A stretch of 64,000 nucleotides of DNA from a virus (taxonomy: Duplodnaviria; Caudoviricetes), in IMG/VR virus record IMGVR_UViG_2974644787_000001, positions 9,624 through 73,623 of that record. One strand, given 5' to 3'. Positions 1-64,000 of this stretch are shown here, in pieces. Numbering within the stretch: position 1 is the first letter of the stretch; every line of letters starts with the position of its first letter. The notes under the pieces are model-generated. The model did no database searches, was not told the origin of the DNA, and was given only the letters and a program-made list of their open reading frames with translations. Both the position numbers and the translations under genes were made by a program.

Positions 1-251
1 CAAATGATTTACCTACGATGAAAGAGGAAGCGGAAGATTATGTGGCTCGCGGAATTATAACGAAAGAACAGGGTAAGAAAATGGCCCGTCTCGGTCTCTT
101 ACGTGGAAATCAATTTTTCAGCCAAGAGTTTGGAAAAATTTTCTCAGATGAGGGACAAGCTCAAGGTGGTGAGGAGGAGCAATCTCCTATTGCAAGCGAG
201 AGTCATGGAGAATTGCCGTGGGGTGAGGAAGATTTTCTACCTAGTACGTAG
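1..251 (+). CDS. 3' end of a gene running in from outside the window; possibly portal C-terminus
   Basis: The frame of ORF 18..251 is open back to the window edge, has an acidic low-complexity tail, and lies just upstream of the head genes. Portal identity is positional inference only. Confidence 0.3.
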   Translation, partial: NDLPTMKEEAEDYVARGIITKEQGKKMARLGLLRGNQFFSQEFGKIFSDEGQAQGGEEEQSPIASESHGELPWGEEDFLPST

Positions 252-277
252 TTATAAAAAATTTAGAAGGACAGAAC

Positions 278-883
278 ATGGAAAATAAAAACGAAACAAA
301 AGAACAAGTGGCCGTGGAAGAAACACCGGAGACATTCACGGAAGAAGTAATGGAAGACTCTGAGAGCGTACAGACGGCCGTAGTGGAAGGCGTTGATACT
401 GTTTCTGGGGATGGAACAGGTGAACCCCTTCCCGAATTTGATCAGGAAAATCCTTCCGATCTTAAAGATGGAAATGTATTAAATCCACCTCCTGAAATTG
501 AAGAAGAAAACTTGGGAGAGGAAGCCTCTGCAGAAGATCTAGGGATAGGTTTCATTCAAGGGGAAATTGATCACTTAAGTGAACAAGAGAAAACGGAATT
601 GGGATACACGATTTCCGATATACTCGCTACTCCTAACCAATCGCAATCTATAATCGTATCCATGGTTATAAATGCTATTTTGGATAAAGTTGGTAGTGTA
701 AATCCAAATGCAATCGAGGCTCTTGGACAATTATCAACTCAAATTGTAGAACGCGCGGCCACTCAAGAATATCTCACGCTTGTTTCCGAATTTGAGGGTG
801 TTGTTTCTAGTGGATTGCCGAATGCTACTAAGTTGTCTTTATACTCACAGCAGTTAGATCAATTTGCAAAACGATTGGGGTAA
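278..883 (+). CDS. acidic hypothetical phage protein
   Basis: 201-aa ORF, AGGA SD upstream, very E/D-rich N-terminal half. Confidence 0.75.
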   Translation: MENKNETKEQVAVEETPETFTEEVMEDSESVQTAVVEGVDTVSGDGTGEPLPEFDQENPSDLKDGNVLNPPPEIEEENLGEEASAEDLGIGFIQGEIDHLSEQEKTELGYTISDILATPNQSQSIIVSMVINAILDKVGSVNPNAIEALGQLSTQIVERAATQEYLTLVSEFEGVVSSGLPNATKLSLYSQQLDQFAKRLG

Positions 884-1847
884 AGAGTCCCCCTTTTTGC
901 GAAGTAAAGCAGGAAGGGAATTTCAGCTAATTGTTGGGGATAGGCTCAAGTGGATAGAATATGTCGTGCTTGGTCCTGACTCCCCTACTATGTACGCATC
1001 AAAACTTTATTTTAAGAAAGGTGTATTAAATTGGGGAAAAAATCTTTTTGCCAGATTATTCCCTACTATTTCTTCGAAAACATTCCCAATAAAAATGCGA
1101 CCGACTGTTATAAGCATTGGAAAAGATACAGTTCACGAAGATTTGCCGGATCCTCAAAACCTGGAATTCGATGAATGGTTGTTTGATTATTTGGAAACAG
1201 ACTGGAACCCTACTTATAAAGCAATAGGGGAATCAGGAACATTGCTCGGATACCTTTCTGGTTATTTGACAGGTGAACTAAAACTTCCAATGGAAACTGT
1301 CACTGAAATGGGGATCCAAGATTATGACAAAGCCTTAAAGCATAAACTTGGGTTTGGAATTGAGGAAATTTTCGAAAAAGAAAAGATAGTCTCGAAAAAA
1401 GAAGTCACAAGGCTTGCGACTGAATACGCAAAGAAACACGGAGCGGAATGGCTTGCGATATACAAGCGAGATGACCAGGGTGAAATAATCTATGGAGAAG
1501 ATGGGCAACCTATAAGAGGTGGAAAGCCTTATGAGTACCTAACACAAATGTGGCGCGATATGATCGTTACAGCAATTCAAGAAGGGAAGACGCTTGAACA
1601 AATGCAAAGCGATTTTGCTTATCCAGATCTAATGGACCTAGTTGATAAAGGGACAATTTCACCTGAAACTTATTTGGAATTACTCAATGGGAAAGAATCC
1701 GAATTGCTTCAATTGCGTTTGAATAGAAATTTTCGACGATTTGCCTGGACAGAGGCAAGTATGGCATTCAATGCTGGAAGAATCCGTGCTATGAGTGAAA
1801 TGGGGATCAATTATGGTATATTCCGAAAAGGGCAAAGAGTGATGTAA
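864..1847 (+). CDS. MuF-like (minor head/head morphogenesis) protein, N-terminal part
   Basis: ATEYAKKHGAEWL and NRNFRRFAWTEASMAFNAGR match the MuF R-xx-A-x-TE-xxx-A-x-N-x-G pattern; the Cys/His C-terminal part is missing here. TTG start uncertain. Confidence 0.55.
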   Translation: MQNDWGKESPFLRSKAGREFQLIVGDRLKWIEYVVLGPDSPTMYASKLYFKKGVLNWGKNLFARLFPTISSKTFPIKMRPTVISIGKDTVHEDLPDPQNLEFDEWLFDYLETDWNPTYKAIGESGTLLGYLSGYLTGELKLPMETVTEMGIQDYDKALKHKLGFGIEEIFEKEKIVSKKEVTRLATEYAKKHGAEWLAIYKRDDQGEIIYGEDGQPIRGGKPYEYLTQMWRDMIVTAIQEGKTLEQMQSDFAYPDLMDLVDKGTISPETYLELLNGKESELLQLRLNRNFRRFAWTEASMAFNAGRIRAMSEMGINYGIFRKGQRVM

Positions 1848-2308
1848 TGACTGATCATTATAAAGAGCATTTAGAATTTCTTAGGCGAGTAATTTTAAAA
1901 AAGTTTGAAGATGCAAATAAGCGTCACCAAACATGGCACGATATTACACCGATTGAGGATCCTTGGGAAAAGAAGTATTGGCTCATGCTTAAGGATATTT
2001 TGGATCGAGTTGATAGTTATATAAAATCGACTCCACCAAAACGTTCTGGAAGAGAGGTCGTTCTAGATGCAATGGCCTTCTCAGAAATGACAGAATTTTT
2101 AGATCCTAAAAGTGCAGTTTCTAAATACAGAAATGAAATGGACACGGATGAGTTCGAAACTCTCGGTATCGTTCTGCTCTCTGTGAGGAAAGCGGGAGAA
2201 GAAATCTATCTAGATGTTTCTGGATCAACATTTACCCAAGAGCAAAAACTCGCAGTCATAGAATCCGCAAAAGAGGTAATCGAGCGGAATGGTGGGAAAT
2301 ATAACTAA
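1847..2308 (+). CDS. hypothetical protein
   Basis: 153-aa ORF coupled by TAATG overlaps on both sides. Confidence 0.75.
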   Translation: MTDHYKEHLEFLRRVILKKFEDANKRHQTWHDITPIEDPWEKKYWLMLKDILDRVDSYIKSTPPKRSGREVVLDAMAFSEMTEFLDPKSAVSKYRNEMDTDEFETLGIVLLSVRKAGEEIYLDVSGSTFTQEQKLAVIESAKEVIERNGGKYN

Positions 2309-3462
2309 TGGCAAAGCAATATCTTTCTGGTGGCGGGAATCCATTTGGAGTTACCCCTGCGCCTTCAGTATTTAATCCTAATCCTCCAGATGATCTCATC
2401 AGTAGGCAAGGCGAGCCTGCAATTTGGATCCGTGCAATTCCTAAAATAGGTGATCTAGACGAAACAAAAATGGCGATTCCAGGAAGTGATTCTCAATTGT
2501 ATCGAATAGAACGATATCGACGAATGCCAACGGAAACATTGAATCCGATGTTTTACGATGGCAATGTCGTCCAAACGAAATACGGACCAATATCAAAAAT
2601 CAGGTCTCTGAAAGTGTTTCGGAATAATGATTTCGGAGGGAATTTTAATCTATCAATTGAGAGTTTTGAGCACAATAGAATTAAGCTAAAACCAAATATT
2701 GAATTCCAAGAATATTACCAATTGGATTGTGATTACGATATTGAATCTTTTACAAAATTTGAAAATGTTCCATTTATTCAAGAGGAAGACGGATATTTAC
2801 TCCATCCAGTTCAAGAAGATATCATTGTAATAGTCGATTCGGTTTGGAGAGAACGTCCTGACAAATCGGGTTATGATGAAATTGGATTCAAATATGATTT
2901 TACCAAAATCTCATGTGAGACAGTGGCAGAAGCGGGTCGAAGATATTTATTAAGCTACGTTACATTTTCGCCAATTAAAATTGGTTATAAAACTATCGAT
3001 ACTAAAGATGCTCGATTAGCAGAGAAAATGTTAGATGTCCAGTCAGGGGATATAGATATCGTAGTCGGTTCTGGTTTAAACCTTTCAAAAGATGACATAC
3101 TGATTCCACTTCGAACTCTAAGGACAGAGAAAGAAATCCTGCAAAAAGATAAAGAAGGAAGATATCCAGTTAAATATAGCCCACTCAGAGAGATTGTGGC
3201 CATCTATACTGACTCTATCGAGTATGAAGACTTTTGGATCGAAGACAGTAGATACGTTCGCATCAATTCTAGCACTCTTCCAGAAAGAATAGTCTGTGTG
3301 TACCAATATAACCCGCGATATTCAATTATGCCAGATACAACAGCCTCGGCATTGGCAGAACGTATCCAACCAAGAAAATTTATTGGGAGGATTAATCAAA
3401 CGAGGCTTGATCTTGGAAGAATCTTTCGCGAATCAATTTATCGTTCGGTAGCGACAGACTGA
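2308..3462 (+). CDS. putative virion neck/head-closure protein
   Basis: 384 aa, translationally coupled in the head module; N-terminal DDLISRQGEPAIWIRAIP resembles Herelle-like neck proteins. Confidence 0.4.
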   Translation: MAKQYLSGGGNPFGVTPAPSVFNPNPPDDLISRQGEPAIWIRAIPKIGDLDETKMAIPGSDSQLYRIERYRRMPTETLNPMFYDGNVVQTKYGPISKIRSLKVFRNNDFGGNFNLSIESFEHNRIKLKPNIEFQEYYQLDCDYDIESFTKFENVPFIQEEDGYLLHPVQEDIIVIVDSVWRERPDKSGYDEIGFKYDFTKISCETVAEAGRRYLLSYVTFSPIKIGYKTIDTKDARLAEKMLDVQSGDIDIVVGSGLNLSKDDILIPLRTLRTEKEILQKDKEGRYPVKYSPLREIVAIYTDSIEYEDFWIEDSRYVRINSSTLPERIVCVYQYNPRYSIMPDTTASALAERIQPRKFIGRINQTRLDLGRIFRESIYRSVATD

Positions 3463-3475
3463 AAACGAAAAAAGC

Positions 3476-3513
3476 TTGAATTCTCGCATAGGGGGTGCCC
3501 TTGTCACTTCCCA
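3476..3513 (+). promoter_or_regulatory. putative late promoter copy 1
   Basis: TTGAAT(3476)-N19-TTGTCA(3501)-CTTCCC-ATG(3513). Confidence 0.7.
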
Positions 3514-6500
3514 TGTCAAACTCCGCATCCAGTATTATACTGAACTTTATTAAAGGAACAAAAGGATCAGTCGGCCAAAACGTTAAGTATTATAAACGGG
3601 AATTAAAAGCAAAAGGTGGTTATCGATATTGGTATTCGAAGGAAGAATACGAAAAAGATCATCGGGAGAAAAAACCAAGTAAAGAGCTTGGGATATTAGA
3701 AAGAATTGCAGGCTTTTTCAAAACCGATCCTAGCGAAGCTAAGAAAGTTCCAAAAAAGGAATATGAAACTCACTCAATTTCCGAAAAAGGTATTTCCTAT
3801 CCAGAGTGGACTACTCACTTCGCAAAATATTTTGAACGTAAAGCAGAATATGATGCAAGATTTAACCAAGAGAAAACGGCAACAGCAACTAACGGTAAAA
3901 TTATAGACAAAAATCAAGAAACTGTTACAAAGATTGCAGATCAAAAATCGGAATCCAAATCGATTTATAAAACTTCGATATTCCGGACTTTATTTAATTT
4001 ATACGGAGAAAAAAATGTCATCGAAAGTAACACCGGAAGCACTTTACCAGAAAATCAAAGAGAGGAATCTATCACCTCTGATGCAATACACTCCACAGTG
4101 GATTTACGAGAGCCTGGCAGGGATTTGCGAAGCGGAAAAGAAACAAATCACGATGGAAAACCTTCTCCTTTACTCGGGGACTCTAAACGTGGATCTGGAC
4201 ATGATGTTCTCAGGGGGGAGCGATTAAAGAGTTTTTCTTCCCAAGTAAAATTCATTTCGACTATGCTCGAAGAAAAGGGCATAGATATTGAGAAGGACCT
4301 AAACAAACCAGGTCACATCGGTCTTACTTATCGTAACCTACTTGAGTTTATCGATTCAATGCCTAAGGAAACGAAAGCTCAAATCAAAAAAACATTCTCA
4401 CAAATTGATTTTAAAAATGGAGATATCAAACATTACTTAGATTTTCTCGTAAATGGGATGATCCAATCAAAAGGGTTGGGAGCCAATTCAAATGTTTCTT
4501 TGTCAAAGGAAACTGAAATAACGGACCCAAACGCTCTATCTGAAGCGATGATAGGTAATCAGAATGCAAAAAAAGATTCTCCATCTTTTCAACTCATCCA
4601 GGAATCAGTTTCAGAACCTAAAGGATTCCAGAAAGAAAATAACCTTTTCGGAATAACTCCTCAAACAGAAAGGAAAATTCTTAATTCCAGCTTTCAGCCA
4701 AAACTTCAAGTATCGGAGGTAAAAACCATTCCTGAATTCGTTACAATGGTCAAAGATGCACTTCTGAAAGAAGGTCTTGATCAGAAAGCAGAGGAATGGG
4801 TAGACCAAGCATACAAAAGCGATGCGAAATCATTGAACGATTTACTAAATAAAGCATACCGCTTTGTTCAAATTAGTTCTGACGATTCTAATAAGATCCG
4901 GAAAGGATTAAAATCAATTCCTCACCAATCAAACTTAGAAACTGCTTCTAAAAACGTTGAGATAGTTAAAGAGAAGTTTTCCCAAAAAAAACAATTTGAA
5001 ATCAATTCGAAGTGCAAACAGATTCTAGCATCGACTCCACCAAGCCAAATCACGGAAGAACAAAAAGAAATACTTCGCCAATATGAAGGCTCAGGTGGGC
5101 AGTCAACCAACGACGATGCGGAATCGAATCGTGGAATGCTCTACCAATTTTTCACACCAAGGAAAATGATTTCTAAAGTTCAGGATATCATGGCCAGGTA
5201 TCTAAAGCCAGGTGACTCTGGACTAGAACCTAGTGCTGGTATTGGACGTTTCGCTGAAGGCGAAGGTTCAAAATACAATTGGGATATGCTCGAATACAAT
5301 CCTGATGACAATACAGCCTTTCAAATCGCGCGGATCCTTCATCCCGATGCAAATGTTTCTGACAAAGCTTTCGAAACGTTATTTGTGGATTCAAAAAACA
5401 GATCTGTCGGTGAAAACTACAAAGGTAAGAAATACAAGTTTATCTCAGGGAATCCACCTTACGGAGAAATGTCGGGAAAATTCAAAGCCATCGAAGGGAA
5501 AGGTTGGAATCGTTACGAACACTACTTCATAAATAGAGGTCTTGATACTCTTGAGGAAGGCGGGACAATGTTCTATGTGGTCCCTTCCACTTTCTTACAA
5601 GCTGGTGAAACAACGTGGAAAAAGAAGATATTCGCGAAAGCTGAATTACTGGAAGCATATCGAATGCCTGAAGGTTCATTTGGGAATACTGCAATCGGTG
5701 TTGATGTAATTGTTCTTAGAAAGAATACTACCGGTACTCAGGATAACGCAAACGCTTTCAATGGTAAGTATTTCGAAGAGAATCCGGAACATGTATTTGG
5801 AGATACACTAGAAAGAACCAACAGATTTGGACGGCCAGAAACCTATGTGAAAGGCAAAGCAGATGCTTTCTATAGTATGACTCTCCCTTCCCCCAAGGAA
5901 ATGTCTCAGGCTCAAAAGGATGCAATTTCACTTGGCCTCATGGGAAATGATAATGCCAAAGGGAAACGAAAAGCAGAAATTGCGGAAGGAACAAAGAAGG
6001 TCAATAAAACGGCCACAAAAAAAGAAGAAATCAAGAATACGATCGCTGAGAAGAAAGATCCTACAAAGAAAATTGATACTTATACTCAGGAAGAATTTAA
6101 TACAAAATTCAATAAGAAGTTCACAGAAAAGGACCTAGAACTTGTTCGGAACACTTCACCTACTGGAATTATCGATGAAAAAATTCCATTCGATTCGGAA
6201 AGCATGGCAGTCCTTCCAGGTGGTGCAAGAACACCGCTTTATCTCTATAAGGCTGGCAATATAAAACAGAAATTAATTGAACTCGAAAATTCAAAAGATG
6301 AATTGATCGCGGATTATGGCGAAGAACAATTTGAACGTCAAAGAAAACTTCTGATTTCAAAGGTTCCACCTAAGATCAAAATCGAGGATATTACGTTAAC
6401 TCCAATTGAACCTTTTTCCAAGGGAATGGTTTTCGATAACGGAGACGGAAGTGAATCGACTCTTATTCAGAAATTCAAGGATTGGGTTTTAGGACAAAAA

Positions 6501-9428
6501 GTAGAATTTGGCTATGGTAGAAGGAGGCAGGTTCGGTATGAAGGTGGCATCGATCCAAAACTTTTCAATGGTTACTCGGTAACGCGGGAAGACATTATTG
6601 ATTATGTAGACGGAGAGAGAGTAAGGCGAAGCCAAGATTTTTCCAATGACCTAAGAAAAGAAGAACGTAAAACCCTCGGTAATAAATATTTCAAAGAGTT
6701 TATGGATACCGTGCTAACTCCATCCGAAAAAGCAAAAGTCGAATTGGAGTGGAATGATAGATATAACGTCAATGCAAACATCGATGGATCTGAAATCCCA
6801 GTCCTCTTGGAAGGTATGTCGAAAACTTACAAGGGCGAAATCCAAGACCCTAGAGATTTGCAAATGGAGTTTGTTGCCAGATATATGGCCAAAGGCGTTG
6901 GATGTGCAACACATGAAGTCGGCCTCGGTAAAACTTGGTCCGGGATCATGTCCACTGTCTCGGCAATGCAGGCAGGAAGAACGAAAAAACCGTTGATCGT
7001 TGTCCCTACTTCAGTTTTAGAAAAATGGTATACGGAAGCTAAAGAACGATTCCCGAATGTTCCTTTCCAAATGGTAGGTACTCCGGAGCTAAATAAACTT
7101 ACGGCCGACCAAGGTGGCAAATACACTCCTCCGGAAGGGACAGTTACAATCATGTCTTATAATGCGTTTGAAACCTTTGGATTCTCAGACGAAATTTATA
7201 GCGAGCTCACTTCAGATATCAAAGATAAGATAATAGATCCAAAATCAACAGAAGGGAAAAAAGGAAATTCCAAATCAAGAACGGAAGCTAAAGACCAGGA
7301 GAAAGTAGAAGGGAAAATGTCCCTGGCTTTAAAAGGTACTTCAAATCAACTTAAATTTGATGAAGCGGGTTTTGATCACCTAACAGTTGACGAAGCACAC
7401 AATTTTAATAACATCTTTACGGACCAAGCATCTGGCCGATTCGGGAATAATCAAGGCGCAAGTGAAGATCCACTTACTAAAGGGAAAGAGGATGATGAGA
7501 AGGAATCTGTAAACGAATACGCTGGTATCACTGGTGGAACTCCGTCAAGTAGAGGATGGAAAATGTGGCTCGCATCTCAGTACGTCCAAAAGAGAAATAA
7601 CAACAGAAACGTTTTGCTACTCTCCGCAACTCCATTTACGAATAATCCTCTTCAGGTGTATTCATTGCTTTCTATGATTGCGCGGGAAAAATTGCAATCG
7701 CTTGGGATAAACTCTGTAAGAGATTTCCTTGGTGCGTTTGTAGAATCTCAAGCTGAAAACGTTGTAAAAGGTGATGGAACTATCATTCGTAAAAATGTTG
7801 TGAGAAGCTGGAAAAATGCACCTGCATTCCAGGATCTCATTGCTGAATTTTTCGAATTCAAGTCAGGCGATAAGAATGGAGTCAAAAGACCAAAGCTAAA
7901 ACTAAAAGCTGTCACTATTCCTTTGTCTGAAGAACAAATTCAAATTCGAGACCAATTGGAATCGATGTATGATGCAAGAGATAAGGATGGTAACCCTCTT
8001 CCTGGAGCTCCACTTGTCTCCATTGGGGTTCAGCAGCTAATGGGCGTTTCCCCTGCACTTGTAAAAAAAGGCGAAGGCGCAATTTGGGATACGGAGGAAG
8101 CTACTGGTATCAATCCAAATGGGTCGAGGGATTTCGTAGAGCGATCCCCTAAATTGAAATATATTTGCGATTCAATCGCTGGCTTTTACAAAGCGCATCA
8201 GGATGCAAAACCTGGTGAACCTATCCCTGGACAAATTTTCTTCCTACCGAAAGGCGTAGAGCGAATCAAAGAAGTAAAAGAGTATTTGGTAAGCGTGAAA
8301 GGTCTTCCACCTGAAGCTGTTGAATTTCTTGATGCAAAATCTAAAACGGATCCAGCGAAAGATGTCGATTTGAAAAATAAAGGGATCAAACGGTTTACGG
8401 AGATTACGAATGATTTCAATAACATAAACGGTAAATGTAAAATCATAATCGGAACGGATGTGATTAAAGAAGGTGTAGATCTAAACGGGAATACTGCGGT
8501 TGCATATAACTCTTGTATCGATTGGAACCCTACTACTGAAGTTCAGAAGCGTGGCCGTCACCATAGACCCGGAAACCTGTTGAGTAACGTAATGTGGGTT
8601 GATGTTCTCATGGAAGATTCAATCGATTCCAAACTCTATCAAAAGCAAGGGGAAAAGATTTCAAGGATCAATCAAGTATTTGAGAAAGATGGATCAAAGG
8701 CCATAGACATTTCCGAGATTAATCCAGATGAAATGAAATTGGATTTAATCCGTGACCCTATTAGAAAGGCCCGGTTGTCTTTGTTAGAAGAATCTCAGAA
8801 AATCAATGTAAAGGCTCGCGAAGCACAATCACAAGCACTCATGTATGCCGGACTTTCAAATGATTTTGAATCGCTTACTAAAGAAATCACTGAACTCGAA
8901 GTTGATCTCTTAGATAACGAGAAATACTTAAAAGAGCAAATTGATGAAATGAAAGCAAGTGGTTTGGAAAAGAAAGATTGGGAAAATAAATGGAACTACA
9001 AGTGGGCAAAAGATAAAGTAGCAAAATCTAAAAAAGATATCTCGGAAGCAAAACGTAAACTTGAGAGAGTTGAAAACCAATTAAAATCCAAAGGCGTAAA
9101 TGAGAAGACTGCTATAAAAGAAGCTGAAAAATTCCAAGCAATTGCGGACAAACTTTTTGAGCAAGTGAGAGAGTATAAGGATCCAGAAACTCAAAAGAAA
9201 CTCGCCAAAAAATTTGCAGATGAAATTGCCAAGAGGGATAAAGACAAAATCAAAACTCCTCTCGATCAAATGGTTCAATCCCAGGTAGCAGAAGTCCTTG
9301 AAATGGTAGGAATCAAACAAATTCAGAAATCTCACTCTTCACAATTGAGTGATAGAAGAATCATAACCCAAGCAAAGATCACAATTTTCAATTTCGTAAA
9401 AGGTAAAAAACATGGCTCGACCGTTTAA
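3513..9428 (+). CDS. DarB-like polyvalent protein: N6-adenine DNA methyltransferase + SNF2/SF2 helicase
   Basis: MTase motif I LEPSAGIGRF and motif IV GNPPYG; helicase Walker A HEVGLGKT, Walker B VDEAH, LLSATP and QKRGRHHRPG. Start moved to ATG 3513 after the promoter motif (1971 aa). Confidence 0.85.
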   Translation: MSNSASSIILNFIKGTKGSVGQNVKYYKRELKAKGGYRYWYSKEEYEKDHREKKPSKELGILERIAGFFKTDPSEAKKVPKKEYETHSISEKGISYPEWTTHFAKYFERKAEYDARFNQEKTATATNGKIIDKNQETVTKIADQKSESKSIYKTSIFRTLFNLYGEKNVIESNTGSTLPENQREESITSDAIHSTVDLREPGRDLRSGKETNHDGKPSPLLGDSKRGSGHDVLRGERLKSFSSQVKFISTMLEEKGIDIEKDLNKPGHIGLTYRNLLEFIDSMPKETKAQIKKTFSQIDFKNGDIKHYLDFLVNGMIQSKGLGANSNVSLSKETEITDPNALSEAMIGNQNAKKDSPSFQLIQESVSEPKGFQKENNLFGITPQTERKILNSSFQPKLQVSEVKTIPEFVTMVKDALLKEGLDQKAEEWVDQAYKSDAKSLNDLLNKAYRFVQISSDDSNKIRKGLKSIPHQSNLETASKNVEIVKEKFSQKKQFEINSKCKQILASTPPSQITEEQKEILRQYEGSGGQSTNDDAESNRGMLYQFFTPRKMISKVQDIMARYLKPGDSGLEPSAGIGRFAEGEGSKYNWDMLEYNPDDNTAFQIARILHPDANVSDKAFETLFVDSKNRSVGENYKGKKYKFISGNPPYGEMSGKFKAIEGKGWNRYEHYFINRGLDTLEEGGTMFYVVPSTFLQAGETTWKKKIFAKAELLEAYRMPEGSFGNTAIGVDVIVLRKNTTGTQDNANAFNGKYFEENPEHVFGDTLERTNRFGRPETYVKGKADAFYSMTLPSPKEMSQAQKDAISLGLMGNDNAKGKRKAEIAEGTKKVNKTATKKEEIKNTIAEKKDPTKKIDTYTQEEFNTKFNKKFTEKDLELVRNTSPTGIIDEKIPFDSESMAVLPGGARTPLYLYKAGNIKQKLIELENSKDELIADYGEEQFERQRKLLISKVPPKIKIEDITLTPIEPFSKGMVFDNGDGSESTLIQKFKDWVLGQKVEFGYGRRRQVRYEGGIDPKLFNGYSVTREDIIDYVDGERVRRSQDFSNDLRKEERKTLGNKYFKEFMDTVLTPSEKAKVELEWNDRYNVNANIDGSEIPVLLEGMSKTYKGEIQDPRDLQMEFVARYMAKGVGCATHEVGLGKTWSGIMSTVSAMQAGRTKKPLIVVPTSVLEKWYTEAKERFPNVPFQMVGTPELNKLTADQGGKYTPPEGTVTIMSYNAFETFGFSDEIYSELTSDIKDKIIDPKSTEGKKGNSKSRTEAKDQEKVEGKMSLALKGTSNQLKFDEAGFDHLTVDEAHNFNNIFTDQASGRFGNNQGASEDPLTKGKEDDEKESVNEYAGITGGTPSSRGWKMWLASQYVQKRNNNRNVLLLSATPFTNNPLQVYSLLSMIAREKLQSLGINSVRDFLGAFVESQAENVVKGDGTIIRKNVVRSWKNAPAFQDLIAEFFEFKSGDKNGVKRPKLKLKAVTIPLSEEQIQIRDQLESMYDARDKDGNPLPGAPLVSIGVQQLMGVSPALVKKGEGAIWDTEEATGINPNGSRDFVERSPKLKYICDSIAGFYKAHQDAKPGEPIPGQIFFLPKGVERIKEVKEYLVSVKGLPPEAVEFLDAKSKTDPAKDVDLKNKGIKRFTEITNDFNNINGKCKIIIGTDVIKEGVDLNGNTAVAYNSCIDWNPTTEVQKRGRHHRPGNLLSNVMWVDVLMEDSIDSKLYQKQGEKISRINQVFEKDGSKAIDISEINPDEMKLDLIRDPIRKARLSLLEESQKINVKAREAQSQALMYAGLSNDFESLTKEITELEVDLLDNEKYLKEQIDEMKASGLEKKDWENKWNYKWAKDKVAKSKKDISEAKRKLERVENQLKSKGVNEKTAIKEAEKFQAIADKLFEQVREYKDPETQKKLAKKFADEIAKRDKDKIKTPLDQMVQSQVAEVLEMVGIKQIQKSHSSQLSDRRIITQAKITIFNFVKGKKHGSTV

Positions 9429-10362
9429 AGGGTTTCTATTCCAAAATCCCGATGAAAATGCAAATAGACACCTTTTGGAAAGGCTGTATGCAACAGAAAA
9501 TCCTGGTGAAATCGATCCATCTATTCCAAAGACCGGCGGGTGGGGAGCAATTGTAACTCCAGATGAGATCCGATATTCTTTAATGTCAGGTAACGGGCGA
9601 TTGGTGACGGTCGATGGATCGTATATCACAGACGAAAATTTAAAAGGATTCGTCGATCAGGTTACGCTTGCAATTTCTGAGGAATTGGAACATGAAATTT
9701 ATCCGACAATCTACAGGCATAGACCAAAAGGGAATCTACCGCGAGCAATTGAGCCTCATGCAAAGTGGTACGATGCTCACGATTATCAGAATTCAGATCT
9801 TGGTAATAATTTCTTTGTGGAACTTCGTAAAAAACCACTTCAGCGACTTATCACTTGGCAGTTTGTAAATCCGATTGGCCGGGACATGAACAATGAACCT
9901 ACCACCACAATTGTTGATTTCCAAAAGCGAGCGAGAATAATGTATGATCAAGGGATTTTACGTTCTATCGGGATCCTCGGTTCCAATGTCTCCTTTTCTG
10001 GTAACGCTGCGCTTCGATCGCAAAGGGTTTTCCAAGGCATGAGTCCAACCAAAATTCCAACTACTCATTATATTGATTTTATCTCAGGTTATGACTCTGC
10101 TTATCGAGTTCCAGCCGAACTAAGAGAGGTGATCGGACTTATAACAGCCATTAAAGTAATGTCGATCTATGGAGATGGGCGTGCCGCAGCCGTCGCTAGT
10201 TTTTCAGTAGGAGTAGGAGTGCTTCATGAATCTGTCAGCACTACTCAGTCAGCGACGAGCTCAATGTACGGAGCCCGTATCTTAGAATTGACTAACTATC
10301 TGAAGGCATGGTATGAAAAAAACATGAGTCGATATAGGTCAATGAGGGTGGCAATACTTTAA
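9412..10362 (+). CDS. head-tail adaptor/connector protein
   Basis: C-terminal VASFSVGVGVLHESVSTTQSATSSMYGARILEL is characteristic of this myophage adaptor family; sits in the head module. Confidence 0.6.
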   Translation: MARPFKGFLFQNPDENANRHLLERLYATENPGEIDPSIPKTGGWGAIVTPDEIRYSLMSGNGRLVTVDGSYITDENLKGFVDQVTLAISEELEHEIYPTIYRHRPKGNLPRAIEPHAKWYDAHDYQNSDLGNNFFVELRKKPLQRLITWQFVNPIGRDMNNEPTTTIVDFQKRARIMYDQGILRSIGILGSNVSFSGNAALRSQRVFQGMSPTKIPTTHYIDFISGYDSAYRVPAELREVIGLITAIKVMSIYGDGRAAAVASFSVGVGVLHESVSTTQSATSSMYGARILELTNYLKAWYEKNMSRYRSMRVAIL

Positions 10363-10376
10363 TTATTGCATTTGGA

Positions 10377-10705
10377 TACCTAAATCTCACACTGGGATTT
10401 AGGAACGGACAAGACATTGGCACGGTTTCAACCCGTGGTGGGTGGTGGGTGGCGAGTGGTTCCTTTCGCAAGGTGGCGGAAAATACAGACGCGGTGGGCG
10501 CGGAAAGACTCTCCCCCATGGCTCCGAGCAGAAGGCTGACTGAGAGATGTAGGCTGGGTAATCGGGATGAAGGTGTGAACCCTTCCCTTGTGAGTATTGA
10601 AACCATTTAAAAGAATTTACTGAGCCGTAGGCGGTCGGAATTCGAGGGTAGTTACTCGAAGTCCAAGAGTGTTTCAAGGAACTACCTTTGGAACGCGACT
10701 TGCGG
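10377..10705 (+). ncRNA. candidate structured non-coding RNA or long cis-regulatory leader
   Basis: Intergenic, GC-rich (73/120 G+C at 10441-10560 by hand count), G>C skew, several hairpins (CCTAAATCTC/GGGATTTAGG, CACGG/CCGTG, CTCTC/GAGAG, GAAGG/CCTTC, TTCGAG/CTCGAA). Confidence 0.45.
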
Positions 10706-10731
10706 AAATTTTCAAAACAAGGACAAGAATC

Positions 10732-11223
10732 GTGAGCAATAAATTTCAACAAAAAAGAGCCAAACAAGTTATTGGGAAAGAGCGGGTGGAGTTACTCACA
10801 TTTACGCATAGATTCTATCTTCATTACATGAATCCAATTCATCGATGGATAGTTCTTGCTTTGTTTAAATTATCTGTGAAAGCGAATCTTAGAAAGAAGC
10901 CTAGACTCTCTGAATTTTTACAGTTTCTTTCTCAGTTTATCCAAGCTTTTGCGGGATACTCAGTGACTCATGTTTCCAATGTTCCTCCGAAAATAGATAT
11001 CTACTCAATGGGGATAAGGATTGGCCTCGCAAATTTCTTCTGGAAAAGACGATGGCTATTAATGTGTAAAATATTCCTTTTGGGAAAAGATCCAGATTTT
11101 ATCGATTCTATGAAGCGGTTAATTGTCTCAAATTATCGAGAAGGTCTGAATTTGCCTGAGCCAACTGCAAACGAAGTAAATCGGGGTTCGGCTCGACAGG
11201 TTTTGCCCTTGAAGCAGGTGTAA
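10732..11223 (+). CDS. basic hypothetical protein (moron)
   Basis: Part of ORF 10669..11223; GTG at 10732 has an AAGGA SD 8 nt upstream; 163 aa. Confidence 0.5.
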   Translation: MSNKFQQKRAKQVIGKERVELLTFTHRFYLHYMNPIHRWIVLALFKLSVKANLRKKPRLSEFLQFLSQFIQAFAGYSVTHVSNVPPKIDIYSMGIRIGLANFFWKRRWLLMCKIFLLGKDPDFIDSMKRLIVSNYREGLNLPEPTANEVNRGSARQVLPLKQV

Positions 11224-11500
11224 GAATTTTATATATATCACGGTGTCTTGTATAGATACCGTTGATAATACCTATAGTAAGTTTCTTTTGAGCATGTGTT
11301 AGATATATTGATTTAGTTCGGATATCTCTCAGCTTTCTCACTTCTGATAAAAAAATCCTTATCTTCCCTTGAGAAAACAATTCAAGTAATCTATCGATTG
11401 ATGCGTGAATTATAATGAATTCAGCAGTTGGAATATTTGGATCAAAATTCTCTTCTTCATGTACCACAATAATCCGATAATACGAGACATAAAAAAACAT
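11108..11500 (-). CDS. hypothetical protein (uncertain)
   Basis: 130-aa ORF, no clear SD, overlaps the 3' end of the convergent ORF by about 115 nt. Confidence 0.3.
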   Translation of the reverse strand: MFFYVSYYRIIVVHEEENFDPNIPTAEFIIIHASIDRLLELFSQGKIRIFLSEVRKLRDIRTKSIYLTHAQKKLTIGIINGIYTRHRDIYKILTPASRAKPVEPNPDLLRLQLAQANSDLLDNLRQLTAS

Positions 11501-11520
11501 TCAAGTATTTCATTTTTTTC

Positions 11521-11558
11521 TTGCAAATTGCCGGTATTTCTTCCCTTGTCACTCCCTA
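11521..11558 (+). promoter_or_regulatory. putative late promoter copy 2 (leadered transcript of the capsid operon)
   Basis: TTGCAA(11521)-N19-TTGTCA(11546)-CTCCCT-A(11558); the downstream gene has its own GAGGT SD. Confidence 0.65.
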
Positions 11559-11589
11559 ATCAATACCTGCTCCGCTTATGCGAGGTAAA

Positions 11590-12378
11590 ATGTTAGCTAA
11601 TATAGATCAGAAAATTAATCAAGCCCAAGGAGAAGCTAGTAAAGAACTAGTTGTCACCTCTATCGAGAAGTCCTCTTTGTCGGTCAAAATTGGATCTAAA
11701 CCTTTCTATGTACGGGAAAGTGATACCGGAAGAAAGTTTTACTGGAATGGACTCAAGTTTATCGATTTAACAAATGATCCTGGTTTGCGTGCTTGCAATA
11801 CTTTGCGAATCGCGACTAATGTCGCTGATGCGGAAACCGTTGTAATTGGTTCAAGAATCTATGAATTTGATCGTGCAGAAAATGGTGTAGTATCTGGGAA
11901 CATTGCTGTAAAAGGACATGCGGATGATACACCTGGGAATGCAATTACTGCGCTTGTAGAAGCTATTAATTCAGATGCAATTTCAGAAGTAACGGCTATT
12001 AAAGTTTCAGCAAATGAAATGTTTGTTTATCACAAAGAACCTGGTAACAAGACTACCGCTACTTCAGAAACACTCATGGGAGCAAACAACGGCTGGGCAT
12101 CTGCAACGTTACTCAATGGTCGTGAACCCGGTAGTCAGTCGTATTCTGTGATTCGGCGCGTTCCTACTGCAGTTGAAGTCGCTTTAGGTGTAATGCATTT
12201 CTATTTCGATTATCCTCCTACTTTGGCTGATATTCGTGTTGTCGTGACTGCGACTCCAGGTGTTCCATTAGCATGGGACGGTGCAGTAACAATTACTGGG
12301 AATAGACTTACAATTGACAACACTGGCTCTGTTGATTGGTCAACAACCAACACGATCGTTCTTACGGTGGCAAAATAG
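11590..12378 (+). CDS. putative virion structural/decoration protein
   Basis: ATG 11590 preceded by GAGGT; beta-rich, T/A/G-rich 262 aa in the head module. Confidence 0.55.
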   Translation: MLANIDQKINQAQGEASKELVVTSIEKSSLSVKIGSKPFYVRESDTGRKFYWNGLKFIDLTNDPGLRACNTLRIATNVADAETVVIGSRIYEFDRAENGVVSGNIAVKGHADDTPGNAITALVEAINSDAISEVTAIKVSANEMFVYHKEPGNKTTATSETLMGANNGWASATLLNGREPGSQSYSVIRRVPTAVEVALGVMHFYFDYPPTLADIRVVVTATPGVPLAWDGAVTITGNRLTIDNTGSVDWSTTNTIVLTVAK

Positions 12379-12379
12379 C

Positions 12380-12685
12380 GTGAGAAAATTTCTAGCAGCT
12401 CAGGATATTGCAAGAGCTCCGTATGCAAACCATTTTACGGAGCCACATAACGCAACTATCGTAGCATTGAATGATCCTGAAAAAATCTACGTTATTACGG
12501 AAGTTCGTTCAAGTGGAGCATGGACCTGCGAATATACGAACTCCTCAGCTGATGGGAAGGTATATTCACGAAATGGGAATGGAATACAGTCTTTTGTCCC
12601 AAAAGCATTCACTGCCGAGAACTTGAAATTCGTGGGTGTCACTGAGGTTTCAGGTTATTATATTCCTGCTGGTAAAGTTTTTTAA
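12380..12685 (+). CDS. hypothetical virion-associated protein
   Basis: In-frame GTG just after the upstream stop (ORF track 12314..12685). Confidence 0.55.
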   Translation: MRKFLAAQDIARAPYANHFTEPHNATIVALNDPEKIYVITEVRSSGAWTCEYTNSSADGKVYSRNGNGIQSFVPKAFTAENLKFVGVTEVSGYYIPAGKVF

Positions 12686-13099
12686 ATGGCTGCTATACAA
12701 ATCAAGTCACAAGTCACTTTAGTTGAAGATTCTGGTGTGCAAGTCGTATTACCAGAAACTGTAACACAAAACGAATTCATCAAAGGTGCGCTTAGTGAGA
12801 CAATCATTATAGAAAATCCAGTTTCCAATACAATGGTTACTCCAGTGACAGTTTCACTCGAATCGTATCCAAATACTACATGCATAGTACTAAAAGCCGA
12901 GTATGCCGAAAATGATTTCCCAAATGGAATCAAAGCAGGTGATAGAGCCAAATTTCAATTCAGATTTGACGGGGGAAATTGGTGTGAAGCCTATTCCGTG
13001 ATTCTCGAAGGTTATAAGCCTGCTACGCCAGAAATAGAAATTAGAGCTCAAGGTGCTGCAAAAATTCTAGTAAAGAGGACTGTCAGTGCAACCGAATAA
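12686..13099 (+). CDS. hypothetical virion-associated protein
   Basis: 137 aa, abuts the upstream stop. Confidence 0.65.
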   Translation: MAAIQIKSQVTLVEDSGVQVVLPETVTQNEFIKGALSETIIIENPVSNTMVTPVTVSLESYPNTTCIVLKAEYAENDFPNGIKAGDRAKFQFRFDGGNWCEAYSVILEGYKPATPEIEIRAQGAAKILVKRTVSATE

Positions 13100-13919
13100 A
13101 CCTTATTGTTTTTTAAAATCTGCAACCGTTGAACAAGCTGAAATTGAAGGCAAGTTCATCAATATGCTTCTTAAAGTATCGACAGAGAAGCGTGATAAAG
13201 AAGGTGATATGTTCCTAAAAGGAGCTTGGACCCACAAAGAAGATGTTGAATACTTTCAAAAGAAAGGTGTGATTGATTGGAATCACTTATCACAAACTTC
13301 AAAATTTGCAAAGTCGAATAACCCGAAAGAAAAGGCCGAAAATGAATTGGTTAGCGCCGAAGCTATTATTGGTGTTCCAAGTGGTCGAGGGCTATTTTTT
13401 GGCGAAGATGGATTGTATTGTGAAGCCCGAATTAACGCAGAAAATAAATACATCAAACCATTCGTTCCATTACTCAAAGCTGGGTTTTCTGGATTGGAAG
13501 TTTCTGCTGCCGGTGGTGCATATCGTCCAAGCCCAGAAACAATTTCCAAGTATGGGGAAAAGACTTGGGATCGCGCGCGTCTTACTCACATTGCAATTTG
13601 CCCACCTGGTGAGGCAATCAATGATGAAACACAAGCTTTACTCATAAAGTCTCATCTCCCTTCGGAACTTGGATGGAAGGATGATGAGGAGCCAATATCA
13701 ACCAAGTTTAATATTGATCCTGTCGGTTCAGTGTTAGAATACATTTCCTCTTCACCTGACTACAATCAATGGGTTGCAAACAGACTAGTTGGTGCAATCG
13801 ATTCTGGTCTTCTCCAAAAGGATTACCAAGCGATTTTTGAATTCGTTAAAAATCATGGTCTATCGGTAGAGAAGGCAAAACAATACGCAATTAAACTACT
13901 ACAGGCTATGGAGGTCTGA
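13086..13919 (+). CDS. prohead (capsid maturation) protease
   Basis: VSTEKRDKEGD...GVIDWNH...GLEVSAAGG...LTHIAIC..AINDET pattern of HK97-fold head proteases; directly upstream of scaffold and capsid genes. Confidence 0.75.
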   Translation: MQPNKPYCFLKSATVEQAEIEGKFINMLLKVSTEKRDKEGDMFLKGAWTHKEDVEYFQKKGVIDWNHLSQTSKFAKSNNPKEKAENELVSAEAIIGVPSGRGLFFGEDGLYCEARINAENKYIKPFVPLLKAGFSGLEVSAAGGAYRPSPETISKYGEKTWDRARLTHIAICPPGEAINDETQALLIKSHLPSELGWKDDEEPISTKFNIDPVGSVLEYISSSPDYNQWVANRLVGAIDSGLLQKDYQAIFEFVKNHGLSVEKAKQYAIKLLQAMEV

Positions 13920-13920
13920 A

Positions 13921-14652
13921 ATGAATAAGGATTGGCAGAAACAGTTTATGGGACTTGTCTCCTCGTTTACCAAATCCAGTACAGGAGCAGAGGATACACC
14001 GCCACCTCCTAGTGCTGAAGATGGTGGAACAGAAGCAGGTGAGGGAATCTCTGATGAATTTTTAGATAAATTGAAGTCAGCGATTGAATCAGGTGAGGTT
14101 GCAGTCGAAGAATCGGCAATCCAGGCTTACTGTAAAACAAATGGAATTTCTGATGAAGACAGTGCAGAAATTTGGGGAATTATCTCTGAAGGTTTGGGTG
14201 ATGATGGTGGTGAAGAGCCCGCATCTGAGCCTAATCCAGATAGTGATATCCAGAAAGGTGGGAACAAGGGTATGGACCCTGACTTTGTGGCTTTTGCAAA
14301 ATCAGCAGCATTGGCTGTTAAAAGCGCAGAGACTCATGAAATGGCTATCGCTTCATTAATCGAAGAGAATGCTGCAATCGCAAAAGAAAACCAAGAAATC
14401 AAAAAGGAAATCACATTCCTGAAATCAGAACTCGGGAAAATATTAAAACAACCGGTTGATTCAAAGAAACCTGTTATTGATACTTCCGGGATCCCTGCGC
14501 AATACGGAAGAGCTGAAATTATTCAGCGAATTTCCAAAGGTGTCCAGGATAAAAAATTAGCTCTCGGTGACTTGCAGACGTTCAAATCGTCCGGCCGTCA
14601 AACTGAGGCTGTTGTGGAATTTTTAAAAAGTTCATCCAAAGGGGGAAACTAA
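13921..14652 (+). CDS. putative scaffold protein
   Basis: Acidic, coiled-coil segment, located between protease and major capsid gene. Confidence 0.55.
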   Translation: MNKDWQKQFMGLVSSFTKSSTGAEDTPPPPSAEDGGTEAGEGISDEFLDKLKSAIESGEVAVEESAIQAYCKTNGISDEDSAEIWGIISEGLGDDGGEEPASEPNPDSDIQKGGNKGMDPDFVAFAKSAALAVKSAETHEMAIASLIEENAAIAKENQEIKKEITFLKSELGKILKQPVDSKKPVIDTSGIPAQYGRAEIIQRISKGVQDKKLALGDLQTFKSSGRQTEAVVEFLKSSSKGGN

Positions 14653-16205
14653 TGAAACTCAACTTAAAATTCACTTTGATTGGTGTTGTTTCAACAATTC
14701 TCTTCTGCATTGGCCTCCTCCATCTTGGAGGCACTGAGACTGTTATGCTCGGGTTATTAACCCCGTCATTCGGTTCGCTAGAAGAAATCAGAAACTTCAT
14801 GAAGTCATTTAACGCAAATAGCGACGGTATCACCGACGTTACTGCTCTCACAAATGGTGCTGCAACTACTATGCACAATTTGGACGAAGAGATGGTTCTC
14901 TTAGCACAGGATTCAGACGAATATAACTTCCTGAATACAATGTTCTATCGAGATACCAAATCGACTCTAAACGTGTTTGGTCAAATTCTCGATTGGGGTG
15001 GCAATGGCGACTTCTCATTCGTAGGTGAAGTAGACGATGCAGAATTCAAAGATGTTTCCATTAAAAGAATCTCTAAAACCGTTTCTTTCCTCGCGGAAGG
15101 TTATGCAGTATCTAAGGTTTTGGATATCCAAGACACAGGTTCTTATGATCCAGAAGCAATCCAAGTTCAAGGTGCGATTAACCGAATCATGCAAACTCTC
15201 GCTTATGGTGCCTGGTATGCTGAGAAGGCTATCAATCCACTTGAATTCGATGGTTTTGTAACTGAACTAAAGAATGCTGGTCAAGTTTATGATGCTCGCG
15301 GTGGTTTTCCAGAAATTAAAATCATCAAAGAATTAGCTGTGAATATCAGAACAAACTTCGGTATGGTTAACGAATTTTGGCTCCACGATGGTGTTAAAAA
15401 CGTATTGGATACATACTACACTGAATCCAAAGAATTTTTTACCCAACCGAATAACGGATCTATGGCAGACGTTGGATACAATATCCCAGGTTTAGTTGGT
15501 GCTCCACTCAAAGATAAAAGATTGGAATTCAAAACTGACCTTTGGATGAACCGTCATCTAGTTGAATTGCCAACTTACAGAGACGCCAACGGGAACAAAG
15601 TATCGGGGAAAACAAATTCTCTCGCTCCAGATGCACCTAGTATCGCATTAGCAGTTTCTGGTGGTTCGGTTTTAGGTTCTCAGTGGCTTCCAAAAGATAC
15701 AAAAAATTCATCTGGTGCTGATGCCGGTGTAAGTTATCGAGTGGTTGCATGTAACAAATCGGGTCGTTCTGCTCCTAGTGCGATTGTAACTTCGACTGCA
15801 ATGAGTGTAGGAAAATCGATCACTGTAACCATTACACCTGCTGGAAGTGGATACGCGGCGACTTATTTCCAAATTTTCCGTGAGACTTTCCCTGGCTCTG
15901 GTGACTTCCGATTGACAGAAAGAATCGTGAAATCTGCAAACCCTACAACTGTGTATGTTGATCTCAATGCTTGGCGCCCAGGTTGTACTGAAGGTGTTGT
16001 TGGTGATTTCAATTCAAGATCTGCTCTCGACCAAAAACGAACCTACCAAATGTTACGTATGTTGCCTTTGTTACAAACCAAGTTCTCACCGAACGCAGTT
16101 TATCAAAGAAAACTAGCAGGTATGGTTGAATGGTATGGTGGTCTTGCGGTTTTACAACCAAAGAGATTCTATTTAATTAAGAACTTACCTACTACACTCG
16201 TATAG
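14652..16205 (+). CDS. major capsid protein (A511/K-like) with hydrophobic N-terminal leader
   Basis: MKSF-NANSDGITDVTALTNGAA...LDEEMVLL...LEFDGF...YDARG aligns by eye with Herelleviridae-type Cps; strong AGGGGG SD at 14652. Confidence 0.85.
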   Translation: MKLNLKFTLIGVVSTILFCIGLLHLGGTETVMLGLLTPSFGSLEEIRNFMKSFNANSDGITDVTALTNGAATTMHNLDEEMVLLAQDSDEYNFLNTMFYRDTKSTLNVFGQILDWGGNGDFSFVGEVDDAEFKDVSIKRISKTVSFLAEGYAVSKVLDIQDTGSYDPEAIQVQGAINRIMQTLAYGAWYAEKAINPLEFDGFVTELKNAGQVYDARGGFPEIKIIKELAVNIRTNFGMVNEFWLHDGVKNVLDTYYTESKEFFTQPNNGSMADVGYNIPGLVGAPLKDKRLEFKTDLWMNRHLVELPTYRDANGNKVSGKTNSLAPDAPSIALAVSGGSVLGSQWLPKDTKNSSGADAGVSYRVVACNKSGRSAPSAIVTSTAMSVGKSITVTITPAGSGYAATYFQIFRETFPGSGDFRLTERIVKSANPTTVYVDLNAWRPGCTEGVVGDFNSRSALDQKRTYQMLRMLPLLQTKFSPNAVYQRKLAGMVEWYGGLAVLQPKRFYLIKNLPTTLV

Positions 16206-16215
16206 GTTTGGAACT

Positions 16216-16246
16216 AAGAGACAGGGTTTTGGCCCTGTCTTTTCAT
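16216..16246 (+). terminator. intrinsic terminator after the capsid gene
   Basis: AGACAGGG-TTTTGG-CCCTGTCT followed by TTTCATT. Confidence 0.7.
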
Positions 16247-16254
16247 TAAACACA

Positions 16255-18912
16255 ATGCTCACTGCCAATAGCGAAGGAAATACAGATGTTGGAAATTTAA
16301 CCGGTGGAGCAGCACTTCAGAAAGATCCATTTTCTCGGTCTACCCGTGGGAAAAGTTTCAAAAAATACATAAAATCCTTAAAAGGTAAATTTTTCCAAAA
16401 ATCGTTGCAAAAGAAAATAGTCTGCATTGATTTTGATGGTGTAATAAACTCTTATAAGTCAGGATGGCAAGGCTTTTCAATTTTACCAGATCCTCCTGTC
16501 AACGGTGCGATAGAGTTCCTATTTAATCTTTTCCATTCGGGAGAATTTGAAATTGTAATTTTTTCTTCCAGATGTGCAAAACCTGAAGGCGTTCAAGCAA
16601 TTAAAGAATACCTCGATCATCATGAAAAAGAATATCGTGATTTTCTTTATGACCAAAAAGGTGGGAGTCCTAAAACTCATTATCTCTCACGTACTTCGAA
16701 ATTTACCGATAAAAAGATTCCAGCTCATTTATATATAGATGATAGATCTCTAAATTTCAATGGCATTGCATTCCCATCTCTTGATGAAGTAAGAAATTTT
16801 AAGTCTTGGGTAGATTCTGGTGAATTCCAAAAATCAGTTTTAAAAATCTCTAAGGATGAATTCCATCCAAATCCAACTCACGCACAAAAAGAAGCAGGCA
16901 ACTACAAGAAAGCCCATGTAAAAGTCCAAGGCTTTGATATTTCCGTGGAAAACCCAAAGGGATCCTATAGAAGAGGAAAAGATTCCGATGGCAAAGAGTG
17001 GAAAAATAAAATGGTCCATCATTACGGCTATTTCAAAAGAACATTGGGAAAAGACGGAGACCATATCGATTGTTTCATTGGACCAAATACAAATTCAGAA
17101 CTCGTTTTTATCATTAACCAAATCAAGCCTTCATCTGGTGTTTTCGATGAGCATAAAGTTATGCTAGGTTTTGATTCTTTGGAAGATGCAAGAGAAGGTT
17201 ATTTAGTAAACTATACTCCCGGCTGGAAAGGATTAGGTGAGATAAAATCAATGACCGTGGACCAATTCAAAACCTGGCTAGAGAAAGCTGATACAACTAA
17301 GAAAGCGAAATCCGTAATTATTAAATCCTCAATAAAAAACTTATTCTTAAAAAGTAATAAAGCACAGGTAGGCGAAACTCGTACTTGGGCTGATGGGAAA
17401 CGACATCGTAAAACTGACAAAGGTTGGGTAGAAGTATCCGGCAATAATCAGGCCACTCCTCCTCTTAATGAATTGAATGAAAAACGAAAACCAAATGTAG
17501 ATTCAAATTCTGGTCAAAATAAAACATACGAACAGAAAGCTATTGAGGCAATCGAAAGATGGAAGGAGTTCGAGCAACTTGCGAAAGAAAGGAACAAGCA
17601 GAGAATTTCGAAAATGAAGCCCGAGAAAAGAAACGAGGCATTTGATATTAAGAATGCCGAACCAGGCGATATCGTTAGAATTGAGAGACCAATAGATGGG
17701 CGGGTAAATCGAGGCCATCTAGCGAAAGTTTTGGATAAAATTGATGGGCACCTAAAAGTGATGCTCCCTTCAGGAAGTATTTTTCTATTTTTGGCTGCAG
17801 ATCTAGCTTTCGCAAAATCGAGTAAAACGCATTTCATGCAAAAATTCTTCCCATTCATAAAAGGGAAACTTGCTCAGGTTGGTGAAATTAGAACATGGTC
17901 CGATGGGAATAAATACCGAAAAGAATCGAATGGATGGCGAATGATTGGTGAGAGTGAGAACAAGGCTGCACACCAAACAACATCAAAGGAAGCCTCAAAA
18001 AAAGCCGGTATGTCCAAAGAAGAACATTCGCAGGCAACAGAAAAAGCCATGCAAGACGGGGTTAAAATTCCAGTTAAAGTTTTAAGGGAGTACCCTACAC
18101 TTCTTGAAAAATATCCAAAATATAAGGAAAGAGTCAGTGCTATAGATTCTCTTTCTAAAGGGATGAAAAAAGGAGAGAAAATTGGGAACCAATTGGAAGT
18201 ATCTTCTGATTCACTAAAACAAGGGAAAATTCCTGATGCAATCAAATCGATTGATTTAATGAAATCTAATGGGAATCGATTAGAAAAATCCGGTGATCCA
18301 AAAATCCAAGCAGCTGAAAAGTTAAATAACCTAAAGTCTCCAGAAGGTAAACTTAAAGTTGCAGTTAAAAAAATAAAATCAGAAGCCAAACTTAAACTCA
18401 CCTCAAAAGAGCAGAAGAAAGTGGATGATTTTGAAAACAGAAACCTTGCAACTGAAGCTATTATGGTTTATGCAAACAAACTGAAAAACAAAAAGTATTT
18501 GTTTGCACTAAAGGAAAACAGAAAAAAGCATCTTAAGCTCGGCCATCTTAGCAATGAACTCAAGAAAGAGAGAGATGACATTTTCCATGAAGTCATGCGA
18601 GAATTTAAATCGGATTCTGAAAGACTTGGGAAAATTAATAAACCTGAAACTCTGACAGATTCACAAATTTATGAAAACGTAAGGGATGCTTCCCTACTCG
18701 ATCCTAAGAAACTACAGAGAAATGTATCTCTCATTGATATACAAATTGCGATGGCAGAGAAGCAAGGAAAAGCCAATGCAATTCGAAAATTAGAAGTCAA
18801 GGGAACGATGTATCGAGTCGCTCAGCTCTTTCAAAGCGATAAATCTATGACTAAAGATGATGTTGCCTCTCTTGTAAGACATGGAGCGGAGTTGCCAGAC
18901 CAGAGACCATAG
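16255..18912 (+). CDS. polyvalent internal-head protein: HAD-family phosphatase + inorganic pyrophosphatase-like domain + repeats
   Basis: HAD motif CIDFDGVI...IFSSR...YIDDR; pyrophosphatase-like GNYKKAH...ENPKGS.R...HYGYFKRT.G.DGDHIDCF...DEHKVMLGF; two AQVGE.RTW.DG...K...GW repeats. Confidence 0.75.
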   Translation: MLTANSEGNTDVGNLTGGAALQKDPFSRSTRGKSFKKYIKSLKGKFFQKSLQKKIVCIDFDGVINSYKSGWQGFSILPDPPVNGAIEFLFNLFHSGEFEIVIFSSRCAKPEGVQAIKEYLDHHEKEYRDFLYDQKGGSPKTHYLSRTSKFTDKKIPAHLYIDDRSLNFNGIAFPSLDEVRNFKSWVDSGEFQKSVLKISKDEFHPNPTHAQKEAGNYKKAHVKVQGFDISVENPKGSYRRGKDSDGKEWKNKMVHHYGYFKRTLGKDGDHIDCFIGPNTNSELVFIINQIKPSSGVFDEHKVMLGFDSLEDAREGYLVNYTPGWKGLGEIKSMTVDQFKTWLEKADTTKKAKSVIIKSSIKNLFLKSNKAQVGETRTWADGKRHRKTDKGWVEVSGNNQATPPLNELNEKRKPNVDSNSGQNKTYEQKAIEAIERWKEFEQLAKERNKQRISKMKPEKRNEAFDIKNAEPGDIVRIERPIDGRVNRGHLAKVLDKIDGHLKVMLPSGSIFLFLAADLAFAKSSKTHFMQKFFPFIKGKLAQVGEIRTWSDGNKYRKESNGWRMIGESENKAAHQTTSKEASKKAGMSKEEHSQATEKAMQDGVKIPVKVLREYPTLLEKYPKYKERVSAIDSLSKGMKKGEKIGNQLEVSSDSLKQGKIPDAIKSIDLMKSNGNRLEKSGDPKIQAAEKLNNLKSPEGKLKVAVKKIKSEAKLKLTSKEQKKVDDFENRNLATEAIMVYANKLKNKKYLFALKENRKKHLKLGHLSNELKKERDDIFHEVMREFKSDSERLGKINKPETLTDSQIYENVRDASLLDPKKLQRNVSLIDIQIAMAEKQGKANAIRKLEVKGTMYRVAQLFQSDKSMTKDDVASLVRHGAELPDQRP

Positions 18913-18938
18913 CGAACTTTTTCCGCTATGGTCTTTCC
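18902..18938 (+). terminator. intrinsic terminator overlapping the stop codon
   Basis: Perfect 11-bp stem AGACCATAGCG/CGCTATGGTCT (18904-18934), then TTCC. Confidence 0.6.
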
Positions 18939-18947
18939 TGAAAAGAA

Positions 18948-18985
18948 TTGACTTCCATCGAGAACAATTCCCTTGTCCTTCCTCA
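18948..18985 (+). promoter_or_regulatory. putative late promoter copy 3
   Basis: TTGACT(18948)-N19-TTGTCC(18973)-TTCCTC-ATG(18985). Confidence 0.7.
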
Positions 18986-21564
18986 TGAATCCAAATCTTG
19001 CAATCATACTAAATTTCCTTAAAGGGGGCAAAGGCTCTCAGGGAACGAACGTAAAATACTACAAGCGAGAACCAAAAGCAAAAGGCGGTTATCGTTATTG
19101 GTACACAAAAGAAGCGTATGATCGAGATCACAAAAAACAAGAACCGAAAAAGGACGGCCATAAAGAACCTTCTATTTGGAGCAAGGTCGCTAGCTTTTTC
19201 GGAGTCAAAACTACGGAAATCAGTGCAAAGATTGAATCGGAATACAAAGAAAACTTGGACGCAATTACCAAGGAAGCTGGTCCGGTCACAAAACAGGATT
19301 TCGCGTCTCATCTTGCAGAGTATTTGGCTAATAAAGCCAAATGGGATTTAAAATTTAAGGCAAAAAAACCTGAGCCTACAAAAGAAACTAGCGAACCGAA
19401 GGAAGATAATGGTAGCGACATCGATGTCGCTACCAAAGAAGAAAAGGTAAAGACTCCAAAAGAAAAAGTCGCAGAGCAGGCAGAAAAATTCCAAGAAGGG
19501 AGGAAATGGAACCTTAAGCTCATGCAATTCATTGCAAGTAAGTATACTGATACAAATGAGAAACGTGGGGAGGAGTCCACTCAAGAAATTGTAAATAACT
19601 TGGAGAAACTCGGGTTCACCAAAGAGCAAACTTCAGAAGTAAAAAACGCAACAAAATACAAATATCTTTCACAAAGTGGGAAGGAAGTGAGTTTTTTTTA
19701 TAAACCTACAGAAGATAAATGGATTTGGTCTCAAGGAACAGGAACTGAAAAATTTTATTCCGAAAAAAATCCAAAACAAGTTTTGTCACAGGCAAAGCAC
19801 TCTATTGAAAGTCTTGGAGAGCAAGGTATATCAAATTGGAGCGAAATCCCAAAATCCAAAAAGGATGAGTTGAGTAAATTGCTGGATAGTTTTAAGAAGA
19901 ATTCCAGTTTACCTAAATCCCAAACTGAAACTAAGGAATTATCCAAAGTAGTCAACGAGCAGGACCCGATAGAGACTAAAATCACTCAATCCAAGAATAA
20001 AATTGATTCCATTCGTAAAGATAAAAGCCTCAGTGAGGATGAGTTTAGGACAGAAATTGAAAAAGCCCGAGCGGAATTAAGATCCGCTATGAAAGAGAAA
20101 CAGGCGCGTGATGGTTTCAAATCACTTAGTGATCTCGAGAAAGTCGCATTTGAAGCTTTATACAAGGTCGATGCACCTGACACATTCCCAGTTGATGCTA
20201 AAGGGAATGTTGACAAGAAGGCAATTACGAATTACGTCAAAGAGAAACAATCACTCGATCCTGATGCACTTTCCAAAGCCATGGAAGGGAATGATAATGC
20301 AAAGAAAGATGGTGCAATCAAGGCGATTTCTGAAATTAAAAAAAAAAGCCCTAAGCTAAGATCACAAGCACTTCGCATTTCTGGAGACAAGCATGTTTAT
20401 CGGCAAGCTGTATCAGAAAAGACTTCAAACAAACTAAAAGAAGTACCTGCCTCTGATATTTATACAATTGAGCAGTATACTGATGAAAAAAATTATAATA
20501 GAAAAGTCATTGAAGGAATCAAGTCTTCGATACTTGCGAAAGGATTTGATCCTGGTTCTCCTATTAAAGTTGATAGAGATAAAGAAGGGAAACTAACAGT
20601 TGTCGATGGTCACCATCGTTTTACAGCCGTAAAAGAACTCATTTCAGAAGGAAAACTCCCTAAAGATACTCCTATCTATGTAATTGAGGAAAAATACAAT
20701 TCTGAATCTGACCGGTTACTCGCACAGGTTTCAGCGAACAAAAACAAGCGCGAAGTGGAACGTTTGGATGATGCCAAGGCCTACGCGAAACTTATAGCGC
20801 AAGGTAAGTCCGTGCAAGAGATTTCCGAACGAACAGGAGAGTCTGCGGAATATGTCAAAGGGACCATCGCGCTCAATAATTTAATTCCAGAATTACAAGG
20901 CCTTCTTCGAACCGATGCAAAGAAGAACATTCGTACATCGGATAAGGGAAACGATGGATCGAAAGAGAAAAGAGAAACAATTCCTGAATCATTGGCTATC
21001 GTTATTGCAAAAAACGGGAATGATGATAATGGGGTGCCTTCCCCTACTATCCAAAGAAAAGCCTTTGCTTGGTACATTCAAAACAAAGGAAAAGGAATTT
21101 CGCCTAACCAAGTAAAGTCATATATTGATAGTCTAAAAGCACAGAATTTCACTTTTGGAAACATGGATTCCCATGGTAGATCCGACGTAGAACAAGAAGC
21201 TATGAAATTTGCCGGTGGCGAAGACAATGCAAAGGCAAACTCAGCAGGTTTCGAAAACTTACTTACTGCAATTCAAAAACCAATTCAAAAATTCCTTGGT
21301 GACACAATTACGGATCTCAATGAAGGGAGAGCGAAAGAACTAGCGGCTTCCATAATTGCAACGAAAGGAGAAAGTGCACTGGAAACTGAACTTGCAAGAC
21401 TATCTGATGCGCTTAATAATATTGCCGCTTTTAGAGATTCATTAAAAAAGAAATTCGGAGAGATAAAAGCAGATTCCCAAACTCCGGATATGTTCGCTTT
21501 CAAAAGCTCAATGGGGACATTCCTTAAAGCATTTAAAGCTAAAAAATCAGGAAGATTAAAGTGA
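18985..21564 (+). CDS. polyvalent internal-head protein with ParB/Srx-like domain and HTH
   Basis: SILAKGFDPGSPIKV...VVDGHHRFTA...ANKNKREV..LDDAKAY..L...GKSVQEISERTG; N-terminus shared with the DarB-like protein; 859 aa from ATG 18985. Confidence 0.75.
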   Translation: MNPNLAIILNFLKGGKGSQGTNVKYYKREPKAKGGYRYWYTKEAYDRDHKKQEPKKDGHKEPSIWSKVASFFGVKTTEISAKIESEYKENLDAITKEAGPVTKQDFASHLAEYLANKAKWDLKFKAKKPEPTKETSEPKEDNGSDIDVATKEEKVKTPKEKVAEQAEKFQEGRKWNLKLMQFIASKYTDTNEKRGEESTQEIVNNLEKLGFTKEQTSEVKNATKYKYLSQSGKEVSFFYKPTEDKWIWSQGTGTEKFYSEKNPKQVLSQAKHSIESLGEQGISNWSEIPKSKKDELSKLLDSFKKNSSLPKSQTETKELSKVVNEQDPIETKITQSKNKIDSIRKDKSLSEDEFRTEIEKARAELRSAMKEKQARDGFKSLSDLEKVAFEALYKVDAPDTFPVDAKGNVDKKAITNYVKEKQSLDPDALSKAMEGNDNAKKDGAIKAISEIKKKSPKLRSQALRISGDKHVYRQAVSEKTSNKLKEVPASDIYTIEQYTDEKNYNRKVIEGIKSSILAKGFDPGSPIKVDRDKEGKLTVVDGHHRFTAVKELISEGKLPKDTPIYVIEEKYNSESDRLLAQVSANKNKREVERLDDAKAYAKLIAQGKSVQEISERTGESAEYVKGTIALNNLIPELQGLLRTDAKKNIRTSDKGNDGSKEKRETIPESLAIVIAKNGNDDNGVPSPTIQRKAFAWYIQNKGKGISPNQVKSYIDSLKAQNFTFGNMDSHGRSDVEQEAMKFAGGEDNAKANSAGFENLLTAIQKPIQKFLGDTITDLNEGRAKELAASIIATKGESALETELARLSDALNNIAAFRDSLKKKFGEIKADSQTPDMFAFKSSMGTFLKAFKAKKSGRLK

Positions 21565-22319
21565 GTATTACAAATGTGCTATCGCAGATCAAAAAGAGAC
21601 CTGAAAATTTCCCTCGGTATTTTTCTGTTCTTCGAGAAGCTGCGGAGAAAATCCAGTCTCGGTGGCTCTTTATGGCAGGTGAACGAGCAAAACTTGGAGT
21701 TAAAGCAGGAGGACTAGGCTGGTGGGGAGTTCAGTATCTTAGCAGAGGCCAGGTTCAAATCGAACAACAAGGCATTGGATATAAAATTTTTTACTCAAAA
21801 GGATCTGGGAACTATAATGTTGAAAAAATTGCCGAGGATGGAAGAAGTTCTTTTGATATTGTTCAAAGCCTATTGAATAATTCGAAAAAAGTCAGAATTT
21901 CCAAAGGAGGTAAAAAATATTTAATAGTTCCAATGGCATCTAACGAAAGCCAAGCGGATGTCGTCATGAAAATTATTGGAAGCTACAAGGAAGAGTCTCC
22001 AAATGGCGGTTTTGTAACTCGGAATAAATATAACTATTCTAAGCTAACAGACAAAAAAAAAGGGACTAAAACATTCCAATTTTCTCAAAAGCAGGAGAGA
22101 GGTGGAAGTAGTAGTTCAAACCATAATTTAATCATGGTGACCTCGGATTCACAGTGGAAGCCTTATCCTGAAATCAAAGGACAGAAATTTTCTGCCAAAA
22201 TGCAAAAAGTTGCAGATCAGCTACTTTCGAGCGAACCATTTCTCAAGGCACTTGCAGAGGCAATTATCATAGATTTGCAAGAGAATAGAATCAAACTTCA
22301 AAAGGAGAAACGAAAATGA
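21561..22319 (+). CDS. putative neck/tail-completion protein
   Basis: 252 aa; position between head and sheath genes. Confidence 0.4.
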   Translation: MSITNVLSQIKKRPENFPRYFSVLREAAEKIQSRWLFMAGERAKLGVKAGGLGWWGVQYLSRGQVQIEQQGIGYKIFYSKGSGNYNVEKIAEDGRSSFDIVQSLLNNSKKVRISKGGKKYLIVPMASNESQADVVMKIIGSYKEESPNGGFVTRNKYNYSKLTDKKKGTKTFQFSQKQERGGSSSSNHNLIMVTSDSQWKPYPEIKGQKFSAKMQKVADQLLSSEPFLKALAEAIIIDLQENRIKLQKEKRK

Positions 22320-23092
22320 TATTATCTATGTGGCAACTGGATCCAGAGTTTCGGATCATCCAAGAGTTGAAAGAACTCTTTCTAGAAACTGGTTTGGGCG
22401 ATAGAGGTATTCCTTGCGAAAAAATTGTTCACCCAGGTCATCCACTATATTCAATCGCTTCTGTTCCTTCCGGAGAAGGAGCCAAAGATACAGATTCATT
22501 TTTCCCAAAGGTTGGTGTGGAATGGTCTGATGATGAACCCTCCGATGATTTAGGCGGGAATTACAGAATTTTCCCTTTTGATTCTCAGATTAAAAACAAA
22601 ATTATCGCTTATAAAGCAAGGAAAGATTCTGAATACGAACATTTTGGTTTCAAACAGTTTGATAAGATTTTAAATTCAACTAACTTTGGTATAGTGGAAT
22701 CTTATACCTCGCATATCATTTCAAATGTGACCATATCTGGTTGGGGGGGAAGCGGTAACAATGGGAGGAAAATAGCCCAAGAATTATATAAGGCTACAAT
22801 GTCCGTCCTTCCTTTCCTTAAACACAACATCCAAAAGAAATATAAGGCTTCAGTAGGACTTGAAGGCAAACCAGCAGTGAATGTAGAAGCGCCTCAAGTT
22901 GGAAGAGGCGCATGGGGTTTCGAAGTTATGTTATCAGTAAGGCAAATCAAAAGAGAGTTCAGATTCACAGCAGGAAGTCTCATTTCAAAAGCAGATGTCT
23001 ACTTTGATGGAGTTGGAACACTCCCGAGTAAAGACAAGCTAGGAAAATCACAAGGAAATATGAATTTTCATCCGCTTAAATCAAAAATTTAG
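22316..23092 (+). CDS. putative tail terminator protein
   Basis: 258 aa; position immediately before the sheath operon. Confidence 0.4.
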   Translation: MILSMWQLDPEFRIIQELKELFLETGLGDRGIPCEKIVHPGHPLYSIASVPSGEGAKDTDSFFPKVGVEWSDDEPSDDLGGNYRIFPFDSQIKNKIIAYKARKDSEYEHFGFKQFDKILNSTNFGIVESYTSHIISNVTISGWGGSGNNGRKIAQELYKATMSVLPFLKHNIQKKYKASVGLEGKPAVNVEAPQVGRGAWGFEVMLSVRQIKREFRFTAGSLISKADVYFDGVGTLPSKDKLGKSQGNMNFHPLKSKI

Positions 23093-23130
23093 TTGATAAT
23101 TTTGGAGTCTAGTTCCCTTGTCACTTCCCA
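23093..23130 (+). promoter_or_regulatory. putative late promoter copy 4
   Basis: TTGATA(23093)-N19-TTGTCA(23118)-CTTCCC-ATG(23130). Confidence 0.7.
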
Positions 23131-23381
23131 TGCAAGGGACTCAAGATTCTACAGTCGAAACAAAGCCAAAAACTGCAAAAGTCGTTGATGCTTCACCTAA
23201 CAATGAATTAGTCAAGGATCCGACTGCAAAATTCATTGAGTCCAAATCTGAACTTGCCCGTTATTCTATGGCGCAAGTATTCCGAGAATTTTTGGTTAAA
23301 AACCATAAAAAATTTAACGGATTGAAGACCAAAGATGATTACGAAAAAGCATTTGAAGAATTTTGGGGAGTGAAAAAGTAA
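23130..23381 (+). CDS. small hypothetical protein preceding the sheath
   Basis: 83 aa from ATG 23130; stop abuts the sheath ATG. Confidence 0.65.
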   Translation: MQGTQDSTVETKPKTAKVVDASPNNELVKDPTAKFIESKSELARYSMAQVFREFLVKNHKKFNGLKTKDDYEKAFEEFWGVKK

Positions 23382-25166
23382 ATGGGCGTTTTAGGGAAGG
23401 CATTCGAGGGACGTTCTTACGTTCGACCAGGTTCGAGAGGAAAATTTCGCGCTAAGGATCAAATCCCTGGCGATTCAGTTGACCTATTTACTCAATTAAT
23501 TATTGGGCAAGCCGACAATGGCGTAAACTGTAATGATACAAATTTATCAGATGAAGACAGATATTATATTTTTTACTCTTTCGAAGAGGCGAAAAAAGTT
23601 TTAGGTGGCGGAGAACTTTTGGAAGCAATTATGCTTGCAGATACTCCTTCAAGTGAAGATGATTTTGCGCCTGGACCACAACGATTCATCGCACTCAATA
23701 CAAGAGCTAATGTGGCCGCAAGTGCATCCATTCCTTCATTAAAATCAGGTCAATCTCATACTCTTACCTTCCCTATTCCAGGACCAAAAGGCAAAAAAGT
23801 TCGATTCCGTAAAACGGTAGCTACGAAACAAATTGAGATCGGAGATAACGAGGGTATTCTCACCTCCCCTGCTCTTGAACAAAAAGTTCTAACTATTTCT
23901 TATACAGGCGATGCAACTTCCGCAATTCTTTCTGTAACCGGATCCGCTTTAATTGTAACCTTGGCAGGTCAAAATGATGGATCTGTTTCGCTAACGGTTC
24001 CATTTGCAGATTATCCTACGGCCATTGAAGCTGTAGATTATATCAATTCTATCCCATTCTACACTGCTTCAATGATGTCCAATGCTACATTTATGATGTC
24101 CAATTTGGATCACGTTGAATCTTCGGAGGCGATTTCAGTAAAAAGTCCTGCAATTGCGACTGTCTATGCTGATTTGTTTGCAGAGAAAAATTGGATTGAA
24201 TCCACAGGGTTTGCAGTTTTTACAACGGCTGCGACAGTGAAAAAACCTTTTGCAAACAATACAATATTCACCTACCTAACCACTGGTGGTACAACAGGTA
24301 CGGAAGGAGTAACTGCAGTTAAGGATGCGATTACATTTGCAAAGAAAATTCCTGCAATGTATCGTAATATTCTCGCGTCCTCCTTATCTGACAAAGTGCA
24401 TTTTAAAACCGCTTGTTTCGATATGATTTCTCCGGATGGAGGAAAGGAAACGATTGGTGGTTGTGGTGGGGATCTGTCGTTATCTATTGACGCAAGGCGT
24501 GAAGAAGCCCGCACTTTGGGCGTTTATTGGATGAACTACGGCCTTGAAAAGTTCGTGGCTTTTGATCTTGCAGGAAATCAAAAAACTTATCCTGGTTATA
24601 TGCTTTCTGTTTTAGATAATGCAATTTCTGCAGCAAACTCTCCTCGACATTCCCCAACCTGGAAAGCACTCAATATCTTAAAAAGTGCAGAAAACCTGAT
24701 TGATTCAGTGCGTGATGCATCAATTCGCGATGGAGCATTGGTTCTTACCAAGAATCCAGTCACGGGTGCATGGGTAATTGAGAGATCTATCACAACAGAA
24801 AGAAAAGACAATATCATACTCAACGAAAAGAACTCTGTTGCCGTTGCCCTAACAATGGTCCGTGAACTCAGGGAAGGATTTAACTCTAGATTTATCGGTC
24901 GTTCAACGGTAGATGAAAATGCAAAAGTTCAAGGTGTGACTGTTGCAGACGTTAAGGGATATGTCGAACAAAGACTACAATCCTTCGTTGAGAAAGGTTA
25001 TTTGGTTGGATCCTCGGCACTCGGTGTTGATGCATTCCAAAAAGATTTTGTTGTCGAAGTCGACGGAGACACTTGGTATTTTAGATCGCTCGAAGGTACT
25101 GTAATTTCACCAGTGAATTTCATTTTTTACATTCTATCTCTTGATACTCTCAAAGGAAGTGCATAA
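23382..25166 (+). CDS. contractile tail sheath protein
   Basis: N-terminus RSYVRPGS...LIIGQADNG...SFEEAKKVLGGGELLEAI matches Twort/K-type sheath; 594 aa followed by the tube gene. Confidence 0.85.
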   Translation: MGVLGKAFEGRSYVRPGSRGKFRAKDQIPGDSVDLFTQLIIGQADNGVNCNDTNLSDEDRYYIFYSFEEAKKVLGGGELLEAIMLADTPSSEDDFAPGPQRFIALNTRANVAASASIPSLKSGQSHTLTFPIPGPKGKKVRFRKTVATKQIEIGDNEGILTSPALEQKVLTISYTGDATSAILSVTGSALIVTLAGQNDGSVSLTVPFADYPTAIEAVDYINSIPFYTASMMSNATFMMSNLDHVESSEAISVKSPAIATVYADLFAEKNWIESTGFAVFTTAATVKKPFANNTIFTYLTTGGTTGTEGVTAVKDAITFAKKIPAMYRNILASSLSDKVHFKTACFDMISPDGGKETIGGCGGDLSLSIDARREEARTLGVYWMNYGLEKFVAFDLAGNQKTYPGYMLSVLDNAISAANSPRHSPTWKALNILKSAENLIDSVRDASIRDGALVLTKNPVTGAWVIERSITTERKDNIILNEKNSVAVALTMVRELREGFNSRFIGRSTVDENAKVQGVTVADVKGYVEQRLQSFVEKGYLVGSSALGVDAFQKDFVVEVDGDTWYFRSLEGTVISPVNFIFYILSLDTLKGSA

Positions 25167-25169
25167 GCC

Positions 25170-25619
25170 ATGCCAGATATCTCAATTGGTGACATACCAG
25201 ATACTTCGATCCTAGTTGGATCCAATGCTCAAGTCTACATTGATGGAAAACTTGCTGCCTATGTAGATGATATTGATGTCGATGAAAACTATAACCAAAC
25301 CGACATTCGTGCCATTGGCGATTTTTTCCCGAAGGATACAAAAGCATTATTCTTTGATGGATCATTTTCTGGAAAAATGTGGGTTATCACGGATGAAAAA
25401 GATCCTGGATCTATTGTTAAGTCTCTTCCTGATCTTACAAATATCTTAACTAAAAAAGGGAATTTGTGGGAATTTAGGGAAAAAAGTACTGGGAAGAGAA
25501 TTATGCGTTGTGTAGCCAAACTCAATACTCGCAAAACAAATATTTCTACCACTCAACCAAGTGTGAGAAATGTTTCTTTTAAAATAATTCGAATTCAACA
25601 CATGGAAGGCGATAACTAG
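25170..25619 (+). CDS. tail tube protein
   Basis: 149 aa directly after the sheath; beta-rich tube-like pattern. Confidence 0.75.
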   Translation: MPDISIGDIPDTSILVGSNAQVYIDGKLAAYVDDIDVDENYNQTDIRAIGDFFPKDTKALFFDGSFSGKMWVITDEKDPGSIVKSLPDLTNILTKKGNLWEFREKSTGKRIMRCVAKLNTRKTNISTTQPSVRNVSFKIIRIQHMEGDN

Positions 25620-25621
25620 AT

Positions 25622-26056
25622 ATGGGTCTATTCCCTGGAGTCGAAAGAGAATTCCATTTTGAAGTAGATGGACATAAATTTGGTGGAAGATTCCCTCTTC
25701 CATCAGATCGCCGTAACATTGATGTCATCGTCTCACAACGACTTGGTGGAACTTCGCTTCAGTCTATCCCCACAGAGACCTATTCCGCAGAGTATGTTTT
25801 TGTAACTTTGAACTATACTCTCACAGATAGACCAAGAGATTTTGAAGGATTGGATTTTGCAGACATACCTGACGAGGATTTCATCGTCAAGGTTTGGTCA
25901 CAATATAATAAACTTCAAAAGGCCTACCAAGCGGGTCTAAAAAAAAATAACCGAACCGTTGTACCTACAAAAACTCCTGGCAAACAATCTAGACAGTCTG
26001 CTCAATCTGTATCTACTCAAAGAGTTCCGGATATTGCCGAGAGGGTACCAGACTAG
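25622..26056 (+). CDS. tail assembly chaperone (gpG-like)
   Basis: Between tube and tape measure; contains an A9 run at 25939-25947. Confidence 0.65.
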   Translation: MGLFPGVEREFHFEVDGHKFGGRFPLPSDRRNIDVIVSQRLGGTSLQSIPTETYSAEYVFVTLNYTLTDRPRDFEGLDFADIPDEDFIVKVWSQYNKLQKAYQAGLKKNNRTVVPTKTPGKQSRQSAQSVSTQRVPDIAERVPD

Positions 26057-26300
26057 TGAGGATTTCCAAACAGAGGAAAAACTTGCAATCTTCATAGCTG
26101 AGTCAGTAAGACCAGATTTTCAGCAAATCCAGAAGTATATGTCGATCAAAACCCAATTAGAGGAATTAGTGAATCGCCCTCTTTCTGATTGGATCGACAA
26201 AGGCATCTCCGGATTGCCGAAAGAAGATCAGGAAAAGATTGCTCGATCAAAACGTGCCAGCGAAATCGCAGAACTAAAACAACAGATAGGTGAGACATAG
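25941..26300 (+). CDS. tail assembly chaperone extension (gpT-like), probably read by +1/-2 frameshift
   Basis: The +1 frame opens right after TAA 25938-25940 at the A9 run and runs to 26300, just before the tape measure gene. Confidence 0.55.
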   Translation, partial: KKITEPLYLQKLLANNLDSLLNLYLLKEFRILPRGYQTSEDFQTEEKLAIFIAESVRPDFQQIQKYMSIKTQLEELVNRPLSDWIDKGISGLPKEDQEKIARSKRASEIAELKQQIGET

Positions 26301-26302
26301 CC

Positions 26303-28009
26303 ATGGCTGAAGTACTAATCGATATAGACAGCATTGCATCGAAACTAGCACAAAAACTCGGACCAGAAATGGTCGCTGAGATTTCCAAACGCCAAAAGGG
26401 TGTAGGTGGTGGTTCATCCGATTCTGGGAGCGGATCTAAAAAAGAATCAGCAAGCGCGAGTAAGGAAAAGAAAAAAGAATCACTTACAGACAAAACAGTC
26501 AATAGTTACAAAGAAGGCGCAGCTTCAAGCACTCTCGATCAAGACGCTTCAGAGCTAAGATCTGGACGATTTTCTGGAGTAATTGGCCGGAGAATCGATT
26601 CTGCCAAAAAGATAAAAGACAAAATTCAGGAAGAACGCAAGAAGCGAGCCGAAAAATACGATATTGGTGAGAAAGGGCAAGATCCTTCGTTACCTTCATT
26701 GGGACAGCCAAACAAAGATAATGGGGTACAAAAGTATAACATCCTTGAAGTCAAGGAGGCAAAGTTCACGAAAGTGATCATGCAAGGCGGTGGCAGTGGT
26801 TCTTTTGGTGGGGGGATTACAATCCCAGGGAGAGGTGGCAGTGGTATCTCTAGCCCACCCTCTTCTGCCGATCAACAGGACGGCAACATGGAAAGGCGTA
26901 ATGAGGGCGTTGCAAAAGCAGGCCAAGGAATTGCGAGTGGGATAGGAATCCCGGTTATAGGAGCTATTCTTGGAGCAACAGTAGCAGCAGTCTCTACCAT
27001 GGGTGGTATGCACCAGCAAGCTTTGCAAGCACAGGAAGGTACATTTAGCGCATATCGTGGGCTAGGTGGCAGACTAGGAAGTGGGATTTCAAGTGAGAAC
27101 GGTATAGTGCGGACTCCTGAGTTGGCTCAATTAGGAATAGCTCGAGCAAGAATTTTGGGAGGTGACCCAAATTCGCAAATTGGAATGAACTCAAGATATG
27201 GAACAGGTTTAGGAGTCAGATTTGGAGTTACTCAAGGTCTTGGTGGATCGGCTGGCGCAGAGATGTTTGCAAAATTGAAAAAATATGGTGGGTTCGATGA
27301 GAGTGAATCTTCCTTAAAGAAAATCTTGTCTGATGGAATACGTTCGGGATTTGGAGGACTAAGACAAGCTGAGTTTATGCAACAAGTCTCAGGGATTTCT
27401 GAAAATGCTTATAATTCCGGTATGGGAACTCAATCAGTAGACCGAATTGCAGGCGCATTTTCCGGGTTAAATGGAGCTGGTATTCGAGATAATCGATTAG
27501 GTTCTGTGTATAGTGCGATAAATGATAACATGACCAAAGACGGTGGTCAAATGAATTCAATGTTAGTTGCTCACCATATGCAACAGAATGGTGGGGATTA
27601 TTTAGCAGCTATGGCAGCAGCCGAAGAAGGGATGGGAAGTCAGGCGAATATTGGTGCTGTCAATCAAATGACTCAAGGGATGGATCCAAAGACAAAAGCT
27701 ATTTGGATGAAAAAACAAGGTTTAATTACTGCTACCGAAGGTCAAAATTCAGTTAGTTTAGGGAAAGATATTTTAACAGAAGCGGGGAAAATAACAACTG
27801 TAAGTAACGAGGGTCGGGATGCTGGTAACGATGTTAGAAATGTTTCAGGTCAAACTCAAATAGCTCATTCAAATCAATTGGATGCTGCTGCAATGGGAGC
27901 AGCCTTTGAGGCTGCCTATGCTGTTCAAAACAAAATATTTGATTTGATGATTAAATTAGCTGAATCTGGTAATAAGACAGTCGCAAAATTGAAGAAATAT
28001 TTGGACTAA
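26303..28009 (+). CDS. tape measure protein
   Basis: 568 aa, G/A/S-rich helical repeats, follows the chaperones. Confidence 0.65.
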   Translation: MAEVLIDIDSIASKLAQKLGPEMVAEISKRQKGVGGGSSDSGSGSKKESASASKEKKKESLTDKTVNSYKEGAASSTLDQDASELRSGRFSGVIGRRIDSAKKIKDKIQEERKKRAEKYDIGEKGQDPSLPSLGQPNKDNGVQKYNILEVKEAKFTKVIMQGGGSGSFGGGITIPGRGGSGISSPPSSADQQDGNMERRNEGVAKAGQGIASGIGIPVIGAILGATVAAVSTMGGMHQQALQAQEGTFSAYRGLGGRLGSGISSENGIVRTPELAQLGIARARILGGDPNSQIGMNSRYGTGLGVRFGVTQGLGGSAGAEMFAKLKKYGGFDESESSLKKILSDGIRSGFGGLRQAEFMQQVSGISENAYNSGMGTQSVDRIAGAFSGLNGAGIRDNRLGSVYSAINDNMTKDGGQMNSMLVAHHMQQNGGDYLAAMAAAEEGMGSQANIGAVNQMTQGMDPKTKAIWMKKQGLITATEGQNSVSLGKDILTEAGKITTVSNEGRDAGNDVRNVSGQTQIAHSNQLDAAAMGAAFEAAYAVQNKIFDLMIKLAESGNKTVAKLKKYLD

Positions 28010-28014
28010 GAGTC

Positions 28015-28581
28015 TCACTCTTCTACTGGTTTTATACCACTGAACTCCGTAATTTTCACGGTCATAGTTATGTTACTTCCAATTTCATAGCTGTAAATGA
28101 AGTATTTCATCGGAGGTATTTGAAATATTGCTTTTATTTCGAAATTTTTAGCACGTAAAGAATCTTCTTCAATTTTTTCCACGATATCCGGAAGAGTAAG
28201 CTGTTTTTTATCGCAGTTAATCGAAGTTTGGCTGCAAATTGAGATTTCTCCAACTCCATAAAAATATTTTCTATCTCCATACTCTTTCAATGTTTCTTCA
28301 CTTAAATCCAAGCAAGCTAGTCCAAATCTTTTGTTATCAAGCTGTCCACCATTTATTTTCAAGAATTCATTTGGTATTATTTCTGTCCCGACAGTTAACA
28401 TGGCCTTCAGTTTGGTATGGACTATCTCTTGTAGCTTTTTTGATTTAATTGATTGCCCTCTATCTCTAAGTTCAGCAGCTTCCCTTCCCTGTGCCATCAC
28501 TTCGCAGAATGCTTTGTTGTCTAGGGTCTTTGCAGAAAGAGAGAATGATAAAAAAATAGTCAGTAAAATAAATCTGGTCAT
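28015..28581 (-). CDS. exported hypothetical protein (moron)
   Basis: Signal peptide MTRFILLTIFLSFSLSA; four Cys in the mature part. Confidence 0.7.
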   Translation of the reverse strand: MTRFILLTIFLSFSLSAKTLDNKAFCEVMAQGREAAELRDRGQSIKSKKLQEIVHTKLKAMLTVGTEIIPNEFLKINGGQLDNKRFGLACLDLSEETLKEYGDRKYFYGVGEISICSQTSINCDKKQLTLPDIVEKIEEDSLRAKNFEIKAIFQIPPMKYFIYSYEIGSNITMTVKITEFSGIKPVEE

Positions 28582-28616
28582 TGTTAGATTATTCGATTTA
28601 GGTGGGAAAGGGTCAA
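28581..28616 (-). promoter_or_regulatory. sigma70-type promoter, leaderless
   Basis: TTGACC(28616)-N17-AATAAT-CTAACA-ATG(28581). Confidence 0.55.
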
Positions 28617-28656
28617 TCCCATTCTATAGTCCAATCCGAATCGGAATCCGTTAAGA

Positions 28657-28935
28657 TTATTTTTTGTGGCAAGAAAGCGCACTTCCGGAAGCGCCGTAGC
28701 AAATTGAAGTCGAATTCTCACATCGAACTACACCGCCCATTGCGAGCATCCCACCTTCACTTTTTGGATTGGTCAACTCTGAAAGCATTTTTACCATTGG
28801 TGAGTCGTCACCTGCAATAATTCTAATCTGCTTACAGACCAAATCATTCCCTAAAGTCTCTTTCGTTTTTTCGTCTTTACTGAAAATGGATGAAGTAATC
28901 GTTAAAAATAAAAGTAGGAATAGTAAGTTTTTCAT
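28657..28935 (-). CDS. small exported Cys-rich protein (moron)
   Basis: Signal peptide MKNLLFLLLFLTITSSIFS; four Cys. Confidence 0.7.
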   Translation of the reverse strand: MKNLLFLLLFLTITSSIFSKDEKTKETLGNDLVCKQIRIIAGDDSPMVKMLSELTNPKSEGGMLAMGGVVRCENSTSICYGASGSALSCHKK

Positions 28936-29111
28936 GAGCTAACTATGGGATAGTTGATGCCTGGGTCAAAACGAAAAAGATTAAAGTCAAAACATATCGG
29001 AAAATTTGCGAAATGAGATGCCAATACCGAACAAGGCCAGCAGTTCCGAAACAAAGCTTTAAGTTACGGTCACTTGTTGGTTTTAATATAACGTTAATAG
29101 AAATTGCTCGA

Positions 29112-30257
29112 TTATTTATTAGGTTCAATCAGGAATTGCTTCACTTTATGCATTCTAAGCTCATATTTTGCTTTTTTATAAAGATCTCCTTTGATTGATA
29201 CCTTTTTTGAATCTTTGTGTGCTCCTAGTGCAGAATTGTAATCTATTTCGCTTAATTCAATAATTATTTCGGTTTTTCTGTTTTTGCTGGGAAAGATTTC
29301 ATTTAATTCTGAAGTTTTTATAGTTCCAGAAATTGTAACTGTCCTTTTCTGGTCTTTGAATGTCCTGAATAATAAATCTTTGTTTTTATCTTGAGTAGCA
29401 ATGACATATCCTTCTATGATTACATCTAATATTGGATTCTGCTCTTTTAAAGTTATAGAGGCTTGTTCTAAAATTTCATAGTTTTCCGATCTTAATATAT
29501 ATGGTTTAATAATATTTAGATTTCGTTTTTTATATAAAAATGATGCATCAAAAGTAATAGTATTGGTATCTAATTTTCTCGCTATATTCGCAAGAGCGTC
29601 ACACATGTTTGCGTTAAAACCATTTTGATAATTATTAACAATGATATTTTCATTCTTTTCTTTAATTGCATACGTTAGATTTTGAAATCCTGTAAATATA
29701 CGATCGATAACTTTTTCTTCGATTGTAATTTCGTCATCTTCAAAAAGATAACTTTCTTCTTTGCCTAGTTCAACCGAAAAACCAAAACTTCCTTTAAATG
29801 TATGTGGAAAGGATAGCTTTGATACTGTATCTTTTGCTTTTTTCGGTGCTTCCAAAAAGTAAGCAACTGGATTAAATTCAAAAGAGTATCCATAGAGAAG
29901 AAGAAAATATAGGTTGTTGATTGTTATTCGAGTTAAATTTAGTGGTATTTTATTAGTGTCTTGATTTTTATTAATTAAGGCTTTGATAACTGCAAAATAT
30001 ACGTCGATAATCTCCTTTGCAATCTCATCGATACTTTTTTTATAAATTATTGAGAGGGTTTTAAATACAGAATTTATTCTATCATTATAATCTTCATAAT
30101 TATTAGAGCGAGGGAAGACTAAGGTTACTGGTTTATTTAGCTTCTTAGGTGCTTCAAAAAAGAAAATACCCGTATTTGAGTGAGGTATTATTTTCCATCC
30201 TAATTTTTCAAGATATGATTTGATTTTATCCGCGGGTAAATTGTTGAAATTAAGCAT
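29112..30257 (-). CDS. hypothetical protein co-transcribed with the DUF4365-like gene
   Basis: 381 aa, very AT-rich, starts 2 nt after the DUF4365-like stop; motif HTFKGSFGFSVE. Confidence 0.75.
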   Translation of the reverse strand: MLNFNNLPADKIKSYLEKLGWKIIPHSNTGIFFFEAPKKLNKPVTLVFPRSNNYEDYNDRINSVFKTLSIIYKKSIDEIAKEIIDVYFAVIKALINKNQDTNKIPLNLTRITINNLYFLLLYGYSFEFNPVAYFLEAPKKAKDTVSKLSFPHTFKGSFGFSVELGKEESYLFEDDEITIEEKVIDRIFTGFQNLTYAIKEKNENIIVNNYQNGFNANMCDALANIARKLDTNTITFDASFLYKKRNLNIIKPYILRSENYEILEQASITLKEQNPILDVIIEGYVIATQDKNKDLLFRTFKDQKRTVTISGTIKTSELNEIFPSKNRKTEIIIELSEIDYNSALGAHKDSKKVSIKGDLYKKAKYELRMHKVKQFLIEPNK

Positions 30258-30259
30258 AA

Positions 30260-30790
30260 TTAAAATTCACCAATTTGAAGTTTTTCTACTAGATTCGAAA
30301 GTTCTTCTGCTGTGAGTAAGTTTTTACGTGGGATATGAAGAGTTATCTTACTATCTGTTGGTTTTCTTTCTTTATCTGTTATATCATACCAGTAGCAAGC
30401 TCGGTTAAGAATTAAGCGATCTTCGCTTACATTTAACCAACTTTTTTCATCTTCAGGTAAGCAAAATGCGATTAGAATTTGTCGGAGACTTCTATTATTA
30501 TTTAATGTAACAAATTTGTTATAAGCTTTGGTAGTAATAGTAAAGGTAATAAATTCGTCTTTGAAAACATAATTTGAAGATGCTTTTAGCTGAAAGCAAA
30601 GAGGATATCCAATTTCAGTTATTTCATTTTTTTGATTTTCATTCAATTCAACAAAAACTTTTGAAAATCTACCATCAATTCCATAATCAAAATTTGCATC
30701 ATTTATGCGAATTAATAGCCCAGCTTTTCCTGCGATGGCCTGTACATAGGATATACTTAGGCTTTCTTTTCTATGGTTTTCAGTAATCAT
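30260..30790 (-). CDS. DUF4365-like PD-(D/E)XK nuclease-fold protein
   Basis: KESLSISYVQAIA...DYGIDG...FQLKAS...ILIAFCLP...YW pattern. Confidence 0.7.
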   Translation of the reverse strand: MITENHRKESLSISYVQAIAGKAGLLIRINDANFDYGIDGRFSKVFVELNENQKNEITEIGYPLCFQLKASSNYVFKDEFITFTITTKAYNKFVTLNNNRSLRQILIAFCLPEDEKSWLNVSEDRLILNRACYWYDITDKERKPTDSKITLHIPRKNLLTAEELSNLVEKLQIGEF

Positions 30791-31011
30791 TTCTTGAAAG
30801 CCTCACAGATGCATTTTTTATATAAGACTGAAAAAATCATTAAAATTTTTTAAATGGACTTTCTAGTGTTATCGTAAAGTCAAAGTATATTTTTTGATTA
30901 GATTTTTTAAAAATGCACATAACTCATATTACTAACACAAAACACCTTTTTGAAGAGAAAGGCCAAACTCTAGAGATTTTTTCTTTTCCAAACAATTACT
31001 ATAACGATTAT

Positions 31012-33795
31012 CTAATGCGCCTTACTTCTTCCTTTTTTTGATGGGCTTTTTATCTGCGAAGTAAGAGTATTTGTGTATTTCTCATACAGTTCAAAAAGGA
31101 ACTCAACCCTCTCGGATTCTGATTGGAATGGCTTTGACCGGTAAACCTTATCCACTGCTTTGTCCAGTTTGTTATGCGCATCCCGAAGGACTTTCGGCAT
31201 GGTTAGTGGGTCGTAGAGATCCGAAAGCGATGATTCAGGGAACTGCGCTCTGGCGTCCAAAACTGATAGAGCGAGCGATTCAATTTCTTTCTTTTGTTTG
31301 TCGGATGGATTTTCTGGCCAAGGGAAATTATTGTAAGACAATTTCACTGAGTATCTTATATCGCTTTTTAATCTACCAGATGTTAAAGAAGTCCAATTAT
31401 TATGAATTCGACTGGTCAAGAATGCAAATGTATATAAGTCGCAATTGGGGACTATCTGTAAATCATTTGCGGCAATTACATTGGAACTTAGAAAACCGAT
31501 TGGCATATAATCTCTTTTTTCAGATGAAGTTCTGGGTATTGCCAAATAATTACCACTTTTTGGTTGTCTGATTTCAGTAAAAAGATAAGGTATCTGAGCT
31601 TTTCTTTGAGTAGGTTTTTTCTTACTTGCAAGTCGAAACTCTTTTACCTTCAATAAAACGTCATGAATAAATTTACTCTTTCTTATTTCTTCTAAGTCTG
31701 CATTTTCCAGCCAGAGGCAATAACGAAACTCTTTATTTAGAAATCCCACTGCACCAAGGTACAATCTAAAATACTTCTCTGCAATTTTGTCATTTTTTAT
31801 TATTTCAATGTATTCTTCAGGTGTTACCAAAAAGTTACCGCCGTCAGCAGGTATGCTTCCATTTAAAATAGGTGGGACCTTACAAAGTGGTTTCAATCTA
31901 GGCATGATTATTGTGTTATTCCCGTTATGAAGATACGGAGAAATATTTTTCACTTTAATTAAAATTGGATCTTTTTTAATACCATCGCTATATACAAATA
32001 AACTTTTCATAGATTGATTTAGATGTTTACTAAATCCCACGATTACACAATGAACTGCAGCATTTCTTGCTGCCTCATTACTCCATTGGAAAGTTTGATG
32101 AGCAAAAGTAATTACGATTCCATTATTTAGCATCCATTTCCAAAAAAAAGGGATATGCTCTCCTTGTGAAATTGAGTTTGTAGAAACGAATGCTATTTTT
32201 ATTTCATGATTTTGTATGTAATTGATTGCTCTAATATACCAACCGCAAACATAATCTAAACTTCCGTAATTTCTTAATTGGGAACATGCAAAAGCCATAT
32301 CCGATTTTTGGGAATCACTTTGTAATTTAGATCCTGCAAAAGGAGGATTCCCCAAAATATAAGTCAATTCGTCAGGTTTTATAATTTCTTCCCATTTTAA
32401 CCGGAGAGCATTCCCTATCACTATCGTTGGTGCTTTCTTAAGTGGCAACCTAACATAATATTCACCAAACTCTTTCCCCATTTCCACATTCATTAAGTGG
32501 TCCATGATCCAAATTGCCGTTTTGGCAATTTGCGCCGGGAATTCTTCGATTTCAATTCCATATAGATGATCAACATCGAGACTATCGAGAGTTTGAATAG
32601 ATAACTCAAGACCAAGGCCTTTCAGCTTTCTGATCTCTTTTAATAAATTGATTTCTAGCCGTCGAAGCTCTCGGTAAGATAAAATTAAAAAGTTTCCACA
32701 TCCACAGGCTGGATCAAGGATTTTGATTTTCCTTATTCTTGCCAGAAGGTCTTCGAGACCTTTGATGTTCTTCTTTAAATTTAAGCTTTTAAATTCTTCG
32801 AGATGCTCATCGAGGAAAAGACCATGAATAGTTTTTAAGATATTCTTTTCGCTTGTGTAATGCGCTCCAAGCTCTCGCCTTTCGACTTTGCTCATTACAT
32901 ATTGAAATAGACTTCCGAAGATTGCTGGGCTAACAAGAGCCCAATTGAATTCGCAAGCTTGAATCAAAATATCGCGCAACTTCTGGTCGAATTGTGCAAA
33001 TGGGATCGCTTCCTCAAATAATTGACCATTAACATAAGGAAATTTTGCAAGATCTTCATCTAGGTTCGCTTGCCTTTGTTCCGTAGGAGTATTGAGCACT
33101 TGGAAAAATTGAGCAATCCATAGCCCTAAGTCACTCCCATCTAATTTGGTTCGTTCTTTTAAGAAGAAAAGAAAATCATCTTTATTGAAAATACCGGTAT
33201 CATCGGCGAAGAAACAAAACATTAAGCGAACAAGCATTAGTTTCAATGGATGTTCCTTAAATCCATTTCTTTCTAGTTCATCATGCAATTTACCCATGAG
33301 CTCAGCTGCTTTGATATTAACAGGATCTTCATCTTTATATTCTCTTTGTTCATATCCTAATAGAAAATTAAAGCGTTGAAGATGGTCGAGAAGATCGATG
33401 ATTTTGAATTCTACAGATTTTTCTTGGTCTATAAAATTTACCAATCGAAGTCTTTCAAAATCGCAAACACAAATATAGCTTGGAAGTTCTTCATCGGGTA
33501 TACCTCCTGTCAAACAGTAGTCCAATGCTTGCTTGTATGCTTTATCTAAATCCTCTCCTTTACTTTTTTGCTCTATTAGGATAGTCTTTGGCCAGAAATA
33601 GTCTATAAATCCAGTCGTTTGTCTTAGAGTTTTTGCTCTCTCTTCAAAGATCCCAACCTTTTTAGCACTAATACCCCATATATTAAAGAAATCTCGCCAG
33701 AATAATTGAGACTCCCCTTTTTCGTATTTGTCATCTTTATGGTCGTGAATAAATGAAATTGCTCTAGATTTGATTTCGTTAGGTGATAATGCCAT
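31012..33795 (-). CDS. MmeI-like type IIL restriction-modification enzyme
   Basis: 927 aa; nuclease GFIDYFWPKTILIEQKSKG, GAHYTSEKNI, LDPACGCGNF, GNPPF, C-terminal target-recognition region. Confidence 0.85.
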   Translation of the reverse strand: MALSPNEIKSRAISFIHDHKDDKYEKGESQLFWRDFFNIWGISAKKVGIFEERAKTLRQTTGFIDYFWPKTILIEQKSKGEDLDKAYKQALDYCLTGGIPDEELPSYICVCDFERLRLVNFIDQEKSVEFKIIDLLDHLQRFNFLLGYEQREYKDEDPVNIKAAELMGKLHDELERNGFKEHPLKLMLVRLMFCFFADDTGIFNKDDFLFFLKERTKLDGSDLGLWIAQFFQVLNTPTEQRQANLDEDLAKFPYVNGQLFEEAIPFAQFDQKLRDILIQACEFNWALVSPAIFGSLFQYVMSKVERRELGAHYTSEKNILKTIHGLFLDEHLEEFKSLNLKKNIKGLEDLLARIRKIKILDPACGCGNFLILSYRELRRLEINLLKEIRKLKGLGLELSIQTLDSLDVDHLYGIEIEEFPAQIAKTAIWIMDHLMNVEMGKEFGEYYVRLPLKKAPTIVIGNALRLKWEEIIKPDELTYILGNPPFAGSKLQSDSQKSDMAFACSQLRNYGSLDYVCGWYIRAINYIQNHEIKIAFVSTNSISQGEHIPFFWKWMLNNGIVITFAHQTFQWSNEAARNAAVHCVIVGFSKHLNQSMKSLFVYSDGIKKDPILIKVKNISPYLHNGNNTIIMPRLKPLCKVPPILNGSIPADGGNFLVTPEEYIEIIKNDKIAEKYFRLYLGAVGFLNKEFRYCLWLENADLEEIRKSKFIHDVLLKVKEFRLASKKKPTQRKAQIPYLFTEIRQPKSGNYLAIPRTSSEKRDYMPIGFLSSNVIAANDLQIVPNCDLYTFAFLTSRIHNNWTSLTSGRLKSDIRYSVKLSYNNFPWPENPSDKQKKEIESLALSVLDARAQFPESSLSDLYDPLTMPKVLRDAHNKLDKAVDKVYRSKPFQSESERVEFLFELYEKYTNTLTSQIKSPSKKGRSKAH

Positions 33796-33806
33796 CGGTA
33801 TGCAAA

Positions 33807-33834
33807 ATTAGAATATAGGGAACCAGTGAGTCAA
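33807..33834 (-). promoter_or_regulatory. possible sigma70-type promoter of the cargo island
   Basis: TTGACT(33834)-N16-TCTAAT, 11 nt before ATG 33795. Confidence 0.35.
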
Positions 33835-33878
33835 CCAATTTGAATAATGCTGATGCTCTCTTTATTGATTCTTTTCCG

Positions 33879-33916
33879 TTGACAAAATCAAAATAACAAG
33901 AATTTGTCCCTTCCCA
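33879..33916 (+). promoter_or_regulatory. putative late promoter copy 5
   Basis: TTGACA(33879)-N19-TTGTCC(33904)-CTTCCC-ATG(33916). Confidence 0.7.
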
Positions 33917-34605
33917 TGCCAGAATTCCCATCATATGGAAGACAATCGAAAGTTGCGTTTGCGCCACCTGGACTTGCGCAACCAAGTATTATGAATGGTT
34001 TGGAACTCGGTGAAATTGATTCTCTCAGCGGTGGACTCATGAAATACCGAGCCGACATTCGACTTTTTAATGGACAGATTCTGAAGAAAGTGCGTCTCCC
34101 AGGTCCTTACATCGGTCTTTTAGGGTTTCTTTCGGGATTCAAATTTGGATACAGAGAGGGACAGATGGTCCTTGTTGGATTTCTCCAAAATCGTAGAGAC
34201 AATCCTATCGTCATTCAGGTGTATCCTTTTGCAGCACAGACAAAAGGAAAAAGCTCGCTAATCAAACATTCTTCACAATTCGATTCTGAAGAAACATCTG
34301 TAGGCCACGAATCTGGGCATAGAACAAAATGGGACAAAGACAAAGTTCTCTTTAAAGATAAATTAGATACGACAAGAGTCCAAATCGATCACACGATACC
34401 ACCAATCCTTAACTCTCTGGAAAAAGCTGCGCAAGGCGAAACTTTGAAATCAATTCTAGAAGAAATCTGTGACGAAATCACCAAACTCACTGTTCAGTGT
34501 ACTGCCCCCGGGACTTCGAGCTTACCCCCAGATAATGCAGCCAAGTTTCTTGTGATTAAAGGAAAATTAAACACTATCCTTTCCGAGGTTTTAAAACACT
34601 ACTAA
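33916..34605 (+). CDS. baseplate central spike (gpV/gp45-like)
   Basis: OB-fold-like N-terminus (EGQMVLVGFLQNRRDNPIV), HESGH strand repeats, C-terminal TAPGTSSLPPDNAAKF typical of these spikes. Confidence 0.65.
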   Translation: MPEFPSYGRQSKVAFAPPGLAQPSIMNGLELGEIDSLSGGLMKYRADIRLFNGQILKKVRLPGPYIGLLGFLSGFKFGYREGQMVLVGFLQNRRDNPIVIQVYPFAAQTKGKSSLIKHSSQFDSEETSVGHESGHRTKWDKDKVLFKDKLDTTRVQIDHTIPPILNSLEKAAQGETLKSILEEICDEITKLTVQCTAPGTSSLPPDNAAKFLVIKGKLNTILSEVLKHY

Positions 34606-34982
34606 TGAATTTTTGGGAACACTTCGATATCGATAACGATCATTCACATAACAAAACTTTTTTGTTTGAGAAAGCAAAATCGAAAATTATGCATTCATGC
34701 GAATTTTGCTCAGATCATTGGGGCACGGTAGTGAGGCTTTTTAAAAGCCAAAGTGATTTTGAGAATTCAGACTTCTATGGCGGGGAAGATGTTGTAAAGG
34801 GGGATCCAAGAGCAAAAATCGCTGTGTGGCCAGGAAAAAATAACGTAGGTAGAGATAAAAACTCATATTGGTTATGCGCCCCTGTTCATCCCCTTTGTGG
34901 ATGCGAAATTGAAGTTGAGGAAACTTTACATGAATCCATAGAGGATCTAGAAGACTGGTATTCAACTTTAGAATGGGATTAG
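34605..34982 (+). CDS. MuF-like protein C-terminal (Cys/His) part
   Basis: HSCEFC...VWPGKNNVGR...WLCAPVHPLCGC matches the MuF C-terminal C-xx-C...HP-x-C-x-C signature. Confidence 0.55.
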   Translation: MNFWEHFDIDNDHSHNKTFLFEKAKSKIMHSCEFCSDHWGTVVRLFKSQSDFENSDFYGGEDVVKGDPRAKIAVWPGKNNVGRDKNSYWLCAPVHPLCGCEIEVEETLHESIEDLEDWYSTLEWD

Positions 34983-36487
34983 TCCATTTCCCAAGCAGCA
35001 TTTTCAATTCGCTTCCCCCACTTAACCATTGTTTCCTGAGTCGCAGTACCTGAACCAGGTCGCCAGACAACACGAACTCCAGTTACATAGAAATTAGGAT
35101 GATATTGTTTGATTTCTTTGTGCAAAGAATCGGAATATCCATCATCGTCCGTAAGTCGCATGATTTGTCCTTTGCATAATCCACGAAAGTAAAAACCAGA
35201 AAAAGAACCCGTGAATATTCTTTCGCCTGTCCCAAATGCTTCGTATAATTTCTCTTGAATTTTGAGGAGGGATGCAATATTACTGGATTGTGCACCTGGA
35301 GCTTGCAGTTCTGGAGGCATCCCTACTCCATCCATTGTAATTTGCATAACTCTTTGTCCAAATTTCGCGAGTAAAGATGGATTATATGTTACTGGATTTA
35401 ATGCGAGTCCAGTGATGGTATCTTGGATCCCGAGATTCACATGAACGCCGGAAAAAATATCCTCTTGGGATTCGGTGAGATCAAAACTGTTGAATTGAGA
35501 TTCAGGGACCTCCGAAGAGATCCCGAAATAAGGAAGGAAGAAATCGTCTTCTAACTTATCAAAGGGAGTTTTCCGAAAAACTAACCTTGCAAGTGGTAGA
35601 TCTGGCGTAAAGTCATCAGATCTAAACGAGCCAAAGCCATTTGATTTTTTTTCGATTGGTGAAGTGGTTTCGCCAGCGTAAAGAGAACAATCTTGGTCGT
35701 AATGAAAGAAAAGTTCATATAGCGGAGGTTTGGCGATTGATGCCATAAGTGACCAAATCGAAAGTGAATTCCCGAAACTCTGATTATTGATCCATTGAAC
35801 TGTATGGATAAAACCAATAGTGTATGATAGTTTATCAAATTTGTAATCGACGAGATCCCAAAAAATCTCACCACCATAGTTTCCATTGGAAAGCAGTGTT
35901 CTTATTGCAGCATCCGAAAGTGATTCTATAATTCCGCTGGGTGTTTTAGATTCAGAAATCACTTCCGAAATTATATTTAGTGCAGCTTGAATTTTAGAGA
36001 TAGGCAAATTGGAAACACTTTCCGCTGGTTGACCTACGATATTCGGGCCAGATTTGTCAAAATCGATAAATAAGGTTTGAGACTGGATACAGTCCTCCAA
36101 TCCTCCCCCAGAGACCACATAGCTTTGCTCTCCAGATACATTGCTCACATGATTGGCTGTTTTAATTCTTCCTACAAACTTAGTTTTTTTTGATTCGGTA
36201 ACTACAATGAGCTCACCTGTTCGCAAAACTTCACGAATACGAACTTTCCCTGCATAGGTAGTAATAATATTCCCAGTTGCACCTTTTGCGAGAGTCAGAG
36301 TGAAACTTCCATTATCTATGGAATCTACATAAGTAAGCGATTCAATGAATTCTCCGGGAATTTCTATTGGAGAACGCATGGCAGCGATTTCCCCTGGAGA
36401 AAGCCTTTTTGATAATCGACTTATGATATTAGGCACGAATCCAAATAGAAAAACCTGAAAATCTGGGTTTACGGCATTAACTTTCAC
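34979..36487 (-). CDS. baseplate hub protein (gp27/gp44-like)
   Basis: 502 aa; DSIDNGSFTLTL...KFVGRIK...GGGLED and LLAKFGQR patterns; flanked by baseplate genes. Confidence 0.6.
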   Translation of the reverse strand: MKVNAVNPDFQVFLFGFVPNIISRLSKRLSPGEIAAMRSPIEIPGEFIESLTYVDSIDNGSFTLTLAKGATGNIITTYAGKVRIREVLRTGELIVVTESKKTKFVGRIKTANHVSNVSGEQSYVVSGGGLEDCIQSQTLFIDFDKSGPNIVGQPAESVSNLPISKIQAALNIISEVISESKTPSGIIESLSDAAIRTLLSNGNYGGEIFWDLVDYKFDKLSYTIGFIHTVQWINNQSFGNSLSIWSLMASIAKPPLYELFFHYDQDCSLYAGETTSPIEKKSNGFGSFRSDDFTPDLPLARLVFRKTPFDKLEDDFFLPYFGISSEVPESQFNSFDLTESQEDIFSGVHVNLGIQDTITGLALNPVTYNPSLLAKFGQRVMQITMDGVGMPPELQAPGAQSSNIASLLKIQEKLYEAFGTGERIFTGSFSGFYFRGLCKGQIMRLTDDDGYSDSLHKEIKQYHPNFYVTGVRVVWRPGSGTATQETMVKWGKRIENAAWEMD

Positions 36488-38328
36488 TCAATTAAGCCTC
36501 TAACTCTTCTTAACTTAAATGATTTGAAATCGCCAATTGGATTCACCTTCACAATGTATGAGATTGCATCGGAATCTATTGAGAATTCCACAATATCGGC
36601 AGTTTGGACACCCAAGTCAGATTGTATATCGTCGAGAATTTTTTTCGGTATAACCAAATTGAGAAAATCGTCAGGCACAGATCCTGGTTTGGGAAGAGCT
36701 CCGATATCAGGATGCATTGGGATCTGACCAGGAAGAATTCGCATTTTATCAAGAAGCCCATCAACTAAACAGTCGATCCCTTTTGACGTGCCTATATCTC
36801 CCCCTTTGGTCTCGATATCTCGATCGGCTTTTAATGCTATGTCCTCACCAAACAAGAATTCTTCGAGTAATTCCTGAGTTTTTGAATTGGATAAATTGTT
36901 AAAAAGAAATCTTTCAAGATAAACTCCCGTATCCCTTTGGTTATATGTCACACTTGTTGGAACCTTAATTGACATTCCAATTATTTCTTCATTTGATTTT
37001 CCAATGAGTCTCGGGTCATTTTGGATGAGTAAATCTATTCTATCTGGAGAACCAAAGTATTTCCTCGCAAGAATTTCAAGTGTCTCACCCGGTTTTACTT
37101 TAATGTATGAGGAATTCTGAGCCAAATTTTCATTATTTGCGAGCATTAAGATGGTAGAAATAGTCCCAAGTGCAATCTGAATATTTAGAACAGATAAAAC
37201 AGCGGGATCTACAGCTGCTTCAATTTCGAAATCACTTACTGCTCCAGATGTAAGAACATTATCTAAAACTGAATTCGGAATTTCTTGCGCGTCAATCTCG
37301 GATTGTGAACTTGTTGTGCTTACTGGCACGATCGGTATATCAAGAGCTCCAATAGATGGGACGGTTTGATTCGGGAATAGAGATTGCATGAGTAATTCTT
37401 GAAACTGATTTGTCTTTTTCTTTAGTGGCCCACCTGCTTTGGAGATTGCGCGAAGTGATTCTTTGTTTGTCGCTTCGAAAGATTTTAGAGCATCTTTCAT
37501 TCCTTCTGCTAAATTGGCAATATCGGAATATAGTTCAGTAATCCCTTTCAGGTAACTAAGCGGCCCAGATAAATCAGAAAGAAATTCTTCAAAAGTAACC
37601 AATACACCTGAAACCATTTGTTTAAGGTCTGGGAGTGGGGCTCGCCGATTCTTACCTCGGCCAGACTCATCTTTTACTCCGATGAAATTTAGATTCCAAT
37701 ACCAAGTATGGGGATCTTCTTTTGATTGTGATATTTTGAATCCATTCTTATCGAAAGCAACTTCCCAATGCGAATCACGGTCATAGTCATGAAAAATCAT
37801 CTGGATCTCTTCCGAGTTAAAAGATTCCGTACCAAATGCAGATGCCACACTATATATATCAAAAGCATTTGGATAAAATGAACTGAAAGTCGGAACTCTA
37901 GATTTGAATTTTTCTTTTTCGCGAGCTTCCTGCATAAGGTATACCAAATCAAAGAAGTCTAAATAACCTGCCTTTTTAACGGGATTTAAATCTTCCAATT
38001 CTCCAAGAAGTGCATTCCCTACGCCTGCCAATCCTGGCATCGGTTTCCTAACTGGTTTCCCCGTATAATGCGCGTATATTTCTCCAGATAAGTTTATTTG
38101 GGAAATTCCATTCCCATTATCGACTACTTGCGCACCATTGTATGTCGGTGTCACAGAAACATTATAAGTGAATGTATGATCCATTCGGGAAAGGCCAAGT
38201 AGAAAGAAATACTCTCCCAAAGAGATATTAGGTCCGTATTTGACACGGGATAGAAATTCTACTGAATAAGCACCTGTGGCAGAATAACCACCAGTGTTAT
38301 TTGTTACGCTCGTCGCAAGAGATCCCAT
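36484..38328 (-). CDS. fused tube-initiator + LysM + gp25-like baseplate wedge protein
   Basis: LysM YIKVKPGETLEILARKYFGSPDRIDLLIQND; gp25-like GDIGTSKGIDCL...PGQIPMHPDIG; N-terminal initiator-like region. Confidence 0.65.
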   Translation of the reverse strand: MGSLATSVTNNTGGYSATGAYSVEFLSRVKYGPNISLGEYFFLLGLSRMDHTFTYNVSVTPTYNGAQVVDNGNGISQINLSGEIYAHYTGKPVRKPMPGLAGVGNALLGELEDLNPVKKAGYLDFFDLVYLMQEAREKEKFKSRVPTFSSFYPNAFDIYSVASAFGTESFNSEEIQMIFHDYDRDSHWEVAFDKNGFKISQSKEDPHTWYWNLNFIGVKDESGRGKNRRAPLPDLKQMVSGVLVTFEEFLSDLSGPLSYLKGITELYSDIANLAEGMKDALKSFEATNKESLRAISKAGGPLKKKTNQFQELLMQSLFPNQTVPSIGALDIPIVPVSTTSSQSEIDAQEIPNSVLDNVLTSGAVSDFEIEAAVDPAVLSVLNIQIALGTISTILMLANNENLAQNSSYIKVKPGETLEILARKYFGSPDRIDLLIQNDPRLIGKSNEEIIGMSIKVPTSVTYNQRDTGVYLERFLFNNLSNSKTQELLEEFLFGEDIALKADRDIETKGGDIGTSKGIDCLVDGLLDKMRILPGQIPMHPDIGALPKPGSVPDDFLNLVIPKKILDDIQSDLGVQTADIVEFSIDSDAISYIVKVNPIGDFKSFKLRRVRGLIE

Positions 38329-38367
38329 TGGGGAATGGACAAAGCATCCATTCCCTCAGAAAATCAA
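38328..38367 (-). promoter_or_regulatory. putative late promoter copy 6 (minus strand)
   Basis: TTGATT(38367)-N19-TTGTCC(38342)-ATTCCC-CA-ATG(38328). Confidence 0.6.
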
Positions 38368-38387
38368 CTCATTTACATCAAAAATGC

Positions 38388-38425
38388 TTGCAAAATGAGT
38401 CCATTACTTCCCTTGTCACTTCCCA
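38388..38425 (+). promoter_or_regulatory. putative late promoter copy 7
   Basis: TTGCAA(38388)-N19-TTGTCA(38413)-CTTCCC-ATG(38425). Confidence 0.7.
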
Positions 38426-39582
38426 TGTCTACGGCATATGCACCTCGAACATTTCTAGCTTATTTTTCCAATATTATGGCTTATATTGTTGGTGCAGGAG
38501 TTCGTCTTACTAATTGGAAGCCTGGTTCTCGGATCAGAACATTAGTAGAAGCAATCGCATTACAATTATCGAGAGGCGATGCTGAATTTTTTGCCGGATA
38601 CCAATATGCAAGAGACAACGCTTGTTATGACTCGTTCAATTTCGGTTTGCTCCCAGGTAACAAGGCAACAGGATATATCCGGTATAATCATACAGGTCAC
38701 ACATCCAATATCGATATACCAGTATTTGCAATTTCACTTTTTGGAATTACCTATAAAACGATTCAACCTGCGACACTCCTCGTAGGGGATACTTCAGTTG
38801 ATATTGATATAATTGCAGATGAGTTAGGGACCAAAGGGAATTTGGTACCTTTAGAAATAGACACGGATCAAGGGAAAGGTGAAATCTATAATCCAATTGA
38901 TCCGAATGCCATTCTTACATATGATAGAATTTTTAATCCTGTAAATATAACAGGCGGTACAGACCAAGAATCAGAAGAATCAAGACAAGCGCGATGGCAA
39001 GAATTCATTACAAATCTTGCACGTTCAACTCTATCTGGTATTAGATCCGCAGTAAGGTCTGTCCCAGGAGTAGTGGACTCTTTCGTAACAGAAAATATTA
39101 ACCCGTATACAGGTGACCCAGAAACAGGATGGATCAATGTTTATATTTCTGATGGAACAGGTAGTGTAGATCCATTGATTGTAGCAGCCGTTAGAAACAA
39201 AATCGATGGAATTGAAAGTACCGATGAACTTGGATACCGTGCAGGAGGGACGACATTATTTGTAGGAAATATCTTAATCCAAGCGGTAAACGTAGACTAT
39301 GAACTTGATGTTTTGCTTACGAGTTCAGTTTCTAACTCAACATTTAAGTCACTAGTCGAGACTTCGATCTCGAATGCTGTGAACCGACTTTCAAACGGTT
39401 CGGATGTTTTGCTCGATTTAATGCGAGCAGCTGCACTAAATTCGCATCCAGATATTTTAAGGATTCGGTTTATAACTCCTACATCTGACGTCTCCGTACC
39501 TTCTGGATCACTACCAAAGATCGGTGGAACCGGAGGCGGAACCATTACGAACTCCGCCATCGATAGGATACCAAGGCCATGA
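38425..39582 (+). CDS. baseplate J-like wedge protein
   Basis: TNWKPGSRIRTLVEA, GTKGN, ITGGTDQESEESRQAR, AVRSVPGV, GWINVYI are baseplate J hallmarks; 385 aa from ATG 38425. Confidence 0.85.
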   Translation: MSTAYAPRTFLAYFSNIMAYIVGAGVRLTNWKPGSRIRTLVEAIALQLSRGDAEFFAGYQYARDNACYDSFNFGLLPGNKATGYIRYNHTGHTSNIDIPVFAISLFGITYKTIQPATLLVGDTSVDIDIIADELGTKGNLVPLEIDTDQGKGEIYNPIDPNAILTYDRIFNPVNITGGTDQESEESRQARWQEFITNLARSTLSGIRSAVRSVPGVVDSFVTENINPYTGDPETGWINVYISDGTGSVDPLIVAAVRNKIDGIESTDELGYRAGGTTLFVGNILIQAVNVDYELDVLLTSSVSNSTFKSLVETSISNAVNRLSNGSDVLLDLMRAAALNSHPDILRIRFITPTSDVSVPSGSLPKIGGTGGGTITNSAIDRIPRP

Positions 39583-40217
39583 TATTCGATTATCTATCGC
39601 TTTTTGGTCGATTTGGTAAAGTTTTCAAAGCAATTCTTTACGACTCAGATAAAGCAGAAAAGCAAACTATTTCTAACATAAATGATATCAATAAAGGTGG
39701 GATTCATAATGCCATAGAATGGCATATGCGAGTCATTTATCGTTTATTGGATGAATTCCCGTTAACTCGCGCTAAAGGATTCTTACTGAGAGATTGGGGT
39801 AGATTTCTCGGAATCTTAAATGATGAAGGTTTGGGAGACGATGACTACCGAGCAAAAATCATCGCTAGATTATTATCAATCGTAGGTACTAAAAACATCA
39901 TCAAAGGACTTATTCCAGAAACTTCAGATGTTTATTTAAGAGAAGGAAACCAAATGGGTTGGTTTTTAGATGTCTGTTATTTGGATACTCCAGCTTATCC
40001 AGACAAAATGGTTGGAGCTGCTTTTACATTCCAACACAATGCACTTTATATTTTATTTCGTACGATATATGACATCAATCTTCCTTTACTTAGGTCGATT
40101 TATGAACTGAAATCGGCCGGTATCGGGGTTTATGCTGGGACCATTGTTGAACTACCGACGCTGGCTCAGATTTATTTAGATTATGGATTCATAGATAGGG
40201 ATTTTCTCGGAGAATAA
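39579..40217 (+). CDS. baseplate wedge protein (gpI-like)
   Basis: AKGFLLRDWGRFLGI..DEG..DDDYRAKII pattern, after J. Confidence 0.7.
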   Translation: MIFDYLSLFGRFGKVFKAILYDSDKAEKQTISNINDINKGGIHNAIEWHMRVIYRLLDEFPLTRAKGFLLRDWGRFLGILNDEGLGDDDYRAKIIARLLSIVGTKNIIKGLIPETSDVYLREGNQMGWFLDVCYLDTPAYPDKMVGAAFTFQHNALYILFRTIYDINLPLLRSIYELKSAGIGVYAGTIVELPTLAQIYLDYGFIDRDFLGE

Positions 40218-40218
40218 T

Positions 40219-41850
40219 ATGCCAATAGTAACAGTACCAGTCACATCAAGTACTAGAAAAAAAACAATTTACAACCCCAATCAGAGGGTTAACTCCAAAA
40301 CCGTTGGGAATATTCCTGGACTAGAAGATGATTTAGTTCTCTATCCAAAATCTATAGCTATGCTAATCAGGGAACTTTTTGGAGCGTTGCCTGCAGATAA
40401 ACAATTCTTTAATGGGAATGTTGAGAGTTTTAATACAACGGAAATTGTAACAAAAGAAGGTGCCTATCTAGTTGGAGACGATATCTATTATCTTGAGGCA
40501 TTGACTCTCGCTCCAACAGCAGCAGGCTTTTGGGGGTTTTTCGAAATTGAACTTGAATCAATTGATTCTGATCCAGCAAGTTTACAATTCTTTGACGTTT
40601 CTACTAATACGTTAAGCCAACAAACAGTCAATACACGGAAATCATTCAACATCAAAGTATATGAAAACTATAATACGACTGCCTCCTTCCCTACTCTCAC
40701 TCCTGGTCGAATCAAATGGATTGAATTTAAGAAAGATGCCGCCTTTGGAAATATTATTGAAGTCACAAAGTTGCTTAACTCAGTTGTTTTCCCAAACGAC
40801 AAATCAGGAACAGTGGCATTACTAGAAGACCAAACATTTATAGGACTAAATGATACACCCGGGAGCTATACAGGTCAGAAAGGTAGAGTTCCAGTTGTAA
40901 ATCAATTAGAGAATGGGATTATCTTTCAGCAACAATTTGGATTGTTAGACTCAAAATGGAGTTCTAGAAAATTTAGTCCTTCACCTTCCGAACCTTGGTT
41001 TAGAAAAGATCTCGACCATACTTTTAACATTTCGAATTGGCCACTACTTGTTCCAGAATTAAGAAACACCAAGTGGGAATTTGGATCGACGAGCATTTTT
41101 AACGTAACTGGCTTCACGCCAGGAACAGTAACGAGACTTCAACTCGAAGACGCTCTCGTTGTTAGAAACTTGGTAAGGGCCCTACTTGAAGATTATCATT
41201 ATTCAAAATCTTATACTGCATCAACGAATGCGGATACGGTTGATGATGATTCAGCCTTTTCAAATTGGGGAATGATTGTTAGAATTGTCACTGACATAGG
41301 AACAGGAATTAACGCACCTAAAGCAAATCAGGAATTCAGAATTCGTTATTTAACTTCGCTAGCAAACACTTTGTCTATAACAAATCGATTCATCTGTATC
41401 GATAAGGATACTTCGGCAAGTGCGACTACAGGATCTGGCACAATCGAAATCACACCTTATCGAATTGCCTCAGCAGGAGTTCCAAATCCAAATCAAGCAC
41501 GATGGAGAAAGCGGCCCGAGTCTGGATTAATGACCCCTGGTTCAACCTTTTATTCCGGAACAGATTTAGTTGAAGTACCAGCTAATTCAAGGGTACGAGA
41601 TAGAGCACACAAACACCGGCATTTTTTCGGATATGCTGATGGCGATAATTCACTAATAAATATTTCTCCACTAATTGGAGATGCAACAAGTATCTATGGG
41701 GATACGGCAAATAATTGGTCGAACAAAAACGTATTCGTGAATGACATGCGATCAACAGGAATTGATGGAGATATTCGTGGTGGCCCAAGCACCAGGGTAA
41801 GATCAGGAGTAGAATATTTATATGGGAATGGTGTAATTTACATCGCATGA
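40219..41850 (+). CDS. tail fibre protein
   Basis: 543 aa after the baseplate genes; collar-like C-terminus (DRAHKHRH...GGPSTRVRS). Confidence 0.75.
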   Translation: MPIVTVPVTSSTRKKTIYNPNQRVNSKTVGNIPGLEDDLVLYPKSIAMLIRELFGALPADKQFFNGNVESFNTTEIVTKEGAYLVGDDIYYLEALTLAPTAAGFWGFFEIELESIDSDPASLQFFDVSTNTLSQQTVNTRKSFNIKVYENYNTTASFPTLTPGRIKWIEFKKDAAFGNIIEVTKLLNSVVFPNDKSGTVALLEDQTFIGLNDTPGSYTGQKGRVPVVNQLENGIIFQQQFGLLDSKWSSRKFSPSPSEPWFRKDLDHTFNISNWPLLVPELRNTKWEFGSTSIFNVTGFTPGTVTRLQLEDALVVRNLVRALLEDYHYSKSYTASTNADTVDDDSAFSNWGMIVRIVTDIGTGINAPKANQEFRIRYLTSLANTLSITNRFICIDKDTSASATTGSGTIEITPYRIASAGVPNPNQARWRKRPESGLMTPGSTFYSGTDLVEVPANSRVRDRAHKHRHFFGYADGDNSLINISPLIGDATSIYGDTANNWSNKNVFVNDMRSTGIDGDIRGGPSTRVRSGVEYLYGNGVIYIA

Positions 41851-41857
41851 GGTAAAA

Positions 41858-42400
41858 ATGTATTATTTAGTTAAAAACGACAGAGTAGTTGATCAATCAG
41901 AGATTGAATCTGATTTACTTTTAATTTCAGAAAATGGGATGTTTATCACAGATTCTTGGCCACCAATTGGTAGAAAATATGAGAACGGAAGTTGGAGAGA
42001 TAAAACTATTTCGGAGAAGACTGAAGATGGGGAAATCTCTCTCGAAAATCGAAGATCAATTCTAAAATCAGAAATCCTTAATTTTCTTTCCAATAAACTT
42101 GAGCAAGGTGTTCAATTTCAGGGATTTAATTTTCAAGCGAGGGAAGAAGATTTAATTCGGATGTCACTTGCAATTAAGAAAATTGAACTTGGAGGATCTT
42201 GGTCTGGTTTTTGGCGAGATAGCATAAACCAATGGAGAGAGCTAACATCAGAACAATTAAATGAACTAGCTCTCACTGCCGGGAATTTTTGGGAAACCTG
42301 TTTTCGCAAAGCACGTACTTTGATCGATGAATTACCATCGAAAAATAAAACTCAACTAGCAAATTTCAATATTCAGGCGGCTTGGGATGCGATCAATTAA
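41858..42400 (+). CDS. tail fibre assembly chaperone (DUF4376-like)
   Basis: GVQFQGFNFQAREEDL...FWRDSINQWRELTSEQL; follows the fibre gene. Confidence 0.65.
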   Translation: MYYLVKNDRVVDQSEIESDLLLISENGMFITDSWPPIGRKYENGSWRDKTISEKTEDGEISLENRRSILKSEILNFLSNKLEQGVQFQGFNFQAREEDLIRMSLAIKKIELGGSWSGFWRDSINQWRELTSEQLNELALTAGNFWETCFRKARTLIDELPSKNKTQLANFNIQAAWDAIN

Positions 42401-42456
42401 CAAGCTAATAAAGAATATCAAGTTCAATTCAAATTCTCATAAGGAAGAAAACTAAA

Positions 42457-43122
42457 ATGACCTTTTGGGATTTTGCTCACTTGCATTTCTTTGAATTATT
42501 TTTTCTGTTACTCTCTGTAACTTTCATTTTTGCAATGATTTTCTGGTTTCTTGTATTTTTAATTAATAAGTATTCATTGAATCTCACTTCAAAATGGTTA
42601 AACTTAAAATCAGAAAAAATTCCTCTCTCGGAATATGTATCAAGAGATACGCTTGTATTTGGACAATTAAGTACACTAAGAGAATATTCGAATGCTGAAA
42701 TTGCAGCAGTCTTTTCACTTCATAATGGTGGAAAATTCAATAACGGTATTTCAGTTCAAAAATGGTCACTGACTCATGATTGCTGTGCAGATGGATCCTT
42801 CCCTTTTTATGATAAAAGCTTAAAATACAGGGACCAACTAATTTCGCAAACAGATTGGGTAGCAAATGCGATTATTGAAGATTTATACTTTTTAGATATA
42901 TCGACAATGCGTGAAACATCAGCGTGGCGCAGGGAATTTGTTCGCAATTCTATTGTTTCATGTGTATTTAAACTCGTTCAAACGAATGACGCGCAGGAAC
43001 TTATTGTTGGGCTATTCTTCAGGGATAACGTAATCAATAAATCTACTTTTGATACTAAAAAGCTAATCGAATACTCTGACCGAATTTCTTCAATACTCAA
43101 AACAGGAATGGAAAACTTATGA
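42457..43122 (+). CDS. membrane-anchored protein, possible holin/antiholin
   Basis: Single N-terminal TM helix, immediately upstream of the endolysin. Confidence 0.5.
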   Translation: MTFWDFAHLHFFELFFLLLSVTFIFAMIFWFLVFLINKYSLNLTSKWLNLKSEKIPLSEYVSRDTLVFGQLSTLREYSNAEIAAVFSLHNGGKFNNGISVQKWSLTHDCCADGSFPFYDKSLKYRDQLISQTDWVANAIIEDLYFLDISTMRETSAWRREFVRNSIVSCVFKLVQTNDAQELIVGLFFRDNVINKSTFDTKKLIEYSDRISSILKTGMENL

Positions 43123-43769
43123 ATAAAATATTAAATTTACTTCTGCCAATTTTAAGATTAATCCTTAATCACGAAAAATTACAGAAACAATCAAATAATT
43201 GGAACGACTCCCCTATCGCTTCAAAGAAAACTGAGACATTACGATCTGAGATTCCAATCCCAGAAACCGTTGAGAAACCGTTATTTTTCCATCCAGTTCG
43301 AATTGTATCGGAAAGAGTTACATCATCTTATGGATATCGAACTTTGAACATCGATGGGAAAGCAGTAAGACAGTTTCACATAGGAACTGATTTCGGAGGT
43401 TCTGGACCGGTATATGCTGTGGAAGATTCGATTGTCGTGAGGGCTTTGGCGGCCGACAAAAAATTTCCGGTTAGATTTGCGAAACGCGATGGAACCTGGG
43501 TAGATCTTATCAAAGCAAAGGAAATCCCATCCGATCGTGCATGGACTCCATATGTGATTTTGAAAGGAATCCATACAGGGAATGAATACAAATACAAACA
43601 CGTTGATCCATCTGTCGAAGTAGGCGCTGAGATAACAGCGGGTACTGAAGTCGGCAGGAGTGGGAATTTTGGATATTCAATGGGAGCTCATTTACACTTT
43701 GAAGTATGGGTAAATTCAAAGACAGTCGATCCACTGAAATATTTAAAATCCCTGGAACTAGTAAAATGA
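43119..43769 (+). CDS. M23-family peptidase endolysin
   Basis: HIGTD (HxxxD) and HLH zinc motifs, GRSGNFGYSMGAHLHFEV. Confidence 0.85.
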   Translation: MNKILNLLLPILRLILNHEKLQKQSNNWNDSPIASKKTETLRSEIPIPETVEKPLFFHPVRIVSERVTSSYGYRTLNIDGKAVRQFHIGTDFGGSGPVYAVEDSIVVRALAADKKFPVRFAKRDGTWVDLIKAKEIPSDRAWTPYVILKGIHTGNEYKYKHVDPSVEVGAEITAGTEVGRSGNFGYSMGAHLHFEVWVNSKTVDPLKYLKSLELVK

Positions 43770-43924
43770 ATTCTGTCGAAGCACTTGCGGAAGGATTTAG
43801 GATTTTGCGTCTGCATGAAAATCTTCCGCAAGAAGTAAAAGACCTCATGGAAACTCTGATTAGAACAAACTTCAAATTAGAGAAAGAAATTATAGAACTC
43901 AAAAAAGGAAAAAACAATGGTTGA
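43766..43924 (+). CDS. small coiled-coil protein
   Basis: ATGA overlap with the endolysin stop; 52 aa. Confidence 0.5.
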   Translation: MNSVEALAEGFRILRLHENLPQEVKDLMETLIRTNFKLEKEIIELKKGKNNG

Positions 43925-44318
43925 ATTTTTATCTTCGGCAATCCCTCAAGCAGTCACATCGACTATCTACATCGGTGCAGTCATTATTGTATCCCAGGCT
44001 GTCTTTCGATTTATCCCGATTAAAGCAGTTCTCTTGCACAAGAAAAGAATGGTATTTATCATCGCAACTTTGATTGCTATTCCTCCGAATGTTCTCTATT
44101 GGATTACAGCACCAGAAAACTTTCAATACTGTGTTGAATTTTCATTTGTACAAGACCCTGTTTGCACTGAACTACCTGGATGGACTCTTTCTCTATATCA
44201 GAGTGCATTTTTGTTTTTAAGTTATCTTCTTTCTCAATTTCTATACGATAAACTTGCTAGAAAAATGTTCGAGAAAGTTGGTTTTGTCCCAAAACCCATT
44301 GATGAGGAAACTCTATGA
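43917..44318 (+). CDS. holin-like multi-TM protein
   Basis: Three hydrophobic segments, in the lysis cassette. Confidence 0.6.
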   Translation: MVEFLSSAIPQAVTSTIYIGAVIIVSQAVFRFIPIKAVLLHKKRMVFIIATLIAIPPNVLYWITAPENFQYCVEFSFVQDPVCTELPGWTLSLYQSAFLFLSYLLSQFLYDKLARKMFEKVGFVPKPIDEETL

Positions 44319-44644
44319 AACTAATCGATCGCTTAAGACTTTTAATTCAGGCACAGGCACCTGGACTCCTTTTCTGTGTGATTGGAATTCTAGTTATTCT
44401 GGTATTTCGCGAATCATTAAAAGACCTTTTTCATTCTCCGCGAATACCTGTGGTAATTCAAAACTCTGGCAAAAAGGCAAACTATGGGCCCGATATCACT
44501 TTTTTGGAGTGTTTGGGAATCCAACACTCCTGTATATATGACAACATTCGTTCTGAAACAGAAAAGTTTATCATTGAAAATTGCGAAGATGAAAACTTTT
44601 GCACGTTAGAAATATCGAATAATAAAAACAGGAAACGAAAATGA
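44315..44644 (+). CDS. inner-membrane spanin-like protein
   Basis: One N-terminal TM, Cys-containing periplasmic part, lysis cassette. Confidence 0.4.
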   Translation: MKLIDRLRLLIQAQAPGLLFCVIGILVILVFRESLKDLFHSPRIPVVIQNSGKKANYGPDITFLECLGIQHSCIYDNIRSETEKFIIENCEDENFCTLEISNNKNRKRK

Positions 44645-45039
44645 AACCATTTCTGATCTTTATATTTTTACTCTGTGCTTGCTCAACACCGCCTAAGAAA
44701 ATTGAATACTCACCTTCTTCACAGACTGGATGCATAAAAATTCAAGAAGTAAAAGCAAGACTTACCTGTATAGGTCGACTAGTTAAACAACTAGAAGGTA
44801 TCCACAACGCAGTGATCTCTGTAGAAGTTGAGAATTTGGAAAGAATAGATTCCGAATATGTAAACACGAAAGAAACCTATTGTTTCACTTCACAGGACAC
44901 TGGCGAAAAATATTTGTGCTTTGAAACTCAAGTTGCAAAATATGATCCGACAACACTGGGGAAGATTTATTCGTTTGGAGTAAAATTTGGGTTTGGATTC
45001 TTATTTGGAATAGTTACTGGTATCGGAATTTCAAATTAA
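44641..45039 (+). CDS. lipoprotein, spanin-like
   Basis: MKPFLIFIFLLCAC lipobox; C-terminal hydrophobic segment. Confidence 0.5.
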   Translation: MKPFLIFIFLLCACSTPPKKIEYSPSSQTGCIKIQEVKARLTCIGRLVKQLEGIHNAVISVEVENLERIDSEYVNTKETYCFTSQDTGEKYLCFETQVAKYDPTTLGKIYSFGVKFGFGFLFGIVTGIGISN

Positions 45040-45052
45040 ATTTACCTAAGTC

Positions 45053-45250
45053 TCAAATGGGATTTAGCTCTTTCGGAGGATAGAACCCCTCTATCTCCGG
45101 GAGTGTTGCTGTAAAAAACCATGAAAAGATAATTACAGAATTGGTTTCCTTATCGACGGATATTTTAATCAATTCGCGCTCAATTCCATCATAAGTTCGG
45201 AATACCATACCTGCTGCAGGTATCACTTTATTGAATTCATTTATTGTCAT
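45053..45250 (-). CDS. hypothetical protein
   Basis: 65 aa, last gene of the leftward operon. Confidence 0.55.
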   Translation of the reverse strand: MTINEFNKVIPAAGMVFRTYDGIERELIKISVDKETNSVIIFSWFFTATLPEIEGFYPPKELNPI

Positions 45251-45503
45251 TTGGTAAATCCTGAAAACTTGCTTCTACTAAATATTGATACACTAAACCA
45301 TTGGCGTTTGGGTCCTTAAAGTAGAGTTGCATTTTGACTCCAATAAGCGGCATACTCTGATCAATGGACGCATGTAATTTTCCATTTTCAAGTGTAAGAC
45401 CCATCCCTTTGAATACCTTTTCCAATTGTATATATGCCTCGCGAGAACCTTCTATCCCAAGCAACGCATCCATTTCTTTTTTATTTTGCCACGTATTGTC
45501 CAT
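45237..45503 (-). CDS. hypothetical protein
   Basis: 88 aa, overlapping neighbours. Confidence 0.6.
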   Translation of the reverse strand: MDNTWQNKKEMDALLGIEGSREAYIQLEKVFKGMGLTLENGKLHASIDQSMPLIGVKMQLYFKDPNANGLVYQYLVEASFQDLPNDNK

Positions 45504-45789
45504 CGATCACCCTCTGCATTCTATCAGCTATTTCGAAAAATTCCTTTTTGATCCAATAACTAACTCTTTCCTCCACACATAAAAGTTCATATTCCGAATG
45601 GCATTTCCAGCATTGGCAAACGATTAAGTTTTTATCGCATGGGTTATTTTGTTTATACAACGCATACTTTTTGAATAAATGGCTCGGAGTTAAATACAAT
45701 ACACTCTTACAGGTAATACAAAATTGTGCCTTTTCAGATTGCATGAATTCTCGCATCGCAGTTTTGATTTCTATCGTACGTCGGTGCAT
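45481..45789 (-). CDS. HNH/NinG-like zinc-finger nuclease
   Basis: CITC...SHLF...NLIVCQCWKCH. Confidence 0.55.
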   Translation of the reverse strand: MHRRTIEIKTAMREFMQSEKAQFCITCKSVLYLTPSHLFKKYALYKQNNPCDKNLIVCQCWKCHSEYELLCVEERVSYWIKKEFFEIADRMQRVIDGQYVAK

Positions 45790-45793
45790 TATG

Positions 45794-46033
45794 TTATAAA
45801 CACAAAAGGGTAACCAATATAAGTTTTATTCGCAGGGTTTTCGGAGGGTAGATTATCGGATGATTAGAAGATTGCCATTGGTCGCCTTCTTTTGTTGGGT
45901 CTAGGAAATAATCCCCACTTGTCCTAGATGTTCCGTGTATTACATTAGGTGGATCATTTTGCGCGCCAGTTATTGCTTGGTGTCTATTGCATTGGTTTAT
46001 CATGCCTATGTCTTTCTCTGTTGCACCCTTCAC
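45794..46033 (-). CDS. hypothetical protein
   Basis: 79 aa from GTG. Confidence 0.35.
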   Translation of the reverse strand: MKGATEKDIGMINQCNRHQAITGAQNDPPNVIHGTSRTSGDYFLDPTKEGDQWQSSNHPIIYPPKTLRIKLILVTLLCL

Positions 46034-46082
46034 CTTATACTCCTTACCTGTTTGTTGTGATACATACTCTGTTTAGATGTGG

Positions 46083-46235
46083 TCATACAAAAAAGTCCCA
46101 TTTAAAAAATCTAATTCCTCGACCAGATAAATCCAATGTGATTATTATGAAATACAAACCCAAGATTCCGTTTTGTTTGTCAAAATGAAACTTTCTGTAA
46201 TCACAATTTGTTAGACTAAAAAATAATTTGCTCAT
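46083..46235 (-). CDS. small hypothetical protein
   Basis: 50 aa, GGAGGGGGAAGG SD-rich sequence before ATG 46235 (hand translation). Confidence 0.45.
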   Translation of the reverse strand: MSKLFFSLTNCDYRKFHFDKQNGILGLYFIIITLDLSGRGIRFFKWDFFV

Positions 46236-46279
46236 CCTTCCCCCTCCACTAGTTCAGATAGGTTGGTTTTGGTGAAATC
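46232..46279. repeat. 48-bp direct repeat copy A
   Basis: 45/48 identical to 46592-46639, exactly 360 bp apart. Confidence 0.9.
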
Positions 46280-46419
46280 AGATTGGTGAATAACAGTATT
46301 TTCCCTTCCCCATATTGGTAACTGCCTTCTGTTTGTTGTTCGTCTTGAACATAATCTAACTCTCGTTTACGTTTATTCACAGCTTCTATCAATCTCTGTT
46401 TAGGTGTGGGGTTGGTCAT
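46249..46419 (-). CDS. small protein, possibly a frameshifted paralogue of 46592..46876
   Basis: 56 aa; an alternative frame ends ...IHQSDFTKTNLSELVEGEG-stop. Confidence 0.4.
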   Translation of the reverse strand: MTNPTPKQRLIEAVNKRKRELDYVQDEQQTEGSYQYGEGKILLFTNLISPKPTYLN

Positions 46420-46595
46420 TGGTTATGCTCATCTGAAGTAAAATGCCTAGCGATAACAAAAAACCAAAAAACAAGTGATAGGCTCCAATCTGTAACAGAT
46501 ACATCTTCGCCATATCTGAATTGTTTTGCGGAATACAAACCCAGTAAAAACGTTACGACAATCAAACCTAATAAGTTAATTATTTTTGTCTTCAT
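46416..46595 (-). CDS. small membrane protein
   Basis: 59 aa, two hydrophobic segments, ATGA overlaps at both ends (hand translation). Confidence 0.55.
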   Translation of the reverse strand: MKTKIINLLGLIVVTFLLGLYSAKQFRYGEDVSVTDWSLSLVFWFFVIARHFTSDEHNQ

Positions 46596-46639
46596 CCTTC
46601 CCCCTCCACTAGTTCAGATAGATTGCATTTGGTGAAATC
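46592..46639. repeat. 48-bp direct repeat copy B
   Basis: 45/48 identical to 46232-46279; encodes DFTKCNLSELVEGEG-stop. Confidence 0.9.
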
Positions 46640-46876
46640 TTGCTGATAGATATTTGAATACTTCGTGATTTCTTTCCTTTGCAAATGAGGGAACCCTAAA
46701 TGATCGTTCCATTCATATAGATCCTTTATCTCATCTAGAAAGGCTCGTTCGTTTTTGGAACAGGTGGGTGGCATGATTTTGCGTAAAGATTCTTCAAACA
46801 AGCTATAATTAAATGTGCCATCATCGTAACAATACGAGTTTGCCAGATTACAAATTTCAGTTATTAGATTTTCCAT
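46592..46876 (-). CDS. hypothetical protein (small paralogue family)
   Basis: 94 aa; PTCSKNERAFLDEI shared with 46883..47182. Confidence 0.65.
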   Translation of the reverse strand: MENLITEICNLANSYCYDDGTFNYSLFEESLRKIMPPTCSKNERAFLDEIKDLYEWNDHLGFPHLQRKEITKYSNIYQQDFTKCNLSELVEGEG

Positions 46877-46882
46877 CTTCTC

Positions 46883-47182
46883 TCACTCTCCTTGAATTAC
46901 TTTTTGTAGGTCGGCGATAAATTTACTCTGCCAAATAATCACACCGCAATCATTGCTAGTTATACATTCGTCGGTAGTGCCAATATTGACTTTTCTATAA
47001 TTAAACTTCTCCACTTCATCCAAAAACTTCCTTTGTTCTTCTCCGCAAGTAGGACGGGAAGCGAGTTGCCATTCCATGAATTCCTTAGTGTAGCCGTAAA
47101 AACACGGCCCTTCCCAAATCTCGGCTCGTTTGCCTGGGTTATCTGCTTCGTATTGTTGTATTAGTTTATTTAGTTGGTTCAT
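46883..47182 (-). CDS. hypothetical protein (small paralogue family)
   Basis: 99 aa; PTCGEEQRKFLDEV. Confidence 0.65.
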   Translation of the reverse strand: MNQLNKLIQQYEADNPGKRAEIWEGPCFYGYTKEFMEWQLASRPTCGEEQRKFLDEVEKFNYRKVNIGTTDECITSNDCGVIIWQSKFIADLQKVIQGE

Positions 47183-47191
47183 TTGTTAGCC

Positions 47192-47434
47192 TTATGATTT
47201 CCTGGTTAATACTTGAACTAAAATTTCCAATTCTTCTACTGTCTGTATATCAGAATCATAATATCCTGCAAGTTTCAAATCCCCTGGTTCACCTCGCAAA
47301 GTTAAATATTGCCCAGTGCGACTATTCAATGTCCAGATATCCATCCCAGCCCATTGATCCTGACCACCAGCTCCGAATCTTTTATATACAAACCCTTTAT
47401 CAATTAAGTGTTGTTTGGTTATTTTCTCACTCAT
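47192..47434 (-). CDS. hypothetical protein
   Basis: ATGA overlap at 47434; 80 aa. Confidence 0.6.
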   Translation of the reverse strand: MSEKITKQHLIDKGFVYKRFGAGGQDQWAGMDIWTLNSRTGQYLTLRGEPGDLKLAGYYDSDIQTVEELEILVQVLTRKS

Positions 47435-48345
47435 ACAATCCTCATCCAATGACCGTCTAGTTCAAACACACAATCAAGGCTTCTCCATTTAACAATGATT
47501 CCTTCCTTGGCTATGCAATGGACATTCCCTCTGTCAAAGTCTCCGTTGTGAATAAAGTTTACATCTACCCCAAACGGCGGTATCCACTCACTTAATGGTA
47601 TCCGTTTATCAAATGGTATCCCGTCTAGGCTGTCAAGGATGCGGTAGGTTTTGTGGGGGTAATTCCAAATCTTGTAATCATCTTTCCCAGAAACCTTGAG
47701 AGCATTCGCAATATCTATAAATGATGGGCCGTCATCTAGGCTATCGTGAATCATGCTAGCACGTAGTTTGGGGTCTACCTCAACTTTATATTCCTTCCCT
47801 GTCTGTTTAGCTACATATTCTAGGAATTCAGTGGGGGATTCGGTGATGGTGTAGCCGTTGTTTTGGTACCAGTCTTTAGTTTGATAACCAATATGCTTGT
47901 AATCCCCTAGCCATCCGTAACCAACAAATTCAAATAATGCCATTTCTGCATCTGGCACATTCTTAACTAACCATTCCCGATCCCCATCATTCAACCAGCC
48001 GACTTCTATCGCCATACCTTTTATGGTTGTTTCCTTTTTGGAAATATCCACTTCAAACGTCGGCTTAGGTAGTCCTAGTATCTCCGCCACACGTTCGCAG
48101 AATTCAGTTCCTGTTTTGACTTCAACTATCCCACAAGCACGCAACCCGAGAAAATCTTCTCTTTTGCCGCAAGTAAATGTTGGAGAATCGCAATACCCGA
48201 AAGCCAAAATAGGTTCATTAAGTTCCCTACTTGAAAACTTGACTTTTGGCCATCCAGGTGCAGTATTCCACGTCGCCCCGCACCCATCCAACCACTCTGC
48301 ATGGTGGGGTAGTATGTTCTCTCGCTCTGTGTATATGCTGTTCAT
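47431..48345 (-). CDS. hypothetical protein with internal duplicated module
   Basis: 304 aa; TEFCERVAEILG..FEVD versus TEFLEYVAKQTG..VEVD. Confidence 0.7.
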   Translation of the reverse strand: MNSIYTERENILPHHAEWLDGCGATWNTAPGWPKVKFSSRELNEPILAFGYCDSPTFTCGKREDFLGLRACGIVEVKTGTEFCERVAEILGLPKPTFEVDISKKETTIKGMAIEVGWLNDGDREWLVKNVPDAEMALFEFVGYGWLGDYKHIGYQTKDWYQNNGYTITESPTEFLEYVAKQTGKEYKVEVDPKLRASMIHDSLDDGPSFIDIANALKVSGKDDYKIWNYPHKTYRILDSLDGIPFDKRIPLSEWIPPFGVDVNFIHNGDFDRGNVHCIAKEGIIVKWRSLDCVFELDGHWMRIV

Positions 48346-48524
48346 GGTTCTACCCTCTCAACTTGGTATCTGTCAAACTTCAATTCAATCATATCTTTTT
48401 TAAGTTTTACTAATGCTCTTTGTTGGACCACGAAATCGCTTTCGTCTACGTTTGCATTTACACCAACCGTCTTAATGGTCCGGCCCTCTCGAATAAAATT
48501 TACATTACAAAAATGGTAACTCAT
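48342..48524 (-). CDS. hypothetical protein
   Basis: 60 aa with SD (GAGGGGGAAGAGG). Confidence 0.6.
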   Translation of the reverse strand: MSYHFCNVNFIREGRTIKTVGVNANVDESDFVVQQRALVKLKKDMIELKFDRYQVERVEP

Positions 48525-48536
48525 GCCTCTTCCCCC

Positions 48537-48849
48537 TCAAAATGGTGTTTGTTCTTTGCCGTAGTTTCGGCAAGCATCGACGTTGACTCGAAACTTGTAT
48601 TGGCGTTTACCCGTTTCTTTGTTCTCCCAGGAGTTCTGGTCGAGTTCGCCCGTGACCATAATCAGATCATTTTCTTCCACTTTATCAAGTGCGGAGTTCC
48701 AACACTCAAGATCAATATAGTATCCTTTATCTGATTTAAGATTCACAGCGATGATTCTTTTACCTGAGTTCGTGGTGCGTTCGGTCTTTGATTTTGCAGT
48801 ACCGCCGATGATGATGGTAGCGATTGCTTTGTGTCTTTTTTTCGTTCAT
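48537..48849 (-). pseudogene. ssb: single-stranded DNA-binding protein interrupted by an A7 run (frameshifted or recoded)
   Basis: SSB OB-fold C-half in ORF 48537..48746 ending TPF; the N-half AIATIIIGGTAKSKTERTTNSGKRIIAV continues in frame upstream; ATG 48849 with AAGGA SD joins it if one A of 48836-48842 is removed (103 aa). Confidence 0.65.
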
Positions 48850-49360
48850 CAGGAATTCCTTCATACACTTCCTTTAATCGATCTCTGATGTGAAGCCTTC
48901 GAAGTAGACTATACATTAAAGAATGTTCTGCTTTGACGTTGTACTCAAATGAAGGCAAAGTTATGTTTGTTTTTTCTCTTCCATAGACACATCTTGCCTT
49001 TCCCTTATCGTTGACTTCCACCAATCCCCATCCATCTGGTAATTCTGGAATTCTTATTACATCTTTTGGAGCCAAATAAAAACGATACCTACCCATTCCC
49101 AATCTAGGATGCTGCCTAAAATACTTTTTCTTGTCGGAAAGAAAATCAGATCTTGAAGTTTTGCATTCAATTAATACCGAAAATCCTTGAGATCCAAAGC
49201 CAATAACATCGGGAATCTCATTCGTATTCGAAACAGCCGATATTTCTTTCACTGCTATACCGCACGATGTGTTATTCAAAACCCACCGGTAAGCAATTTC
49301 AACTAATTCCCGATGAGTGAATCTTTTCACAGCATTAATCATCTCGGCATTCTTAATCAT
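48743..49360 (-). CDS. MmcB-like PD-(D/E)XK phage protein
   Basis: EIPDVIGFG...LIECKTSRSDFLSDKKK. Confidence 0.6.
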   Translation of the reverse strand: MIKNAEMINAVKRFTHRELVEIAYRWVLNNTSCGIAVKEISAVSNTNEIPDVIGFGSQGFSVLIECKTSRSDFLSDKKKYFRQHPRLGMGRYRFYLAPKDVIRIPELPDGWGLVEVNDKGKARCVYGREKTNITLPSFEYNVKAEHSLMYSLLRRLHIRDRLKEVYEGIPDERKKDTKQSLPSSSAVLQNQRPNAPRTQVKESSL

Positions 49361-49538
49361 TAACTGCGGAAGACATTACCAGTAGGAAATGGTGAACGTT
49401 ATCGAAAACCACGACAGTGCCATCATCCTTATTAACTGAAAAATTTTGCTCTGTTGAAACACTCATTGCCCTGGCAGATTCTACAAGACATCGATTGTAA
49501 AGTTTGCATAAATTTGGATCTTTTGCGTAGCTCTTCAT
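49353..49538 (-). CDS. hypothetical protein
   Basis: 61 aa from the in-frame ATG after GGAGAGGGG SD. Confidence 0.5.
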   Translation of the reverse strand: MKSYAKDPNLCKLYNRCLVESARAMSVSTEQNFSVNKDDGTVVVFDNVHHFLLVMSSAVND

Positions 49539-49539
49539 T

Positions 49540-49950
49540 CTATTCCCCTCTCCCATTCTCAAACAATGTCCAATAAATCAACTTCCCCTCGAAAGGCTTA
49601 TTAAACCATCTCCAGAAATCTTCTAATGAATCGAAGCCATCATTCCTAGCGAATGCCAACACACCATCTCCTCGATAAACAATTCCTGAGCCATGCTCGA
49701 TGAAGACTCTTTCCTTTTCGGGATTGATGATTAGCTTTGGAGTTTGAGTACATCTTCCAAGTGCGAACTGTTTATACTTCTTAGTTCGAACACCAATCGA
49801 AAACTGAATGATTCTGCCAGGCTTCCATCGGTCATGCTCATCGATTCGAGCAGTGTGGATCTTTCTTCCATCGAGAATCTTTTGTGGGAAGTGTGTGAAT
49901 TTCGGTTCCTTCCCTCCCCAAGGGAAAACTGTTGAGAATCCTAGAATCAT
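49540..49950 (-). CDS. ASCH/PUA-like phage protein
   Basis: MILGFS...FPQKILDGRKIHTAR...WKPG...FARNDGFDSLEDFWRWF. Confidence 0.6.
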   Translation of the reverse strand: MILGFSTVFPWGGKEPKFTHFPQKILDGRKIHTARIDEHDRWKPGRIIQFSIGVRTKKYKQFALGRCTQTPKLIINPEKERVFIEHGSGIVYRGDGVLAFARNDGFDSLEDFWRWFNKPFEGKLIYWTLFENGRGE

Positions 49951-50099
49951 TATTTTGTGACCGAATCTCTTGATGAATCAAAGACGGTTGGCTTCCCAAC
50001 CCATGCACCAATTACAAAAAATACGAGAGCCGTGACACTCCCTACTAACAAATAATTTATAAGCAATTGGCTCTTGTAGATTAAGATAACTTCTTTCAT
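49950..50099 (-). CDS. small membrane protein
   Basis: 49 aa, one TM, coupled overlaps (hand translation). Confidence 0.45.
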   Translation of the reverse strand: MKEVILIYKSQLLINYLLVGSVTALVFFVIGAWVGKPTVFDSSRDSVTK

Positions 50100-50248
50100 A
50101 TTGCTAACTCGGCACATGGAGTGTGCATTGAAACTAGTTCATTAAGTCTTTTAATTTCCAGATCTTTTTCCTGAAGTTTTCGCTCCAAGATTCTGTATTT
50201 TACCGAATGAATATATTCCACGCCTTTGATGATCACGAATTCTTGCAT
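50096..50248 (-). CDS. small coiled-coil protein
   Basis: 50 aa with AAGGAG SD (hand translation). Confidence 0.5.
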   Translation of the reverse strand: MQEFVIIKGVEYIHSVKYRILERKLQEKDLEIKRLNELVSMHTPCAELAI

Positions 50249-50308
50249 TTGGTTCTCCTTTGTTTTCCGAAAAAGTCGGGGAATAAATCCCCCGGGTTAA
50301 AATGTTGT

Positions 50309-50941
50309 TTATGCTACAGCTAATGAATCCTCAGTATTGATCCTTTTAGTTCTCTTTTTTGCAGGTTTTACTATTTGATCCGACACTTCTTCTTGAGGAA
50401 ATTGTTGGATTGCTTCCAATCCTCTCGGTTTATCAGTTCGAGGAGAATTAATTTCGGAACGCTTCTTAACGGCTGATTTCTTTTTGACAGCGGGGTTCTT
50501 CCCTGATTTTTTTCTTTTTGTTTCAGAATCTAGAAAAATGGATCCAATTCTTCTAAATCTCCAAGATTCAAAAGGGAAGATATAACAATTGCCGTTACTA
50601 TGCTGAACAAGAAGGTTTATATCACAGTTTATTTTGGGATCGATATTACTTTGATTTCCTGGAAATTTGGGTATGTCGAAGCCTACTACGATAGCTTGCT
50701 CCCCAATTAACGGAAGTCCTTGCGCTTTGCATTCCGGAATCCATTCAAGAATGTCTCCGTTTTTAAATTTCTTTTTTTTCGTTAAATATTCTTTCGCTGC
50801 GGTATAGACAACTGTATTGTCTCGTTTGACACTTACTTGATCAGTCTTTCTTGGAGTTTCCTTCCCAAGGTTTACGATATTAATCCATAAGGTAGCGAAC
50901 CATACCACTACTCGATTCCATTTTTCTCTTACTTTACTCAT
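50309..50941 (-). CDS. hypothetical protein
   Basis: 210 aa, AAGGAG SD, basic C-terminus. Confidence 0.7.
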   Translation of the reverse strand: MSKVREKWNRVVVWFATLWINIVNLGKETPRKTDQVSVKRDNTVVYTAAKEYLTKKKKFKNGDILEWIPECKAQGLPLIGEQAIVVGFDIPKFPGNQSNIDPKINCDINLLVQHSNGNCYIFPFESWRFRRIGSIFLDSETKRKKSGKNPAVKKKSAVKKRSEINSPRTDKPRGLEAIQQFPQEEVSDQIVKPAKKRTKRINTEDSLAVA

Positions 50942-50973
50942 TTTATTTTATTCTCCTTTTTTAAAAATAAAAA

Positions 50974-51426
50974 CTATCCAATTAGGATTTGAGGCTGTTT
51001 ACCATCTAGGTAAGCCTGCTTAACTTTCGGGATTACCTCCTCTGCTACTGTGCTTCCATTTGGCATTACAATGTATGGAAGAAACTCTTCATCAAATGTC
51101 GCTATTCCACATTCCAGCATCTCAAGCTTTGCTTTTATGGCCAAGCTAAGTGCTCGCCATCTTTGTCTAATCCCTTGCTCGTAAGCTTCTTCAATCTGAT
51201 TTGGCTTTCGCGCCCTTCCGGTTTCCGTTTTCGAGAAATCTGATTTTGGCGGTAGCGGTAAGAGAAACTTAACCTTTCTGCCCTCCATACTAAAAAGGAT
51301 CATTGCTTGGTTATCATTCCAACCTGAGACGAACTCTTTAGCTCCATATTTTCGAAGAGTTTTCTCAATCTCGGATTTTGATCTGTCAGAGGATACCTCT
51401 GTGTTCTCAGCATATTTTCCTTTCAT
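50974..51426 (-). CDS. conserved phage hypothetical protein
   Basis: YAENTEVSSDRSKSEIEKTL...RQRWRAL.LAIKAKLE...FLPYIV, a recurrent phage early protein. Confidence 0.75.
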   Translation of the reverse strand: MKGKYAENTEVSSDRSKSEIEKTLRKYGAKEFVSGWNDNQAMILFSMEGRKVKFLLPLPPKSDFSKTETGRARKPNQIEEAYEQGIRQRWRALSLAIKAKLEMLECGIATFDEEFLPYIVMPNGSTVAEEVIPKVKQAYLDGKQPQILIG

Positions 51427-52283
51427 ACTGCTATCTCCTGAAATAAAGTTGGATGAAGATTCTGTGAAACCAAAGGACTTAAATAAAGTGCCTCTACTCT
51501 TTCGTTAGAATTTCTCGTTTTTCTTTTTTGCATTGAGTTTGCTAAGGTACTTTTCGTAACTACTTCCCATCCAGAAAAGATTTCGTCATAAACTGGATGA
51601 GGATAATGGCTAACAACGGCCATACCTTTGATTTTTGTTAATGTCTCAAGAACACTTACATGTTGTTCAACTTGAGAAAATTCCTTGGTATATAAGTTCT
51701 TTGTATTCCTGGATTCTGCTAAATAAGGTAAATCAAGATAAAACAAGGTGCCTTCTGAATCATAGATCTTGGTCAACTCAATAGCATTTTTTTCCAATAT
51801 GAAAACTCCTCTCAATCTATCGGAAATTTTATAGAGGTGTTTGATTTTGGAAAACAAACGTGCTGGATTGTGGCCACCTTCCTCGGCAAGATTACCTTTT
51901 GCACGAAAATCGATATTTGATTTGCGAACATCATTTGCTCGCATCGACATCCAACAGATTGTATAGAATTTCCAAGCGCGATCGATGGGGTCTTCAGTCG
52001 AATCAATCGTTTCCAAAGCATACTTCAGGGATTTTTCTGAGTAAGGAGTGAGACTTATTTTTCTAATAAGTTTTTTGGGTTCATCTCTTAAAACGGAAAA
52101 GAATGTTGTGATATTCCCATCTAAATCATTGGCTACTTCTACTTTTGAGCGATCTTTCGAAAGTAGAACGCTACTCGCTCCACAAGACATTTCAACGTAG
52201 ACTTGATGTTTTGGAAAATGAGAAAGTATCCATTCTCGAAGTCTGAATTTCCCACCATTATATTTTAATGCCGGTCGATTCAT
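51423..52283 (-). CDS. Dam/D12-class adenine methyltransferase with degenerate motifs
   Basis: LKYNGGK, VANDLDG present; motif I reads YVEMSCGAS and motif IV reads DLPY; 286 aa from ATG 52283. Confidence 0.75.
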   Translation of the reverse strand: MNRPALKYNGGKFRLREWILSHFPKHQVYVEMSCGASSVLLSKDRSKVEVANDLDGNITTFFSVLRDEPKKLIRKISLTPYSEKSLKYALETIDSTEDPIDRAWKFYTICWMSMRANDVRKSNIDFRAKGNLAEEGGHNPARLFSKIKHLYKISDRLRGVFILEKNAIELTKIYDSEGTLFYLDLPYLAESRNTKNLYTKEFSQVEQHVSVLETLTKIKGMAVVSHYPHPVYDEIFSGWEVVTKSTLANSMQKRKTRNSNERVEALYLSPLVSQNLHPTLFQEIAV

Positions 52284-52537
52284 GCTGCATCCTTCTGTAG
52301 AAAACCACACATGGTTTTCATTTTTTCAGTATGAAGTTCTTTTGGGAATTTGTTCAAATCCAAAGGAGGAACGTAGGCTTTCAGTTTTTTCAACCTCCGA
52401 ACGAAAAATAAAATTCGTTCTTCGAGACTACCACCACCAACTGCAACTAGATTCCCGCAATGTTCCAAAAGAAATGCCTCCGGGTTTTCGCTGAAATTAT
52501 TCTTAGGATTTAGTGAATTTGTGGCCAATTGCTGCAT
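52280..52537 (-). CDS. hypothetical protein
   Basis: 85 aa, start uncertain. Confidence 0.45.
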   Translation of the reverse strand: MQQLATNSLNPKNNFSENPEAFLLEHCGNLVAVGGGSLEERILFFVRRLKKLKAYVPPLDLNKFPKELHTEKMKTMCGFLQKDAA

Positions 52538-52994
52538 CGAATTCCTCCAATATTCTGATAGATTCGGGATCCCGATCTAAATCATATTCTGTGCGTTTAA
52601 CATAAACAGAGGCCGAGACATTTTGTATTCGAACTTCTGTTTTCGGTTCTTCCATCGGCAGCACATCCGTAGGTTTTGACGCACTGTAAACCAATGCCTT
52701 ATTTCTTGCGGGTCTATCTGCCTTAATCCAGCCTTCCTTCCGAAGCCACCGGAGAATGTATTCTACTCTAGCATAGGTCCATCTTTTCTGTGAAAGTGGA
52801 GTGTTCTCGTTTGCAATCTCTACTATCTTATTGATGCGTCCAGACCAGGATCCCTGGTTCCCAATTTTAAAAAGCAGGAGACCATATATGAAAAGTTTAT
52901 TCGGACACCTAATGTAAAGAGGAGCCGACAACGGCATTTTCGACCAATACTCATTTGGCTTAATCTCAGTCTGGGATTTAGGTAAATTTTTCAT
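52503..52994 (-). CDS. winged-helix protein, possible replication initiator
   Basis: INKIVEIA...WTYARVEYILRWLRKEGWI (wHTH-like); ATGA overlap with the helicase stop. Confidence 0.45.
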   Translation of the reverse strand: MKNLPKSQTEIKPNEYWSKMPLSAPLYIRCPNKLFIYGLLLFKIGNQGSWSGRINKIVEIANENTPLSQKRWTYARVEYILRWLRKEGWIKADRPARNKALVYSASKPTDVLPMEEPKTEVRIQNVSASVYVKRTEYDLDRDPESIRILEEFDAAIGHKFTKS

Positions 52995-54496
52995 TTGGAA
53001 TTCCTTAGAACTTTTTCGGCGCTCCATCCGTTGTTAGCAAAGATAGAAATTACAAGAGACGCACTCGCGACAGACATCTTCTCTGTATTTATAACTTTAA
53101 GTTTTGCTAAGATCTCTTTTTGTTTGGAAGTGATTGAGCCTTCAGCATTACTTAGCCTTCTTCCCTCATATTCAAGATCTAATTCCTTATCATACGCCTT
53201 GCCTTTGAGCTCTAATAACGCGAAAGGATCATAATACGTTGAACCGTATTGAACAATTTTCACGCTATCGAGAGCTGATTTTCTTAAGTTCTCTTTTGCA
53301 AGATCTAACAACTCGAGCATGTAGTAGTTTGGTTTCAGTGAACTAAGTCTTTCAGCCTCTTTCCGAACATCTGGGCTATAATGCTCTGTGATAAAGAGAT
53401 CGAATGGTTTTACCAATTGGTGTTGATTAGCTTGGTACCCAAATTCAACCAATAAACAATGAGATTTACCGGGAGATAAACGGGTGCCTCTCCCAACCAT
53501 TTGCGAATACTTTGTTCTCGATTTTGTAGGACAAGCGATGACTACGGCCTCAATTTCAGGGCAATCAAATCCTTCCGTGAAAAGAGCACAGTTCAATAAG
53601 TGAGTAATTTCTCCCCTTCGGAATTGTGAAATTGCGTATCTTCTTTCCTCAACACTAGATTCTGCAGATAACGCCTTTGCTTTGATGCCGTTTTCTTTGA
53701 GTATTGCTTCAAGCATTACCGCCATTCGGACAGAAACAGTGAAAACGATAGTTCTACGCCCGATTGTTTCTTTAAGCACACCCTCGGCAATATTGAGAAT
53801 TTTGGAAGACATCACATCATCAAGTGCTCCTTGATCCAAGTCTCCGGCTACAGTTCGAATTCCTGATAAATCAATATCACAGTCAACCTTGACTCCTATC
53901 AAATTGCACAGGTTCCCGTCTTTAATTGCCTCCAGCAAAGAATAGTTATAAGCAATATCCGAGAAAATACTCTTTAAGCCACCACCTTTGGCACCATCGG
54001 GAGTTGCTGTTAAACCAACAACATTAGAACGAAACCTTGATTGAAAGAACTCAATGATTGTTTGGTAAGAGTCAGCTGTTGCATGATGGCATTCGTCAAT
54101 AATAATGTCATCTATTCTGAAATCAGAGAACCTTGAATCTAGTCTGGATTTCCTGAGCGTAGGTACAGATCCAACAATTACATTCTCAGTCAGATCGGCG
54201 CGGTGTTCAGCTCTTTCTAAGCCACTATTAATTTGGCAAATATTGTCGATCTGCGATTTTGCTTGATCAATCAACTCTTCTCGATGGGCAAGCCATAGAA
54301 TTTTTTTCCCACGGGAAATTCTTTCTTTGATAATAGACGAACCAACGACCGTTTTCCCTGTACCGGTGGCCATAATTATCAAGGGATTCTTCCCTTCTTC
54401 TAATAAGCGCACTGCGTTCCCTACCGCCTTCGATTGGTAGGATTTCAGTTTGTAATGGGACTCAGGTTTTTGGAATAAAGATGGTTCAGCACTCAT
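52991..54496 (-). CDS. SF2 (DEAD/DEAH, Res-like) helicase
   Basis: MATGTGKT, IIDECHH, LTATP, LFTEGFD, SQMVGRGTR. Confidence 0.9.
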   Translation of the reverse strand: MSAEPSLFQKPESHYKLKSYQSKAVGNAVRLLEEGKNPLIIMATGTGKTVVGSSIIKERISRGKKILWLAHREELIDQAKSQIDNICQINSGLERAEHRADLTENVIVGSVPTLRKSRLDSRFSDFRIDDIIIDECHHATADSYQTIIEFFQSRFRSNVVGLTATPDGAKGGGLKSIFSDIAYNYSLLEAIKDGNLCNLIGVKVDCDIDLSGIRTVAGDLDQGALDDVMSSKILNIAEGVLKETIGRRTIVFTVSVRMAVMLEAILKENGIKAKALSAESSVEERRYAISQFRRGEITHLLNCALFTEGFDCPEIEAVVIACPTKSRTKYSQMVGRGTRLSPGKSHCLLVEFGYQANQHQLVKPFDLFITEHYSPDVRKEAERLSSLKPNYYMLELLDLAKENLRKSALDSVKIVQYGSTYYDPFALLELKGKAYDKELDLEYEGRRLSNAEGSITSKQKEILAKLKVINTEKMSVASASLVISIFANNGWSAEKVLRNSK

Positions 54497-55368
54497 AACT
54501 CACCTGCAAAGCCATTCATACACTTGTTACAAGGTGCTGGTGTTCCTTTCGGATCATAGTTACCATTTTTATCGATGGTAACTTGTGTAGTGCCGTGACA
54601 GTGAGAGCACCTCTTTGCCACATCAATACACCAAGAACGGAGTTTTTTCATTACTGATTCATGCTCGTGCCAAAGTTTTAAAAAATCCTTTCCTGGATTC
54701 GGAATAAAAGCGTTAAAGGATCTATGGAAATTGATAGTTTCATCAAGGTGAACTGCCAATACTCCTGAAATTTTGTCCCAATTGTTTGGAGCGTTTTCAT
54801 AAGCTCCCTCGATCTTCACAGTTTTAGATTTCGGTGTTTTCTTTTTCTCTTCCTTCTTCTTGGTTGCCTGACGTATTGACTTTTCACCTGCTTTGACTTT
54901 CTCAAATTCGGCAGGGTTTTCTTTTTTTAGCTTCTTTGCTTTTTCCACGTATTTTTCATTCGTATCGAAAAGTTGTGCGGCCTTTTGAGTGGAACGACCT
55001 TTTTCAGAATCTGTTTTCTTACCAGCTTCCTTCCTTGCTTTGGCCGCCTCTTCCAACAGAGGTAAATATTCACTTGCAAGGGTTGCCTTTTGTGAGGCCG
55101 TTAAGTTTCTCCGAATGTTCGCTCGCAGAATAAATGTAAGCGCATCCTCTTTATTGCCTTTGAAAACCTTTGTTGTGAATCTTTTCCCTGCTTGAACTGA
55201 TGCTAAGTATCTATTCCATCCATCAATGATTTTACCTTCAAAGAGAATGATAGGGTTCGTAGTATCGAAACCATTTCTATGAATTGATTCAACAAGTTCT
55301 TTAAACTCTGTCGGATTCATTTGAGGATAAAGATTAAATTCGTGTCTGTCTAATTTTTGTTGTTCCAT
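54493..55368 (-). CDS. ParB-like N-terminal domain protein
   Basis: LYPQMNPTEFKELVESI...IIDGWNRY...RRNLTASQKA; start at in-frame ATG 55368. Confidence 0.75.
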   Translation of the reverse strand: MEQQKLDRHEFNLYPQMNPTEFKELVESIHRNGFDTTNPIILFEGKIIDGWNRYLASVQAGKRFTTKVFKGNKEDALTFILRANIRRNLTASQKATLASEYLPLLEEAAKARKEAGKKTDSEKGRSTQKAAQLFDTNEKYVEKAKKLKKENPAEFEKVKAGEKSIRQATKKKEEKKKTPKSKTVKIEGAYENAPNNWDKISGVLAVHLDETINFHRSFNAFIPNPGKDFLKLWHEHESVMKKLRSWCIDVAKRCSHCHGTTQVTIDKNGNYDPKGTPAPCNKCMNGFAGEL

Positions 55369-55531
55369 AATATTTATATGTCTCTTGTTAGGATAAAAAG
55401 TTACGAGGTGTATTCTTAATAACACTTACACCTGATTTTGAAGGTATTTTTCGATTCCCGAAATAATAACCAAAGGAAAAACTTAAAAGGCACATCAATA
55501 GTCCACACAAAATCAATTCCATTTTATTCAC

Positions 55532-55798
55532 CTACGCTACGATATTCAATCTTTGAAAAGGTTTATGTTCAGAAAGCCTTTGACTCAGAAGAGCAATATT
55601 CTTTTCTCTTAATTCATCGATCATCTTATCGCGTTGTTCGATCTGATAAAGAAGGTAGTCAATTTGTTTCCTATTAAGACTTGCGTTTGAACGTAGATCT
55701 CGAATGCAATTCAAAAGCCGGATCACAAATTTTTTACGAGGGTTAGTTGGCTTTTTTTTGCCAACTAATTCCATGAGGTCTTTTGCTTGAAAGTTCAT
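55532..55798 (-). CDS. hypothetical coiled-coil protein
   Basis: 88 aa from ATG 55798 next to the SbcC stop. Confidence 0.55.
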   Translation of the reverse strand: MNFQAKDLMELVGKKKPTNPRKKFVIRLLNCIRDLRSNASLNRKQIDYLLYQIEQRDKMIDELREKNIALLSQRLSEHKPFQRLNIVA

Positions 55799-55799
55799 T

Positions 55800-58139
55800 T
55801 TAGAAAACCATCCCTGTAGCATCTGAAGTTAATTTCGCAATTTTGCCTTCTCCAACTCTAAAAACCGCATCAGCTAAACCCTGGATTTCAGGTTTATGGG
55901 AAACAAAAATCACCTGTTTGAAACCACCTAGCTGCATAGCTTTATCTAACATTTTTTGATAAAGTTTGGCGTTATCGGGAGTGAGGCCACCATCTGCTTC
56001 ATCACGAATCAATGTCTCGATGGCCTTCCCAGTTTTTTGGATCTTATAGACGGCCACCCCAAGCGAGATCCCTTCCTTTATAATGGCTTCCTGGCCGCCA
56101 GATTTGTTATCCACAAAAGTTTCTTCTCCTGATTCTTCATCGTATACAGCGATGGAAAAATCTTCTTTTACTGTTCCTTTCCCTGTTTCTTTCGTTGTTT
56201 TGAACGATACCTGGAATCTTGATCCATAACATTCAGAAAGAACTTCATTTATTGTTGCTGAAATCTCTGGTCCACTCGCATCGAGTTTAAGGGCTCTTAC
56301 GCCTTTCGGTGACAAACCTTCGCAAAGATTTTTAAGTCGAGTTAGCCGATCCAATTTACCATCGATCCCGAGAGTAGCCATCTTTGACTTCGCATTATCG
56401 ATGATCTCAAGTTTTGATTCCAGTTTTGAGATTTCGGAGATTAAGGTATCCCTTTCTCTGGATAATTCATTCCTTTTGAATTCTAGTTCTGAGATTTGAG
56501 ACTCGAGTTTTTGGATCTTTTCGGCCTCTTCTTCTTCATCGGAAATAAGAGCTTCTACACTCATTAGCAGACCTTCCAACTCATTCTTTTTAGAAGTTCG
56601 TTGATCGAATCTTTCATCGTATTCCTTGATTCTCTCCTCGGCTACCGCAAGGTGAGATGCTCGATTTACTAAAGGTTTCAGCTGTTCGATTTGAGCAGAA
56701 ATTTCTTTTAGAGTAGCTTTGTGCTTATCAATTGTTTCCTTGATACTTTTAATTGAGTCAAGGGACTTGAGGTTTTCTGAAAGGTTAAATCGATCTTCAT
56801 CAATTTTCTTGATATCATTTTTGATAGAGTCGAATTCTGTGAGTTTTTCTTGTAGAGTTGCCTCTGTCTTTTTTTCTTCTGTTTCGAGCTCTTTAATTTT
56901 TGACTTCGCTGAAATTGCATCTGCTAGCAACAAGCAAGCCTCATTCAACTTTTTACCAGAAATCTCGACACCGTTACATGGGACCTGCTCCAAAAGTGCA
57001 GACTTATTTTTAGCTTCGGAAATCTTATTGGAAAGTATCGAAAGTTTGCTTTTCAATCCACTGATAGATTCATTAAGAAAATCCAAGCACTTTTGGTTTT
57101 CCTTCTTGGTAGAATCTAAAAATTTAATTTCCCTATGGATAGATTCGTTCGATTTTTCAATCTCTTGAGATTTTGCCTCATATTCTGTTGCCAATTCAGA
57201 TATTTGAGAATCGAAACTATCATATTTTTCAGTGAGTAGTTTCTCAGATTCTACTGCTGCTTTAATCTTTTCTGCTTGGTCCCTTAGAAGTAAGTTGTTG
57301 GCTCTCCTTTCGGAAATGTCTGATAATTCATCGGAAATTGTTTTAATTTCTCCAATATAGTTCTTCTTTTTTTCCAATAAAGAGCTGAGATCCTTGGATC
57401 CTGATTTAAGAGTATTCAAGGAGTCTTTAAGTGTAGAGATTTCCTGATTATTCTCAGTTAGTTTGCTATCTATCGAGTCCTTCGCTTTCTTTTTAATTTG
57501 GAAAGATTCCTCAATGGCCTTTTCTTCCAGAATTGATTCGCGATAGTTTTTCGCTAATATCTCATCTGCAGAAATCTCCTGTTCCAATTCTTTTCGTTTC
57601 GAATCAATAACTGAAAACTCAGAATCATACTCATGAAATCCGAGAAGGTTTCCAAGTAGTTCTCTTGCACCTGCCTGGTCCAATGATACAAGGTGGCCCT
57701 TCCCTTTTTGTGAATGGTAAAGAGCTGAAAGAAAAAGATCCTCTGGAAGGTCCGTGTGTTCTAAGAACTTTTCGGCAAATTCCTTTGACTTCCCCTCGGT
57801 AACTGCCACTCCATTTACGTATAGATATGGCTTTTGAGTTTTCGCGATTGGATCAATAAGTCGTTTTACTAAAATTTCTTTCCCGTTGATCAAAGCTTTC
57901 ACTTCGATGTAAGAAGACTTGTCTTTGAAACAACCATAAATAGCACCCTCTTCCCTACCCGATTCCGATCTTCTATTTGGAGTAACTCCATAGAAAGCCA
58001 TGGCAATTGTATCAAGAAGAGTGGTTTTTCCGGACCCGTTGTCACCAACGATTGCGACCTTCCCATCATCTCCTGGTCTCCAAACAATTTCTTCCGGGAA
58101 AGGAATTGAACCTTTGTTTTTGATTTCTATAATTTTCAT
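55800..58139 (-). CDS. sbcC: SbcC/Rad50-like SMC ATPase
   Basis: Walker A GDNGSGKTT, long coiled coil with CxxxC hook region, signature KSGGQ, Walker B IRDEAD, VSH. Confidence 0.9.
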   Translation of the reverse strand: MKIIEIKNKGSIPFPEEIVWRPGDDGKVAIVGDNGSGKTTLLDTIAMAFYGVTPNRRSESGREEGAIYGCFKDKSSYIEVKALINGKEILVKRLIDPIAKTQKPYLYVNGVAVTEGKSKEFAEKFLEHTDLPEDLFLSALYHSQKGKGHLVSLDQAGARELLGNLLGFHEYDSEFSVIDSKRKELEQEISADEILAKNYRESILEEKAIEESFQIKKKAKDSIDSKLTENNQEISTLKDSLNTLKSGSKDLSSLLEKKKNYIGEIKTISDELSDISERRANNLLLRDQAEKIKAAVESEKLLTEKYDSFDSQISELATEYEAKSQEIEKSNESIHREIKFLDSTKKENQKCLDFLNESISGLKSKLSILSNKISEAKNKSALLEQVPCNGVEISGKKLNEACLLLADAISAKSKIKELETEEKKTEATLQEKLTEFDSIKNDIKKIDEDRFNLSENLKSLDSIKSIKETIDKHKATLKEISAQIEQLKPLVNRASHLAVAEERIKEYDERFDQRTSKKNELEGLLMSVEALISDEEEEAEKIQKLESQISELEFKRNELSRERDTLISEISKLESKLEIIDNAKSKMATLGIDGKLDRLTRLKNLCEGLSPKGVRALKLDASGPEISATINEVLSECYGSRFQVSFKTTKETGKGTVKEDFSIAVYDEESGEETFVDNKSGGQEAIIKEGISLGVAVYKIQKTGKAIETLIRDEADGGLTPDNAKLYQKMLDKAMQLGGFKQVIFVSHKPEIQGLADAVFRVGEGKIAKLTSDATGMVF

Positions 58140-59299
58140 ACTGCGACCTCTGCTTTGGTTTCTATTTCAGAGAGGATTTGTTTTCTCTCATTCAAATGAG
58201 CTTCAATATTAGCTTCGCTCATTCCTTTACTTTGAAAGTAAATTCTCAATGAACCTTCGATATCATTGGCTTTTGCGATTTCTTCGTTTCGAATTGCGAC
58301 AGTAATATTAGTCGTTTTCTCAATTTTTACTTCTGGATCGATCGCAGTGAGTTTTTCCTTTAGATCCTTTGGGACAGTATGTGAAAGTTCCTTCGTAACA
58401 TTGTACCGAAAGCGGATTTTTGATTTTTCTTGAGAGAGGGAATCGAGGTTGATTTGTTCCCCTGATTCATCCAGGAATCTTTCTCCATCCCAAGTTGCAT
58501 TGAAAGACTTCATCGGTTCTGGATCGAGAGAGAAGAACTCTGGCTCTGGTGCCCAAGATCCATCCCAAGACCAAATCAAAAGTCCTTTGTCATCGAGACT
58601 TTCTCCCCAAGTTTGGCGAGTTATAGATCCAGGATACCAAACGTTCCTTCCTACTTTTTGAACTTTGTGGTAATGACCACCAACTACCGGACAACCAAAT
58701 GTTTCGAGAAGACCTAATGGAAGGTGGATCCCGTTAAGTTTCGGAATCTTGTCATTGTCGAGTTTTGCACCTGAGATAGTTCCATGGAAAGGAACAAAAG
58801 AAGGCATGTCGCTTGTTTGGATCTTGTTGTAGTACGAATCCAGAAGATCCATGAACGCATTCGTTCCCTTCTCACCGAGTTGTTCAATGCTCTTTGACTG
58901 TAATGCCAACGCACCTGCAGAAAAGTGTGGAATGGTTAGAAATTGAAACCAGCTTCCATTCTCTGCTCCCCCAAGGTATAAGTTGATTGTTTCTGGTCTT
59001 TCCGAAACATAACTCGCTCGTGACTCGCGATCATTGTAAACCATCAAATCTTTTGGTTTGTCATGGTTCCCTCGGATGATCAATTTTGGGAACGTTGGAT
59101 GGAACGAATCCAAGAAATTTCTGAAAACTAGCCTTTGCTCTTCCGTAGAAACATCTTCAAAGATATCACCAGCAATGATGACCATATCTACATTTTCACG
59201 ATCGAGAATTTCCGAAGCCTTCATCAAAGCCTTCGCCTCTTTCGAATCCAACCCACCTTGAAGATGGATATCTGCGATTATTCCAATTTTTACGCTCAT
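58136..59299 (-). CDS. sbcD: SbcD/Mre11-like metallophosphoesterase nuclease
   Basis: ADIH, AGDIF, RGNHD, GGHYH, YPGS motifs. Confidence 0.9.
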   Translation of the reverse strand: MSVKIGIIADIHLQGGLDSKEAKALMKASEILDRENVDMVIIAGDIFEDVSTEEQRLVFRNFLDSFHPTFPKLIIRGNHDKPKDLMVYNDRESRASYVSERPETINLYLGGAENGSWFQFLTIPHFSAGALALQSKSIEQLGEKGTNAFMDLLDSYYNKIQTSDMPSFVPFHGTISGAKLDNDKIPKLNGIHLPLGLLETFGCPVVGGHYHKVQKVGRNVWYPGSITRQTWGESLDDKGLLIWSWDGSWAPEPEFFSLDPEPMKSFNATWDGERFLDESGEQINLDSLSQEKSKIRFRYNVTKELSHTVPKDLKEKLTAIDPEVKIEKTTNITVAIRNEEIAKANDIEGSLRIYFQSKGMSEANIEAHLNERKQILSEIETKAEVAV

Positions 59300-60186
59300 A
59301 GTTTTGGCTCCTTTGGATTCAATTCCCGATATTTGTTTGCGAGCAATGTTTTCAATCCGAGAAAAACCAATTCGTCTCCGATGATATCTTGAGAGAGCTC
59401 ATCGCGAAGATCATCCCAACGTTGTTGAGTGTTGCACTCCTTGATCCAGGCCTTGAATTCTTCTGCGGTGTAAGGCTTCTCTTGAGGTGCGCTAGGTTCA
59501 TCGCCATAAAGGTTGGAAGTGGCAACCGTAGCGGCACCCTCCACTGTTTTTACTTTATTTTCCGATTGCACGCTTCCTTCCTTTGCAACGGCTCGAACAC
59601 ACATCCACATTTTTTTAGCCTCAGATTTTCCCATGGCAGTCGGAATAGAGAGAAGATGTTTGATTGCATTCCTTTTGGCCTTGCCATCGACACTTTCGTG
59701 AATGTGAGCTTGAACCTTGCCATATTGATTAATAATGGGGAGACACTTGCCAACTGGAGGAGATTCTATTTTTGTTCCATCCGGAAGAGTAAGCGAAGCA
59801 ACATATAGAATTCTCAAATGAGGAACTTTGTTTAAAGAAATCTCTTCTTCCACAACTTTCTCCAATCTGATACCAACTGCTTGTCCGATGTTGACAATCT
59901 TTTCGGATTTAATCATGACTTGCCCTGGTCTCAATTTGACCTCAGCTGCATTCTTCTCATCCCAAAGATCTTCATCTGTAATCTCAATAAATTGCGGATG
60001 GAGAGTGATTCCTTCGGGAAGTTGGTTCATCAAAAACTGTGAGAACATCACAATATTGTATTTTTCCTTCGGAAACTTTTCGCGAAGAGCCTCTAACTTC
60101 TTAAGCGGATCCGTTATATAAGCTCGCGGATTGATTTCACCATTAGATAGCAAAATCGAATTTTCAGTGGTGGCTATTTCAGACAT
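59296..60186 (-). CDS. putative single-strand annealing/recombination protein
   Basis: HESVDGKAKRNAIKHLL resembles SSAP E..xKA.xRA motifs; directly upstream of sbcD/sbcC; ATG 60186 with GGAG SD. Confidence 0.4.
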   Translation of the reverse strand: MSEIATTENSILLSNGEINPRAYITDPLKKLEALREKFPKEKYNIVMFSQFLMNQLPEGITLHPQFIEITDEDLWDEKNAAEVKLRPGQVMIKSEKIVNIGQAVGIRLEKVVEEEISLNKVPHLRILYVASLTLPDGTKIESPPVGKCLPIINQYGKVQAHIHESVDGKAKRNAIKHLLSIPTAMGKSEAKKMWMCVRAVAKEGSVQSENKVKTVEGAATVATSNLYGDEPSAPQEKPYTAEEFKAWIKECNTQQRWDDLRDELSQDIIGDELVFLGLKTLLANKYRELNPKEPKL

Positions 60187-60373
60187 GCTGTAACTCCATT
60201 TCAAACTTTTGATTAAATTCCATTTCCAGTTCGTAGGTATTGTAACCATATTCCTGGAGTACTTCGATTGCTTCGGAATGGTGATACTTCTGATCAATTA
60301 AGATTTCATATACATTCCTTACGGAAAATATTTCTTGATCGATCTCACGAGATAAACTTTCAGATTTAAGCAT
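60179..60373 (-). CDS. hypothetical protein
   Basis: 64 aa, AAGGAG SD. Confidence 0.6.
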   Translation of the reverse strand: MLKSESLSREIDQEIFSVRNVYEILIDQKYHHSEAIEVLQEYGYNTYELEMEFNQKFEMELQHV

Positions 60374-60465
60374 CTCTAACTTCTCCTTTTAAATTTTTGT
60401 TGACTTGTATTTTAAAAAATAGAGAAGTGAGTTTAGCTAAAACGTTTCTTCTCTAGAAAAAGCTA

Positions 60466-60648
60466 TCAGGCAGTCAACCTGGTAGCTTTTTTTTCATCTA
60501 AATACACTGGTGTTCCCTTTAACTTACTTTTATAGTGAGTCTCGAAAACCTCTTTTGACATCTCGCCTAACAGAAACCCATCTTCCGATAAGCGGATATT
60601 CCCATTTTCCATTAACTTGACGATTGTCTTCGTTTCTTTAAGCACCAC
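60466..60648 (-). CDS. hypothetical protein
   Basis: 60 aa, GGAGA SD. Confidence 0.5.
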   Translation of the reverse strand: MVLKETKTIVKLMENGNIRLSEDGFLLGEMSKEVFETHYKSKLKGTPVYLDEKKATRLTA

Positions 60649-60895
60649 GTCTCTTCTCCTTACTTATACCGTGCTTATAAGTTCTCGCAGGTTTGACCGC
60701 GAATTTTCTACCATGCTTCACTCCGAGTTCTTCCAATCTCATCAGAATAGATGGGTTATTGGATTTGCCTTTGATCGTGTTTTTAACCTGCAACAGAGAT
60801 ACTCCACCTACCCGAAGGAAGACATCATACTCATTGAATCCAATTCTTGAAAGTTCGGTTTGAATTTGCTTTGGTGACATTTGTTTAGTTTTCAT
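60638..60895 (-). CDS. small HTH-like protein
   Basis: 85 aa; VSLLQVKNTIKG resembles the second helix of the Cro-like neighbour. Confidence 0.5.
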   Translation of the reverse strand: MKTKQMSPKQIQTELSRIGFNEYDVFLRVGGVSLLQVKNTIKGKSNNPSILMRLEELGVKHGRKFAVKPARTYKHGISKEKRRGA

Positions 60896-61194
60896 GCGGT
60901 TAACCTATTTACAGCCCGTCTGGAATCCAAGAGTGGATCTACATAGTCTCGATCTAAATAAATGCCATGCTTTTCAAACCAGAGAGCGATGTCTGGATTG
61001 TGTCGGGTCCCTTGAATAAAGGCCGACACAAGTTGCTTAGATTTCCCGGTTTCATGCGCTATCATCTCTTGGTTTTTTCCCAAGAGAGATATCATCCTAT
61101 TGATCAGATCCGGATCGTCAGGGAAAGGTCGTCGTGGGCCAAGAGACATAGTTAAAAGCTCGTTGTAATCTGCTTGTATCTCTGCACTGCTCAT
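60892..61194 (-). CDS. Cro-like HTH regulator
   Basis: NQEMIAHETGKSKQLVSAFIQG HTH; divergent from the repressor; AGAGG SD. Confidence 0.7.
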   Translation of the reverse strand: MSSAEIQADYNELLTMSLGPRRPFPDDPDLINRMISLLGKNQEMIAHETGKSKQLVSAFIQGTRHNPDIALWFEKHGIYLDRDYVDPLLDSRRAVNRLTA

Positions 61195-61212
61195 GTAATT
61201 TTAAATCCTCTA

Positions 61213-61227
61213 GTGGTTAAAAACCAC
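61213..61227. promoter_or_regulatory. palindromic site GTGGTT-AAA-AACCAC
   Basis: Perfect 6-bp inverted repeat in the cI/cro intergenic region. Confidence 0.5.
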
Positions 61228-61231
61228 GATA

Positions 61232-61265
61232 GATAAGAATATAAAGGGAGCCTATATTTTGGCAA
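61232..61265 (-). promoter_or_regulatory. sigma70-type leftward early promoter
   Basis: TTGCCA-N16-TATATT (or N18-TATTCT) with operator O1 in the spacer. Confidence 0.45.
61242..61256. promoter_or_regulatory. operator O1
   Basis: TAAAGG-GAG-CCTATA, one mismatch from O2. Confidence 0.6.
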
Positions 61266-61275
61266 CTACTTATTT

Positions 61276-61290
61276 TATAGGATACCTATA
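61276..61290. promoter_or_regulatory. operator O2
   Basis: Perfect palindrome TATAGG-ATA-CCTATA, 6 nt before the repressor ATG. Confidence 0.65.
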
Positions 61291-61296
61291 TTTATT

Positions 61297-61677
61297 ATGA
61301 CCACTGTTCGTGTTAGATTTTTCGAGATGTTCTCGGAATTGAAATCCGAAGGATATACACAGGTCAAAATTGCGGAGGCACTTGGGATATCCCAAGCATC
61401 TGTTAGTGGGTATATTAGAGGAGAGCACGAGATTTCCCCACCTGTCGCAGCACTAATGGAGATCCGTTTCGGCTACCGCAAGGAATGGCTACTAAATGGC
61501 GAACTTCCAAAGAAAGTGGATCAAATTTCCAAAAAGGCTGTCAGTGAGGATGTCGAGTTTGCCAGGAAAATATTAAAAGATCCGGAATTGAAAGAAATAC
61601 TTCATGCAATCTTAGATTTAAAAAAAGCAGAACGAGATAGGTTATTTTCTGTTATTCGGGGGTTTTTGGGTATTTGA
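61297..61677 (+). CDS. XRE-family CI-like repressor
   Basis: YTQVKIAEALGISQASVSGYIRGEH...EWLLNGE; no C-terminal S24 peptidase domain. Confidence 0.85.
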   Translation: MTTVRVRFFEMFSELKSEGYTQVKIAEALGISQASVSGYIRGEHEISPPVAALMEIRFGYRKEWLLNGELPKKVDQISKKAVSEDVEFARKILKDPELKEILHAILDLKKAERDRLFSVIRGFLGI

Positions 61678-61872
61678 TCAAAACATTGTATGTTCTTCAC
61701 CATCCAACTCCCCTAGCCTATTTGAAAATTTATCTAAGAGGGTATCTAGCGATTCCTCAGAATAAAGAATGGCATCGGCAAACTGCAAAAGCTCCTCTTT
61801 CACTATCTCCTTTCTTAGTTTTTTACTTAACTCCACATATGTATAGTAACTCGTCAGTGGGACAGAAATCAC
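61678..61872 (-). CDS. hypothetical protein
   Basis: 64 aa, convergent with the repressor. Confidence 0.4.
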   Translation of the reverse strand: MISVPLTSYYTYVELSKKLRKEIVKEELLQFADAILYSEESLDTLLDKFSNRLGELDGEEHTMF

Positions 61873-62201
61873 CTAAAACAATTTTATTTTAAAAAAATGT
61901 TCCAATTTGTCCTACTTAAGTGACATAATCATTTTTTATTTCTTTTGATTATTTCGTGAACTAATAGAGATTTTTCTGTCGATTCTGCAATAAATCTGTT
62001 TTGGTTGGTATCGAAGAGTTTATATTTTTCGATGTCTCCATCGGAGAATTTTTTTATAAGGTAGGGTTCGAGAATATCATTCACGAAGAATGGACGAATC
62101 CGTTTGGAACCAATATTTACAAATACTTTTTTGGATGAATTACGCTGAAATATCCGCTATATGATTTCGGATTAAATTTGGGAATCGGGGAATTTAAGAA
62201 A

Positions 62202-63386
62202 TCAACTCCCTGATGGTTCGAACTTATTTTTCAATTTATCTTCAATAAAAGAATCAATGTTTTCTGTATTGTTAGGGAGTGATTCACTTTGGGCTTCCGT
62301 TTCTCTTTTCTTAACTTTCTTATAAACCTCGAGGTTTTTGATTAGTTCTTTAATTTTTTGATGTTGAGAAGGCATGGCATCATGCTCATCTTCAAAATAA
62401 GGTTTTACCAAACCCAAAAAATCTGGGAGTTCTTTTCGGATTTCTGCAATGTTTTGTGTGTCTTCATCAATATACCCAGATGCTTTATTCTTGTCGAAAT
62501 TTTCTAAATTTCTGGAAATAGAAACATCACTTGCATTGTAACACTTATACTCTTTTAAGCCTTGAGAAGAAATTTGATTCTTATCTAATTTTACCCAAAA
62601 AATTGGGTAAGGTATGTTATTCCAAACTCCTTTAAGATTTTCCCAACCAACAAATCTTACTGTTAACTTCTCATCGACTGTTGACTCTGCTAATAGTTGT
62701 GCTAAGTCCATTGAAACTGCCATAAGTCCAGGCCAGCAGAATTTTCCTAAACGAAAACCTATATCAATATCAGGTCCAATAAAATCTAAATGCGGGTAGT
62801 TATATTCAGTAAATTCATCCGAGTCCCCCTTCTTCACATAAGTTTTTGGGAATGGAAATTGAATTTCTCTATTTCTAATTGGGAAACCCGCTGTCCACGC
62901 ACTAGCTTTTAATCTATAGTAATTTGCCTGACTAAGTTTCTCGTCCAAAAAGTATACTGCTGCCAAAAACGATAAGCAAATATTATGTACTTCAGTTCGA
63001 TTCTTAACTTCAAATACATAAACTAACTCATCACCTATTGATTTCCAAAGAAATTTTTCTGAATCGGAATCGCTTAGGTGTTCGTTGTAATTTTTTGATA
63101 AGAAAGCAATAAATTGCGTATTGAAATCTTGGAATAAAGTAGATTGAGATTCAAGCCAATCGAGATATTTCCTTTCTTGAACAGTATTGGCAATTGATTC
63201 TAATATCAATTCCTCGATAAAACCTTCCTCCTCCTTCCCCGTTGGTAAATCAATTAAGCCACCTTTGAGCAAATTCCGAAAAATTTTACTTTTGCTGATG
63301 TAGTCATCATATAACGTAGAGTAGTTTATATTATTTTTTTGATTAGTTGATCCCTGTATATCTACCGAGAGAAACAACCGAAGCAT
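62202..63386 (-). CDS. class III nucleotidyl (adenylate/guanylate/uridylate) cyclase-like protein
   Basis: First catalytic Asp LSVDIQGST, second Asp WKSIGDEL, transition-state motif GPDIDIGFRL. Confidence 0.7.
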   Translation of the reverse strand: MLRLFLSVDIQGSTNQKNNINYSTLYDDYISKSKIFRNLLKGGLIDLPTGKEEEGFIEELILESIANTVQERKYLDWLESQSTLFQDFNTQFIAFLSKNYNEHLSDSDSEKFLWKSIGDELVYVFEVKNRTEVHNICLSFLAAVYFLDEKLSQANYYRLKASAWTAGFPIRNREIQFPFPKTYVKKGDSDEFTEYNYPHLDFIGPDIDIGFRLGKFCWPGLMAVSMDLAQLLAESTVDEKLTVRFVGWENLKGVWNNIPYPIFWVKLDKNQISSQGLKEYKCYNASDVSISRNLENFDKNKASGYIDEDTQNIAEIRKELPDFLGLVKPYFEDEHDAMPSQHQKIKELIKNLEVYKKVKKRETEAQSESLPNNTENIDSFIEDKLKNKFEPSGS

Positions 63387-63392
63387 TCTATT

Positions 63393-63917
63393 TTAATTTC
63401 CAATTTCTGTGCGCCTATAATTTAGCGCAGGAATTGAAACCCCAAAATGATTTGCAATTAAATACTTATTGTTTGAATATTCTGAAATTACTTCAAGCAG
63501 TTCATCTTTTGGCATAAGGAATGCACCTGCAAATCGATTTGCTTGTTTTTCAATTAAAGAATAACCATCTCGAGCAAAAACCAATGGTTTAGAGAATTCT
63601 ACAGGCAGGTGAAGAAAATAATGTCCAAGTTCATGTGCAATAGTGAAATTATCTCTCAATGGTGAAGTAATTGGTGATAAGTATATTGTGAAACTTTTGT
63701 TTGGCTGAACGAATAAACTTCCGCCTTCAACTTCATATGGCTCTGGGTGATGTTCTACTTCAATTGAACCGCCCATAAATTGGACGATATCTTCAAAAAA
63801 ATCTCTTACACCAGAACCAGTCGGAACCAATTCAAAACGTTCTTTAAATTTCTCCCTAACCTGTTTTGCAATTTGGTCTATATTCTCAAATGTTCCGCTG
63901 TATGCTTCGATTTTCAT
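63393..63917 (-). CDS. IrrE/ImmA-family zinc metallopeptidase
   Basis: RDNFTIAHELGH (HExxH) and EKQANRFAGAFLMP. Confidence 0.85.
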   Translation of the reverse strand: MKIEAYSGTFENIDQIAKQVREKFKERFELVPTGSGVRDFFEDIVQFMGGSIEVEHHPEPYEVEGGSLFVQPNKSFTIYLSPITSPLRDNFTIAHELGHYFLHLPVEFSKPLVFARDGYSLIEKQANRFAGAFLMPKDELLEVISEYSNNKYLIANHFGVSIPALNYRRTEIGN

Positions 63918-63929
63918 GGCTGAATTATA
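63917..63929 (-). promoter_or_regulatory. -10 box for a leaderless transcript
   Basis: TATAAT(63929-63924)-TCAGCC-ATG(63917); no clear -35. Confidence 0.5.
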
Positions 63930-64000
63930 TTATGATTCTCGGACTTTTTAGACTACTAAGGAATAAATAATAATTCTCAAATTATGGGACATAATTTACC

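What the first reader, a model, noticed from the sequence alone, without database searches (positions are those of the whole stretch)
3476..38425. Seven-copy non-canonical late promoter TTGnnn-N19-TTGTC(A/C)-N6-A driving leaderless structural mRNAs
Seen: TTGTC(A/C) occurs at 3501, 11546, 18973, 23118, 33904, 38413 (+) and 38342 (-). In all seven a TTG hexamer (TTGAAT, TTGCAA, TTGACT, TTGATA, TTGACA, TTGCAA, TTGATT) starts exactly 25 nt upstream. In five copies the A of ATG is exactly 12 nt after the first T of TTGTC, with a pyrimidine spacer (mostly CTTCCC) and no SD. One copy has ATG at +14. The copy at 11546 has A at +12 and feeds an SD-led gene. Two ordinary leaderless promoters here (AATAAT-N6-ATG at 28581, TATAAT-N6-ATG at 63917) have the same geometry, so TTGTCA occupies the -12..-7 slot. 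Inference: a -35-like box, a 19-bp spacer and an altered -10 read by a phage-encoded sigma or activator. I know no described promoter class with this consensus, and no sigma gene is recognisable in the window.
Basis: partly seen in the sequence, partly recalled or inferred. Interest (0 to 1): 0.8.

Follow-up and report, generated by a model that had tools for sequence, protein, structure and literature searches.

The report
Private late promoters of leptophage LE1
A Leptospira phage, almost certainly LE1, puts the same two-block DNA signal in front of each packaging, head and tail operon; it looks like a phage-lineage-only promoter that starts messages at the start codon, and what reads it is unknown.

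Summary
All seven sites exist at the stated places. The composite TTG-N22-TTGTCM occurs 8 times in the window against 1.74 expected; 0 of 100 shuffles reach 8. The whole 73,623-bp genome has 10 canonical sites plus one variant. Ten lie 34-42 nt before a start codon, against 0.03 in simulations.

The window is 87% of a myophage that matches LE1 of Leptospira biflexa in size and GC. The signal heads every late unit: terminase, portal/head, DarB-like giant protein, connector genes, ParB-domain giant protein, sheath/tube, and both baseplate operons.

It is kept at orthologous places in relatives down to 54% sheath identity, while the spacers drift. The core is W4-N3-TTGmnw-N19-T(T/C)GTC. Distant LE1-like prophages (34-38% identity) carry a TCCGAT box instead. 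Leptospiraceae chromosomes are not enriched, and phage LE4 of the same host lacks it.

No sigma domain was found in 9 related phage records. The reader of the signal stays open: a phage factor or a host alternative sigma. One co-inherited small protein is a weak lead. The scan had already noted this class, on this genome and on another.

The parts
3476..3513 (+). Late promoter copy TTGAAT-N19-TTGTCA-CTTCCC-A(TG); heads the 1971-aa DarB-like methylase/helicase gene (3513-9428)
   Evidence: kept in G001/G002/G049 and before the DarB homologue of G118/G119/G120
11521..11558 (+). Late promoter copy TTGCAA-N19-TTGTCA-CTCCCT-A. It is the only copy with a leader of about 32 nt and an SD (GAGG) before the likely start at 11590 of a 262-aa gene
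   Evidence: the leader-plus-SD layout is kept in G003, G118, G119 and G120
18948..18985 (+). Late promoter copy TTGACT-N19-TTGTCC-TTCCTC-ATG; heads the 859-aa ParB-domain protein gene
   Evidence: kept in G001/G002/G049
23093..23130 (+). Late promoter copy TTGATA-N19-TTGTCA-CTTCCC-ATG; heads an 83-aa gene followed by tail sheath (23382-25166) and the tube-region genes
   Evidence: orthologous copies in G003 (40828), G118 (6999), G120 (28845) and G119 (49815)
33879..33916 (+). Late promoter copy TTGACA-N19-TTGTCC-CTTCCC-ATG; heads a two-gene unit (229 aa and 125 aa)
   Evidence: orthologous copies in G118 (74163), G120 (23236) and G119 (43752)
38388..38425 (+). Late promoter copy TTGCAA-N19-TTGTCA-CTTCCC-ATG; heads the baseplate J operon (38425-45039)
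   Evidence: the divergent pair is kept in G003 as TCGTCC/TCGTCT and in G118/G119/G120
38328..38367 (-). Late promoter copy TTGATT-N19-TTGTCC-ATTCCCCA-ATG, divergent partner of the previous one; heads the 614-aa and 502-aa baseplate/tail genes on the minus strand
62084..62122 (-). Variant copy TTGTAA-N19-TCGTCC-ATTCTTC-GTG before a 51-aa ORF (61929-62084), convergent with the Cro-like operon; role unknown
   Evidence: kept in G001 and G002
36029..36059 (+). Eighth match to TTG-N22-TTGTCM, probably chance: no pyrimidine run, no start codon, antisense inside the 502-aa gene
   Evidence: 1.74 matches expected by chance
11108..11500 (-). Small gene on the opposite strand (130-aa ORF; relatives 111-120 aa), transcribed divergently from the 11521 promoter. 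This lineage-only protein family is inherited together with the promoter class and is a weak lead for the specificity factor
   Evidence: no Pfam or PDB match
28579..28616 (-). Ordinary sigma-70-type leaderless promoter TTGACC-17-AATAAT-N6-ATG before a 188-aa gene; comparison case for the geometry
63915..63929 (-). TATAAT-N6-ATG before the ImmA/IrrE peptidase gene; comparison case for the geometry

Best explanation
These are the late promoters of phage LE1 and its nearer relatives, a promoter class private to this phage lineage.

Anatomy, numbered from the predicted start: an A/T tract at about -44 to -41, TTG(A/C)n(A/T) at -37 to -32, a 19-bp spacer of free sequence, T(T/C)GTC at -12 to -8, and a pyrimidine-rich stretch at -6 to -1 (CTYCCC in the LE1 subgroup).

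Transcription is predicted to start on the A of the ATG, or 1-3 nt before it, giving leaderless mRNAs for terminase, portal/head, the packaged giant proteins, sheath/tube and baseplate. One unit (11546) keeps a leader of about 32 nt with an SD.

The second box lacks the A(-11) and T(-7) that a primary sigma needs, so the host housekeeping holoenzyme alone should not open these promoters. That would keep the late genes silent in the plasmid-prophage state.

I infer that they are read by host core RNA polymerase carrying a dedicated specificity factor. My split is: a phage-encoded factor too divergent to recognise by sequence, about 0.45; a host alternative sigma that the phage switches on, about 0.35.

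Shown: the sites, their excess over chance, their position and strand relative to genes, the lack of SD, conservation in relatives, absence from host chromosomes, and the absence of recognisable sigma genes.
For: Excess over chance: 8 matches against 1.74 expected, 0 of 100 shuffles; 10 start-proximal sites against a mean of 0.027 in 300 simulations.

Position: all 11 sites point at the gene that follows and together head the late units. The 9 sites with ATG at N6-N8 have no SD, while most internal genes do.

Footprint: in 30 distinct sites from four genomes, TTG and T-G-T-C are invariant (30 of 30). The Y position is T in 25 and C in 5. Positions -7 to -4 before TTG are A or T in 30 of 30. 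Spacer columns carry at most about 0.5 bit.

Conservation: orthologous sites are kept in G001/G002/G049 (94-97% sheath identity), in G003 (60%, with TCGTC), and in G118/G119/G120 (54-55%, with TTGTCC and a free -6..-1). Of 35 related viral loci, 9 of the 10 with sheath identity of 54% or more hold 2-5 start-proximal copies in 22 kb or less. The tenth is G003, which has 5 sites genome-wide. The 25 loci at 34-38% hold 0-1.

Private to the lineage: the leaderless form gives 18 hits in 114 Leptospiraceae genomes. Twelve lie on two LE1-like contigs, 6 are scattered, and the reversed control gives 12 hits. LE4, which infects the same host, has no copy before a gene.

Leaderless mRNAs are common in Leptospira (PMC5243855, passages read).
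Against: No transcript end has been mapped. No RNA run holds the sequence, and the laid runs were contigs, probably DNA.

No sigma domain was found: Sigma70_r2 matches 0 of 9 phage records at E<=1, and Sigma70_r4_2 gives only weak helix-turn-helix hits below the cut-off.

The LE1 group, G003 and the 55% group share the promoter class but no gene of the early region is present in all of them by tblastn. That fits a phage-encoded reader poorly, unless it sits in the structural module or has diverged beyond BLAST. G003 is only 87% complete.

Genes that co-occur with the class (the opposite-strand small protein and several module genes) are equally explained by shared descent of the module.

A conserved block running up to +1 could also be an operator.
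Confidence: 0.75

Rival explanations
1. Same promoters, but read by a host alternative sigma factor (ECF-like or one of the uncharacterised larger ones). The phage only activates it, for example by removing an anti-sigma factor.
For: The GTC/CGTC-type second box resembles ECF -10 elements. L. interrogans sigma-X has TG(A/G)CAC-N15/16-TCGTT (PMC7708080, passages read).

No phage sigma was found, and no early gene is shared by all subgroups that share the class.

The host of G002 has 9 genes with a sigma region 2, among them three of 290-353 aa whose specificity I do not know.

One conserved host intergenic site, TTGACT-N19-TTGTCC-CTCCC, lies about 38 nt before lpxC-ptsI in at least 10 Leptospiraceae genomes of about 4 Mb, with a variable spacer.

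Without the ATG requirement, chromosomal hits outnumber the reversed control by about 142 to 68 (my hand tally of the table).
Against: The leaderless form is not enriched on chromosomes: 6 scattered hits against 12 control hits in 114 genomes.

None of the 9 host sigma genes has the motif within 300 nt upstream, although ECF sigmas usually autoregulate.

The first box lacks the AAC of ECF -35 elements, and the spacer is 18-19 bp against the 14-17 quoted in PMC7708080.

LE4, on the same host, does not use the signal.

The twofold excess is partly the same orthologous coding sequence counted in many genomes.
Confidence: 0.3
2. The reader is the small lineage-only protein encoded on the opposite strand at 11108-11500. 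It would be a new sigma-like or sigma-remodelling factor, reinforced by its own late promoter.
For: tblastn finds it in 6 of 6 genomes with the TYGTC class (37-50% identity) and in 0 of 2 without it (KF114876, LE4).

It always sits divergent to the one SD-led late unit. In 3 of 6 genomes (G003, G118, G120) it has its own copy of the promoter with N6-ATG geometry.

The family has only 4 clear clusters (E <= 2e-27) among 1.84 billion representatives, plus two weak partial matches to very long proteins, 6 in all at E<=0.001. It has no Pfam or PDB match.
Against: The same phyletic pattern holds for several neighbouring module genes: the 262-aa, 184-aa, 137-aa, 83-aa and 149-aa proteins, DarB and terL.

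In LE1 and G001 its upstream region has no TYGTC box, and in G119 the box is degenerate.

At 111-130 aa it is too short for a two-domain sigma. No DNA-binding or sigma feature was shown.

A gene driven by the late promoter cannot start the late phase by itself.
Confidence: 0.12
3. Not a promoter: a repressor operator, a packaging or replication signal, or a translation signal at the 5' end of the cistrons.
For: The conserved block reaches the start codon. The CTTCCC run is unusually well kept in the LE1 subgroup. No start site is mapped.
Against: The CTYCCC run is not kept in the 55% subgroup, while both boxes and their 25-nt register are.

The two boxes are not a dyad, and the spacers carry no information.

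The sites occur only at the heads of co-directional gene runs and in both orientations at the divergent baseplate junction.

A translation signal would not need a TTG box and an A/T tract 25-32 nt upstream.
Confidence: 0.07

Closest known systems
ECF (group 4) sigma promoters: L. interrogans sigma-X, TG(A/G)CAC-N15/16-TCGTT (PMC7708080, passages read); E. coli sigma-E with a GTC-containing -10 (recalled, not checked here)
   Same: Two short boxes. The second is built on (C/T)GT(C) rather than TATAAT. The first box, TGACA/TGCAA, looks like the sigma-X -35. The signal serves a small dedicated regulon.
   Different: No AAC in the first box. The spacer is 18-19 bp, against the 14-17 quoted there. 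No ECF sigma gene is found in the phages, and none of 9 host sigma genes carries the motif. The start falls on the start codon.
Phage late or middle promoters read by phage-made sigma-type factors (T4 gp55, SPO1 gp28 and gp33/34, phiEco32 gp36). All recalled; only search listings seen
   Same: The same non-canonical signal is repeated before each late unit of one phage lineage and is absent from the host chromosome.
   Different: No homologue of any sigma domain was detected. The LE1 signal keeps a sigma-70-like TTG box and an A/T tract upstream, which the T4 late promoters (a -10 box only, as recalled) lack.
TCCGAT-box late signals of the distant LE1-like plasmid-prophages of pathogenic and intermediate Leptospira (earlier scan note e1-5891872)
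   Same: Same place and apparent role before the orthologous virion genes of related myophages.
   Different: Unrelated sequence. The two classes are nearly exclusive: the 25 loci at 34-38% sheath identity have 0-1 TYGTC sites, which suggests that late-promoter specificity was swapped within one phage family.
Ordinary leaderless sigma-70-type promoters of Leptospira (PMC5243855) and of this phage (28581, 63917)
   Same: The geometry: second box, 6 nt, then ATG, with no SD.
   Different: The second box is TYGTCM instead of TATAAT-like, and the spacer is 19 instead of 17.
MerR-type promoters with a 19-bp spacer (recalled)
   Same: An over-long 19-bp distance between the two boxes.
   Different: MerR sites have a dyad in the spacer. 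Here the spacer columns carry at most about 0.5 bit and differ between orthologues, and the -10 is not TATAAT-like.

Membership tests
Primary sigma-70 (group 1) promoter | -35 box close to TTGACA | tested here: met
   TTG in 30 of 30 distinct sites; fourth base A (19) or C (11); A/T tract upstream
Primary sigma-70 (group 1) promoter | -10 box close to TATAAT, with A at the second and T at the sixth position | tested here: not met
   The second box is T-Y-G-T-C-M in 30 of 30 sites, with no A at position 2. Read with a 17-bp spacer the hexamer would be (C/T)YTYGT, also without that A. The consensus scan finds no sigma-70 match at the sites.
Primary sigma-70 (group 1) promoter | Spacer of 17 +/- 1 bp | tested here: not met
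   19 bp between the hexamers in 30 of 30 sites
ECF (group 4) sigma promoter | -10 element with CGT/GTC | tested here: met
   G-T-C invariant; preceded by C in 5 and by T in 25 of 30 sites
ECF (group 4) sigma promoter | -35 element with AAC, and a spacer of 14-17 bp (as quoted in PMC7708080) | tested here: not met
   The first box is TTGmnw without AAC. The distance is 19 bp, or 18 if the box is read as TGmnwn.
ECF (group 4) sigma promoter | A cognate sigma gene, usually autoregulated from the same promoter type | tested here: not met
   Sigma70_r2 matches 0 of 9 phage records at E<=1. None of the 9 sigma genes of host genome G053 has the motif within 300 nt upstream.
Sigma-54 promoter | GG and GC elements 10 bp apart at -24/-12 | tested here: not met
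   By eye on the aligned sites there is no conserved GG 10-11 nt before the second box. The consensus itself is recalled.
Promoter of a phage-encoded RNA polymerase | An RNA polymerase gene in the phage | tested here: inconclusive
   All ORFs of 500 aa or more that I scanned have other assignments: DarB-like, MmeI, ParB-domain, cargo protein, SbcC-like, helicase, sheath, terminase, portal.
Phage late promoter class (operational definition) | Repeated before the late operons, conserved at orthologous sites in relatives, absent from the host chromosome | tested here: met
Phage late promoter class (operational definition) | Mapped 5' ends and dependence on phage development | not testable with these tools
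   No RNA holder is listed. The laid runs are contigs.

The most novel reading that the evidence does not exclude
LE1-type leptophages encode a specificity factor with no detectable similarity to any sigma family. The co-inherited 111-130-aa opposite-strand protein at 11108-11500 is one candidate. This factor would redirect Leptospira RNA polymerase to TTG-N19-TYGTC promoters and make leaderless late mRNAs. Within the same phage family the system was exchanged for a second private system, the TCCGAT box.
Probability: 0.2. Interest if true: 0.7.

Novelty: new variant of a known kind. Interest (0 to 1): 0.45.

Why it matters
Promoters of Leptospira are poorly defined. The only genome-wide start-site map found no general -35/-10 consensus apart from sigma-54 (PMC5243855, abstract and passages).

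Here is a sharply defined, strongly conserved promoter class of about 45 bp with a predicted start on the ATG, in the one temperate phage of Leptospira whose replication origin has served for a shuttle vector (PMC6078989, passage read).

If confirmed, it gives three things:
- a tight, phage-dependent expression switch for L. biflexa genetics;
- a route to a possibly new RNA polymerase specificity factor, by pull-down with the motif or by proteomics of polymerase from infected cells;
- a natural example of related phages swapping late-promoter specificity (TYGTC against TCCGAT).

It is not a surprise in kind, because many phages have private late promoters.

Tried and rejected
Searches for a sigma or activator
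- Sigma70_r2, six-frame, in G000-G003 and G118-G122: 0 of 9 records.
- Sigma70_r4_2: only sub-threshold helix-turn-helix hits in a Cro-like protein and a terminase-small-like protein.
- Pfam and PHROG scans covered 50 LE1 ORFs and found no regulator beyond CI/Cro-like HTH proteins and ImmA.
- The 262-aa protein (11590-12378) and the 184-aa protein (10669-11223) gave nothing against PDB or the Atlas.
- The 136-aa protein (49540-49950) shares only a short stretch with a G003 protein that carries an NPPF-type methylase motif.
- The Cys-rich 102-aa protein (45481-45789) also occurs in LE4, which lacks the motif.
- The 174-aa protein (52503-53027), which to my eye has a winged-helix-like stretch, has no G003 homologue.
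- Relaxed blastp of LE1 against G003 gave noise only.
- For the opposite-strand protein family, the profile search of PDB, Pfam and the Atlas gave nothing.

Expression data: no RNA holder is listed. The four laid wastewater runs are contigs, probably DNA, and say nothing about starts.

Terminator and sigma-70 consensus scans are at chance level and mark no operon ends. Rfam found 0 families in the window.

Literature: none of the listings or passages I read described this signal. Searches: LE1 + Leptospira + promoter, leptophage, TTGTCA + late promoter, phage-encoded sigma factor / late genes / ECF. The LE3/LE4 paper has 0 occurrences of 'promoter'. The LE1 genome paper (Bourhy 2005, PMC1151745) is not held, so I cannot say what it reports. 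Supplementary Table 7 of PMC5243855 and Figure S11 of PMC7708080 may bear on the sigma consensus comparison.

Those calls serve only as a mis-spaced control (22 hits in 114 genomes, at most 2 per genome, none clustered; reversed control 9). One search is the correct test.

The first genome-contig scan with the single sheath protein found nothing. The alignment query found three prophages at 37% identity.
Full report
What the DNA is. The window is bases 9624-73623 of a single 73,623-bp virus record with 38.5% G+C. It encodes a myophage: tail sheath, baseplate J, portal and large terminase, plus ParA/ParB/Rep plasmid-maintenance genes and a CI/Cro/ImmA region. By sheath protein, its nearest records in the phage collection are the 'LE1-like' Leptospira prophages, at only 32-36% identity. 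The published LE1 genome of Leptospira biflexa is given as 73,622 bp and 38.5% G+C (PMC6078989, passages). I therefore take the record to be LE1 itself. Its own record seems to be withheld from the collections, so this rests on size, composition and kinship.

The observation. The composite TTG-N22-TTGTCM occurs 8 times in the window, against 1.74 +/- 1.26 in dinucleotide shuffles; none of 100 shuffles reaches 8. TTGTCM alone is not enriched: 56 matches against 81 expected. The eighth match (36029-36059) has no pyrimidine run or start codon and lies antisense in a gene, so I take it as the expected chance match.

Outside the window the genome has three more copies. They lie before the small/large terminase pair (genome 5218; ATG one base further), before the portal gene (8167; TTGTCG) and before a ParB-like gene (2757; TTGTCT with ATG only 3 nt later). 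A TCGTCC variant lies at window 62084-62122 (-). With the core loosened to T(T/C)GTC the genome has 18 matches, against 6.2 +/- 2.5 in 300 Markov simulations. Ten of them lie 34-42 nt before a start codon on the same strand, against 0.027 on average and never more than 1. I had set the starts of the motif genes to the first ATG after the box, which slightly favours this count.

What the sites head. Together they precede the run of packaging, head, cargo, connector, tail and baseplate genes:
- small and large terminase;
- portal to the 384-aa gene ending at 3462;
- the 1971-aa DarB-like methylase/helicase and the 316-aa protein conserved in all the relatives;
- the 262-aa protein and the genes that follow, to the 885-aa cargo protein;
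- the 859-aa ParB-domain protein and two further genes;
- the 83-aa protein, sheath and tube-region genes;
- a two-gene unit;
- the two divergent baseplate operons.

Every site points at the gene behind it. The nine sites with ATG 6-8 nt after the second box have no Shine-Dalgarno sequence, whereas most internal genes have one. The unit at 11546 is the exception, with a leader of about 32 nt and GAGG before the likely start at 11590. That exception is itself conserved in all subgroups.

Relatives. Searches with baseplate J and with a sheath alignment brought in 35 related viral loci and three Leptospira genome loci. Three tiers share the signal:
- G001, G002 (identical to contig C11 of genome G053) and contig C10 of genome G049, at 94-97% sheath identity;
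- G003, at 60%;
- a group at 54-55%, namely G118-G122 and two further loci (L121 and L146).

Orthologous sites are kept in all tiers. Spacers change freely even between 95%-identical phages. G003 uses TCGTC throughout. The 55% group uses TTGTCC with a free -6..-1 stretch. From 30 distinct sites the consensus is W4-N3-TTG-M-n-W-N17-(c)(y)-T-Y-G-T-C-M-C-T-Y-C-C-C-A. TTG and T.GTC are invariant, and the spacer columns carry at most about 0.5 bit. The 25 loci at 34-38% identity have 0-1 such sites. They are rich in a (T/A)CCGAT(A/T/G) box, which sits before the virion genes of KF114876. Late-promoter specificity therefore seems to have been swapped within the family.

Is it a host signal? The leaderless form, TTG-N22-TYGTC-N-YTYYYY-ATG, gives 18 hits in 114 Leptospiraceae genomes (about 480 Mb). 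Twelve lie on the two LE1-like contigs, 6 are scattered singly, and the reversed control gives 12. Two earlier calls used a pattern one base too short by my mistake; they act as a mis-spaced control, with 22 scattered hits. Without the ATG requirement, chromosomal hits outnumber the control by about 142 to 68 on my hand tally, and 7 + 8 hits lie on the LE1-like contigs. Much of that excess is the same orthologous sequence counted in many genomes.

One recurrent hit is intergenic: TTGACT-N19-TTGTCC-CTCCC, about 38 nt before lpxC-ptsI, in at least 10 Leptospiraceae genomes of about 4 Mb, with a variable spacer. It is the only hint of a host promoter of this kind. None of the 9 sigma genes of host genome G053 has the motif within 300 nt upstream. 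Phage LE4, which infects the same L. biflexa strain, has no copy before any gene; it repeats a different box, GTTTACAAAAAATAAAC.

Who reads it? The second box has no A at the position of -11, so a primary sigma is unlikely to melt it. The GTC core recalls ECF promoters. The L. interrogans sigma-X consensus TG(A/G)CAC-N15/16-TCGTT (PMC7708080) is the nearest published relative. However, the first box lacks AAC and the spacing is 2-4 bp longer than the 14-17 bp quoted there.

No sigma region 2 is detectable in any of nine phage records. Region 4 models give only weak helix-turn-helix hits. Scans of 50 LE1 proteins gave no regulator beyond CI/Cro-like proteins and ImmA. Comparing gene content is sobering: G003 shares only the structural module with LE1, and no early-region gene is common to all the genomes that share the promoter class. 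Three readings remain. The factor may lie in or near the structural module. It may have diverged beyond BLAST, or sit in the missing 13% of G003. Or it may be a host protein.

One lead emerged: a small gene on the opposite strand (window 11108-11500; relatives 111-120 aa), transcribed divergently from the 11521 promoter. It is present in 6 of 6 genomes with the class and in neither KF114876 nor LE4. It has its own copy of the promoter in G003, G118 and G120, but not in LE1 or G001, and G119 has a degenerate one. The family has only four clear clusters (E <= 2e-27) among 1.84 billion representatives, besides two weak partial matches to very long proteins, and no Pfam or PDB match. Several neighbouring genes show the same phyletic pattern, so this stays a lead.

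Verdict. The reading as a private late-promoter class that yields leaderless mRNAs is well supported by position, statistics and conservation, but it lacks any transcript evidence. The claim that a phage-encoded sigma or activator reads it is open. I put a phage factor at about 0.45, a host alternative sigma at about 0.35, and the rest on other mechanisms or a non-promoter role. None of my four literature searches turned up a description of the signal; the LE1 genome paper could not be read. The scan itself had already noted the class on this genome (e1-5906829) and on another LE1-like genome (e1-5355181). In kind it is a new variant of a familiar thing, the lineage-specific phage late promoter, and of moderate interest.

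Noticed in passing
L036 (KF114876.1 19326-61122), e.g. before genes at 4394, 11354, 13811, 19033, 22528, 24952, 31116, 31940, 33482; also L124-L149: The distant LE1-like prophages (sheath identity 34-38%) carry a different shared box, (T/A)CCGAT(A/T/G), about 20-35 nt before their virion genes, and 0-1 TYGTC sites. Late-promoter specificity seems to have been swapped within one phage family. An earlier scan note (e1-5891872) describes the same box.
   Followed up: partly
window 11108-11500 (-); L043:8223-8558 (-); L150:14745-15104; L155:17068-17427; L160:18055-18414: A small protein family (111-130 aa) encoded on the opposite strand inside the head/connector module. It is confined to the phages that have the TYGTC promoter class: 4 clear clusters (E <= 2e-27) among 1.84 billion representatives, and no Pfam or PDB match. 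In LE1 and G001 the ORF has a 15-residue N-terminal extension that relatives lack, so its true start is unclear.
   Followed up: partly
window 11521-11526: The first box of the 11546 promoter is the palindrome TTGCAA. Read on the other strand it lies 19 nt before AATGTT and the ATG of the opposite-strand ORF, so one hexamer may serve two divergent units.
   Followed up: no
L100:1512-1547 and L102:1500-1535 (Leptospiraceae chromosomes G048, G065; at least 10 genomes): A conserved intergenic TTGACT-N19-TTGTCC-CTCCC lies about 38 nt before lpxC and a PTS enzyme I gene. The spacer is variable and the boxes are conserved. It is the only host site that resembles the phage signal.
   Followed up: partly
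L104 (phage LE4, MF974397.1) before genes at 7140, 33338, 33795, 35921, 46771: LE4 repeats its own box, GTTTACAAAAAATAAAC, about 25-35 nt before SD-led genes. It is probably an early or middle promoter or an operator, and it is unrelated to the LE1 signal.
   Followed up: no
window 45481-45789 (-), L104:41637-41921, G003 5599-5907: A 102-aa protein with a CxxC...LTPSH...CxKCH pattern (to my eye HNH/NinG-like; that label is recalled, not tested) is shared by LE1, LE4 and, weakly, G003. LE1 proteins at 46592-48345 also have LE4 homologues at 46-55% identity.
   Followed up: partly
window 28015-33795 (-): A minus-strand island interrupts the late genes. It holds an MmeI-type restriction-modification enzyme (927 aa), a DUF4365 protein, a 381-aa protein and a putative secreted 188-aa protein with an ordinary leaderless promoter. 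It is present in G001 and absent from G003 and the 55% group, so it looks like a defence/moron insertion.
   Followed up: no
window 18900-38600: Contigs of several wastewater metagenome runs cover parts of this stretch at 85-99% likeness, so LE1-like phages occur in wastewater.
   Followed up: no
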